A stretch of DNA of 63,222 bases, the filler included, from Perkinsus chesapeaki ATCC PRA-425 (Eukaryota; Protista; Perkinsozoa): the NCBI GenBank assembly GCA_013115145.1. It is 5 parts of 5 records of this genome, joined end to end, with 100 filler letters (N's around TTAATTAATTAA, not from the genome) between each part and the next. Parts side by side here need not be neighbours in the genome. Positions count along the whole stretch, not along the records: positions 1 to 24,470 come from JAAPAO010000542.1; positions 24,571 to 56,091 come from JAAPAO010000418.1; 3 more parts are not named here. The stretch is one strand, 5' to 3'. Made by a program: the position numbers and the translations under genes. Numbering within the stretch: the stretch's first letter is position 1; the number at the start of each line of letters is the position of its first letter. Below, one piece after another: positions 1 to 63,222 of this stretch. A model generated the notes under the pieces. That model did not search any database. It was not told the origin of the DNA and saw only the letters and a program-made list of their open reading frames with translations.

Positions 1-73
1 TATCACTAGTAACATATTTCCTATCAAACTCCTTTCTATTATATCTCCTCCTCCGTATCACTAGTAACATATT
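1..73. repeat. 55-bp minisatellite, partial array at window start, inside an intron of the BTB gene
   Basis: Unit TATCACTAGTAACATATTTCCTATCAAACTCCTTTCTATTATATCTCCTCCTCCG (1-55) restarts at 56; same unit at 57423-57563 (reverse) and 61437-61507. Confidence 0.9.
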
Positions 74-83
74 CCCAGCTCAC

Positions 84-1010
84 CTCAGTTCTCAGATCAA
101 ATAGCTTCTGTTTGCATTCGCGTTCTAAGCCGCGACATTGCATATCTTTCGCAACCTCACAAAGCTCGCTCAACCTCTCCGCTGCAACATCTACACTCTG
201 GCCATATACATATCTAAAAACGTAAAACATGAAACGCTTCGCTCCGCCTTCTAACTACCTTAACACCGCTCTAACAGCCCATGTTGAAGCGACGTCCCTC
301 AAATCAAGGTACGAAACTCCCGAAGAATTTTCCGTTTCAAAAGGGCTTTTAAAACCGTCATCATTTTCCTCCGAACTCGAGTCCGCAGATGTGCTGCTGC
401 TATTCCTTCTCGTATCAAGTCTACTAATTAAAGCAGGACAACCAGCGGCCAAAATGCACCTTAAAAACGACAGGTGAGGGAATCGAACCGGATACCTTTC
501 GATTACTTGTGGGCTGGCAGAATGCTCGGCGAGGCAGATGGATAATCGACGGTGTAGATCCAAACGTCAGCCAGCTGCCCGTCGTGCTCAGTCAGCATTC
601 GCCACAGGCGATCCAGTTGCGCGTTAAGAACCTAACCAAAATCTTTACAGTATGTAAAGATTCTCCCCTCGCATAAGACAACTCGTTCGAAACGAATCAT
701 TTTCCAGAATCAATTTTCGCACATTAAAAACTTTTCTACGATCCACTGACCAACCCCAAGAATTCCCAAGACCGCGCGCCACGAAATAGCTCACATTGGC
801 TGGAGCTGCTAGTGTAAGATTCCTCTTCGTAGATTCTTCCTCCTCCTCCTCCTCCTCCTTCTCTTCGATGGTGGTGGTCGGTGATGCAGCTAACGGATGC
901 TGTGCCAAAGCTGGCAACATCAAAACCGAAACCAATAGCGATCAATAATAAATAACAAACCTACAAAAAGACCGCGCGCCACTAAATTATCCTCCCAATA
1001 CCATTCACCA
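84..1010 (-). CDS. BTB/POZ-domain protein, multi-exon, 3' end runs off the window
   Basis: Splicing introns at about 215-259 and 460-506 gives LADVWIYTV...PAHK|CILAAGCPAL...LDLRDVASTWAVRAVLR|YVYGQSVDVAAERLSELCEVAKDMQCRGLERECKQKL, the BTB pattern (DV..AHK.ILAA..; l.dv..af..ll.YvY; L...A..yq...L...C). N-terminus is hydrophobic followed by a poly-G tract. Confidence 0.8.
478..506 (-). other. tRNA T-arm/B-box fragment in 47-nt BTB intron (sense)
   Basis: Intron 460-506 reads GTAATCGAAAGGTATCCGGTTCGATTCCCTCACCTGTCGTTTTTAAG. Confidence 0.7.
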
Positions 1011-1120
1011 ATGTTGCCGGAAGAAAAAAACTTTCGGATGAAAAAGTATCGGTCGAGATTTGCAGACGGGCATACGGCCGTCTCCCTGTTCACTTCGAAC
1101 CACTACCCCTTTCACAAGGC

Positions 1121-1617
1121 ATGTCTATCCGAGACCCGTACGATGACCGTACGGCCTACCAGACGTCTAAGATTTGCACTTGCAACAGACGAGCCAATAA
1201 AGATATCGATCTGTTGTTATCTTTGAGGAGGATGTCGGGTAAGCATGAGATTGCCCACGCCCGGCATGCAGGGTTGTGCAACCAATTTTACTCCTACTAA
1301 ACGGCAGCCAAGTCATTTGCCATGATTTCTGGAACTTTAGACCAAGCACTTCGAGCCAACCCCACCGAATGGCATATGTAAAAAGCCGCTCTCAAGACCT
1401 TTATGAACACTGCGCGAGTCGTCGAGATATTCGCTCTTCTGAGAGAGCTATCCAACAAAGCACGTCGTATACGGTAGTGTTGGATGTGTCATTCCATCTC
1501 TTGCCTATAAGGCGGCGGTGATGCTCACAATGCATTGTTTGACCCTCGCCGTGGTCAATTTTCAAGATCAACTGCGCGATATTATTAGTAATAATAGCAA
1601 CTATCAAAGTTGCTAAC
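1121..1617 (+). CDS. small multi-exon hypothetical protein, divergent from the BTB gene
   Basis: ATG at 1121 (MSIRDPYDD...), GTAAGC..CAG intron at about 1239-1307, further GT..AG introns, last exon ending ...NYQSC-stop. No family recognised. Confidence 0.3.
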
Positions 1618-2525
1618 AATGTATCACCGACCGTCCCCCGGCAAAGGCGTCAAAGAGTCCCAGTGGCCAACTCAACAGGAGTGCGTGAAATTTAATAATA
1701 CCCTACAAAAGTCCATCAGTTAAGGAAGCCGACGTTCTAGCCTCCAAAGGCTCCGAGTTGCCCTCCTCAGATGCCCGTGCCGGCAATCTTGAACGGGAAG
1801 GTGCTCGTCGCTCGGATGACAGCACGCTTGCCAGCAGCGATTTACCTGACAGCAATAAAAATCTTCAGAGTGCGAAAGATTCTTGTCATTTCAGAATTGC
1901 TGATTAATATACCTAATATATTGCGGTTACCCGGCATGCTTCTAAGCATGCCCGGTTCCAATACTAATTTAATAACAACACTGATGCGTATCTTCCTCCA
2001 CGTATATGTTCATTTCCGAGCTGCCCTCATCTGCTCACCTCCTCGTCGTCGCTTCGCTCCTGGCTCCTCCTTTATCCGAACACTACCGATACCCATCTGA
2101 AATATCATACCATGACATTCTATCAAATCGATCAGTTGATCGATTTGGTTTAATTACTAAAATCACAGCCCATGCCTCTAGGATATCACACTTCACACGT
2201 CCCTGGCGGCTTGTAATTTCGTGGCGCGCGGTCCTACCGGTGTTGCTCCCGTTGCTGATGATCTTATAGATGATCGATTACTCTGCCTCAATATACTTCT
2301 TGCACTTTGACGTCTACTCATTTCAACTGCCAAATGTGATGGGGTCTCATCTGATCACAAAAATATCCTCAAAATTCTCACGCGCCATAAAATTCGACAC
2401 GATTATATCAATATTATAATCTCAAATCAAACATGTCATACAACTAAATATAAGTCATCAAATTCATTTCCCTCGAAAATCCCTTCAGATTCTCCCCAAC
2501 CCGCACGTTCGTAGGTGTGTGTAGG

Positions 2526-5500
2526 TCACCTACACATAGTCGTCAACTCCACAGAAATGATATTAGTGTTGTATTTTAACAAAACGTCCCCATACCGACT
2601 TTTCCGTTTTTTCTTTTTATTTTCTTCCTCTAACAGTCGATGTGCCAATTGCTCTCTATCCGGCTCCTGCGGTATTATAAACGTATCTTTCTCCTTACCA
2701 CCAAGTTGCAATGGTGTGCCTGAAGAAGAAAATTATTATAATACTGTTGTTATTAATAGTATAAAACTGTCAATTAATAATTATGTGAATTAGTGAATAT
2801 TAATACATTCACTATAATTAGTATATAATTATATTATATGTATTTTTTAATTAATTTATTATAATTAGTGAATTATTAATTATCACTAATTTACCCCATT
2901 GCTCGAGCCCTTGAGAAATTCCAATGAAGACGGACCCTGCAGGCATAGTAGCGGCACCCATAATCACACTATTGGATTACTCAACCATACCCACTGAAAC
3001 ACCTCCACAGACCGGAACACACAACAATGGTAAAACTCATTCCACTTATCGATATATAAATCGATATATTAATCCACCCCGAAATTCTAATTCAGAGGCA
3101 CTACAGTCGAGGCAGTGCAACCGGTTTAGATCCGCTGGTTAAAATAAGTAAGGATCCACCAATATTGACTATCTTCCAGAAAAAAAAGGAAATTAAAGTA
3201 AGCCGCCCTCCTGATTGGAAAGTTCTTGCAAAAGGCCGATCCTCTCTTACCGTCTTACTTGCTATTCGACCATAAGTCATAATAGGAGTAACATCAACAC
3301 CTGGCACCTAAACATAACAACAAACATAATCACAACAATATACATTATATAAATATACTGGCATGTCGATGATAAGAGGCAAAAGGTCACCAAAGAAGAG
3401 GCGAAAAGATTCCTTGTTAAAATTATAGTTGTCGGATAATTTCTATTATTGTTATAATTAGTAATTATAATACAGATAAAATATATCCTACATTCATTGT
3501 GCAATAATTGCAGTTCCCTTCTCTCCATCAGACGACCCAGGTTCGATTCCCACTCCCTCCATTCTCACCATCGAAGGCGTTGCTAAATACCCTCCTGGTT
3601 TGGCTGGATCAAACCGTCCAGCTAAGGCCATGCTGTTGTTGTCTCGTTCACGAATCCCTTCCTCTCGAGCAGCGGCACGATTCTCTATTTGAATCTGACC
3701 GGGAATCAACTTCACGCGCCACGAAATTAACGAGAAAGACATGCAGTTGGTTTTCTCAAAAGAAAGTAATTATCCGAAACCTTCGAACGGGAAGTTCTAC
3801 CCAGAAAATTTTCCGAAAAATGAAAACGAAGTTCATTTCCCAAATGAAAGAGTATAAATTTTCCCGAAAAATCCTTCATTTTCCGGAAAAATCCAAAATT
3901 TTCCCCAAAAAAAACAAAATTTTCCTGGAATTTACCTCAGTAAAGTCCCTCTCGTAATCTGTCGTATGAAATCTGGTATTAACATTATCCGGTTTATTTT
4001 CATACATAAATGGTTGCTTCTGCACACCATTACTATGAAATAACAATGGGTTACCTAATCACAAATCTTGCTAATCTTGCTCAACCTTGTATTTCCTCAA
4101 CGCTTACGCGCCACTGCTCCTGACGAATTCAACGCCAATGCGACTCCTTCGACTTTATCTCCGAGAGCAGCTGCTTCTTTTTTATCCGCTAGCATTGCCT
4201 ACCATCACATTTTTCTTGCGCGCCACGAAATTATGTTACATTATGTGCGTTCGCTTGTCCTTCTATCCAACTTTGTTCTTCTCGTTTCTTCTGTAAATGT
4301 TCCTCATAAGCTGATTGAAAAGATGCGTTGTCTTCCGAGCCATATCTGACAGAGTGAGTATAAAGCAGAATATCACCAGCCTTCGAAATACTGACATAGA
4401 CGGGAAGCCTAACCTTTGAAAGAAGAGCCTTCTTTCCACGGTCTATTTCAGCACCCCACTTCGCTTTACACCATTTGAAGATCTAGTCAGTGCGAGCCAA
4501 GGACGAACAAATAAAGCCGATACGAGATTAGGAGAAGCCACCTATTTGGTGTTCACCGATTAACTCTCCAACTGAAGTAATCCAATCCACAAGTGTAACA
4601 ACAAAAACCTAATATTTTATAAATCACTTGTTCCATGTCTAAGAGACACTACCAAGGAACACACTACTGATTCGCTGCCATTGCCGTTCAGAACGGTACA
4701 GTGTGTTGTGGTGCCTTTTGGGACACACAAAATATTCCTCGATGAGGAAACATGACGAGCAGCCTCAACCAAAAACAGCAAGAGATTCATACAGACAAAC
4801 AGAGAAGCCAGCTTCTTACTTGGCGTGGAAGTGATCCAATCGAACGCCCAAATCAACAATGACTCCTTTCCCGCTTGCCAATGACATATCAACCAGCTCC
4901 TTAGTATGGGCATCAATACTAATTACACTTCACATCATTCCAACCTAAAGATATGCCTACCTTCGACCTGTAAGATCTACTATTTCCTGTCCGGTACAGA
5001 AATGACTTGATGTGTTCGATGATGGCAGTCTGCTGGTAGATGACGAAGATGACGAGGAACCATCAAATTCGCCTGGGAGTGCTTTACGCGGTTCACCTAG
5101 GAAATACCAATTACATAACCGGCACCCCGAACCTAGACAACTTTGCTCATTGAAAAATCAGCTGTCAATTTTACTGGTACAACTTTCCGGGCCGCCGGCA
5201 GCTACGTCTTCATACAGTCGGTCAATTTCACGTAACTTGAGTATCAGGATGAAACGGTTATATCTATTATATTATAAGTTATAATATAATATATATGGAA
5301 TTATAATTTATAACCCCAGTTGAAACATACTGCCACTTTCCACATTTACTACCCTCCGTCCTCATTGGTGCTCCTGGTGTATAATTCATAGCGGCATTCC
5401 TGGCATTGATTCCCGGAGTCACTGGTGTCAGTCTCGCCAATTCTTCACGGAGCGCTACGGCCTGAACGGTACGATAATGGATAAAATATCAATCCCGCAA

Positions 5501-7104
5501 TTTTCTTATAACAATAATTCCCTCACAATTTGTGAGTCACAAATTTTATCCCAGGTCAGATAACATTCGAGGTCCAACGCAAATTGCGTAACTTACGCAA
5601 TGAGTAGTTAACTCGAACTCGATCAAACTTGCCATTCAATAAACCAAACAACAACTTTATTATAAAGCGCACGCTGGCCGTGCTGCACGAGAAAGCGTTC
5701 GAAGCATCGCATACTCTAGTTTACAGCCACCGTGGCTGAGCCACGTTAGTAGCAGTCATTGTGAATTACAGGACTCGAGCAAATACTTGTAACGTCTTCT
5801 AATTGACAAATCATATGTCACAGATGTTCTCGCAAGTCACAATAGACGGATAGTGGTTGGGATTCTCCGGCCGTTACATATCGACCCACCCAGGCCTTTT
5901 AAGAAATGTGGCCGTACCGAGCGAGAACCATATCGCTATTGAAGCCAGACTCCTTTATCATACTAGATAGATACTCGGTTGACACCGAGACGTACCCTCT
6001 GCCAATTGTGCTACTGCCCTATATAGCTGGGGTATTAGTCCATGCCCAAAACTCTAACTATTTCTTACATATTGGCGAGATGATTCGAAGAACTTTTTTG
6101 AATCATAACGCCGGATGATATAATATCATACATATGATTCTTCGAAATAATCATATCATGTCAGATGGTCAGCGTCCGAGTTCCAGACCCGCGGCGGGTC
6201 GCAGGTAGCGGGTCACCCGTTACCTCAGATGATAACGGATCGCATTTCTAGTTTCAGACACAGACCGCCAGACACAAATACCGACGGTACTACTGTACTA
6301 CTACTTCACCGTCTCCGAGTTGTTGGCGGAGGGGCACCGGTCTAGAATGGCTCGGAGCCAGCGGTTGCCTAGGCATATAGCCGTTAAGACAGTGATATAC
6401 GTCATAGCGTCGGGGCCATTAACTCGTAGAGGAGACATGAAGTCAATAGGGATAATTTCTCCAGCAGAAGTTACCTTTGAAACTAGTATTACAAGCCTAT
6501 TTACGCCATTTCGTTATTGGCTTTTTTTCGCAAGGTTCCCAGGCCATGCAATTCCTGCTCGCCGTGCGAGCCATTGAACCGAAATGCCGCATCTCGGTAT
6601 TTTTGAAGTGAGAGTCCATTTTAAGGTATGGTTAGGAATTAGTCGCGGTACAACATGTCCACACAATTTCGCACCCACCGGACCGGGTGCGGCGGACCCA
6701 GCGGAAGCCGCATACCATGAGTAAAGGTTACATTTACCCTCATCAACGTTACATCATAACCGATTATATGACCGTTAGCATGATATAACATCACAAGCAT
6801 GATAGAATTCACTGTTGCATTCTTGTACCAACTTGGCTGTAAACTATCCAGCTTTGACTCCATCAAAATCGACATCTTTAATCGCCCCAACTACCTGTTG
6901 ATCTCTGCCTTTCCCTTCTCTCTCACAATTCAGAATTTGTTCTTGTAAACGAAGCCTTTTAAGGTCGGGGTAATAATCACGCTCAATAATATAAGATGCT
7001 GCAGCAACATAGTCATCTTCTGACCTAAAATAATGAAAACAATATCGCAGAGCTTCGCACAAAGGGGACATACTCTCATTAAGGCACGAAGCATGAAGAT
7101 GCAC
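2526..7104 (-). CDS. ESS2: ESS2/DGCR14 (Es2) spliceosome-associated protein, multi-exon, ends uncertain (may extend toward about 1650)
   Basis: Exons give EDDYVAAASYIIERDYYPDLKRL (ESS2 EEY..L..IIQRDFFPD), ARNPLLF...VNTRF, GGYLATPSM|VPGVDVTPIMTYGRI (ATPSPAPGVNESPMMTWG) and TPLQLGG..FIIPQEPDREQLAHRL, in colinear order. Confidence 0.8.
3522..3553 (+). other. tRNA T-arm/B-box fragment near 5' end of ESS2 intron 3308-3568 (antisense to gene)
   Basis: CTCTCCATCAGACGACCCAGGTTCGATTCCCAC. Confidence 0.7.
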
Positions 7105-7962
7105 AGTGACTTATCAGCTCTTTACAAAAAGGCGTGCTTAAGAAATTTACAAGTGTTCCAAATTCTGATATACTTGGTAAGTTTTGCTAAGTATATGTTC
7201 CTAGACCAGAAGGGAATATCAAACGCATTCTGGGTAGCCTAACGTCTGATGATACGATATCATTGATACCCTCCTTGAAACAGAGGATTGGAACTTGAAG
7301 GATTATTTCAAACTTCATCGTCATACAGCAAATCTTATGATCCCTTTAATGCCGAAAACCGCCACCATATTGTACTACAAAGCCTTTGATGGAATTCGGC
7401 CAAGTTGAAATGCCTTCTGCGGTTTCCGCAAGAACTCCATCTCCTTCGCACTATAACCCGTTCGCTTGGCGCTCTCCGCTGTCACCAACGCTGTCGAGGT
7501 ATCCTTCTCATCGGCAAATTCCCGGGGAAGTGCCACCTAGACAAGTGTATCTTTTCGACATTGCTAATGCATGCTCAACCTTACAAGCTGAGTAGAAGAT
7601 TCTCCTATTCTACGACCAACTGCATTGTTGGCAGGGACCGACATAAAGCGAAAACAAAGGCAACTAGCACAGCAATGACTTGCATTATAATACTAACTCC
7701 CCTACTATACAGAAAAATATATGCCATCAATAATAATACTACTGACCACTTTAAATAAAGTCAAGCGAAATGTAGTAGAACAGCATTCAAATATCCAACA
7801 CCTCATTCTTGCCCTCCTTCCTTCGAAAGAAGTCCAAGAACGATATACACTAGTATCTTCATTGAAAATCAGCTTGGAGGAACATTTCCTATAATACTTC
7901 CTTTTCATTTCCCCATCATTTGTCCAATTAACTCAACCCCATTAAGCCTATCAACAAGAGCA

Positions 7963-8332
7963 TCATGTTATACCATTCCCTTTACCATATTTTCTATGGA
8001 CCACATAAATGATCGCTATTATTAGTACAAAACAAACCGCCATCAAAACCGCCTTATTCATCATCACTTTCCGGCTCATACTCTGGATAGTCCGCCGAGC
8101 CATCGTAAGATGCTCATCGATATCATTGAAATGATCTCTGGTGCGATTAATTATTTCTCGTTGGCCCCTGAGATACCCTTGCTGAGATTCGAACCCGGGA
8201 CCTTCCGATAGCTAGTCATGAACTACCTCAAGTCGCCCATAACTCCTAACGCGACATCCTCCGTCTCGAGAACTGTCCTCTTGGCCTCCTCTAGCTTGCG
8301 ATTCCCCGATTCCAACCTGCTACAAAAATGTA
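7963..8332 (-). CDS. VTI1: Vti1-like Qb-SNARE, C-terminal exons (SNARE motif plus tail anchor); 5' exons not resolved
   Basis: RLESGNRKLEEAKRTVLETEDVALGVMGDLR|GQREIINRTRDHFNDIDEHLTMARRTIQSMSRKVMMNKAVLMAVCFVLIIAIIYVV, joined in frame across intron 8168-8226. Confidence 0.85.
8184..8210 (-). other. tRNA T-arm/B-box fragment in 59-nt VTI1 intron (sense)
   Basis: ATCGGAAGGTCCCGGGTTCGAATCTC. Confidence 0.72.
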
Positions 8333-8722
8333 CCACCCGCCGATAAACACGTGAACGATGCACTTAGGGTCGGCAATGCTACGTTAAATATATCATCTTC
8401 ATATCGCATCTATATATTTTATATACAATTTCAAGTATATTATTCTTACTAGTATTATTTCCTACTTCTACCCTATTCTTCTGATTTGCCTTTATATAAT
8501 GTGACATTCACTTTTTTAAATACATCATATCTAATAAATTTTCTAAAAATAAGATCACCAACTTCAGAAATGTTGCCAGCCTTATGGCTTTCTAATTCCG
8601 TTTCTCCCCCATACACTAACTCTATTATTACATCACATCCGATGGGATCCCCAATAGACCAACACGTTCATCAGTCCTCTCCTCATTCACTCCATGCCGT
8701 TGGTAATGTACTACCATTATAA

Positions 8723-8897
8723 AAAGATACTCCCCAACAAAAACCCTCACAGTGCGTAAAGATACTCCCTGACGAAAGTGCGTGAAGATACTCCCTGACC
8801 AAGATCTTCACAGTGCGTAAAGATACTCCCTGACCAAGATCTTCACAGTGCGTAAAGATACTTCCCAAGAAAAACCTTCACAGTGCGTAAAGATACA
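8723..8897. repeat. 35-bp minisatellite, about 5 copies, non-coding
   Basis: Unit AAGATACTCCCTGACCAAGATCTTCACAGTGCGTA with two identical copies, one internally deleted copy and two CCCAA-AAAAACC variant copies. Confidence 0.9.
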
Positions 8898-9559
8898 CAA
8901 ACTCAACTCCTTGACATAGATGGATGAAGTATACTGAGAATCTTATCCAATAACTGACTTCTTAAAGGCAGCCACACCCCAAATGCACACTGCAACTGTT
9001 AGCACTGTAGCGATCGCCATGCCAGTTGGAGACCAATGAGCAGGGCATAACATCCACCTAATAATCGAATATTATTTACTACCTAGTATTCAAGGTCATT
9101 AATAGTTTACTAGTAGTACTATTCTTAGGATCAATTTAATTTGACTCCACTAAGGTTTAAAGTTTTGAGTCGGCATCACATAGTGCCCCACAAAGCCTAG
9201 CACCTTTAGTGCGAGCTTATGCTTATTTAAGCAGCCCCTAATTTAATCTATTACCAGTGTAAAAATGTGCTATTCCAGCAGCACTGCTAAGATAGAATGA
9301 TAATAAGCCACAATCGCTTGAGAACAGGGATTCATCTAGTCTCTTAAAAATTTATACCTGGGAGGTCGAAGCGTGCTTCTTGGTCGGAGATATGATACTA
9401 ATATATGTTATCCAACCTCGCAGAAATGGTAAGGTATTACTACTGCGGGGAAAATACAATACAGATTTTTCCCAGCAGACCAACAGCAAGCACGAAATAC
9501 CTTGTTAATAATGAAGTTCGTGTAAGGTAAAATGAGACTGCGACCCTCCAACTGATAGC

Positions 9560-10050
9560 ACTCAGTAGTACATCATGCCCTTATTATCATCATCACTAGG
9601 TAAAGTAGGAAGAGCGCCACCCATATCGCTGAAGGGGCATTTAGCACCATCAGTAGCTGCTAAACCTGATAAGAGGGGTAAAATCATATAGCATCAGTGT
9701 ATTATAATATGATATAATAATAGGGAGGTGTTGTATTAATAATATGGCGTAAATGTGTAACAAACCGCAAAAAGAAGTTCATTTTTACCATAGTGCTAGT
9801 AAAACGCTATTTCTGATGATAATGAGTAAGTCGGCGATTACATCCTACAATACCCCAATGTACGCTGGTAAGGAACGCCAGATATAGTGAAATTTTCCCA
9901 CAAAAAATAACCATATCCATTACTACCAGAGAAGGGGCATTTAGGAGCATCATCGTCTTCTTGCTTCCTATTTATCAACTTGTTTTGAGTAGTGTCATCA
10001 GATGACTTCTCGGGCATCACACTTTCTTTTGCCGATGCTGTACTAGACAT
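9560..10050 (-). CDS. hypothetical protein with two KCPFS motifs; 3' end uncertain
   Basis: MSSTASAKES...DDAPKCPFS(G) followed by a GTAGTA donor; acceptor near 9665 gives in-frame GLAATDGAKCPFSDMGG. Confidence 0.4.
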
Positions 10051-10713
10051 AATAATAACTAACACGGGAAAAATTCATATTATATTTCGTATGCAAAATA
10101 AAGTGCGTTTCCAAGATATTCGTTCAACCTTATAGGTATCTTACCATTTCCGACCCAAAGATTCGTCCCCTAGGATCCATTGGTGCGATCTCAGATTATA
10201 ATTTGTAGGGAATTGTCCATCATGACCCGTGCATGCTTTTTACGTAATACTAGCTTGTCTTGTAGATTACTTTTCGAATACTAGCTGAAATTAGCCAAAT
10301 AATCGCGCAACAAGCGCACGCCCAGATACTATTGAGTGCTCCAATCGGGACTAGCCCGGAGAGCAACTCAACGTCCATTATAAGAGTATTAAATGTTTAA
10401 TGGATAGATCCACGGTGAACAGAGGATACTGAAGATGTTGCCATTTCATTGTATCCGTTGGAGTATACAATATCGCTCGCAGTCTTGAATTTCATTCTAT
10501 CCGCTTGATGTCTGAGGGGAAGTTGGTCCCATTTTTATAAAAGATTTTTGTCGGTTTCGAGTAATATTTAATATTTGTATTTTTTATCATTCCCCATCTT
10601 TATTCCAAGTTTAATGGTAAGGCATTACAGTCTTCGAGTATAAAAGTGTCTGGCCGTTTCGAATGGCGTATCTTGAGGTTAAGCGTGCAAGATACTAATG
10701 AAGTAGGTTTCTG

Positions 10714-12573
10714 ATGCGCGAAGATTTTCCTCGCCCTGTAGATTTTTTTTCTGTAATGGTTTCATCTTCCGGCTCTTCTTCTCCTACCATTGATGTCGTT
10801 AAAAGCGACAACTCCCTCGAATGGAGTGATATATCCTTCGACGTCAATCGTCGAAACCTCTTTGGCAAGAAGCTCGAGACCAAGCGTATCCTCGACTCTG
10901 TCACCGGTAGCGCCTGCCCCGGTCAACTCGTTGCTATAATGGGCCCCTCGGGCTCTGGTAAAACAACTTTGCTTGACATCCTTGCTGATAGAGTCTCCTC
11001 TGGTAAGATCAATGGTAACATTTCCGTCAACAAGCGTCCTCGATCGACTGTTTCATTCCGAGCGGTGTCCGCCTATGTCTCCCAAGAGGACAGCCTTATT
11101 GGTTCCTTCACGGTTATCGAAACTCTACGGCAAAGTGCCCGCCTTGCCCTACCTAAAAGCGTTAAAGCCGAGGAAAGGGAGCGTCGCGTTCAACACGCTA
11201 TCGATATGATGGGTCTTAGGTCCTGCGAAAACGTTCTCATCGGTGATGTCTTTAGAAAAGGTGTTTCTGGTGGTCAGAAGCGTCGAGTAAGTGTGGCCAT
11301 AGAACTCTTGAAGGAGCCGTCTATTCTCTTGCTTGATGAGCCCACCTCTGGTCTCGACTCGGCGGCTGCCTATAATATAATGGAGTATCTTAAGAAGCTT
11401 GCTGTGGAGGACCAGTGTACTGTTATTGTCACCATACATCAACCTAGCAGTGATATTTGGTCTTCTTTATCGAAAGTATGCTTCCTGGCGAAGGGTAACG
11501 TTATATATTTCGACACCCCGGATAAGGTCCCCGAGTACTTTGCCACTGTCGGTTATCCTGTCCCGCCTTACACGAATCCAGCTGAGCATGTTTTGGATCT
11601 CACCAACACTGATTTCCCTGGTCACGGTGACGTTGATGGCCTCATCGAGCACTACAGGAAGGCCCCTCAGGAGCCTGGCTGTCAAATGCAACTGTTTCTT
11701 ATTGAAACTGCGAGCGGCAGCACTCCTGATGGTACCGTTGGTGGCCAGCAATTACCAAGCGAAAAGGAAATCTGGAAAAGTGTTCGTCCGAGCAAACTGA
11801 CTCAGTTCTGGACGCTACTGAAGAGAAACTTTATGAACAATCTTCGCAACCCGGGTATCTATTGGGTGAGGTTCGTTATGTATGTCATTCTGTCCTTTAT
11901 GATCGGCACAATGTACATACGATCGAACGACGCTCTAACGCAGTTCGACTATATTCCTATGCTCTTCTACGTCCAAGCTTTTCTGGTATTCATGGCGGTT
12001 GCTGTGCTCCCCTTCTTCGACGAGATTCGAGCGGTCTTTGCCAGGGAACGCGCCAATTCAAATCTCAACGTGTTGATGTTTGTATTGGCGAACTTCATTG
12101 CAGCTCTCCCTGGCATAGCTTTGATTGCATTGGTGTCGACTGCAATGGTGGTTGGCATCGCTGGTCTCAACGCCTTTGGTTGGTTCTTCCTTAATTTATT
12201 CCTCTCAATGGTCGTCTCAGAATCTCTAATGATGCTTCTTGGTGCGGCTACTCCTCACTACATTATTGGCATTGCCCTCGGTGCTGGTCTCTACGGTATG
12301 TTCATGCTGGTCTGTGGGTTTATGGTTCCCCGAGATAAGATACCAGCTGGATGGATCTGGGTGCATTACATCGCATTTCATACCTACGCCTTTGGTGCAT
12401 TCATGTACGCTGAGTTCCACGACGAGCCTCCTGCGGGCAATCTCATCTTGGAGCAGTTCGATCTCGAAGACACCGATCTCGGCATCAACATGGGCGTGTT
12501 GGTCGCTTGGACCGCAGGGCTGCAAATTCTATTTTATTTGGCACTTTATTTCCTCCACACTGGTCGGAGGTGA
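10714..12573 (+). CDS. ABCG/White-family half transporter (NBD-TMD), intronless; start may be ATG at 10757
   Basis: Walker A GPSGSGKT, signature VSGGQKRRV, Walker B ILLLDEPTSGLD, TIHQP, NPAEHVLD, C-terminal multi-pass ABC2 membrane domain. Confidence 0.97.
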   Translation: MREDFPRPVDFFSVMVSSSGSSSPTIDVVKSDNSLEWSDISFDVNRRNLFGKKLETKRILDSVTGSACPGQLVAIMGPSGSGKTTLLDILADRVSSGKINGNISVNKRPRSTVSFRAVSAYVSQEDSLIGSFTVIETLRQSARLALPKSVKAEERERRVQHAIDMMGLRSCENVLIGDVFRKGVSGGQKRRVSVAIELLKEPSILLLDEPTSGLDSAAAYNIMEYLKKLAVEDQCTVIVTIHQPSSDIWSSLSKVCFLAKGNVIYFDTPDKVPEYFATVGYPVPPYTNPAEHVLDLTNTDFPGHGDVDGLIEHYRKAPQEPGCQMQLFLIETASGSTPDGTVGGQQLPSEKEIWKSVRPSKLTQFWTLLKRNFMNNLRNPGIYWVRFVMYVILSFMIGTMYIRSNDALTQFDYIPMLFYVQAFLVFMAVAVLPFFDEIRAVFARERANSNLNVLMFVLANFIAALPGIALIALVSTAMVVGIAGLNAFGWFFLNLFLSMVVSESLMMLLGAATPHYIIGIALGAGLYGMFMLVCGFMVPRDKIPAGWIWVHYIAFHTYAFGAFMYAEFHDEPPAGNLILEQFDLEDTDLGINMGVLVAWTAGLQILFYLALYFLHTGRR

Positions 12574-12804
12574 TATCTCTATTATTCTATCAGCTATTTC
12601 TAGCTCGGCTCACCTCTGGTGGACGAGCTCCATATCGTAACCATCAAATTAGTCTCATCATCGACGACGTGTATCTTTTATTTTTGCTATCGTTGCCTAC
12701 TACTAATCATCATCAGTCGAAACTGAATTAGCCTCTTTGTGATACACATAATTATTTTCATTTTGTAATTGATCTGGGTTGCAGTTGTAACATATTTCCT
12801 TCAG

Positions 12805-15800
12805 ATGGATGAATTTCGCGGAGAAGCGATCGTATCGGATGCCAGCAGCTCGGCGGCGAGTGACATGGAAAATCATAAGTTTCGTCGAAGAAGTGAAGGA
12901 GCGAACGGCGCAACGAATGCAGGAAATGATGAGCTCGATGATGACGTGCCGATTGTGGATTACCATCCGGTTGAGGCCGTCGATCTCCGGAAAGTTCTGA
13001 CCACTGAGGAGGCAACTGCTGTGAAATTTACCAAGGACAAGCTGGTAGCATTGAAAATAGGAGTGTTCTGTTTACACTACTGCCGGCAGTTGATCGGTAC
13101 GGCTCTCGGGTCGATATATGCCTTCGATGGGCATGGAGAGTTGGTGGGGTCATGGAGGAACCATACCAAAGCGGTGAGAAGGAGGGGCTCAGTTGTTAGA
13201 GGATTTCGAGGAACGGGAATTTATTGATGCATATTTTGGTCGTTGGTCGAAAAATTGGCGGAATCTTCCACCGGAAGGCTTTCTAGAAGCTTACCTCACA
13301 TTACTTCGACCGGCCGAAATGTGTCCATATTATAACTGCGGATAGCCCCTCTACACATTCTCGTCCAATGCTGAATATTTGCTGTTGGCAAGACTCGCGG
13401 TTTTCTCCATATCATTGATTTGCGGGAAAATTACTGGGAAAAGGCAGTGATGGATCTCAGGGACGATTCGGGATCGAAGGTATCCCGACGGAAAGGCTAT
13501 CTTAAGAGCGTTGAAAAATCTGCTGTTGTTACGATTCGAATGATTATTGGTGATTAATGAGTAGTCCATCTTCTACGATCTCTCATATCTCCGGTGACAG
13601 AAGGGGAGTGTTACTGTTGTTGTTTGTTATCAGGTTTCTTGCATCGATACGGATTATACAGAGAAGTACGTAGCGAGCTGTTCAGAGGATGCATCGGTAG
13701 TATCTGCGGGAAAGGGGGCAACTGAGGTTTGATGAGGAGGGAACAGAGAAGGAGGGGAAAGAGGTTCAATTTGATACACTGTGGCTGCTGACACTCCTTG
13801 CAACCACTGTATGCCAGTGGCCTCCGTTCACATTGACATTAGGGAGTAATGGTGGAACGTCGAGAACTGTTGGGCTCAAAAGGAATATGTTGGATGTTCC
13901 CACTTTTTATGCGACCTATTCCCTATCACACTCTCCATTAGTAAGAGCGTTCGACTCTGTATTGTACGTGATTGAGCGCAGCAGCACAGTTAACCGTGAA
14001 CCGTGCTCTTACAGTCTGTCGGTAGAAGTCGCAGTGCCTCATGCAGGCACCTGAAATGTTCCCCGGGGGAACATGTTTTGCGCCTCCGGAGGAGGCGGGA
14101 ACATTTCCTGGTAGAGTTGGTTAGGAACATTAGTTAGGAACATTGGTTAGGAAGCTGTTCCCAGGAGAATTAAAGTTTACGCCACAAGTTTATAAAAATA
14201 TGCAGCAACCGTACCATTGATGCCATCTTATCTCGCACTTGGCATTGATTATGATGTATTACCAAAATATTACTCCTCCCACTTTGACGTTTCTTAGGTA
14301 TGTGTTGTTGCACTAAAACCGACTCCAGATGGCAGCCGAATAACAGCCACAATGGACCTTTCAATCAATAGTAATGCTACTAGGACAGCATCAACCACTC
14401 ATTTGTTTCATGACCAGGTCAAGACCAACCAGCGCTGGTATCTCGGCCACTCCGAGCAGTTGCCATCAACCCTCTCTATGGCTCCAGTAATATGACCGCT
14501 CCCGGTCAAAATTTATCTGAACTCTTACTGGGATAAAATGCTCCGAATCGGCCTATATCCTTTGTTCTAGGTGGAAAGCGATCAGTAGTTTTTGGAGGAG
14601 AGGATTACAAGCTCGTCATGACGAAGCGAGGCACGTTATTCAATAATAATTCGATTTTGCATTCGGGTGGGGCAGAAGGTATCTTGTCGATGGTCTATTT
14701 CGATGTTTGCAGGAGAAGGCACGATAACCTGTATTAAATGGATTAACAACATGGTTGCTTGGACGAATCTCAAGGGAATGAAAGTAGACAATTTCGTGGC
14801 GCAGTGACTATCGCGTGGTGGTGGTAGATTTATGATGTGGCGTCCAAGCATAAAGTGACATTCCTGCCTCGGCCGATTCTCGATGAATCTGTCAACAGCC
14901 ACGCGGCAGCCTTGTCAGCGAAGAGTAATGCTAGCCGGTCCGGGAAATCTTATGATTTTCCAGTTGCGTGGCTCACTGAGGAGTTGATAGCGTTGAGCTG
15001 GGGGCCGGTCGTCAGAGTTTGCCGTCTTCTGGCGACGCGGGTTGATAGTCCTGGGCAGTCTGGAAAAGGAACGATCATTCGATACGCTCAGGTGGTTCAC
15101 TTGCTGTCATTTCAACCTCAAGATACGCCGTTGAGTGTTCAGGTCATCGGTGCATTTTCGTTCACGGCTGATGTAACAGTGAGGGGGATTGGCCTGTTCG
15201 ATAGAGGAGAAGGTGAAATCTGCGTCACGCGCCACAGAATTAGCTCTCAGGTATTCCTAGCACCTCTGATGATTTCATGTCGACAACACAATTGTCATTA
15301 TTGACGTGCCCAGTCGAGGGCGTTAAAGTTGGAGAGGATAAGGCCGCTGAATCCGGTAGTGGTCGGGTGGGCTGCAAAATAATTTAGCTTTTATTTGGGA
15401 ACAAAGCGCAGTTAGTTACTCAGTTGAAATACAAAGTGACTGCCAGTTAGTAATTTCTGTGTAAAAACACCTTATCGCCACTGTCACCGTGGGTTGGTAC
15501 TTTTTGAGGTATAGTTGTATTATGTACTATGAATCCTTAGACTGACTCGAATGGGTACTACTACCACACTGCGCTTGTCATAGACGTCCCACTGAACGCC
15601 TATTTTCCCGTGGCTTTCGTCGGGACGGGTAGTGAATTCGATCATACGGATCTGTACGGGGCAATGCTCGGAGCTGTGTTATCTTCTCGTGGCGAGATTG
15701 TCGTAGTCCTTTTCTCTCGTAATACAGTAGGCGTACGTTCGAAGTTTCCCTTCTCAGATGTATCCAACTCATTAGTCCATCATGTGGTTAACCTTAAAGG

Positions 15801-18800
15801 CGAGGCTGCTTTCTCGGATAGGGTAAGTGACTTCAGTCCGCAGGGGGCTTGATTGTTGCCACTTCTTGTACACTTCATTTCGAGCTTTTTGCAGGTGCCA
15901 CTAGTGTCGAAAGGAGACAGCCGCTGGGTTCTACCGCTCGAAACGGCATTAGCGTAAGCGAGGAATAGAGATTAAATACGAAGCTTCTCCGTGCAGATTC
16001 GCGCCGTCAACAACATCACAATCATCAGCAGTGCAGAGCCGACAATCGCTGGCTTTCGTGGTTACTCCAACTGAACTTGTTATGATCACTCGACGCTCAC
16101 TAATGGACCATGCGCTGTGGCTTATTGCCAAACGACAGTAGGGATAGCAAGTATAATAGGATTCCGTAGTGCTTGTGGCAGATTTGAGGAGGCTGTTGAA
16201 GTTTCGACGGCGATGGGGAATACTACGGCCATGGAGACTGTCATGAGTAGGTGAGCTGAAATTCAACTCTTGTTAGAAAAACATCTCATTTTTCATATCT
16301 CGTCCTCCGCTACCAACGTGGGACGCATGCTTTGCTACATGGTATTTCATGTACAACTGGCAGCAGTCTCCTAAAATGGTAAAGTTGTTTTATTCTCTTA
16401 TGTATAAGCCTTGTACTATAATGGCCGACCGATCTCCCGTAGGCAGTTTAAATGACGGAGTTAGTCCTCCCAGGTCTCTGCGGGAGAACAGTACAACGTA
16501 ACGTCAGTGTCGAACTGACCCGGTCGATCAGATGAAGAAAATCTGGGAATAGACTTCACTACTTTTGTTTAGCCATAGCATTCGCTTAGAGCGTATAGTA
16601 CAATCTTTCCCGCTGCCGTGTAGAATTGCTGAAGTTGGTTCGATTATATATAAAAACTATTATACCCTTATCCATATTGTATGCCTATGAGTGTAACCAG
16701 TGACCGTCATCCGCCGAAGGTAGAATGTAGCGTGTATGATACGCGGTGTATCCCCAAATACGGACTTTCGACTCCATGATCATGACGTCTTGATCATGGA
16801 ATCGCTTCTACTAAGAAAGCTCCTTGTGGGAAGTGGCCTCTAACAAGCTTATGTACGACGCAGACATCCATACCGACCTGCCGCGGTTTGCTACGGTAGA
16901 TAATCTACCGTAGACCAACTACCTATCAAAAACTAACTATGCAAACTTGAAAGTAGTTTGGCTGTTGGAAACTCGTCATAGACATCGACCGTCATAGAGA
17001 TCGCAGGGAGAGTTCCGGCAGCGTTCGAGATCCTGGATTGGCGGCAGCTTAGCGTTGCTATGCATGACATTGTCATGATGACAATGTGGCTTACTTGTCA
17101 TACAGATCGTCTATTTTACCGTGATCAACTTCAGCGATGATCACTAGGAAATTATTTAATATTGGCCTACTTTACGATTGCCGAAGATTCCCGAAGCTCG
17201 GCCGCTTGATCCGGACCCACTGGATCACTTTTATATCAGGAGGATGTGACGGAGCCAAAGTGCTTGTGTATTGAGGTCACACACTTCACACTTAACTTCG
17301 TTTCCCAAAACGTTTGAGTGGTTTGCCCAACCCAACGAAATCTCTTTTGTGTCTGAAAGATGCTACCGCTCAAAGATCCGTATGTGGTCTCATAACGAGG
17401 AGACTAGCTCATGTTAGGAGGCTTACCTAGCTGCTAACCTCTTACTGCTACTAACTCTAACTTGGATTCTAATCCAAATCTCCCAGCTCTAACGAATCGT
17501 AGAGATTTTGGTCTATTCTCAGGTTCCGCATTACAGCCCCTATTGAGCGACAAAGAGTACCACAGAGCAGCTACACTTACTTCTCTAATTGATAGCGGGA
17601 AGCACGGGTAACAAAAAAGTCCCGTGCGTGGGAATCGAACCTGCGTCTCAGGAAAATATGGAGATCGATTGCTGAGGAGTTCGAGGCTCACAATGCGCTG
17701 CAGTATTTGGTTGCATACTTACCATTGGATATCCAAGTAGCCGAGGACAGCGGGCTGTTGGAGGGTGAAATCTACGATAAAACCATTACAAGGTAGGAGT
17801 CAAGCCTGGAACATATTCATAAGATGCTATCAGAAATGTATTAGAAAGTGCTAAGTGGTTCACTGTGTGGACCAGTTACAGCGTTTGTAATGGTTCTCAA
17901 ATATATGACTGCTTTTGCCCCTGAGCGAAATTTCTGCCTGCAATTTCCGCCGTCATTCCGTATTTCAAAATTACTACAGAACTTCCGTCGTAACAATTAA
18001 TCCATAACTAGTGAATACAGATGGTCCGATGATTGTATATTGGGGAAGTTGGATGGTATTTATTTTTCATTAATAACGACTGGGTTTTTGCGTCTTTGCC
18101 GGCTCTGTATACCCTATTTGTTAGTGATGATTGTTCCTCTCTCAGTGTTATAATACATCAGCCCACTCGACTGCTGCCTTTACTTCAACGTTGGCCACGA
18201 GAACTCTACTCCGAGTCTCGTATAGTGAAACTCATCGGAGAGGTCATCCCTGAGGTGAGCACCTGTTGATCTGTCCACACTATTATAACCATCAGCATTG
18301 GACTGTGAATTGGTCCTTGGTCCATCATCCTCCACCAGAAGAGACCGGTGGTGATGACATTGATCGTGATGACGAACAAGATGATGAAGATGACGTATTG
18401 AAACTGGACCCTACTAAAGAAAGAGGTATCAAAGCACCTGAACAATAATACACTTGTTGTTCTCGTCACTCCGGTGTTTACGTTGTACCACTGTCATGTT
18501 GGTGATATTACCGCCATATGGATTCGCACAATTTATAAATCTATATTGGCAGGCATATTCGTATATGTAATACGCATACCACTTCAACCCCTTACACTCT
18601 TATTACACCGAACTTATACGACGCCCGCGAGCGGGAGAAGGTATACATTTATACGCTACTATTTGTCCTTTCTACAAGGTTTTCTCAGCAGTCGGCGGTG
18701 GGTGAGAAATTTTGAGTCCGGTTTTCGTGTTGATATATTATACCATCTAATACTGCATTATATCATATTTCTCCTACTGTCGCTTATCGTGTATGAGATG

Positions 18801-21800
18801 CCCTCTCCTCACCACTCCCTGCATTGGATTCGGGAAAATAAGCCTCAGTGAGAGTTTGCAGAATTTTTTTTCTGATTTCCCGGTCATGTCGTACAAACGA
18901 AACACGGTGCTTGTTTGAGGCTAGTAGGGAGATTCCGTGAATAATACACATTCATTAACGTATTTCTTATTTTATCGGGCGGCAGCACTCCTCTTTTCAA
19001 CAGACCAGGATCAAGTAGCCAGTATAGGAGTATAGCTGCGGGCCCAGTAACTCGTCTTGATGCTATTATTGTTAATATTAATTATACAGATGAAACTAAT
19101 AGCTTCTAACCAATGACGGGGGGAGTTATTCTACCTATTAACTGTAGTGGTTATATTATTGTATTTTATATACCACCTGTTGTTGCTACAATGTTGTACT
19201 TGTATCGGTATAATAAATGTGTGTTATTTCAGAGCATTACGTGCCCCTTCTCCTGGCCCTACGGTACATCTATACTAGATCGTCTGATTTGAGCAATCTA
19301 TTAGCAACAGATCTGAGACTGGGGGATACGGCGGCGATATTCAAGTGAGTCACTCTGACCCAGCTACCATTGCCCCTTTAACGTCAGCAAGTGTTGCTTG
19401 TTTGATAGATCTCGAGTTGTTCGTTTTACGTCTTGAGTGCTCTTTGACCAAATTAACAGCTCCACAGATTGAAGGTTTAAATGATTCGCAATTACTTTCC
19501 GAAGTGGCAAAGGAACTATGGGATGATATAAATGATTACTAAAAGTGAAACTACACTCCCCTCACTGCAACGTTCTCATTTCTATTCAACGACCTGTGTA
19601 ATTCCTTGTTTTAGTATCATCTCCGACTCCACCAAGCTGCAGTCCTCCGTAGCAGTTCGCCAATGGGTGTCGCGTCACCTGCTGACGTTATTCCGGACAA
19701 ATCCAATGGCAACCTGTTCGGTTATGGCTGATAATATCGTACGTATGCAACGTCACGCGCCACTTAATTGCATTGACTTCAGGCGTTGTTTCCTGTGGGA
19801 TCTGTAGTGGAAACTCTAGACGGCGAGCCAACTTTACTGCATTGTTATCTCAAGTATTTACTCATCACCAGAGACCAGCCAGCTGTTTGTAAGCCATAGA
19901 TAGGGTTACTCAGAAACGCTTCTAGGGTGGAGATGTAGAAATTCTGATAGAAAAAGGGGAATTTGAGTGGGCGGGACTGCCTTCTAAGACGCTCTTCAAT
20001 GGAGACTCTGTGACTGGAGAATACGCTCGTCAGATACTCGATTCTTGAGCTGTTTGTTTGCCCTCGGTGATTCAAGATGTCCTTTCTTTTTCAGGTATGC
20101 CCTATTTAAACAGAATGGTTGATCTTTTCCTCCAATACGAGCCACAGTCTCTCATCAAACTGCTCCGCCAAATTGTCTTGCTCGGATGCAACTTCGATAC
20201 AGCTAGTCATCCTCCTGGTTCCTATGTTGACTTTAAGAAAGTATTGCAAAAATGTGGGTATCTTAGGTTGAACCTTGCAAGATAGGATAGAGGTCGTTAG
20301 GTAACGTGCATCCTCAAGCTGAAGGCTCCTTACGAGAAAGTCGAGCGTACTTGATGTGGCATTTGGGTCGCACCCAAGAAGCTCTGTCGGTTCTCTTGGA
20401 CGAGTCTGCCGGTGATATGTAAGTATCCCTTTCCGGTGAAGCTCATACCGTACTTTCGTTTCATCACCATGGTTTGCATCATCACGGAGTCATCTAACTT
20501 CCTTGAGATGTGCTCCTCAGTGATTGAGGAATATCCCTGAGGTGTAGTTTGAAAATTTCGTTAGGAAATGTTCCTATCCCGAAAGGAAGCATGCAAAGCA
20601 TTCCTTCTGGGCTGTCTAACATTCGAGGTTCCTTCGTGCTTCCTTGTATAATCATGTATACTTGTTATCTGATAATCTTCATAATAGACTATTATTAATA
20701 GTTAGCCATCTACTGATTGTACTCCAGTATAGCTAACCTTTTGCTGAGTATGATCATATACTTGGCCGATTCCTCACAAACGCCTTGCGCCTCTCCATGC
20801 AGTGCCCTCTACTGGAAGTGATACTGGCATTGTTGCTTGGACATTCGTCGAACTTCCACGGGAAAAGGTGTAGATTCAGCAGCTAAAGCCTTCAATACTT
20901 TAACATTTGTCCCGTGCTGTTGCCAGCCTAATGTATGATACATTAGGCTGAACGTTTTGGTGATACATTAGTTTTGGTGAACTCGGGCGAGGGATTGCTG
21001 TATTTGCTGCCACATTTACACGTATTTAAAAGAATGGCATCTTTCCGCACTCAGGGCCCTCGCCGTGGATTTCGTAGCGCCTTTAAGAGACGTCTCTCTC
21101 TGGCGTAAAGTCGTCGACTTTGCCATTGACCATCCCGGCCTTCTTCCCCAACTCCTTCATGCAATAGATTATCACATCCAAGCCGAGGGTATCGATACCA
21201 TCCCACCAGAGGCTCGGTAAGTCCATTGAGTCTTGCTTGCACTTGGTATGTATCATTCAGACCGGCGCAGATTCTCAAGAGAGTACCGCAGGATTTTCTA
21301 GGGTGGCACGAGCTTGCTGATAGTGTTGTGTCCGCGCTGTCCCGATGTGATCTTGAAGTAAGGATCATGATCATGGAATCAATCGTCGTACTTTCGCTCA
21401 AGTCGAATATGAAGCCGCACCTACAGTTGACTGTATTAGATAACGGTTAGTGCAAAGCCTTCGTTATTAGAGAGATAACGTGTCGCACCGGTGACATTGT
21501 TATCCTGTTCCACGGTGTTGCCGATGGCATACACTAAACAGCTGGCTGTGATTCATACCGGTCATCCTTCTTATTTCAGTCTAGTCTGCTGTCATCTGAT
21601 AAAGATCTCCTCCGAGCCGAATTGACAACGATGAGCGATAAGAACAGGCGCCGTGCCCTTGGTGGAGTTGAAGTAGATTACAATGCGGCAAATACACGAT
21701 GTGAGGAGGATTGTCTTATTCCCTTCCAAGAGAACAGCGACCTTTGCTGTTCTCATTTCCCCGCCTTGCTTTCCCCACGGATCCAAAGATCACCGATATT

Positions 21801-22151
21801 TGCTTCAGATTTCTCTCTATCCACTGTCATAGAGAACACCTAGCCTAACTCGCTTTCAGGCTCTCTTTGCAAGCGTTTGATTCGAGAGCGTATCGAGCCC
21901 ACGTCACCCGAGCGCAGTCCTGAGGACGAACCATCGAGCCTCGGCGTCCCTGCAGATGCCGGAGTAGCTTCCTTATGTTAGCCTTCTCCTGCTAAGCGTC
22001 TTTCAGGCAATTTGCGTGGACGTCTACGGTCGCATCGCTCATGCTGTTTGTGCCCGAGAAGCGGATACGTCGATTGCTGGTACGCACGAAGCTGGCCTTG
22101 AAGCTTCTTTGTACTTTGTTGTTTGCAGGTGATTCCGAAACTGATGTATGA
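12805..22151 (+). CDS. VPS41: VPS41 HOPS-complex subunit, many exons
   Basis: Colinear matches: DVPIVDY..LIGTALGSIYAFDGHG; KWINNMVAWTNLKGMK|IYDV; WLTEELIALSWGPVVRVC; FVVTPTELV...DHALWLIAKRQ|FEEA; IWRSIAEEFEAHNALQYLVAYLP; YLNRMVDLFLQYEPQSLIKLLRQ; PAQILKRVP..ELADSVV; degenerate C-terminal RING (IAHAVC). Exact ends approximate. Confidence 0.85.
14053..14154. repeat. nested inverted repeats plus a 13-bp tandem repeat in a VPS41 intron
   Basis: GAAATGTTCCC (14053) and GGGAACATTTC (14097-14107) enclose ATGTTCCCC-G-GGGGAACAT and CGCCTCC-GGA-GGAGGCG; then (G/A)GTTAGGAACATT x2.7 at 14119-14154. Confidence 0.8.
17619..17651 (-). other. tRNA T-arm/B-box fragment in 44-nt VPS41 intron 17608-17651 (antisense to gene)
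   Basis: Minus strand CTGAGACGCAGGTTCGATTCCCACGCACGGGAC followed by TTTTTT. Confidence 0.7.
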
Positions 22152-22609
22152 CTAAGTTGCATTGCTAGTAAAATTGGTTGATATTTTTATCATTTCACAC
22201 CATCAGCTACCTGTGCTGCGTTGTTAAGCCCATCAATGTTGAATTCGCACTGTTTTCGCTAGGAATGAACTTTGCAAGTAAACTGCAGTAAGTGTCCATG
22301 CACAATGCATCGCTATACTTATATGTATTAACAATGAACAAGCGGAATAGTGCTAGGCTCTTGTGATTAAAGCGCCCCCATCGCATTTGGTATCCCCACC
22401 TTATCGAGATGCCACCTTATACCAGCCCAACAAAACAGCTACTTGACAATTAAACTGTGGGGTAGAGTAAATGAATACCACATGCCTCCACATGAGCATC
22501 TTCTACTTCGAAAAGGGCGGATAGGGCGCAATGGTTACACACTTCAAGCGATATGTGACTGTCCAACATAAAGCATGAGTTCGTTTGCCTTTAGTTGATG
22601 GCAGCTTGA

Positions 22610-23505
22610 ATGTGTGACCCTTTGTTGGCTTATTTTATTGATGAAGCTCATGAAGAATGGAGGAGACAGTTTTGCGTCGAACATCCAGAGTTGAGAGAAC
22701 GTGTTAAAAGAGAGGTGCAGATGGCGAACACAGGAGAGCGTATTTGGGTGAATGATAAAGATGAGTTGCCGAATTCGACACCAACAGGAAGAACAATAGA
22801 TATTCTCAAGGTAGGTTCGTTATGCAGTTACTGAATCATGCAGTCTCAGAGAGCACACAAAAGATGTCTCCTTCACTCACTGGAAGCGGGTTTCCTATCA
22901 GACCTCTCCACACTAGGAATGATTCTGTCTTGCTACATTTTTGCCCTTGAGAACGACTCTAGCACACGCGATGTTCCAAGTTCCCAGCACTAAACCTACG
23001 ACGGTTCTCGGAATCCCGGCGTTCAACCGCTCTTTACTACAGCCAAGATGACATTTAGTAGTCGCTACTACTGAACTGCCCTGCTAGGGTATTGCTGTGC
23101 AGTTGCGCATTTCTCACCTGGCTCGATTATCTGTAACCATTCATATCATTTATTGAAAGCGTTTATAATACTGATCTGATCACTCCCCTTCAGATGCGAG
23201 GCTCAGAGTTGCCGAGCCAGTTTACCAATCAAATGGAAGCGGTCGGTGAATGTCTATTTGGTACGGTTAAGTCGGGCACCACAGATATTGAGGTCACGTT
23301 TTCCACGTCGCGATGAGCATATTCGTCATAGGTTCCTTTACAGGTTCTGGCGTCGATTGCACATAATAAATGGATGGGAATGAACGCCTCGCTCAAGCCC
23401 GTCCAACCGCGGCTGTTTGTTCAATATGAGCAACTTGATGAGATTGAGAAGGAAAAAGATAGAGTTTTTGCCCGAATAGCTTTACGACTTGCTAGAGTTT
23501 CATAA
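22610..23505 (+). CDS. small multi-exon protein with RyR-repeat-like motif; start uncertain
   Basis: Last exon LASIAHNKW...LFVQYEQLDEIEKEKDRVFARIAL fits the RyR repeat pattern (H..W...LVPY..L.E.EKEKDR); first exon has a second IDEAHEEWRR motif. Confidence 0.5.
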
Positions 23506-23656
23506 AAGAGCTTCATTGCCGAGTTTTATAAGTAAACACAATAACTGTGGAGCAGCGGCAAAGCTCTACAAAAGAACGATGTAACCGCGAAAATAACAGC
23601 TCTCGACTTGACAGTGGAAAGGATCGCAGCGAACTCTCAACACCACCTTAGTGTTA

Positions 23657-24470
23657 TCATTGTTGTCCAAGGGCGAAGTTGGCTAGAAGGCCAAACAGAC
23701 TACCGATAAATATACCATTAATAAGAGCAAATCCCATAGTGTATCCGGCAACCTCTTGTTCGGCTTTGTCATGTGAAACCCTTTGTGGGCCATAAGCCAT
23801 AGCGAGTGTAATGCCAAAACCATTCGTAGCTGCAAACAACGCCATTTCTACATGTTTAAACCAGTCCATTGTAAAAGGTGCAGTTGTAGTTTGATATAGT
23901 GTAGTACAAATGAACAATGGGATGAATATTACTCGTAACCATATGAATAACATTAGCAGCTTCTGGGATAGGTTTAGACCAATAGAGGGAGCAAATCTAC
24001 CAACGGTGTCCAAGACTTGGAAGGTGTATATAACTTGTGGTACGAAACCTTTATTATTCGGATTAGATGAAGTCCAGTGGACGATTTGAGCTGGAAAAAT
24101 GACGAACGTTACAGCTAATCCACCCCATGCACAGATTGCCATAGGCAACACTTGTAATATTATTTTATAGACAGGGCGACGAGTCTGACGTACCAGAAGA
24201 GTATCATGTTTACGTTTCTCTTCGATCTTAAGTACTTCGGCCATGTAGGGATGTTTAGACGTACACACGCGGAACATCGGGACGATTGCCATAGACACAG
24301 CAGCAGGGATGATGCAGAAGATCAAGGTCTCCCATCCCTGAGAATTTGGTACAGAGGAAAATATAACTTCTATAAGAAGGTAACAAGGCCATGGAGTTAA
24401 ACCAGCAACACCCTCACCAATCATAGTGGACACCATACATATTTTAGGACAGAGGGCAGCAAGCCCAAAC
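23657..24470 (-). CDS. equilibrative nucleoside transporter (ENT/SLC29), 5' end lost in gap
   Basis: FGLAALCP..MIGEGVAG, FQVLDTVGRF, FAATNGFG, AGYTMGFAL..GIFIGS; frame stays open up to the N gap. Confidence 0.93.
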
Positions 24471-24798
24471 NNNNNNNNNNNNNNNNNNNNNNNNNNNNNN
24501 NNNNNNNNNNNNNNTTAATTAATTAANNNNNNNNNNNNNNNNNNNNNNNNNNNNNNNNNNNNNNNNNNNNCACTATCTGCACTATTCTATATCATGGCTG
24601 CATCGAGTTCCAGTAACACAGAAGACCAGCAGTTCCTTAACAGTATTGTACTATTATGGATAGATGGCTGATAGTGATACTGTTACAGTATTAGCGTAAG
24701 ATCTAACTTCACAAGAGCTTGTTGAAGTAGTATTACACTTATAATAATACCTATAGGTGTATAAGTATCCTTGAGCTGGCTTGAAGCTTTTATATATT

Positions 24799-27032
24799 AT
24801 GAAGTCTTTTCTGTCGACAGCTCACAAGGTCTGTTAGGTCCTCCCGCACTCCCTCAATTACCTATGTTACTCTATTTGATTCTAACCTTGCTTGACTTGG
24901 TGTATGTTTTATTCATCCATCGATTCTCACTTTTGCCTTGTTGTTAAGGTATAGCGCCCTCGGCCTCGAGAGGTCCGCCTCGGAGATTGAAATAAAGAAG
25001 GCGTATCGGAAGCAAGCTTTGGTAAGTTCGCCTTCTCCTATCCGTTTACCATCGTCCCCACTTCAGCGGTGGCACCCGGACAAGAACCAAGACAATATAG
25101 AGGAGGCCACCGAAAGGTTCCAACAGATCGGCAGGGCCTATGAGATCCTTGGTGACTCTCAAAAGAGGAGACGGTAACTTGTTTCTTGTGTGTTTGGTGG
25201 AGTCTTATTTGTCAGGTATGACCTCGAGGGAACAGTAGAGGAAGAGGAAGCGTTCGAACACCAAAATATGAATGATTTTATGGTACCAATTATTGCAGGT
25301 CATCAGAGCCAGTTTTGTTATTTTAGAACTTGTTCGCGGCTGCAATGAGCGGAGGTTTCATGGGCCCCGGAGTAGCTTATCTTAGGTTGACGCGTGCACA
25401 TGTGACTGCTCAGATGTTCTTTGGCGGTGGATTCTTTGGTTCTCCGCATTTCTATGAAGCTTCTGATGATGATGAAGATGAAGAATACGATGACGAGGAG
25501 TTCATATATCTCGAAGTAAGAATACCAAATCACCGCCGGTGTGTGTGGGCTACAAGTTGAACGCCGCTATTCGACTCACCTGGCACCGATGTACTTTATT
25601 TTCTCCCAGACATATCTCAAGCTCGTTCTACTCGAGCTCGCAAGGCTTTCATGTGTTGTTACTATCTGTCGTAGACTCAGTAATGTATTCAGTTGATAAA
25701 CAAAATCTTTAGGGTTCATCACAACCATGAAAGAATCAATTCAGCTTCCTTGCCTCTCAATAGTCTCGTCTGACGTGAGACGTCGGAAACCCTTTTTGAG
25801 AATATCTACATGTCGATTCTTGGGGCTCTGGAGAATGGAATAAGCTAACTCTTCGGTATATCTTTAATGGTGGCGTTCGCCAACGTTGACCATATCGACC
25901 TTTAATAATGCTAGGCGTTACTAAAATCCAGTAGGCCATAGTGTGCATTTGTATGCAAACTAACTCGTCTTCTTTCTACAATATTATTCGTTGTATAATT
26001 AAGAATTCGGCATGATTGTCAGGAGCTCCTCGGTGGTCGCCGACGTAATCCTCATTTTGGTAGTAGAGCCTCACAGAGACAGGCTGCTGAAGACTTCGTG
26101 GCGGCCATGATGCTTGATGAGATTCTCAGAGTAACCCATCCCTTTGTGGACCACAACGAGTGTTGAAGTATTTTCCAAGTCTTCTGCTGCGTCAGGGTCA
26201 CGGCGGTCTCCACCGTCATTATCACGACGACGACGAGGACGACGAGGAATGGGAAACAATAGATGAAGACGAGGAGGACGACCCTTTGTGGGAGGTCCTG
26301 TTTATGGACCATTTCGCCCATACAACAAGCCAAGCTGGGGGAGGTGAGCCAATGAGCAACCGTCATTCGTTGAATGCTAGTGCTGTGTCAGGCGGAGCTA
26401 TGAAGTTCAAGTGTGGCATCTGCCGTCTTAGTCGCTCAGGTAAGATTCATTTTGCCGACCCCTTTTTGACGTGTGTGTTCACGCGTGGAGGTGCTGCCTA
26501 AACCATCGACATATAGGATCTTATTCGAAGCTAATAGCCGTATGAGATTATTAGACCCGTCATGTCAGCATCTACCCAACCCGGTGTGCTAGCCTTGGTG
26601 AGATTGTTGATAAGTGTTTCGTTTTGATATAGGAAATGCAGCTGGAAAGACGTACAAGGAGAAGGGGATCCACAAGCACATCGCCGAGGAGCATGAAGAG
26701 TGGCTTCAACGGTTCAAAGATATAATGGCTGAGAACTGCGAAGTTGCGGAGGATCCGTTCGATCTTGTAAGTCCACCAAAGATACCAATAAGCCATCATT
26801 TTGCTGTGTACAGGATGATGATGTGATAGAAGACGCCCTTGACATTGTTACGAAAGAGATAACCAAGTCGAAGGCATCTTCGTCATCATCATCTTCGAGT
26901 GCCGCCGCGGTGCCACCCGAAGGCTCAGCGAAGCCGACGGGCAAGGTTACTTCTCCTAGAACCGGTGGAGAGAGCAAAAATGCCAAGCGTCGACATAATC
27001 AACAAAAACGCCAGAAGAAGGGAAGACGATAA
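24799..27032 (+). CDS. DnaJ (Hsp40) protein with acidic tracts and C-terminal zinc-finger-like segment, multi-exon
   Basis: YSALGL...[10 protein letters not shown]|RWHPDKN...[18 protein letters not shown]|YD J-domain with HPD; later FKCGIC and [14 protein letters not shown]; basic C-terminal tail. Confidence 0.88.
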
Positions 27033-27197
27033 ATGACAAACTCTGATTAATAAAAGCTTCTTAATTCTCATTTAACTTGTCCCCTTTTTTGTGTTACTTT
27101 AGTACGGTTATATCCAACGCAACAATGGCACTATTGGACATGGCATGGGGGGAATCTTACAACAGACAACACAACCATGCGTTTGGTATCTCCTTCA

Positions 27198-27752
27198 TCA
27201 CTCATCCTGTTCCTCGCACCATTGCTCAATCGCCGAAGCGAGCTCCTCAGCTGTCTGAGGTGTGAAGGGCTTCGTACAGAAATGATCGAAATTGGGTGCC
27301 CAGCTTTGAGTTTTGAGATCCTCAACTCTACCAGCGGAGCAGCACACCAACATAACGGTACTAAAAGGGAGGGCCGGGAATCGAACCCACGACCTTTCGG
27401 ATGAAAGCCTTACCGAGCGAGCTCCCCCTCTTCCATCATTGTTCTGATCCTCTCAGCGGCTTCGGCGCCTCCCATTTTGGGGGGCATGTTGAGGTCTAGT
27501 AGAACAATGAGTGGATCTTCGGCATCGTCGCTCTCTTGGAGCTCGAGCTGAGGCCACGAAACGGCTACAGGTCGCCACAAACACAGCGTTATTTACCACG
27601 TTCTCGATAGCATCCTCACCGCAGTTGACTCTTTTAATTCTGTCCTCATCAAAACCGTGGCATGTAAGGCTCATTTCGGCCACATCCAAGTTGTCGTCTT
27701 CGTCATCGGCAAGGACCAAGTCGACAGCTTCGACACCCGAAAATGTGGGCAT
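27198..27752 (-). CDS. single-domain CheY-like response regulator receiver protein, 150 aa, 3 exons
   Basis: Exons 27752-27597, 27547-27414 and 27360-27198 total 453 nt: MPTFSGVEAVDLVLADDEDDNLDVAEMSL...ENV|LELQ...IVLLDLNMPPKMGGAEAAERIR...LAR|TVMLVCCSAG...FDHFCTKPFT. Acidic pair, phospho-Asp, Ser and Lys are all present. Confidence 0.9.
27365..27413 (-). other. tRNA 3'-half-like fragment in 53-nt response-regulator intron (sense)
   Basis: GTAAGGCTTTCATCCGAAAGGTCGTGGGTTCGATTCCCGGCCCTCCCTTTTAG. Confidence 0.72.
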
Positions 27753-28021
27753 ATCTTACTTTAGAAAGAACGGTGAAAGAAGGGACTGTACGATTCAAAA
27801 GATATTTTTCAGCTTAACTTGCAGGCAACGCTCAATAAGGAGCGATTAACTGATCACTTTGTTAAGGCCGGTATCAATGGAATGACCCGTCTCGAAGCAA
27901 ATTAGGAAAGAGCAAGATTGCAAGATATGGTTATGGCCTCCCTTTTGCGCGTGATCGATTTGGCTATAGCTTTTCCCTGTCGTCTTGGTCCCTCTCTACG
28001 GAGAAGTCATCAACTGCAGCG

Positions 28022-28526
28022 ATGCCGTCCTATAACCGTTTCGTGGAGCCTGGCCGCTTCTGCACCGTCACTTACGGTCCCGATGAGGGCAAACAGTGCA
28101 CTATCGTAGACATCGTCGATCACCGAAGGGTTGTCGTTGATGGTCCTAAGAACGTCACCGGTAATAGGGAAATAATAAATATATGTAATGTGGTTATTAG
28201 GTGTTGCCCGTCAGCAGATCCCCATCCGCTGGTTGGCTCTTTCCGACTTTGTCGTTCCGAACACTTTCCGTGGAGCTCACGGCCCTACTGTGGCCAAGGG
28301 CTTGAAGGAGGGTGATGTCCTTGCTAAGTTCAACGCTACTAGATTCGCCCGCAGGCGTGTTGCTCGCAAGAACAAGCTCGCGTAAGCATACAGTTAAAGT
28401 TAATTAATAGTATGTTTGTTATTATTTAGTCTTACCGACTTCGAGCGTTTCAAGGTTATGGTTGCCAAGAAGCGTATCGGTCAGGCCATGCGTACCTCCA
28501 TCAACAAGATCCGCAAGCAGCACTAA
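28022..28526 (+). CDS. RPL14: 60S ribosomal protein L14 (eL14), 3 exons
   Basis: [28 protein letters not shown]|GVARQQIP...|[14 protein letters not shown]. Confidence 0.97.
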
Positions 28527-28847
28527 ATACTGTTAAGTGGTGAAGATGCCGCTGAGGCCGTTAAACTAGTTTGACGACTAAAGCTGTATGATGATGACCA
28601 GGCTTCGGGCTGCATATTATATAAGAGTTGAGTTATATGTGATGGGATAAGATAGCAGAGGCAGAGTATCTTAGCTTCAACCGTGCAAGATACGAAATAG
28701 GTTAACATTAACCCATATGATATTAGTATAACTGATCTTACTATACTAGACAGCTACGCATCGCTAGTCGCACGCTAAGAAGCATTTCCCCATAGCAAAT
28801 GGCAGTATATTGTCCTGTGTTATATTTCCCCGCAGTAGTAGTTAAAT

Positions 28848-31349
<2,502 letters not shown>

Positions 31350-31599
31350 TCAATAGTAGATGATAAAGAAGAAGAAGTTGTTTGGTTATCATCGGTGTTA
31401 TTATCATTTATGGTGGTCCTGAAGTGAGTGCTATGAAGGCCATTAACCTTCGTAAGACTCCTTGTTCTATCGATAATGTATCAATTATTCCTACCTTATG
31501 ATGATACTCTTCCTTGATTCCAATCACACTGCTTCATCTTCCTTCGTCATAGTAGTTCTCAGCTGTTATCTGTACATCTTTTATTATTATGTCATCGTC

Positions 31600-31900
31600 A
31601 TCATCATCCTCCTGTCTGTATTGGTCTCTACCACTGCCACTAATCGATCGCTAGGGCGCAAGTTTTGGTGATCGATGGTGTTGTTGTTGCTGCTGGTGGT
31701 GACGGTAGGAATTGGTGCCCTTGTCGTTCGCGCGGAGGGATGAAGCTCATCACTGACAAAGATGGTAATTTGGTGGCGCGTGACAGGTTGTTGTTGTTTC
31801 TCACTATTGAAGGCTGCGGTTTGCGATACCCGCGTGCATCTATTAACTGTTTTATACTCAACGAGAGGATTCCGTCAGACTCATTGGTGAGTACATCTTC
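31600..31900 (-). CDS. exons of a hypothetical protein
   Basis: AG|..VLTNESDGILSLSIKQLIDAR|GT..AG exon structure; no family recognised. Confidence 0.3.
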
Positions 31901-32263
31901 AACAACAATATTGCTAACCGTCACCATTTCGACCAGGGCGGAGCGAAGCGCTGACGGTTCGGTGTTTTATTGCTCCCTTTGATTATTATTATCATCACTG
32001 CCCCTTTTGAGCTGCAAAGATGGCCCGTTGTATGGTAGCTGCGTGAAGTAATATTAATGATGATGAACAGCATTAGCAGCTCCAACCGTAGCAGCCGTCT
32101 CCATCTTTACAGTTGTTGCAGTCATCAGAATCGCACCTCTCCTCCCCATTACCGCGTCATAGTTGGAAATAAACCCACCACCACCATCATCATCAATTAT
32201 ACTTAATCCTATGTGAAGTGTTATTGTGTTGAATATCAATAGTAATAAAAGCTAGAATACTCC

Positions 32264-33226
32264 ATGACTAATTCCTCGGATACTCATGGTGCGGTTGAGG
32301 AGAAAAAAAGAGCGTCTGGGAATCGAACTTCCGCGGAGGAGATTTCAGCAGCCCAAATCGAGAGTGATCGACCGCTCAGGCAAAGCAAACCAGTTGCATC
32401 GCAGTCAGAGCTGACGGAAGCCGAGCGAACAATCCTGGAGCTCGAGAATCTTGGGGTTGGTCTCCGACTACGCCACGTTTGGCGTCAGCTAGTCGTCAGG
32501 TGAAATTCCCAAGCATCGCTGAGCTCGGGTATGACTTGTACTTAAAGGACTCCCATGGCATTGACGAGAAGGTGAAATGCACCCCCGATTGCCCGTGATT
32601 ACTTGTACAGGAAATCGCCGAGCTCGCTCGAGAGTTTCAGACTGTTAATGTTATCGGCGATGGAGTGATAACAGCAATAGAGGCCCGTTTGGCGTATAAC
32701 CGGTAGGGTGGCTTCTAGACGGTAGCGAATACAGTCGTCTTAGGGCTGGGGGATCAAGCAGCGATGATGAATTCACAGATGTGAGGGAACACATATCGCT
32801 TTCAGCTCTGAAGTCTTTTGGTAGGCTCTCAACCAGACAGACCCATCAGGAAAAGGCCTTTTGGATTTTCAAGACTTTATCAGGTGATTTGCCGCATTGC
32901 GTGGTCTGTCCCGGTTGGCGCAACTACTTTCATCAGGCTCGTGTCTTTGCTGAGGAAGAGTGTTATTACCGAGCATGAGATTATTGAAGCATTTAAGATA
33001 TTTGATAGAGATGGTGGAGGAACAATCGATGCCGCGGAGTTGACTAATGTGATGACCTCTATGGGGGATGCGATGACAGAAGAAGAAGCCGACGGTATGA
33101 TTAGACAGGCAGACACCACCGGCACTGGTGAGAAGGCTGCAAGAAGTACCCCTGTGAGCGATCGTATTGGATTTCAGGTGAGGTTGATTACCATGAGTTT
33201 GCAAAGTTGGTGTTGCATACATTGTG
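32264..33226 (+). CDS. calmodulin-like EF-hand protein, multi-exon; N-terminal exons uncertain
   Basis: EIIEAFKIFDRDGGGTIDAAELTNVMTSMGDAMTEEEADGMIRQADTTGTG|EVDYHEF (EF3/EF4); upstream EIAELAREFQTVNVIGDGVITAIE is a degenerate EF1. Confidence 0.85.
32303..32348 (-). other. B-box-like fragment in putative 60-nt intron 32289-32348 of the calmodulin-like gene (antisense)
   Basis: Minus strand TGAAATCTCCTCCGCGGAAGTTCGATTCCCAGACGCTC followed by TTTTTTT; the intron is in frame, so splicing is less certain. Confidence 0.55.
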
Positions 33227-33299
33227 ATAAGTTAAACCTGTTGCGTTATGAACACAAGTCGCAGAATTAACCGAAAAAACGTCCAGCAAACTCGGCAAT

Positions 33300-34580
33300 G
33301 CCGGATTGTGTGCTTTGTACGCGGCTCTTGAGCTGGGCGCTGAGGCCAGCTGCAGCATCACTCTGACAAAGAAGGATACACATCACCATTAAGGGCGACG
33401 ACTGCCTACTTGATTACTGCCTGCTGAAGGCTGCTGCACATTGCTCTCTCGAGTTATTGCTACGGATGAACTAGATGAAAGCGCCTCCACTCGTTTTGTT
33501 AGTGAGTCGATTTGTTCAACCAGTTCTAACTCCCTCCTTTGCGCTCGTGCACGCTGACGATTGAGTATTTCGAGAATAACCTGAGCACGAATAGGACCGT
33601 GCCGAAGCTCTCTGGTACCTTTGGGTCGTCAGAGTCCTCCGCTAAAGAAAGCTCCTCTTCGTCCTCCTCATGCATCGGTCTGCCGTCGAACTGCGTCCTC
33701 GTGGTTTCGGTATTATCCGCGGAGTTCATAGCCTGCATGAGTTGCGAAGAAAGAGCGGTATTCGAACCTGGACAATCATAACTAATCTCCAAGAGCAAGA
33801 AAATCGGTACTTCTCAATCGCTTCATCTCCTGTTCTAATTCTGCATTACGCCGCGTAAGTTGAAGATTCTTCGACTTAGCTTCTTCAGCATCGGCGGCAA
33901 GTATCGCCATTCGCTCGTTGTCCTTACGAAGTGCCGCAACCTCTTCAAGCAGGTCGTCGACTCTTCTAACGTGTATCTGGCAAGACGTACTCGAATGCGC
34001 ACGCGTGCACAATCTGGAACCTACCTTGTCTTTAGTAGCTAGAACCTCTCGCATTGCTTGGCACTCTTCTCGAAGATCAGTAACTGAATACTTAACTCAA
34101 GATAGTTCTCACCGTTATCCGATACAGGTAGCGAAGAGGCACAATGCAAGCTACTATGATGTGGAATACATCAGAAAAGGCGTTCCAGCGCTCCAGAGAG
34201 ATGCTAGATAATAACTTCCAGGACCTTCGTCGGCTAGCAATCCTCTGTAACCCTCCTCGACTCACCCGAGTCTCTGAGCAAATCTGCTTCCCTTTGGACC
34301 GACTCCAAGTATTGACGAAGGCTCAACTGAATAAAGCAATCCGAATCCAAATAAAACGTCCTTCCCTAGAGTCGCCCACATTCTCCGCTTGTAAGCTCTT
34401 CAGTTGGCTTCGGTGAACCTATTGTCCATCCTAATTTTTGCTATGGGCTGCTGCAATGTTCATGCTACCGTGCTCGATAATCCTTCCGATGTCGCACATT
34501 TCAGGGCTATTTCCCAGGCGTCTAGATCAGCTGGTTCGTCACCTGACTTTTGGTGTGATGAAGATGAGGACGTCATTAAA
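33300..34580 (-). CDS. hypothetical coiled-coil protein, multi-exon
   Basis: MTSSSSSHQKSGDEPADLDAWE first exon; VDDLLEEVAALRKDNER...ELEQEMKRL heptads; acidic EEDEEE tract. Confidence 0.45.
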
Positions 34581-34935
34581 AGGAAAGCTCCGAAGAATCC
34601 AATTTGAGGAGGAGCTCGGAACAGCTACGAACGACTAGCACCATCACAGTATTTCGGGCGATGTGCTGTAGAATATATATCTCACTATAACTTCAAGTAA
34701 CATTAATTATAAGGCTTAATAGCGGCAGGTGTACTTCAAGGTAGTTCAGCGAGTAGTACTTCATCAGATCGAAGAACTCCTTCGGTGTTTTTATCAAATA
34801 GAGTCTTGAATCAATAGCGATGCTTATAACCACTGGAGAACACAAATCGAAAGGACGAAATGAATGAAAGCGAGGAAAATAACAATAAGAAGATCTCGCG
34901 TTCCTATCTCGCTCCTGTAGCGTAAATGTGTTGGA

Positions 34936-37554
34936 CTAGAAGACGTCCAAATCTTCGACTCGGCAGGTGTTATCTTTCGATCCTTCATCTGTAGACTCAA
35001 CACCTCTATCTCTGTTGAGAATATCCATGACATCGTTACATACAATAGGTGGAGATTTACGTGGCCACCAATTAAGTCGACCGATAGCCTTGAGCAATGA
35101 CGGTGTTATCAAGGGACGCATCACAAAGGTATCAAAAATAACAGCGGTGACTAATAGGACACCAGCTTGATTCATCATGGGAACAGATGAGAATAGAAGA
35201 CCAGAAAAAGCAATTGTCATTATTGTGCCGGCCATAGAAATGACAGGTCCAGTCTTCCATACACCAACTTGTATGGCTGCTTCATCAGATAAGCCATTCT
35301 CATGCTCCTCAACAATCCTTCCAAGAAGGAATATATCATAATCTAATGCCAAACCAAGTATAATAGAAAAACCAATAGTTACCACCATCCATGATATCTC
35401 ACTAGTAACAGCTGGTGATATGGATTCAATATGGAGGAATTGTAACAATCCCAGCTGATGTGTAGCAACCAATACACCAAAGCCTACTATAATGGTTAAA
35501 GCTATAGTAAATATACTTCTTATAGGAATCATAACAGACTTATAAACAATACCAATAGCAAGCAGACACGTACCTGCAGTTGCTCCTACGAACTGCGGCA
35601 CACTACTTGCAACAGCGTTATTAACGTCGGCAGATATAGCACTGATTCCGGATATCCAAACTTTAAATACGTGGCCATGCTCAGCATTTAGATCATCAAC
35701 AACGTCTCTGAGACGATGAACAAACTCCGATGAGCTTGTAGAAGTCGGTGGTTGATCTGATAGGACTGTTACTTTCAATGCTGTGTGATCTGCATTCACA
35801 CTTTCATTGAAGGCTGTCTGAACGCCAATGCATATTGATGTTATACATGATGGATTTAGTAGATGCTCGACCAATGGTAAACTAAGAATCATTGGCTTTT
35901 CATTCGGAACTCGAGTATAAAATAGCCCTATCATGGCAGCATGACTTTGATCTGCAAGTAATTTAGTATCGATAGATTCACTAGCAACCATAGCTGTTGA
36001 CCAGAAAGGTTCAGATAGCACTGTAGAAGAATTTGCCACCTCGAACACTAGTACATACGGACCACCGATACCAGGAGGGAATAGCCGGACAAGATCATCT
36101 ATCACCTTGGCGATGCTAGAGCTCCGAGGAGTTAATAGATGAACATCATTGGTCAATCTCAAGTAGGCGCACGACCAGCCCAACAAAATCGAAAGCACCA
36201 CGGCAATGACTATGGAAGCCAAAAGCGCATACTTCGTAGTTGCAATCCGGCCCCAACTAAACCACAGCGGGGGATCGAATCTACAACATCTACCACCACA
36301 ACGCTCGCTGGCGAGGGTATCGCCTGTGGTACCGTTTTTGCGACAACAGCATAAAGAGCAACAATTAAAGTTAGCAAAGAAGCTAGGGAAAGTTAGTATT
36401 AATGTTGGTATGACCATCAAGTTGAGCGAGATGGAACACGTAAGCGATATAATAAAAGTCAATGCTACATGGCCGAAAGTCGGTATCAAAAGTATCCAGA
36501 TAAAACAGCATAAAAGAATGCCACCAGAGCTGACTATGACTGAACCACTGGTGCGTAACATTTCAATACAGGACTCTTCAACGGATCTTTTCCTCACTAC
36601 AATTTCCTCGCGAAATCTACTTAGTAAAATGAGGGAGTAATCAATGGACAAGGCCAATGCTATCGCGGCCATCATTATAGGGGCGGCTGAGTCCGCTGCT
36701 ACTAATAACGTCAACAAATACAGAAATGCCCCGCAGGTGGATAGGGAGAGTATAATGTTACATAGTGGTAAAAGTAGCAGTCTCCAAGAGCGCAAAGAGA
36801 ATGCCAGAACGGCAAATGCTAGAGGTAGTACGAAGAGATGTATAATCAACAAATCAATCTCTAGTATAGCCGGGATCTCCTTGATTAGGGTATGTGGACC
36901 ACTGAACTGCACGCTGAGATTGAAAGAGGCAAAGTCATTTTGAAGGATACCAACAACTTCTTGTTCTTGACGATATATTTCATTTGTAGTCCAATTATGT
37001 GAGAACATAACAGTCATTATTGATGACTTGTTATTATCCGATACAAATAACCTTGCCCCTCCTGGTAGAGCTTGAGCAGATGTGTACCCTTGTATTGAAA
37101 CACCCGATGAATCTTTCCAGAAATCTTCAACCTTCATTGTTATATTATTTATCAAACCATCTGTTATAAGATCATAAACACTTGATTCTGGTAGCTCCAC
37201 CAATAAGACTTCAGGTGTTAAAGTTGCTTCCGATCCATACAGTCGTTTGACCGCTTCGGCGGCATGCCAGCTCGGAAATGTGGGCAGCACTTGAAAATTG
37301 TTATCTATGTGGTCGTAAATATGGATAGCACCAGCAATAGAGACTGCTAGCATGGCAATCCAGAAGAGTATCAAAGCATAACGAAGTTTACTGAGAAGGC
37401 TGACATACTTCGGACAAACTACTCTCAAGTCGGGGAAGGAAGGCCGACGGCAAGCCATGAAAGGAAAATCGGAGCTGATAGAAAAATGCGGAGGAGCGAG
37501 TAGTGGAAAGAGACAACTCAAGACCGGGGATGCCAACCGTGAGATCATTACCAT
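34936..37554 (-). CDS. MMPL-family (RND superfamily) transporter, copy A, intronless; start may be a downstream Met
   Basis: Two repeats of TM + large loop + 5 TM; ALSIDYSLILLSRFREE and GLALDYDIFLLGRIVEE (TM4/TM10 Asp-Tyr pairs); GPVISMAGTIM. Confidence 0.92.
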   Translation of the reverse strand: MVMISRLASPVLSCLFPLLAPPHFSISSDFPFMACRRPSFPDLRVVCPKYVSLLSKLRYALILFWIAMLAVSIAGAIHIYDHIDNNFQVLPTFPSWHAAEAVKRLYGSEATLTPEVLLVELPESSVYDLITDGLINNITMKVEDFWKDSSGVSIQGYTSAQALPGGARLFVSDNNKSSIMTVMFSHNWTTNEIYRQEQEVVGILQNDFASFNLSVQFSGPHTLIKEIPAILEIDLLIIHLFVLPLAFAVLAFSLRSWRLLLLPLCNIILSLSTCGAFLYLLTLLVAADSAAPIMMAAIALALSIDYSLILLSRFREEIVVRKRSVEESCIEMLRTSGSVIVSSGGILLCCFIWILLIPTFGHVALTFIISLTCSISLNLMVIPTLILTFPSFFANFNCCSLCCCRKNGTTGDTLASERCGGRCCRFDPPLWFSWGRIATTKYALLASIVIAVVLSILLGWSCAYLRLTNDVHLLTPRSSSIAKVIDDLVRLFPPGIGGPYVLVFEVANSSTVLSEPFWSTAMVASESIDTKLLADQSHAAMIGLFYTRVPNEKPMILSLPLVEHLLNPSCITSICIGVQTAFNESVNADHTALKVTVLSDQPPTSTSSSEFVHRLRDVVDDLNAEHGHVFKVWISGISAISADVNNAVASSVPQFVGATAGTCLLAIGIVYKSVMIPIRSIFTIALTIIVGFGVLVATHQLGLLQFLHIESISPAVTSEISWMVVTIGFSIILGLALDYDIFLLGRIVEEHENGLSDEAAIQVGVWKTGPVISMAGTIMTIAFSGLLFSSVPMMNQAGVLLVTAVIFDTFVMRPLITPSLLKAIGRLNWWPRKSPPIVCNDVMDILNRDRGVESTDEGSKDNTCRVEDLDVF

Positions 37555-38396
37555 CGAAAACTACTCGACGGTGAGGCGACCAAATCCTAACACTAGAAAT
37601 AAAAACCCTACGCTGTGATTATTTAAATAAAACATGATCGGTTAGTTAACGATCAGGTATGGTGGGGTTTATTTGCTATTATAATAAACCAAATTGATAC
37701 AATAAAATTATCATGATACTCGCCGCATATAATAAGAAAACGAGCTCATCGCTGTTGAGCTCATCACAACAGACAGCAAATTGAAAGGATACAATAGGGG
37801 CCCCATTCTGAGGGATCGAATGTTACCAAAGGCATGACTATTCTTTATGACTCTCATCAAGTGCTTTTCACCACTCTATTGACGACCGGTTTTATTGGCA
37901 CGAACTATGCGCGTTCGAGACGCTAATGACAGTTTCTAATAGAAGCCTCACACGTCACTCTGAAAATGTGGGTCATGTGGAGGAGGGGACCTAACACCAA
38001 CTCTTGCCATCGCATAGGCTATAAGCGATATCACAACACAGCTTACCACGAAGTGTACGCTCCATAGCCTGGAGTGGACGAAATTCGGACGGACTGGCAG
38101 TCTGCAGTATATGCTCGTCTCCGAGGACCGCCGCCGCCTTGACCTGGAACATCATGAGTACAGGAAATGAGAGGACACAATTGGGACAGTCCTACTGTTG
38201 GGATATCGACTCCCTCCAAACGAGTGGTGAGAAGCTCTCACTGATCCAGGCGTTCTGAGTATACCGTTCCCAGACGTGAGCTCGGCGTCTAGTGGCGCTG
38301 GTTTGCGTAACCTGGAATGAAGACACTGCCATTTTAAGAAGCCAATAACATGATGATAGACGACGCACTGTCCGGCAAAAGAAGTATGCATCCAAT

Positions 38397-40372
38397 CTAC
38401 CTGCGATACTGCTGCTGCTTTCGACTGTCACGTTTTACAGGGGAACCGGTTGACTTCTCCGTGTTGGAAGAAACTGTTCTATATGGATCCGAAGAATGCG
38501 GCCCCACAAGAACCGCTTCCTGTCCATCCCAAGACGGTGTCACTGGCCTCGTCTCGGGAGTGATGTCTTGTTGATAGCCGAAGCCTTCACCACTGCCGTC
38601 ATTTTGGCCGTGGTTATTCTCTTGAAGCTTAGAGTATGACATCCGCTCCCTTCGATAATTAATAGGTTGAACGTTGGTGAGGTAATGATAGAATGCTTCC
38701 TTGTGGTCATCTTCATATACGATTATCGGTCGGAAGGCCTCCGGCATCTCTATGACCGGTGAATTGTTATAATGGTCAACGTTAGCTTCAAATCCTAAAG
38801 AGCAAGTTGACATGAGAGAGAAGGACCAAGGGACCAGGCTAGTCTCAGAAATGTGAACGACGAACCCCCCCCCACGGAATGGATAAGCAATAGATGGCGC
38901 GTCGAGTAACGAATAACAGAGGAGGAGGAGAGTTTCAGTCATTTGCTTATCAATTTGGTGGTCGAAAAGAGTAATGCCTTCAGCTTTCGGGTATGGGAAT
39001 AATGACCAGCAACTACACGGCATCGATGTGCTCACCTTGAACACGTGCCCAGCAGACTTGAAGTTTCTTAACGTTCCAGGTTGCACCAAAATTGGACAAT
39101 GGGACATCTGGGCAAGCAAGAAAGTAGATGAATAGCTCAATACGGTGAAGTGGCGACCTACTGTTGAATTGAAAAAAGAACTCGTTGACAAATTCCGGCC
39201 TCTTGAGATTCACGAAGGCATAACCGAGGTTGTTACCAGACGAAAAGTCCAGTGGGGCATAAAAAAAGTCAATCTTTGACCTGACACGGCGGCGGCGATC
39301 CTCCTCCTTTGGGTGGTGGAGTAGGCGAGCGATTGGCCTACCTAAATCCGTGGGAGAACAGGATTTCCAGGACTTTGGTCTGGCCCATCGAATAAGGAAT
39401 ATTACGGAGCATGACAGTTGACCGGGTATCGACAGATGACTCTCCTGAAGACAGAAGATAAATGAGCAAATGACAAGTGATGAAAGTCAGCCTCCGGCAG
39501 TGATTCGCAGAGCAAGGGCCGCCGTTGATGATCCGCAATTACTAAGCGTCCGTAGACTGGCTATGGCGGTCCTTACTTAGGATAGGAGCTGAACGTTTGA
39601 AATATTTGTGATTGTTGCTATTCCTATCCTTTTCTCCCATCGGACTCTGGCCAGCTCCGTGAGAGCCTTGACGGCTATTCCTCCGATCGTGTGATGGTAT
39701 GGCAGTATTATTCCTAGCATGATTGTCTCCAGCAAATCTCGAGCGCGCAGAACCTCCTGAAATACAACAACCTCGAGCGTCGTCGTCGTCGATACATAGC
39801 GCTTAATTACTATGTGTTCCACGCCTTTCCCATAGTGGTCTTGGATTGTACAGCAGAACTTGCTCATCGTTATCAAAAAAAGCACCAACGGTATTGTCCT
39901 GTTGGGATAATTCTTTGTCGTCATCGTACTGATAACCGGCGGTAGTAATCCGTGGACATACATTATTTCCATGAGTGCATATTGTAGAAGGCGAGTGGTC
40001 AACCAGCTCACATACGCCACCTTTAACAGCTGGTGGGCAGCTCTGTTCTCTCCTATGGAAAGCCCTGCATTTCCAGTGCTTCCGCACATAGCCACTACAG
40101 ACTTGTTCGTCTATGTCTTCACCGTCAGTTGGGCCTTGACTTTCGTGCCCGGCGTCTTCGTCGGAGTCAAGATCCACGACACCTTTTACCGGATCATTCA
40201 ACCGAAGGGAGATGAACGTGTTCTTGAACTCCAACGTACCGGCACCACTCCTCCACGAAGTCGGGGAAGTTATCTTCTCGCGGAAACCATCGCGGAGCAG
40301 TTCACCGTTATTAGGAGCCACATATGACTTGCCAGCAACCGCTTGGTTGGGGGGAATATCAACAGAATTCAT
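38397..40372 (-). CDS. Mei2-like RNA-binding protein (C-terminal RRM3/RRM_2 type), multi-exon
   Basis: STVMLRNIPY..., DFFYAPLDFSSGNNLGYAFVNL, CWARVQG, HYNNSPVIEMPEAFRPII. Confidence 0.85.
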
Positions 40373-40531
40373 GCTTGTGGGGTAACACTGGGAGACGAAG
40401 TAAAGATATAATATTAACTTACGAGACAACAACTAACAGTAATAGCGATCGTTCGATACAGCGCCACAATATTCCCAGGAACGCAACACCGGCTATAACT
40501 TGATATTGAAAAACTGTGAAAGAAAAGGGGT

Positions 40532-43108
40532 TTAGGGGGACTGGACGGACATGGCAGCGCCCTTGTCCGCTTTGATTTCGGTAGCAACATCAGCAGCATC
40601 GGCTCCGAGTATCTGAGCTCTATAAGCAGGGATATCCTCCGGGTTATTATAGACAACCTGTGGATAGCCCCTCGGCCACCAATTAGCTCGTCCGAAGAGT
40701 GTCAGCAGGGACGGAGTGACTAGGCCTTGCATGACAAAGGCATCCAATAGTATAGCCGTTACAAGAATGAAGCCAGACTGATTCACCATCGGTGTCGAGG
40801 AGAATATTAGTCCACAGAAAGTTATCATCATAATACCGCCAGCAAGCGCAATAACCATACCAGCCTTCCACACGCCAATGTGCACGGCGGCCTTGTCCGA
40901 AACACCACGATCATGTTCCTCAACAACTCTCCCTAGAAAGAAAATATCGTAATCCAGACTGAGACCCAAGACGATTGAAAATGCTAGCGGTGCTGATATC
41001 CAGGAAAGACCGTCAGTTGATGAATCACTGGCTACTGCGGGCCAGTTGAGGAAATTAAGCCACCCTCTGAGATAAACTCCGGCCGCGAGGCCAAATGAGA
41101 ATATTAATGTTATAGCAATTGTTAGCACTCCTCTGACCGCAATGACGAAAGACCTATACACCACGCCGACCAGCACGAGACACACAGTTGCCGTTGCTGC
41201 AATGAAAGCCGGAAGACTAGCAACAACAGACGACATAGAATCATGCGATGCTACAGATATTCCAGTAATCCAAACACGTATTTGACCACCGCTTTGTTTC
41301 TCAGTATCGGAAACGAGACGACGCAATTCAGTGACGAACTCCGACGCCTTCAGAGATGTCGGCACATCGTCAGTTATCAACGTTGCCATCACAGCATCAC
41401 CCAACGGACTTGAACTCTTCCTAAGACCACCTTGAAACTGCTTACATAATATAGAGGTACAAGAGGGTGAGGTTAAGAACTTGGCCGACTGGTAGTTCAC
41501 CTCGACGGGATCCTTCCCGGGCACTTTCACATACATCGGGCTCAATACGGATCCCTGAGGATATTGTTGCATTAACCTCTGATCAATTTCCCGACACAAA
41601 TCCAAACTGCTTGTCCAGAACTGTTCGCTCAATATGGTGCCTTCCATTGGGTTCTCGAAAACCACCGTGAATGGGCCGCTCATTCCAGGAGTGAATCTTT
41701 GCGACATCCTTGCCGACGTCTCGCTTACGGAAGATGACCGTGGACTTGCAGTGGAGACGTTAGACGTTATTGTTATAAAAGAGCAGGCCCACCCAAATAC
41801 ACCAGCAATAATGCAAAGAAGTAATATAGATACCACTGCCGCCCATGGTGTGGTAACACCCTTACCCCAACTGTACCAAAAACGCCATCTCAGCCAACGC
41901 TGGAGGCACGAACGAGCCGTGGTAGAAGTTGCCCCGCTCATATTGAGGTCACGACTGGGAACGTCTGAGGCATTACGCTGCCTATCCCCGCCGCAGCAGC
42001 AGCCTTTGCCGAAGTATCCAAAGAAGGTCGGGAATGTGATGATGAGAGTAGGTACCAATGTAAGATTCACACCAACCGCGCAGAGAGTCGAAAGCATCAG
42101 TGCCAAACCAATGCTCCGGAAAAGATCCACTGGTATTATCATGAGGCACACGAAGCATACAAATAGAATGCTGCCCGAACTGATAACAACGTGGCCGCTA
42201 TATTGTAACATTTCTTGGCACGCTTCATACGGAGATCTTTGGTTCGGCCCAGTGACTTCTTGACGGAATCTTGTAAGTTGGATGAGAGAATAATCAATAC
42301 ATAGTGCCATGAGTAGGAATAACATCATCATTGGGCCACCGGTACTGACGGACATGAGAAGTGATAATAGATAAAGGCAGGAGCCACAGATAGCGATGGA
42401 GAATAACAAAGCGGTTAATGGTAAAAGCAGCAGACGCCAAGAACGTAGAGCATAAGCCAGGAGGAGGAATGCCAACGGTAATACTACAGCATGAATAATG
42501 CCTAACTCGATTTCACTAACTTTGGAGGACTCCTCGCCCAGAGCGAGGATTCCAGCCCAACCAACAAACAGAGAAATGTTACTGTATTTTTGACCAACTA
42601 AGTCAGCGGTCTTCTTCTCGATATCCCCGATGTTTTTAACATCCATCCCGAACATCACAGTGAAGATTGCCGACTTGTTGTCCGGCGATAGATACGTACT
42701 CGTCGGTTCACCAGACCCTATTGCGGTGAAGTAATCGGCGACTTGAACACTAATATTCTCAGGGAATGATCCCCGAACCGTTTCTGTGATATCCTGCAAA
42801 AGGTTGTTACCGAGAAGATCACCTGGCTGCTGGTCTTCAAGGGAGACGAAGAGAACTTCGGGAGAATGGAAATTGCCTCCAGGGAAGAGCCTGGTGGTCT
42901 CAAGCGACGCCACGTAAGCTGGTGAGCCCGCTGGAGCAACCAAGGCGCTCGTTAAATTGTCAAACATGTGAATCACACCAACAACACCAAGCCCAGCAAG
43001 AATCAGCCACAAAGGCAGGAGGACATAACGGAGGTTATGGAGGCACCGCTGATATTTGGAGACCAATTGAGCGTGCTTCCCAATGAAGCTAGTACAGCTT
43101 GTTATCAT
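40532..43108 (-). CDS. MMPL-family transporter, copy B (divergent), intronless
   Basis: ALCIDYSLIQLTRFRQE and GLSLDYDIFFLGRVVEE; same architecture as copy A. Confidence 0.92.
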   Translation of the reverse strand: MITSCTSFIGKHAQLVSKYQRCLHNLRYVLLPLWLILAGLGVVGVIHMFDNLTSALVAPAGSPAYVASLETTRLFPGGNFHSPEVLFVSLEDQQPGDLLGNNLLQDITETVRGSFPENISVQVADYFTAIGSGEPTSTYLSPDNKSAIFTVMFGMDVKNIGDIEKKTADLVGQKYSNISLFVGWAGILALGEESSKVSEIELGIIHAVVLPLAFLLLAYALRSWRLLLLPLTALLFSIAICGSCLYLLSLLMSVSTGGPMMMLFLLMALCIDYSLIQLTRFRQEVTGPNQRSPYEACQEMLQYSGHVVISSGSILFVCFVCLMIIPVDLFRSIGLALMLSTLCAVGVNLTLVPTLIITFPTFFGYFGKGCCCGGDRQRNASDVPSRDLNMSGATSTTARSCLQRWLRWRFWYSWGKGVTTPWAAVVSILLLCIIAGVFGWACSFITITSNVSTASPRSSSVSETSARMSQRFTPGMSGPFTVVFENPMEGTILSEQFWTSSLDLCREIDQRLMQQYPQGSVLSPMYVKVPGKDPVEVNYQSAKFLTSPSCTSILCKQFQGGLRKSSSPLGDAVMATLITDDVPTSLKASEFVTELRRLVSDTEKQSGGQIRVWITGISVASHDSMSSVVASLPAFIAATATVCLVLVGVVYRSFVIAVRGVLTIAITLIFSFGLAAGVYLRGWLNFLNWPAVASDSSTDGLSWISAPLAFSIVLGLSLDYDIFFLGRVVEEHDRGVSDKAAVHIGVWKAGMVIALAGGIMMITFCGLIFSSTPMVNQSGFILVTAILLDAFVMQGLVTPSLLTLFGRANWWPRGYPQVVYNNPEDIPAYRAQILGADAADVATEIKADKGAAMSVQSP

Positions 43109-43319
43109 TTATTAATGTGGGTTGAAGACTACAGCTGCGAAAAGATCGAGAATGCTAATATATTTAATCGATACTTAACACCACTCTGGAAAACACTTAT
43201 CGAAAGGCACGAGAGGGGTCCAGGACCCCGGGCCCTAATAAAATTCACGTTAATAGAATTCAGGGTTAATGCTAAGGTAATGAAGGCCACAACAAAGTGC
43301 GTGAGAGGTTGAGTGATGG

Positions 43320-45866
43320 TCAGGATTGATCGCTGATAATGCCAGAGCATGTGCTTTGTTTCTCCTTGTAGAGAATATCCATAGCATCGTTACATACAAT
43401 AGGTGGAGATTTACGTGGCCACCAATTAAGTCGACCGATAGCCTTGAGCAATGACGGTGTTATCAAGGGACGCATCACAAAGGTATCAAAAATAACAGCG
43501 GTGACTAATAGGACACCAGCTTGATTCATCATGGGAACAGATGAGAATAGAAGACCAGAAAAAGCAATTGTCATTATTGTGCCGGCCATAGAAATGACAG
43601 GTCCAGTCTTCCATACACCAACTTGTATGGCTGCTTCATCAGATAAGCCATTCTCGTGCTCCTCAACAATCCTTCCAAGAAGGAATATATCATAATCTAA
43701 TGCCAAACCAAGTATAATAGAAAAACCAATAGTTACCACCATCCATGATATTTCACTAGTAACAGCTGGTGATATGGATTCAATATGGAGGAATTGTAAC
43801 AATCCCAGCTGATGTGTAGCAACCAATACACCAAAGCCTACTATAATGGTTAAAGCTATAGTAAATATACTTCTTATAGGAATCATAACAGACTTATAAA
43901 CAATACCAATAGCAAGCAGACACGTACCTGCAGTTGCTCCCATGAATAGGGGAACTTCCCGGGATAGGGAAACACCAGCATCGGTTGTCGAGGCGCTCAT
44001 CCCAATCAGCCACACTTTAAATACATGACCATGCTCAGCATTTAGATCATCAACAACGTCTCTGAGACGATGAACAAACTCCGATGAGCTTGTAGAAGTC
44101 GGTGGTTGATCTGATAGGACTGTTACTTTCAATGCTGTGTGATCTGCATTCACACTTTCATTAAAGGCTGTCTGAACGCCAATGCATATTGATGTTATAC
44201 ATGATGGATTTAGTAGTTGCTCGACCAATGGTAAACTAAGAATCATTGGCTTTTCATTCGGAACTCGAGTATAAAATAGCCCTATCATGGCAGCATGGCT
44301 CTGATCTGCAAGTAAGATAGTATCGATAGATTCACTAGCAACCATAGCTGTTGACCAGAAAGGTTCAGATAGCACTGTAGAATCTGTAGTTGCCTCGAAC
44401 ACTAGTACATACGGACCACCGATGCCGGAAGGGAACTTAGCCGATGCTTGTTTGTCGAGGTCGGCTACACTGGACCCTCGAGGCAAATATTGACGAACAT
44501 GGTTACTCAAGAGTATCTTACTACACGACCAGCCCAACACAATAGAAAGCACCACGGCAATGACTATAGAGGCCAAAAGCGCATACTTCGTAGTTGCAAA
44601 CCGTCCCCAACGAAACCACAGCGGGGGATCGAATCTACAACATCTACCACCACGACACCGTTGATTGGATGAGGCGCCTTCATCAACGGTATCACATTTA
44701 GGACACAGAAAACTATCGAAGTCGGCAAAAAAACGGGGGAATGCGAGAATGAATGTCGGGGTGACCGTTAGGGTAAGTGTGATGCAGTGCAGAAGAGAAA
44801 TGACAAAAGATAATGCTACAGAGGTGAACGTTTGCACAACAAGTATCCAAGCGAAGCACAGCACGAGAATACCACCGGATGCCAGAACTACTCCGCCGCT
44901 CGTACGTAACATCTCGATACAGGCATCCTCAATCGTTTGTTCTTGCCTAACAACCTCTTCATGAAATCTGGTCAATAAAATGAGAGAGTAGTCTATGGAC
45001 AAAGCCAGAAGTATTACTATCGTGAGTATCGGTGATGCTGATGAAGCTCTTATCCACATGCTAATAATATATAGAGACGCACAACTGTATGTGACAGACA
45101 TTGCAATGACCAGTAATTGCAACAGTAATAGTCTCCATGATCTTAAACTTATGGCGAGAACGACAAATGTGATAGGGATAACGAAGATATGTATGATAAG
45201 AAGATCTCTTTCGAGGATAGCTGGGACCTCTTTGGCGAAAGTATGTGGACCACTGAACTGCACGTCGAGATTGAAAGAGGCAAAGTCATTTTCAAGCATA
45301 ATAATGACTTCTTGTTCTTGACGATATATTTCATTTGTAGTCCAATTATGTGAAAACATAACAGTCATTATTGATGACTTGTTATTATCCGATACAAATA
45401 ACCTTGCCACTCCTGGTAGAGCTTGAGCAGATGTGTACCCTTGTATTGAAACACCCGATGAATCTTTCCAGAAATCTTCAACCTTCATTGTTATATTATT
45501 TATCAAACCATCTGTTATAATATCATAAGCACTTGATTCTGGGAGCTCCACCAATAAGACTTCAGGTGTTAAAGTTGCTTCCGATCCGTACAGCCTCTCG
45601 ACTGCTCTGACAGCATGCCAACTCGGGTACCCACGTGGTGGGAGTATGGTGTTGTTAACGTGCTCGTAAACATGCAGTGTACCCACGATAGCCAATGAAA
45701 ATGAGACAGCCCAAAATGCGATTAAAACATAACGGAACCTCTTCAAAGCCGCGACGTACTTCGGGATGAACTGCCTGCTATTCGGGACAGAAACGACACA
45801 AAAGCGAGTCATGGCAACAAAAAACTGGAATCCATAAAAATATGTAAATGCATGTGACTGAAGCAA
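43320..45866 (-). CDS. MMPL-family transporter, copy C, intronless, mosaic near-identity with copy A
   Basis: ALSIDYSLILLTRFHEE and GLALDYDIFLLGRIVEE; long nucleotide tracts nearly identical to copy A. Confidence 0.92.
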   Translation of the reverse strand: MLQSHAFTYFYGFQFFVAMTRFCVVSVPNSRQFIPKYVAALKRFRYVLIAFWAVSFSLAIVGTLHVYEHVNNTILPPRGYPSWHAVRAVERLYGSEATLTPEVLLVELPESSAYDIITDGLINNITMKVEDFWKDSSGVSIQGYTSAQALPGVARLFVSDNNKSSIMTVMFSHNWTTNEIYRQEQEVIIMLENDFASFNLDVQFSGPHTFAKEVPAILERDLLIIHIFVIPITFVVLAISLRSWRLLLLQLLVIAMSVTYSCASLYIISMWIRASSASPILTIVILLALSIDYSLILLTRFHEEVVRQEQTIEDACIEMLRTSGGVVLASGGILVLCFAWILVVQTFTSVALSFVISLLHCITLTLTVTPTFILAFPRFFADFDSFLCPKCDTVDEGASSNQRCRGGRCCRFDPPLWFRWGRFATTKYALLASIVIAVVLSIVLGWSCSKILLSNHVRQYLPRGSSVADLDKQASAKFPSGIGGPYVLVFEATTDSTVLSEPFWSTAMVASESIDTILLADQSHAAMIGLFYTRVPNEKPMILSLPLVEQLLNPSCITSICIGVQTAFNESVNADHTALKVTVLSDQPPTSTSSSEFVHRLRDVVDDLNAEHGHVFKVWLIGMSASTTDAGVSLSREVPLFMGATAGTCLLAIGIVYKSVMIPIRSIFTIALTIIVGFGVLVATHQLGLLQFLHIESISPAVTSEISWMVVTIGFSIILGLALDYDIFLLGRIVEEHENGLSDEAAIQVGVWKTGPVISMAGTIMTIAFSGLLFSSVPMMNQAGVLLVTAVIFDTFVMRPLITPSLLKAIGRLNWWPRKSPPIVCNDAMDILYKEKQSTCSGIISDQS

Positions 45867-46338
45867 GGCGGTGATCTCTGAAACAGGTTATTGAAGACGT
45901 AGCAGTTATGGTGACAATGTTCAGACCCAGGATAGAAAGCAAGCATCAGAATCGTCGCCATCATCATCACTTCATGGGTAGCCCGTTAACCTTCTTAACT
46001 ACAGCTACCTATATTAGAGTGAGCCGGTGAGACAAGGTAAGCAACTTAGCCTTACCGCCTTGGTCCAGTCCTTCCACTCCGCCACTTTAAAATAGACGTC
46101 CGGCTTCAAGCTTATGCCCTTCTTAGTGGCGTTGCCTCTGATAACGACGATCAGATATTATAGCATATTAATTACATGCCTTACTTGAAATATGAGCGGA
46201 TGTCCACCAAGTACATCCCCTTAAAAGAGTACCTAAAACGAGCAACGTCCCATGAAAATACTCATCTCTGGATTGGCTAAGTTGCCCTGATCATTGCGTC
46301 AATCAGTTCGTTGAGCAGCTGAGGTATTAGCGAGGCTT

Positions 46339-46830
46339 TCAGTAACGCGACTCGCAGAAGAAGGCGTGAGAGATCCGCCAAAAGATCCGCCGATTTGTGC
46401 GCAATGTTCCCGCGGGAATATTGTATGATTCATGCCTATCATGCGCGTGCCTATCAATTCGAGGCGCGCGAGAACTATGTGCGGAGATACTGACTAAAAG
46501 ATGACGGAAATACAATTGATGATGATAATGGTGATATAGACAAATAAGATAACAACACAGCACTTACACCTTCATTTTGAGCCCTTTATCAACTTCAATA
46601 ATTACGGCACCATCGGGATCGATAAACGTAGAGTCATTTCGTAGAACACCAGTGAGAACTGTAGACTTCGCCCGGCCACCTTCATCGAGCCATCTGACAA
46701 CAACAAAACTGCTGCTTGTTCTTTTATCTACGAACATCACAAGTTCACGTGCCGACACGTTTTAATTTCTCCAATACTTAATCACAATGCTGGATCCAGC
46801 ATTTCATGGACAGCTCTCTAAGTCCTCCAA
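46339..46830 (-). CDS. exons of a hypothetical protein
   Basis: Exon KRTSSSFVVVRWLDEGG...DKGLKMK|GT with flanking GT/AG sites; no family recognised. Confidence 0.3.
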
Positions 46831-46966
46831 GACTGCTCACCCTCAGTCACGCAACCAGCACCTCGAACCGATTCACCACCGTTTTACTGTCCAGAGAAAG
46901 AAAAGCCGCCGACAAGGTCGAAGACACCGTAACGTGTTCGCGATTTCATCCGTTGTCTACTTTAAA

Positions 46967-47320
46967 GCAGCTGTAACCATTTCCTGTCGTAGAACAACTT
47001 TCTCGTATTTTTCCACATTCAGAAATACGCCCTTCTGCGTTGGCTTTCGACCTTCGTCATAGTATCTGATGATAAAGCCGATATGCGATGCTGCCAACGT
47101 CATGCCCATTTAGCCTACTTCCTTATATCCATGAATACCATTCCTTTCCACAGCTTAGCCTTCACCTTCACGTCATCGGTCACCCTCCACACGAATTCTT
47201 TCTGGTCTCCTTCCCCAGTGGCAGCCACGTACCTTAACGATAGATACCCTTAAGGAAGCGCCGTTTCTATGCGCTCTGATTCTACTACGGCTGCTCCTAT
47301 TCCCGCTGATTCCCGGTAAA
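46967..47320 (-). CDS. PC4/Sub1-like ssDNA-binding domain protein; start uncertain
   Basis: VKVKAKLWKGMVFMDIRK|YYDEGRKPTQKGVFLNVEKYEKV matches PC4 V..FKG...VDIREYY..P.KKGISL. Confidence 0.75.
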
Positions 47321-47479
47321 AACATAGGGACGGTTACACCCACGTCACGGTGTCACAATCCCACGGCACGTCACCGTGCGCAAGAAATGGATTCCGTAAT
47401 GTAACAGAGGCTCTGTCAAAGAGCAACGACAGAAACAACAACACAGTCGCTCGTGGAGCATCACGAAGAGCAGATAGAG

Positions 47480-48676
47480 AAATGAGCAGTCACCATCTGC
47501 AGGCGCGAAGTTGTACGAAGCCTACCGATATCCACCTTACATTGATTTCTCGGCCTCTTCACCAGGTTGCACAACTTCCATGGCGCTCATCGGCGAGGAC
47601 TGTCGCGCTCGCTTCTTGCTTGGGGAGGCGACCTGCCCGGGCGCGCTCTCCTGCTCAGCCTCAGAGTCCGAGGATTCCGAGTCAGAGGAGTCCGACGAAT
47701 CCGATGATGACTCAGAGGAATCAGAGGAATCACTCTCCGAGGAGGACGAGGACGAATCTGAGGTAAGAACCTGATTAAGTACTCTAAGTTTTCATTTCGG
47801 ATAACTATGCTGGTAGTCCTGTAATATCAACAACGAGATCCAGTTTGGAGTGATCATCGTTCCTGACTCGCGGGTCATATCGGAGAGCGCTCTCCACTTC
47901 GTAACAACCCCCAGAAGTCGATGACATATGAACGTGTGCAAGCTAAAATAGTATTGAACTGAGCACCACCAGCCGGGCATGGGCAGACCATCAATAGGTA
48001 TATGCTCATTTATGCTGAACTACAGAGTAGAGTACTTTACATCCGAGACCGATGCTATGGGTACAGGCTTCGAAATTCAACGTCCATTGCACGGCTCAAC
48101 GGAGGCGCTACTGCGCGGCGTGGCGCCATTGCGCAATTTGCGAGAATGGGCTACGCCGCAGCGGCATATTTTTTGAATGTTCCGGCAAAATAATTGCTAA
48201 ATTTGGTGCCCCTTCCGAAGGGGCCCTCCGAGTGGTTGAATTCCGTAGATCTCTGCAACAGGCAACTAGCGGCTCCGGTTAGACTGATTATAGGGTAATA
48301 AGTCTGGAATCGCCAAGTTGATGACTGGAAAATTAATGGCCTCCACCCTCTGCCACATGATCACATATTGCAACGGTACAGAAACCACCGTGAAAGTCGA
48401 GAGACATCAACACTGAATGTACCTTCCTTATCTCTTGCTCGCTTAGAAGGCCCCACCGGCCCAGTTGGAGGTGCCACCTTCGATGGGCAGGCATCACTAT
48501 CATCATCAGGAAATAAATTATCCATTTTACCACTTGTGGGAATCGAATCAGGGCGAAGGTGTCGAGAGTACGTAGACAGTGAACGGATGGCGGCCGGATG
48601 GGAGGCCAAAGAGACGAACAAGCAAACTAAAGGGGGAATAGCTCCGCCCTCTCAGCGCAACTCACACACTTCATAG
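47480..48676 (+). CDS. hypothetical multi-exon protein with Ser/Glu/Asp-rich tract
   Basis: Acidic exon SESEDSESEESDESDDD...ESE|GTAAG, later short exons and open terminal exon 48368-48676. Confidence 0.4.
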
Positions 48677-48768
48677 GAAAAGTTTTGCAAATAATAATAT
48701 ACAGTGATTTACGTGGGATCATCCGACCGCCGCCGCCGGGCTCGGGCTTGGGCGCTGCTGGTGATATA

Positions 48769-51446
48769 TCATCCTCTCCATTCCTCATCGTCACTATTCT
48801 CTTTCTTTCTGCCATAAGTAGTGCGGCGGCCCCCTCCACCCCCGCCACCTATGCTTTGGGCCCCACGAGTGTTCATGCTTTCGCCTCCCTCGGACTCTGC
48901 CGATTCACTGCTGCTTTCATCATCACTATCAAACTCGCTCTCAGAAGACTCGTCATCTGACCAAGAGTCGCTTCCATTGAGTGCCAGTAGTGTCTTACAC
49001 ATTCCTCTGCTTCGTCTCGAAGCTTCCCTCGGCGGTTGATGTCGGAGTGGCACCTCCACCTGATTCGACTGCGACTCGCTGCGCAAAGCCATTCCAGCTT
49101 GTTGCTGAAATATTGCCATAGCGGCCGCCGGAGACATCTGCTGCAATTGAGCCAGGGATTGCCTAGCAGCCGGAGTTGAAGCTTGCGGTATCGCCTGGGT
49201 TGTGGCGGCGGCCGTCTGCTGCGGCGGCGGTTGGAGTACCTGAAAAACATGTGGTAAATCCCCCGGCGGCTGAAAGTTCCTAGGTACCCTTGTCAAGAGG
49301 AAGCCAGTATGTTCTCTTGGTATCCAACTCATCGCTTCACGACACTCCTTAGCATATTTCATCCATGACGGCGTCGACATAGAAATCCATTGAAGCACTA
49401 AACAGTTCGACGTCCCTCCCCATCCGACCAGCACCCTACCGGCTGCTTGGCTGAACTTTCCAGAGGTGTCATTGCATATAGCGACGAGAGCCTGCGGTGG
49501 TCGCCTGATCAAGAGCCTGCTTATCTCTCCCGATAAATGTTGCTCTCTCACCCGGCTGCCTGTTGCTGCTTATCGGTAGGACTGCGAACGAACGCTGGAT
49601 GCGCTACTACAGCACTTGGCGAACCCGTGGCATCACCGAATACGAGACATGAAAGATTCCTCTCCAGATCCTGAGAGCCTTTCTATCGACCGCATCTCCT
49701 CGAGCACGCTTACCGTGAGGGGCGCCCATGTGGCTGCGTAACAGAAAGTTTGGCAAAAGATCTTGGCGTCTGGGATGAAGATGAATCGCTCATCGTAGCT
49801 GCTCGGCTCCGGTGCTGCTGCATTCAGCAATGAGCCCATTGGTCCGGCCTGATAATGACGAAGTTTCCATGTGAGAGCAAGCCACGGGATCTACCTTATC
49901 TCGGCTCAAAAAACGAGGGCAGAAGGGGTTGCCTTCGGTTGTCAAATAACTTGAAAATCTCTCAGCTAAATCTTTGCTCCACTGAAAGCAAGACAAAGTG
50001 GTCAAGCGGATATGCCGCAATCCCTCCATCCGATCGACTCGGGTTCGATCCCCACCTTCATTCCCTGCGATTTCAAATAAGACAAAACATCTTTCATCGC
50101 CGCCTGTGTTGCCCCATCCAATTCGGGTCCGTTTGACGGGGCCTCTTGGACATTATCCACGGTGCTTCGCTCCGCCGGTTCTTTTTTAACTTCTTCTTTT
50201 CCATCACCAGCAGCAGCGTCCTTCATTTCAGTGTCTTCGTCCGCTTCTTCCTCCTTAGTTTCGGTTCCATCAGCAGCAGCACCGTTGTCCGCTGCAGCTT
50301 CTGACTTTGGTTTTTCGTCTGTCTTTTCAGCCTCCGGCTGCGCCTCCACCAAACTGCAAGTAAACCAGAGATTGAGACCATTGTGTGATTCGGAAGTGCG
50401 AAATTCAAGGTAAAGGACTTTTCAATTTCTGTTCCAGATTAACGGCGGCGATTATCGAAATTAACATGAACAAGTATGAGGCGGGCAGAGGGGCTTAAGA
50501 GAGGGGTTACCTTCGTAAATATGCAGCGACTTGATCTCGCTTTCTGAAAAAGTCGGCCAGAAGCCAAACTCCAAGTAGTCGTTGACCAAGGTTTAACAGG
50601 GGGATGCTGAGACCGCGTTTGGTGAGGACAGTAAGGGCCATGAACCTGGAAAAAAAGGCCTCGTCTGGGATTCGTCCTAGACGACCATTCGCTCTGGTTC
50701 GTTAAAGTAACACAGGTCGCTACCTATGAAGTTGGTCGCAGTCCAAGGTTCCGGCAGTCGCTTTGGAAGTGTCAGCACAGCCGCATATCTTTTGCGCGAT
50801 TGTCGATGCGCCATTGGCTGCTCTCTCCGTTCTCGGTTCCTGTCGTTTAGCGTGCTGCTGTTGCTGCTGTTGGGCGTTGACAAGACTAGCAGCAAGGGAA
50901 GTCAAACGACGTCGAGAAAAGGCTTTAAATTGTACCGTTGCTGTTGCAGTTGTCGCAATTGGGCCAATCTGAGAGCCTCTCCAGAACGATCCACCTGTGA
51001 ATCACCATTCATCCAGGTGCCGGAGATTCCTACCTGAGCTTGCGGATGCTCTACACGACTAGCACTGTATGCCTCCTCCGGGACCTTCGCGCCTGCCTTA
51101 TACGCGGCCTGAGGGGGGACGAACCAACGTAACGAGGTCGACGGTCTAAGCGCAGACCTCCAAGACATCTGAACAATACTCCTCAAATTTCTCTCTGTCT
51201 CTGACAAACAGGCCGCTGGAGAACTCAGTCCAAGCTGATAGAAACTGCAGGGCGAATGCTGTGTTGAGTGGCGGTTGCTGAGGAGCTGCCTTGGGCTGAG
51301 GCGCTGCTGCCCGGGGAGCAGACGGCGCGCCTCCTGAAAAAAGTATCCTCGAAATGGAATATGGTGGCTATTTACCTTGCTGGTCGGGAGCGTGGGGGGC
51401 TGCCGATGAGGAGCTGGCCGCTGCATTGGCCGGTGGGACTGGATGC
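48769..51446 (-). CDS. large multi-exon hypothetical protein (Pro/Ala/Gln-rich and acidic segments)
   Basis: MHPVPPANAA...DQQ|GGAPSAP...EEYCSDVLE| start; in-frame phase-0 junction SQGMK|WSKDL across 49982-50055; 260-aa terminal ORF ending DDEEWRG. Confidence 0.6.
49982..50055 (+). other. 74-nt intron whose antisense is tRNA-like (A-box-like and B-box-like)
   Basis: Plus strand AGTGGTCAAGCG...CCCTCCATCCGATCGACTCGGGTTCGATCCCCAC; the donor GT is the complement of the terminal AC. Confidence 0.72.
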
Positions 51447-51584
51447 ATCAGACTCAAGCTCGGAACTGGGGGATACGCTAATAGCGATGTCAGAGTAACG
51501 TCAACACAACGCACATAAAGGAATCCTACTCAATCTCGTCCACCCCACACGAGTGATTGGAGACAATGGAAGTGCAACAACCCT

Positions 51585-52248
51585 CTACTGTGACAGGGAA
51601 TCAACACCGATATCAGCAGCAGCAATAGCAGCAACAACGGGAAGTAGCAATAGTGACGGAACAGAAGGATAGGAACAATGTGACGACACTACTACGACCA
51701 GCATCAGCATCACCAAGATAGATAAGCACACAATGATAATAAGAGTGAGACTAAGGATACAAGCAAGCAAGAAGTATATGGTGATAAGGCTGATAAGGAT
51801 GATGATGATGACGTTACTGCTGTAAGAGCTACTGGGCCAAGGGAGGTCCTTGGCTACAGCTGCTGCCACTGCCGACTCGATTAGGCGAGCCTTCCAGAAG
51901 GAGCAGGAGATTATGCTATCTTTATTGTTGATGACTACTACTACGGAGATAATGATTATATAACTTTCTACTGGTGAAACTAGACAGCAATACAACCTCA
52001 TTACGTTAAGTCGAAAGGAGCTAGTTAGTGCAACAACAGTACTACCACAACAACCACCACCACCACATAGCACAAGTAACAGCAGCATTGAAGTTGAAGC
52101 CAACCCGATTTGACTGATAACAATCAAGCGATTTGCTGGGGACAGCAGACTCAATAGGTCCCACAGCATATAGTATAAGTAAGAAGAAGATGACCACAGC
52201 TGAGAAGGATCTTGACCGTTGGTGACGTTGCAAGCTCAACGGACTCAA
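51585..52248 (-). CDS. possible small secreted or membrane hypothetical protein
   Basis: Signal-peptide-like AVVIFFLLILYAVG and hydrophobic C-terminal tract, but low-complexity sequence may be intronic or UTR. Confidence 0.25.
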
Positions 52249-52899
52249 TGTCCCTCTCGACCGCGATTAGTGTTTAACGGAATCGCCCCTAGTTGGAGGG
52301 ACAAGTTAACAGCGATGGTGTTGTTGTGAATATGAAGCTACTTGATAATGGAAAGGTAGCCTTGAGACCAATATAGACACCAACAAACCATAGCAGAAGC
52401 AGAGATGATAGGCAGTGGTGGAGAAGCATAGTAGGCCAGGAGGAGGACAACTTGAGACTGGCCATCCGAGTGGCACCTAGAGGGATTTAATAAGATGATG
52501 GGGAAGAATTGAAGCGACCTCCTAGACGGAAGGTCTTGAACTGTTTATCGTTATCATTAGTGGAGGGCTAGCAAGACTTGATGATCAACAGCAGCAGCAG
52601 TATCTCTAACGTTGACAGTTTGATAAGGTAGAAGTAAAGAAATAGACAAACCACTAGAGTTACCACTTAAGAGAAACTCCTATGGCGACAACAACAGTAA
52701 GAGCAAGAAGAGGAATAAGACGTGTCGGAGCCTGCGACTAGACTGCTGACCACTTTATACTGAATAGCTTAACTTAGGGCATCATCGGAAAGTGAAACGA
52801 ACAACAACAGACGTTGTGAAGTTGGTGGTGCTATGCGGCCAATGGCAGCACCACCAACCGCTGCTGCTGTTCTATTCCACTTTGACGAGCTCGCCATCA

Positions 52900-55188
52900 T
52901 CATGCTTCAACATACCCCGTTTCCTTTCCCTTATCTTCTTCTTCCTCTCCCTCAAGGGTTGTTGCTTTGTCGTGTTGGATCGCTTCAGGGGACAATGCAA
53001 GCTCTCCAAGGTTTATAGATGATGTCCTTTGCCTTTGCTCTTGATTCTCCACTTGCTTCATGTACTCAAAGTTCTTATTCATCTGCTCGATCCTCTCATG
53101 TATCCCCGGCAGGAGACCATCCAGGGTGTTCCACAATGGGCTCACAACAAAGCTTATGAAGCCAACTTGCAGCTTCGCCAACTCTAGAGAGTCATCCGGC
53201 TCATGTGCCATGAACGGGGCATAGGGAAGTCCTTCCATCTTCTCCGCCTCTGATTGGTGATAGTACTCCGACACCACACGATAGCTCCATTTGTAGTACT
53301 CATCAGAGGGCATCAACGGGTTAGATATATCAGCTGCATGCACCATACCTTGGAGGAGCGTTGGACGATTCTCGGCCAAGGCACCGTCGATCCAGTCACC
53401 AACTTGACGACTATTGCTTTCTCCTGGCGAACCATTGTAGTCCAGAAGGAGCTCTTGCAGCTTGATGGTGATATCGAAGTGAACCTTCATATCCGTCGCA
53501 AGGATAACGGATATCACCGTCTGACGGAAGAGCTCGTAGTCACTGGGATCGCCGGCCTCGTCAGTAGCCGGCCAAGTCGAAGTGAAGTCGACACCTCCAC
53601 CAAGCAAGAGCTCGAAGGTCCTCGCCGCGTGCATGTTCTCCAGCACAGCGGTGTCGTTATATCGCACTGCCAGATGCCTCCTGCCCTTGATGAAGTAGTC
53701 GTTGTTGAAGCCAGGATGATTCACATCATGGCAAAGCGCTCCAACGAGAACGCTAAACTCCTCCAGTGGGGTGCAGATGACATCTCGAGGGCCTCTAGCT
53801 CCGGGACGCACCGAGCACCCGGCGTTGAACATAACATAGCCGACGCAGCTCATGACCTGGTAAGCGTGATAGAAGTTATGATACGGATTGTCGGCGTGGT
53901 AGTCTGAGGCGACCAAGTTGATGAAACCCCAGAGCTTGTTGGCATCAACGAGTTTGCCATCACCAACGAAGTTCCACTTGTCAAATATGCCGTATGTCCG
54001 TCGAACTATCTCCGAGTGGTCAATGTTGAAGAGCTTAGTCTCCCAACTAAGCAGGTCAGGTAGATCCAGAGTATCTACTGTGGGAACCTCGAAAAGGCGC
54101 GCCGCCAGTCTGGCCTCGTCGTAGGCGACAGAGTCGCTGGCCCTTCTAGAAGAGCCGCTGACAGAGCCCCGACCAGTGCTGGTGCTGTCCCTAGCGCCGC
54201 CCATGCCCTCCCTCATCCACTGCTGAACGAAGTTATGGACACTAGGGTCTTCCTTTTGCAGCTGCCTGGATACTCGTCGAAGGACAATGCTCCGGATAGC
54301 ACTGCTGGTCAAGTCGCGGCTCCAACGGTGAGAGACACTCCTCGCCAGCGTGGGGGCGGCGGGTGGGGCGCTCTCATCTTCATCATCATATCGATGCATC
54401 ACTTCACCGGTCTGAATGCTTCGGCGTCGACTTGCCCTCCTTCGACTGTTCTTAGCATCGGGGAAGTAGATGTAGTCGTCCTCATTCTCCTCATCGTCAT
54501 CACTATCATTGTTATCATAAAACTGATGGCGATGATGATGGTGACGGTGATGGTGTCTTTCAACCAGATTGTCCCGTATATAATCACACATAAACTCCCG
54601 AGGGTCACTAGGCGTATGGATGCCAAGTTCGATCAGCATCATGGTGAGGAAGTTCTCCAAATCATATCGTCTGAAGTACGCCAGGACATCCTTGGCGCAC
54701 ACCTTGTGACCGTTGGGGCTCTCCTCAGCAGCTGCAGCAGCACAGGCTGCTACCACCTCAGCCGGGGACGGCGGCCCAGCACTGGTATCTCTTGAAGGAG
54801 AGGAAGAGGAGTGATGATGGCTGTGACCACCGTGACGATGCTGTGATATGGATGACGTTGGCGAGGAAGCAGCCAGGACGATCGAGTCGGCGGCGGCGGT
54901 CGTGTTGCCCTGTATAAGCGGGGATGACACAGGTGGTGGGCCGCTGCTGCTAACTGAACTGCTGCTGTAGCTACTAGAGGCATCATCATAGTCCAACGTA
55001 GAGGAAGTCACTGCCGTCGTCAAGACAGCCTGTTGCAGCGATAATGACGATGCCCTTCTCCCATTATCGGCCGTTTGCTTCATGGTATCGGCTTGATGAG
55101 AGGTATTAGTGGTCGTCGGCATTGTAGTCGCTGCGGGTGAAGTGTAGGTCATATATATTCTTGTGGGGTATGACGATGATGCTAGCAC
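52900..55188 (-). CDS. class I 3',5'-cyclic nucleotide phosphodiesterase, intronless, with N-terminal RIIa/Dpy-30-like docking motif
   Basis: NPYHNFYHA, LCHDVNHPGFNN, YNDTAVLENMHA, ILATDM, HAADISNP, QVGFI; upstream YFRRYDLENFLTMMLIELGIHTPSDPREFMCDYI. Confidence 0.96.
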   Translation of the reverse strand: MLASSSYPTRIYMTYTSPAATTMPTTTNTSHQADTMKQTADNGRRASSLSLQQAVLTTAVTSSTLDYDDASSSYSSSSVSSSGPPPVSSPLIQGNTTAAADSIVLAASSPTSSISQHRHGGHSHHHSSSSPSRDTSAGPPSPAEVVAACAAAAAEESPNGHKVCAKDVLAYFRRYDLENFLTMMLIELGIHTPSDPREFMCDYIRDNLVERHHHRHHHHRHQFYDNNDSDDDEENEDDYIYFPDAKNSRRRASRRRSIQTGEVMHRYDDEDESAPPAAPTLARSVSHRWSRDLTSSAIRSIVLRRVSRQLQKEDPSVHNFVQQWMREGMGGARDSTSTGRGSVSGSSRRASDSVAYDEARLAARLFEVPTVDTLDLPDLLSWETKLFNIDHSEIVRRTYGIFDKWNFVGDGKLVDANKLWGFINLVASDYHADNPYHNFYHAYQVMSCVGYVMFNAGCSVRPGARGPRDVICTPLEEFSVLVGALCHDVNHPGFNNDYFIKGRRHLAVRYNDTAVLENMHAARTFELLLGGGVDFTSTWPATDEAGDPSDYELFRQTVISVILATDMKVHFDITIKLQELLLDYNGSPGESNSRQVGDWIDGALAENRPTLLQGMVHAADISNPLMPSDEYYKWSYRVVSEYYHQSEAEKMEGLPYAPFMAHEPDDSLELAKLQVGFISFVVSPLWNTLDGLLPGIHERIEQMNKNFEYMKQVENQEQRQRTSSINLGELALSPEAIQHDKATTLEGEEEEDKGKETGYVEA

Positions 55189-55463
55189 TTAGTAGCGTAG
55201 GGGGAGGAATAAGAAGGATACAGGGGTACTTATACAACAGTGAACTTATTAAAGATACAAATGATATAAATGGCCTCCACTGAAACCAACACTGTTATAG
55301 TAGAAACTGCATAAATGTGAGATGTTACTAACATTATAGACAACCATCCTTAACAAATATATCACAACAACTTCATCATCACTGCTGCTGTGCTGGTGCT
55401 TCAGGAGACACAGGAGAACTGAGCACATCAGTGGCTGCTAGAATTCCAGAGCAAACTATAAAG

Positions 55464-56091
55464 CTACCTTGCAGCATGTTCGTTGGCAGCTCCTCCCTTC
55501 ACAGGCGAATTCCCCGGAGGCATCTGTGGGCTGGTGTTATTGTTGTTGTTGCCGTAGTAGTAATAACCGTCACCCTGTTGCGGCCACTGCTGTTGGTAAG
55601 GTGATGGAGAGGGCTGTGATGCTGCTGATGCAGGGTATTGCATTTGGTACACGGGATAGGATTGAGGGGCTCCTCCGTAGTAAGGGTATCCAGTAGCTGC
55701 TGCTCCGACTTGTGGGGCATCGACTCCACCGTGAGTGACTGTTGCGTGCTGTTGTTGTTGATGAGGGGCGGACGCATCGCTGTTGTATGAAGCCGATGTT
55801 GCATAGGAGTGCAGATCGCTTTGGGCATCTGGCACTACTGGCTGGGCAGTGGCAGGCTGACCAATAATAGGTGATGAGGAAACCGAAGCTGACGAGGGAG
55901 TCGCCTCGACTACAGGATACTGTTGACTTCCACTTATGGGAAGCTGTTGTCCACTCATAGGAGGCTGTGGTTGCTGTTGTCCACTCATAGGAGGCTGTGG
56001 TTGCTGCTGTCCACTCACAGGAGGCTGTGGTTGCTGCTGTCCACTCACAGGAGGCTGTGGTTGCTGCTGTCCACTCACAGGAGGCTGTGGT
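55464..56091 (-). CDS. Gln/Pro/Tyr-rich low-complexity protein, 5' end lost in gap
   Basis: Open frame with SGQQQPQPP(V/M) repeats and YPYYGG/YQQQW segments, stop at 55464. Confidence 0.55.
55940..56091. repeat. 30-bp coding minisatellite, at least 5 copies, runs into gap
   Basis: Unit GAGGCTGTGGTTGCTGCTGTCCACTCACAG (10 codons on the minus strand). Confidence 0.93.
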
Positions 56092-56191
56092 NNNNNNNNN
56101 NNNNNNNNNNNNNNNNNNNNNNNNNNNNNNNNNNNTTAATTAATTAANNNNNNNNNNNNNNNNNNNNNNNNNNNNNNNNNNNNNNNNNNNN

Positions 56192-57322
56192 CATCTATCA
56201 TAACCATCGAACTTATTGAGAAGTGAGCGCAGGTCTCGATTTTTACGCTCAACGGCTCCATTGCCAGGAGGGTAGTAAGCTGTAGATTTAGGTAGACGAA
56301 GTCCACAAAGCAAACCCAAAGCTTCCCAAAGCTTGGAGCAAAATGCCTGATGGTTGTCACTCTGGATAGAAGTAGGCCAACCAAAGTTAGTAACCCAGTC
56401 GTGGTAGATAGCTTCTGCCGCTGCAAGCGCACTGTGATCCTTGACAGGTATAAAGCATACCCATGACGTCGAGAGGTCAACCACAGTGAGTATCGATGTA
56501 AGATTACCGACAGGCGGTCGTCTCGGGTCGACGTGATCCACGGCCAGGTGCTTGAAGCGGGCACACACAAGGGGCACTGAGGTAAGTGGTGTTGGTTGTT
56601 GGGCATGTAGAGTTGTGGGGGCACAAGTAGGACATCTTCTAATATAGCTTCTGATGTAAGTGCTCATACCAGGAAACCAAATGCACCTCCTCGCCATAAC
56701 ATAAGTGCGAGAGCGACCAATATGTACAGGGCCATCATGGAACAACCAAATAAAGAATTGTTTGGCAGTTAAAGCTCTCGAGGAGTCTGGCGCCTCGGTT
56801 GTGTTGTCAATGATATAGGGAAGTACGAGTAGATCTCGAAAGTCCCCACCCTCAGGTAAAACAGGGACAACACATGTTTCACCGTCGTAGACAACTTCAG
56901 TCAACAGTAGGCCATCAGTATCCATGATAAACCTTCCCGACGCCGCTAGATTGCGTGCCTGAGGCTGGAGGTCCAAGTCCTCATGGGCATCTTGTGATTG
57001 AGTGGCATCAAGTTGCTGAACTTCATCATAGATAGAAGCCAATGTCGCACCACAGTAAGTTGTCGTAGTGTCCTGCTTCTGGAGGTCCACGAGACGTTTC
57101 CTCGTTGGTGAGGTTTTATGGAGAAGTCGTTCAACGGGAACGAGGTTTTCTTCATCTGGACCTTCATGAGTTGTGTCATCAGTGTTGGGTACATCATTGC
57201 CTTCTATGACAGCGAAGACCATATCACTGGCTGGAATTGGGACCAGATTAGAGATTATCCTGGAGAAGGCGTCGGAGAGAAAGTTCGTCTCACCTGGTAT
57301 GTGGCGGTAGTGAATCTTATAT
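56192..57322 (-). mobile_element. Ty3/gypsy-like LTR retrotransposon pol fragment (RNase H end, H2C2, integrase core), bounded by gaps
   Basis: HIPGETNFLSDAFSR; FHDGPVHIG...IWFPGM..CPTC; LAVDHV, VVDLSTSW, SDNHQAF, STAYYPPGNGAVERKN (DDE core). Confidence 0.93.
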
Positions 57323-57422
57323 NNNNNNNNNNNNNNNNNNNNNNNNNNNNNNNNNNNNNNNNNNNNTTAATTAATTAANNNNNNNNNNNNNNNNNNNNNN
57401 NNNNNNNNNNNNNNNNNNNNNN

Positions 57423-57563
57423 TAGTGATACGGAGGAGGATATATAATAGAAAGGAGTTTGATAGGAAATATGTTACTAGTGATACGGAGGAGGAGATAT
57501 AATAGAAAGGAGTTTGATAGGAAATATGTTACTAGTGATACGGAGGAGGAGGAGATATAATAG
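57423..57563. repeat. 55-bp minisatellite, reverse orientation, abutting gap
   Basis: About 2.5 copies, reverse complement of the unit at 1-55, with variable GAG count. Confidence 0.92.
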
Positions 57564-57903
57564 GAGAATAGAGAAGCTCACCTTGCCACAGCGGTCGACA
57601 CATCACTGCCGGCTCGAATTAGAAGCTGACACGACAGAGACGTGCCCGACAATTCATGCCGCTGTGGTACCTTATCGACTCTCTCACCAACGACTGCCTT
57701 CACAGACACATCTGAGAAAGAATAATCAAGATCGAGATTTGTGAAATACTCAACTTTAAGTGAGCCGCGTGAGTTTCAAAACTATAACCCTGATATAACC
57801 GAGATTGATCAAAGAATGAAGCTTACCGCTTTGTGTGTCCCAGTTAGAGGCCGTTGAAGAGTAATCCGAACCTGAAAAATGTACTAAGGGCCAAAAGCCA
57901 ATA

Positions 57904-57975
57904 GGGCTGAGCCGAGAATCGAACCCGGGACCTCGCGCACCCGAAGCGCGAATCATACCACTAGACCACACAGCC
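57904..57975 (-). tRNA. trnP-CGG: tRNA-Pro(CGG), intronless
   Basis: GGCTGTGTGGTCTAGTGGTATGATTCGCGCTTCGGGTGCGCGAGGTCCCGGGTTCGATTCTCGGCTCAGCCC; anticodon stem CGCGC/GCGCG with loop TTCGGGT; TTTT 7 nt downstream; one T-T mismatch in the acceptor stem. Confidence 0.96.
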
Positions 57976-58000
57976 GCTTAGCAGAGCACCCAACTATCAC

Positions 58001-58890
58001 CTATCCTCTTTTCGAGCAGAGCATCAGTAGCCTCAGCAACCTAAATCTCATCAATTCCTTGCAGCAAATAATTTCCACATTACCCTCTCCGCCTTCGCCA
58101 CGCTCCTCTTCCTCTCCGAGTAAGTCGACGATTTCCTTCCGGACGGCAGCCCCGTCCCGAAGTTGTCTCCCGAGACCATCACAGGTGGCAGGGGAGGCTT
58201 GCCGATAGCTACACGGCAATAAATAGCAACACCGTAACAAGCAATAGGCGTCAACGCGAATCATATCCATATAACCCGTCATATTAGGGAGGCAATTCCA
58301 TAACAAATACCCGTTTAAGATCGCCACAGGACAGGGCCCCGAGTCAGGCCGAAGTCCTCGGGGAACTCATTGTCATTTATTATTGTCTATCATCTTCTCT
58401 ACCATTAATTATATTTTGTTATTTATTCTAACTTTCACTCTGCCTGCCCCCGTATTCCGCTAAGTCCAAGCCCCTCCCGATGTTTCGAGGCATCTCAGCC
58501 CCAGCGCGGCCTCTCCGCGGCAAGTACCAACTCCCATCCCTATCCCAACTCACGTATAGCGCCCTTTTCAATTTCCCGTCTGAGACTGCGGCTGACGCTC
58601 ACCTGACCACAGGCTTCGCTAAATGCTAATAAAGTTGCTTTCCAACCCGTGTTGGGCGACGAGCGGAGCTGCTGCCTTTATGGGAGCTCTTGCGGCTTCT
58701 GCGGCTGTCTGTGCTCACGTACCAGTAGATCACTCCAACACCGACAGACAGGAGCATGACGAAGGCGATCCAACCTGAGAGGGACGATCGGGCGAGACAA
58801 GACCGGTGGAGCGCACCGAGAATGCCGTGAGCCTGGATGGTGGTTGTGGCAGTCGGAGCCAAGAAGGCCGACGCCGTATTGGGCATCATG
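58001..58890 (-). CDS. hypothetical single-pass membrane protein, multi-exon
   Basis: MMPNTASAFL...GWIAFVMLLSVGVGVIYWY then a GTGAG-type donor; downstream exon near 58130-58215. Confidence 0.35.
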
Positions 58891-59849
58891 GTCAATAACA
58901 GAAAAGACTTCTGTGGAAACACGACTGAGGGGCTCGTTAGAGGGAAAGAGGTATGTAACAAGTTGATATAGGAAAGGAGCCTAGCAGTAATGTGTGCCTA
59001 ACGCGGAGACACAGTGGGAACTTTGATAAAGAATATGTGACTAGACTGCAATCAACTGGATGCCTCCAGGCACACCTGCCTAAGGTCCTCTATGCTTCCC
59101 TTTATTATTCAGTCAATACGGAGGCCTATACGGCAAGGATGCCCCACGGTTATATCTATATGATATAAATCTTAGTCAGTACGAGCTTGATGCGAGATAT
59201 CATGAGCCAATAGTAGACGAGACGGCGGCCGTTTGTGAAAAAGTCGTAAGCGCGCGCCTTTAGTAATTGCGCCTGTACATGCGTGCAGCTTATTCATACC
59301 GACACTGTCTTTTTGGACATTGAATTTGGGGTATACCCGTGGTTGTTATGGCTTTCACTGTTGGCATATCTGTCAGCCTGCCTCACTTGAGCCACCCTGA
59401 CCAAACCTACTTAGGTGTTAAAATGGACCTAAAGCCCCCCAGAAAAATTGTTGCTTAAACCGTCGTTTGCTCTACCTTATTATACAAGACAATGGAAAAG
59501 TCTCACGTATAGTGGTCCACTATAAGACGCATCTTATTATGTATATAAGTGCTCATCGTTACCTCGACTGATGGTATTCCTTCCTCTAGGAATACACAAG
59601 TACCATAAATTAAGGATGATCTATACCCTTTATGATGGATTTAGCGGGAAGACATAACTGATGGCTCGTCAGTTATGAGTTTAAATATTGTATTGCCTAT
59701 CTTGGACAACATCTTAAAGGCTGAGGGGATTGCCCGATCAGGTCGGGCAATCGGGCCATCTTCCCATTTTCTGACACCTCTAGCTCTTTGGTTCTCAAAC
59801 TGAAACAAAACCCTAACTAGGCTTGCAGTAATCTACTTGCCTTGTGGAT

Positions 59850-61375
59850 ATGTCTAGACGGCAAGAGTTCCTCACTTACGAAGGCCTCAGATTGGACGGC
59901 AGAAGGCCGAACGAGATCAGATATCTCACGTTGAAGATCGGAGATGCTCCTAATGCCGACGGCAGCGCTACATTACAGCAGGTAGTATTTCTGATAGAAA
60001 AATCGTAAAATCTTTGCGTCAGGGCCTTACTAAGGTAGTAGCCCACGTGTTCGGGCCTCGACCCCTCCAGGCTGCCTCGACTGGTCGGGCCTCGGGGAAC
60101 TCTAGTAAGGCAGGCGAAGCTATTGTTAATGTAATACCAGGGTCGGGTGAAAGTATGGCGGCAGCACGTCAATCTTACCTGCTTTTTGTATTATATTTAT
60201 TATCAGTAGTTCTTAGAAAGTATCTTCCACAAGATACGTTTTAGGTCGTTTACCGCACTGCCTCCTTTGCCACAATCGACCGTAAGCGTCGAACTACCGG
60301 TGATCGGAACAGTACAGAGAGACAGTTGTGGCTTCAGAGGACCATACAGGATGCAGTCCTAACGGAGATGTAATATCAGGGATTTCGGGGACTCGAGGAA
60401 GTGGATATATTTCGCCTGTTGCATATAGCGGGTGATGCCGAGATGGGCTCGCAGATGCTCCTTGTGGGAGCTAGTAGTGTCAGAAGTCAACTAACTTATT
60501 GGTTGGCTGATCTTATTATGTGGTACGGGTGAGCATCGCTAGGCAGCAGCCAGCTAGCCTCATACGTGTTCCTGGGGCAGGGAAAATCGTTCGTAGTGCG
60601 GAGATAACAGGAATGTTCCTAGACCAGGATGAAATGTCAAAGTTAATTTCTTCTGTGAACAACTCACTCCCTGAATGGAAGGCTGTTGCCGGGTAGTTAT
60701 TTCTACTGAGTTGACGTTTGTTTTAAGCTCCGCGTTTCGTACACACTCCACGAGACTCTCCACTACTAATAATGTTTCTTATGGACATCCCAGATCAACC
60801 GAGGAGGGCCGGCGTATTTTTATTGGCTCTCGTGGCAGGTTCCCAAGGTCCTGCATAGACGTGAATCTCACTATCCTCCAAGAGGATGGTTCAGCTCTTG
60901 CGGCCTGTACGAATGCGGCAGCAGCGGCACTAGTTGATGCTGGCATACCTATTAAAGATATGTTTGGGGCATGTAATAAGGGGAATGGAATGGGTAACTT
61001 AGGCGCCGTTCGCTTCGTGTAGGGCTCTACTATCGGCTGCTGGGATGATCTGTGTTCGGGCTGTCTCAGTGGCGAGGCCGGGTTCTAGGATATCTCGATA
61101 ATGATTTGCAGAATGAATTTATTCCATGCTTTCTTGTGGACTGGAGGAAGACCGTGTGCTGTATCATATCCGCATTTGGGAAATATTCCAGCCGTATTTT
61201 AATGAGGCTGTTCGGCGGCTGTTCGGCTTTGAATCATTTGTGAAAGTGGCCGTTCTGCCAGGCACGGTGGGCTTGGTCAATAACCAGAGGCCAGTAGTGG
61301 ATATTAATCATGCTGAAGCGCAGGGGTGTGGAGGAGCTATGGTCACGGTTGCTGTCTATCAACGACGGAAGGAGG
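59850..61375 (+). CDS. RRP41: exosome complex component RRP41/EXOSC4, multi-exon, 3' end interrupted by minisatellite and gap
   Basis: GLRLDGRRPNEIR, ADGSA..Q|GLTKVVAHVFGP, FPRSCIDVNLTILQEDGSALAACTNAAAAALVDAGIPIKD, VVDINHAE...VTVAV. Confidence 0.95.
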
Positions 61376-61436
61376 TACTAATAGGGAATACAGATGAAGA
61401 GGGGACGGTAATGAGATAGGATGCTAAATAATGGTT

Positions 61437-61507
61437 CTATCAAACTCCTTTCTATTATATCTCCTCCTCCGTATCACTAGTAACATATTTCCTATCAAAC
61501 TCCTTTC
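61437..61507. repeat. 55-bp minisatellite abutting gap
   Basis: Same unit as 1-55, inside the last visible RRP41 intron. Confidence 0.9.
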
Positions 61508-61607
61508 NNNNNNNNNNNNNNNNNNNNNNNNNNNNNNNNNNNNNNNNNNNNTTAATTAATTAANNNNNNNNNNNNNNNNNNNNNNNNNNNNNNNNNNNNN
61601 NNNNNNN

Positions 61608-63222
61608 ACGAGAAGATCCAAGAGCTCTTGGCCTTCTTCAAGTCCTGTGAGGTCAGTGTGTCGAACGACAAGGTGCACTTCGCGTCCCCAACCCTTCCCG
61701 CACTCGGTCTTCAACTGACGTCTAATGGTTGGGCCATTAGCAATGAGAAGCTGGACGAGATGAGGGTGCTTCTTCAGGAGTTGCCGACTACCAGAGAGTC
61801 GTTAAGGACGGTCTTGGGACTACTGCAGTACTGTCGCTCTAGCTTTGACTATAAGGCTGGCCCGAGTGAATTCTCCAGTATCGTAAGTCGAGTCTCCACT
61901 GTTTTAGCAGGCCGAGGCAAACTGGTCTGGACCACGGAAGCGAAGAATGCCTACCGTCTTCTTTGTGACCGGTTCCAACAACGTTTCCTCTCGTTCCTAG
62001 ATATCCGTGAGCTGAACGCCGAGGTCAAGTTCGTCGTACAAGTGGATGCTAGTAATCAGGCGATTGGTTACGTCTTGTGGTATCTCCCAGTTGGTATGTC
62101 GGTCTCTGTTGACTCCCTGGTACATGCTGGCAGAATGCTTCACTGGGGATGCCGAAAGCTGACTTCAGCTGAAAGTGTCTGGCCTTCCTGGGATAGGGAG
62201 GGTTTTGCCATCTACATTGCCCTGACGACATACTACCGGTGGTTGGTTGGAGGACCTAATGTCATCACCATTCTCTCCGATAATACTGGTTGTCTGGCCA
62301 AGTGGAATGCAACCAGTGCTAATCGGCTACCTATGTCTACTCAAAAGGGGCTTCGTTGGGCTCGCTGGCAGATGGACTTGAGCGGTCTGTTACACTATAA
62401 AAATATTGTCTTCGCTCACGTTCGTGGGGAAGAAAACGGTGTGGCAGATGCTCTGAGTCGCATCACTGAGTCTCTTTTTGGAAGATGCTCTGCTTCCACT
62501 CAGGCTTCCTTCCAGACTTTTGTCACTCATCAGCCTTCCCCTGCGGTTGATTCTTGTGATGATGGCGATCTCAATGATGACCCTACTACTGTTCAGGAGT
62601 ACATGGGTGGGTGGCTGACGCCGGACTTGGCTGGGCCGATTCAGCGAGCTTGCCGACTAGCGCAACCCCAGGATCACAAGACCACATACCTAGGGAAATC
62701 TGTGGCCTCCATCTACGAGAAGGTTAACAGTGGCGAGGACGACTGGCCTTGGCTATCGCGATTCCACTTATTCGATGACTGTCTGATGATGAAGGCGGTA
62801 GCTCCGGTGACTTATAAACCACTCTGGTTGACTGTAGTCCCACACGGTAATATCATGGCTCCTATGCTGGATGGCCAGTCTATCGAAACGCCCATCCGGG
62901 ACTACCTGATGTGGCTAGCCCATTCCCGTCGAGGCAGTGGTCATCCTTCTGCTAGTATGATGAGAGCTCAGCTGAGGACCAAGGTCTGGTGGCCGGCAAT
63001 GGAGCAAGATTGTGCTCAATGGAGGCAGACGTGCCCATCTTGTCAGAGGGAGCATGCTAAGGCTGACCGTAATCTGGGTTACTACAGTGTTAGAAGACTT
63101 CCTGACCGCTTTCATTGCGTGGCCGTGGACTTCACGGGACCGTACATGCTGTCTACTCAAGGCTCTTACAGATACTGTCTTAGTATGCTGGATGTGGCGA
63201 CGGGTTATGTTCGGTTTAGGCC
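61608..63222 (+). mobile_element. Ty3/gypsy-like pol fragment (RT thumb, RNase H, H2C2, integrase start), apparently one uninterrupted frame
   Basis: LRTVLGLLQYCR; VQVDASNQAIGYVL; RKLTSAESVWPSWDREGFAI; SDN; HVRGEENGVADALSR; AHSRRGSGH..WWPAM..CPSCQ; VAVDFTGP..LDVATGY. Domain order RT-RH-IN. Confidence 0.94.

Follow-up and report, generated by a model that had tools for sequence, protein, structure and literature searches.

Where spliceosomal introns come from outside introner bursts is a long-standing question. It is raised by a stretch of Perkinsus chesapeaki DNA (63,222 nucleotides, filler included, hereafter the window) in which the initial annotation had reported tRNA 3'-half and B-box fragments inside introns of seven unrelated genes. 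Are these fragments remains of tRNA genes, and did they give rise to the introns that hold them?

B-box matches in the window

All seven reported motif positions were located. With the tRNA-Pro gene and repeats masked, exact GGTTCRANYCC occurs five times in the window, where an order-3 background predicts 0.235 occurrences (P 5e-6); the motif is thus enriched over background as had been surmised, and the earlier estimate of about one chance match per window was too high. Allowing up to one mismatch, we found 21 matches against a mean of 11.09 in shuffles, at least 21 being reached in 2 of 100 shuffles. GGTTCGANYC matches seven times in the unmasked window, namely at the six intronic sites that head Table 1 and at tRNA-Pro.

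Table 1. Features of the window discussed in the text (positions along the window; sense and antisense refer to the host gene)
Positions	Strand	Feature	tRNA-like part	B-box	Flank p
460..506	-	47-nt intron, sense	about tRNA position 35 to 73 (nearly whole intron), then T5 and AAG	479-489	0.0015
3308..3568	-	261-nt intron, antisense	+ strand, about 3520-3561, adjoining donor	3540-3550	0.029
8168..8226	-	59-nt intron of VTI1-like SNARE gene, sense	3' two thirds	8185-8195, one mismatch	1e-4
17608..17651	+	44-nt intron, antisense	tRNA-like 3' end on - strand	17631-17641	0.065
27361..27413	-	53-nt intron of response-regulator gene, sense	about tRNA position 26 to 72, then T4 and AG	27377-27387	1e-4
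49982..50055	-	74-nt intron, antisense	decayed near full-length tRNA gene, + strand, 49992-50065	50042-50052	0.0085
32289..32348	+	calmodulin-like gene, most likely coding sequence		chance B-box-like match	0.47
48547	-	outside any predicted gene	no tRNA-like flank	looser match, A at 53	0.5
51123		intronic by model		one mismatch	0.044
57904..57975	-	intact tRNA-Pro(CGG) (ARAGORN and Rfam), sense, probably in 129-nt GT-AG intron 57872-58000 of hypothetical-protein gene			
14784..14827	+	44-nt intron, predicted by model alone; instance of second motif	resembles tRNA 5' half (A-box and D-stem)		

The claim that all strong matches are intronic stands for six sites (P 5e-4 against the whole window and 0.036 against non-coding DNA only, given a rough gene model) and fails for 32289-32348, which was removed ahead of the final counts. 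The three sense copies are retained from the original strand tally, and the antisense copies become three instead of four. The rejected segment is most likely coding, because its reading frame is uninterrupted and the peptide is kept in P0144, the orthologue from P. olseni, with GDRTSA for GNRTSA of the window; the global score against P0144 is 766.5 unspliced and 751.5 spliced. This orthologue was found by a later whole-library search, a first homologue search with the calmodulin-like N-terminus having given no match. The matches at 48547 and 51123 were excluded from the six, the latter being added as a seventh site in the test of B-box intactness only.

Splicing of the host introns

In each of the runs X1 and X2, contigs skip the introns 460-506 and 3308-3568 (2/6). 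These runs, from a single study, are by an automatic guess probably RNA; their contigs covered two of the six flagged sites that fell within the compared stretches, with 8168-8226, 17608-17651 and 27361-27413 uncovered and 49982-50055 outside these stretches, and missing cover is uninformative. The introns 8168-8226, 17608-17651, 27361-27413 and 49982-50055 are each GT-AG, have a length of 2 mod 3 and contain a stop codon if retained, and they are considered intronic because the reading frame requires their removal. The Pfam V-SNARE_C match continues across 8168-8226 (7-31 and 34-66 on the two sides), and Response_reg (Pfam) lies in the exon upstream of 27361-27413. The assumption that the flagged segments are spliced is supported by contigs at two sites and by the reading frame at four, and it does not apply to 32289-32348. 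Regarding the host-gene labels, BTB, ESS2 and VPS41 stem from the initial annotation and were unconfirmed in a single-exon Pfam scan. A metagenome scan with an ABCG protein gave two loci, both unrelated, and no Perkinsus contigs.

Likeness to tRNA genes and decay

Judged by their sequence, the six introns carry broken pieces of tRNA genes. With the B-box excluded, likeness of the flanks to tRNA positions of approximately 31-51 reaches p<0.05 at five of the six sites (Fisher 1.4e-10), in agreement with the similarity reported beyond the B-box, and the ATC-GAAAGGT context common to the three sense copies is real. The best references differ by site (Thr, Asn, Arg/Pro, Glu/Gly, Leu), and the pieces likely derive from several isotypes, the labels being tentative since the reference set consists of viral tRNAs. 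Leaving the B-box aside, pairwise identity of the six copies averages 0.40 on its upstream side and 0.35 on its downstream side, compared with 0.40 and 0.34 between reference tRNAs of different isotypes and 0.74 and 0.58 for same-isotype pairs. A run of four or more T stands at terminator distance in three of the six sites, one of them antisense (null 0.02), and includes T6 at 17608-17651, 14 nt after the T-loop; the T4-T7 runs described after several motifs hold at this distance for these three and not for the other three.

The A-box is missing in five of the six relics. It is perfect and canonically spaced in the relic 49992-50065 (49999-50009, 0 mismatches, null 0.002), whose final 10 nt extend into the host exon. 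Relaxed ARAGORN calls a pseudo-tRNA-Trp there, which is not counted as evidence because 40 shuffles of the window yielded a mean of 0.875 calls at the same threshold. No functional tRNA was found among the relics: Rfam and default ARAGORN detect tRNA-Pro alone in the window, and local Rfam scans of three elements gave tRNA in none. Outer T-stem pairs are intact in 6/18 cases in the relics versus 99.5% in real tRNAs, and CpG decay as the source of these mismatches is unsupported, given a CpG observed/expected ratio of 0.86-0.91 in the window.

Despite the scrambled stem positions adjacent to it, the B-box is free of mismatch in five of the six sites and has one mismatch in the sixth. No single decay rate accounts for both the box and the neighbouring stem, in a comparison for which all sites were ascertained via the B-box and the ascertainment correction depends on six to seven sites. 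Flank-positive sites with two to four B-box mismatches are not in excess in the window. We consider that the B-box has probably been kept by selection, and its intactness beside scrambled stem positions indirectly supports a predicted network of TFIIIC sites.

Intron ends relative to tRNA landmarks

An intron end, which in antisense copies is the donor side, lies at T54+27, +26, +25, +31, +24 and +11, in both orientations and with the 261-nt intron included. Five of these six ends lie 24-31 nt past T54 (P 0.007-0.013, for a statistic picked post hoc). Against this stands that a relic of 40 nt within an intron of 44-59 nt is necessarily close to the intron ends. The 5' side of the tRNA-like pieces is scattered relative to the intron. 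Two sense copies have donors in register with a tRNA: GTAAT at 460-506 falls on the anticodon loop of tRNA-Thr(TGT), with 14/17 identity to Thr(TGT) of L010/L057, and the GT at 27361-27413 on G26-T27 of tRNA-Asn(GTT), with 18/26 identity to L072 Asn. GT is found at these places in 13% and 12% of the reference tRNAs, respectively, and identity beyond the donor, in the exon, drops to 2/10 at the latter site but stays at 5/10 at the former. The VTI1 donor is out of register, with GT there in 0% of references. The T-run of the sense copies may simply be a pyrimidine tract, and 2/19 control introns also have one. Clustering of intron ends near the tRNA 3' end and the two in-register donors provide indirect support for intron seeding by tRNA-gene pieces.

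Discussion

The explanation that we prefer, with a probability of about 45%, is that decayed tRNA-gene pieces, 5'-truncated and with a fixed 3' end, created or refilled their host introns. The source would be a tRNA gene or its transcript, copied as far as the Pol III terminator or slightly beyond. Repair capture or reverse transcription would have placed this copy, in one orientation or the other, without duplicating the target, and the survivors would be those insertions that chanced to be spliceable. In sense copies the donor would stem from a tRNA-internal GT (positions 35-36 or 26-27) and the acceptor from the T-run plus AG; in antisense copies the donor would lie just beyond the tRNA 3' end. 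Thereafter, the RNA fold would decay, and the B-box would probably be retained as a DNA site for TFIIIC, like extra-TFIIIC (ETC) sites. PMC3706591 describes P. marinus as rich in tRNA gene copies, with 349 for Leu-CTT and 116 for Gly-GGA. Junction repeats are absent from the six introns, so that a positive mark of insertion is lacking.

A history without any intron gain, which we regard as a less likely possibility, would have tRNA genes dying in pre-existing introns, deletions shrinking these to approximately 50 nt and the B-box being selected as a putative ETC chromatin site. The intact tRNA-Pro probably sits inside intron 57872-58000, which has a stop if retained and whose spliced model agrees with P0121, an annotation and probably not independent; as this is probably an ordinary intron, relics of intronic tRNA genes that deletions had cut back would have the same appearance. 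The intact gene, the relic 49992-50065 with both A- and B-box and the 3'-only relics can be read as a decay series. Retention of the B-box amid scrambled stems and the mostly intronic location of a second DNA-level motif also suit such a history, and micro-homology of an old donor with a tRNA-internal GT could place the donor in register. However, such a history gives no reason to expect the constant spacing between tRNA 3' end and intron end in antisense copies and in the 261-nt intron, and the last 10 nt of one relic lie within a coding exon. tRNA-derived SINEs and tRNA retropseudogenes are dispersed, derive from Pol III promoters, occur in both orientations and have a fixed 3' and a variable 5' end. 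That a single SINE-like repeat of this kind is present in old copies under neutral decay, its B-box integrity reflecting ascertainment, appears unlikely. In its favour are a density near one copy per 10 kb, with both orientations present, CCCAC following the B-box in 3/6 and an upstream identity of 0.53-0.65 among the three sense copies; against it, pairwise identity is at the inter-isotype level, the best references point to apparently several isotypes, and copies with decayed B-boxes are not in excess. Moreover, the six copies have no shared body outside the tRNA part, no A-rich tail and no target-site duplication. What had been proposed as a tRNA-derived intron-seeding element family is accordingly supported as regards its descent from tRNA, its place in introns and its excess of B-boxes, and not as a single family.

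Transposons could offer a further source. Dada elements of P. marinus, a member of the same genus, have the A-box of tRNA genes as their cut site and are able to link pieces of tRNA with foreign DNA; their families target tRNA-Ile, -Leu, -Gly and -Tyr, and one-ended events are known in zebrafish (PMC3706591). It is nevertheless very improbable that the relics are by-products of such 4.7-11 kb transposase elements, whose described cut site does not fit relics that begin at positions of about 21-41 or have their A-box intact. In searches directed at other features, no Dada sequence came to light next to the relics. Least credible of all is that the pieces function as halves of split or circularly permuted tRNAs, or that stable small RNAs are released from these introns. 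Pieces resembling 3' halves and one resembling a 5' half (14784-14827) do both occur in introns, but the T-stems are unpaired, half of the copies are antisense, the A-box is missing in 5/6, and the Rfam results given above show no tRNA besides tRNA-Pro.

Introner elements of Amoebophrya (a related lineage), Micromonas and Aureococcus resemble the Perkinsus introns in that DNA which is inserted, or in Perkinsus probably inserted, forms spliceosomal introns in unrelated genes (PMC7789003). The Perkinsus introns differ by canonical GT-AG ends, both orientations and tRNA-gene origin, without terminal inverted or direct repeats or high copy identity. Introner elements were rejected on these grounds: junction repeats measure 1-4 nt against a control mean of 2.7, the termini are complementary over 2-5 nt versus 3-7, and copy similarity is that between isotypes. 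With regard to ETC sites, of which yeast has eight and the human genome more than 1800 (PMC12409998), the closest likeness is to CeRep3 putative tRNA pseudogenes of C. elegans, described in PMC6950938 and PMC12409998 as intron-enriched tRNA-derived DNA with a conserved B-box and no functional tRNA. In contrast, the C. elegans elements retain the A-box as well as the B-box and are concentrated on chromosome arms, whereas the candidate Perkinsus sites have only the B-box in 5/6, and the piece often equals the whole intron. Among the papers open to our literature search, none was seen to describe introns derived from tRNA, or B-boxes within introns, for Perkinsus.

Going beyond the window, we suggest tentatively that Perkinsus might turn its own tRNA genes into new spliceosomal introns, with the anticodon arm as donor and the Pol III terminator as acceptor (reversed in antisense). 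The planted B-boxes would then amount to a putative network of thousands of TFIIIC sites in gene bodies, possibly partnered by a second intronic motif that resembles the A-box. If tRNA fragments seed introns, approximately 5% of those here (6 of about 114 predicted) could be traced to a source other than transposons, a proposal that the three sequenced Perkinsus species would allow to be tested directly. If the B-boxes are bound, TFIIIC sites within gene bodies would be in use roughly every 10 kb in a lineage at the dinoflagellate base.

A second intronic motif

Pairing of the second DNA-level motif with the B-boxes was rejected, as strand and distance (about 180 nt to 18 kb) are inconsistent. 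This motif is likewise mainly intronic in the window. Its instance at 14784-14827, one of 10 tested, best matches the 5' half of tRNA-Met (p 0.001).

Intronic location of the elements

The initial annotation had placed seven strong matches to the B-box, the internal Pol III/TFIIIC promoter motif, in introns. All seven motifs lie where it put them, and six of the sites proved to be intronic. Introns 460-506 and 3308-3568 are skipped, with GT-AG ends, by contigs of X1 and X2, two runs from one study only guessed to be RNA, which covered two of the six flagged sites in the stretches compared. The other four elements give one open frame if spliced and a stop if unspliced, and in the VTI1-like gene (8168-8226) the Pfam V-SNARE_C match runs on across the intron. 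The seventh site, in a calmodulin-like gene, was dropped because its frame is open and the motif-encoded peptide is conserved in the P. olseni orthologue (GDRTSA versus GNRTSA).

Perkinsus genes are intron-rich, and most introns are shorter than 100 bp, according to an excerpt of PMC3101222. Our rough gene model, trained on 21 introns with RNA support, recovered 17 of them; it predicted 114 introns and overlooked the central part of the gene around 17608. After hand correction it assigned 28% of the window to introns, 51% to exons and 21% to other DNA, and the location of all six elements in introns had P 5e-4 overall and 0.036 when the comparison was limited to non-coding DNA.

Features of the window (SEQ2, second intronic motif; T54, tRNA position)
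Feature	Position (strand)	Orientation to host	Flank profile p	Intron end on tRNA strand	Junction repeat (nt)
Element	460-506	sense	0.0015	T54+27	2
Element	3308-3568	antisense	0.029	T54+26	4
Element	8168-8226	sense	1e-4	T54+25	3
Element	17608-17651	antisense	0.065	T54+31	2
Element	27361-27413	sense	1e-4	T54+24	1
Element	49982-50055	antisense	0.0085	T54+11	2
Rejected site	32289-32348 (+)		0.47		
Possible seventh relic	51109-51157 (-)		0.044		
B-box-like 10-mer	48537-48549 (-)				
GT-AG segment with tRNA-Pro(CGG)	57872-58000	sense			
ATTNNGTGGCGC	781-787 (-), 981-987 (-), 2216-2222 (+), 3721-3727 (-), 4225-4231 (-), 14791-14797 (+), 15234-15240 (-), 19762-19768 (-), 31768-31774 (+)				
ATTNNGTGGCGC variant	2387 (-)				
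ABCG transporter	10757-12572 (+)				
Response-regulator receiver	27150-27752 (-)				
Membrane-protein genes	34940-37460, 40530-43110, 43320-45810 (-)				
Satellite	1-80, 57423-57560, 61430-61507				
pol-like open frames	56200-57320, 61608-63222				

tRNA likeness and B-box conservation

After masking of tRNA-Pro and of the satellites, duplicated genes and retro-like end, GGTTCRANYCC had five exact matches against 0.235 expected, and TTCGATTCCC, noted post hoc among the window's top 10-mers, occurred six times against 0.10. In a separate scan for GGTTCRANYCC that allowed one mismatch, the excess was modest (21 versus 11.09). The seven GGTTCGANYC matches in the unmasked window are the six elements and tRNA-Pro; its A57 variant, carried by 32% of reference tRNAs, is absent from the window. 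A looser match at 48547 has the AC that also follows the motif in three of the elements, but it carries A at position 53 and a flank that is not tRNA-like, and lies outside predicted genes. A predicted 49-nt intron with a one-mismatch B-box and a weakly tRNA-like flank may be a seventh relic.

Reference tRNAs came from viral-contig loci: of 277 calls in 105 loci, 198 were distinct, and 188 were anchored once undetermined calls, and two loci retrieved with a pattern taken from an element, had been set aside. Against an isotype-weighted profile of 150 class I references (positions about 31-51), the likeness past the B-box that had first been noticed by eye was borne out at p<0.05 in five of the six elements. 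The A-box is perfect and canonically spaced to the B-box in 49982-50055 (null 0.002) and carries 2-5 mismatches in the other five. T-runs, also remarked on earlier, begin 12-14 nt past the T-loop as T4+ in three elements (null 0.02), once antisense to the host gene, and not in the remaining three. Outer T-stem pairs are kept at 6/18 versus 99.5% in references, and none of the elements folds as a tRNA; Rfam gave tRNA-Pro as the only tRNA in the window, and three local scans of the elements found none. The best-matching references vary (Thr, Asn, Arg or Pro, Glu or Gly, Leu), these isotype labels being tentative because the references are viral.

The B-box is free of mismatches in 5/6 elements, beside scrambled stem positions. 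If per-site identity is set to 0.85, the probability of the stem result is 3e-5; if it is set to 0.6, that of the B-box result is 3e-4, and a value of 0.7 leaves both improbable (0.014 and 0.002). Among sites whose flanks are tRNA-like, more than expected have 0-1 B-box mismatches (7 versus 0.2), but those with 2, 3 or 4 are not in excess (0, 6 and 31 versus 1.0, 7.9 and 37). Intact B-boxes beside scrambled stems, and an excess limited to 0-1 mismatches, therefore point, in small numbers, to selection on the B-box as a DNA element. Given the known role of the B-box (excerpt of PMC12409998), TFIIIC may bind the elements.

Origin of the elements

On the tRNA strand, five intron ends fall within 7 nt (P 0.007-0.013 by simulation, for a statistic picked after inspection), and the opposite ends are scattered. 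At 460-506 the donor is a GTAAT that a Thr(TGT) reference has at positions 35-39 (identity 14/17), the next ten exon bases matching at 5/10; at 27361-27413 the donor lines up in register with G26-T27 in an Asn(GTT) reference (18/26), identity falling to 2/10 beyond it. GT stands at each of these registers in about 12-13% of references, and the VTI1 donor is out of register with a tRNA GT. We infer that a fixed 3' and a variable 5' end would be the trace expected from inserted 5'-truncated copies. Our preferred reading, at a probability of about 0.45, is that truncated copies of tRNA genes were inserted, that those persisting did so because they were spliceable, and that their B-boxes were afterwards retained.

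The main rival, rather unlikely in our judgement, is that tRNA genes in old introns decayed and were trimmed, with B-boxes retained as at extra-TFIIIC (ETC) sites. It has a precedent in C. elegans CeRep3 (excerpt of PMC6950938), and it is favoured by tRNA-Pro(CGG), which is intact within a segment that has a stop if read through and probably lies within an intron of 129 nt in a gene for a hypothetical protein. The spliced model of that gene is identical across 103 residues to P0121, which is an annotated protein from a contig of matching length and probably not independent; the exon adjoining tRNA-Pro matches a P. chesapeaki protein at 98%. Insertion and decay differ in their prediction of intron presence in orthologues.

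The single element family proposed initially was not supported: compared pair by pair outside the B-box, the elements have a mean identity of 0.40 upstream and 0.35 downstream, which is the level of different tRNA isotypes (0.40/0.34) and not of the same isotype (0.74/0.58). The three sense copies are more alike upstream (0.53-0.65) and could therefore form a subfamily. Both insertion and decay fit better than one old SINE, which we consider improbable, than by-products of Dada elements (excerpt of PMC3706591), very improbable, and than functional tRNA halves, which are scarcely credible. Introners of Amoebophrya carry repeats, both inverted and direct (excerpt of PMC7789003), in contrast to the Perkinsus elements, whose junction repeats and terminal complementarity are no different from those in 19 control introns. 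Our literature search found neither tRNA-derived introns nor intronic B-boxes in Perkinsus, and an excerpt of PMC3978253 held nothing relevant; these intronic tRNA-derived relics and ETC-like sites are a real and apparently undescribed feature, which may plausibly have a role in intron origin.

Second intronic motif and genomic setting

ATTNNGTGGCGC, mostly followed by GYG, has nine matches against 0.09 expected (post hoc). Seven are intronic (three RNA-supported, the others by model or eye), in both orientations, with P 0.003 overall and 0.19 within non-coding DNA. It resembles a tRNA A-box without A14; the copy at 14797 has A14 and matches the 5' half of tRNA-Met (p 0.001).

The window consists of several contigs linked by runs of N. 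In protein searches, the intronless ABCG transporter matched Perkinsus proteins best (P. olseni 91%, P. marinus 73-88%, P. chesapeaki 75%); its nearest relatives outside Perkinsus are oomycete proteins at ~54% identity, and horizontal transfer is possible. Three paralogous, apparently intronless membrane-protein genes stand in tandem, and near-identical blocks common to the first and third suggest recent duplication or gene conversion. An X2 contig has a loose end at 42812 whose letters we take to resemble the Perkinsus spliced leader. A small gene encodes a stand-alone response-regulator receiver protein, here in an alveolate, with a weak Pfam Response_reg match. The same short tandem satellite lies at the ends of three contig pieces, and two long open frames resemble retrotransposon pol by eye, the second having the lowest CpG ratio (0.70).
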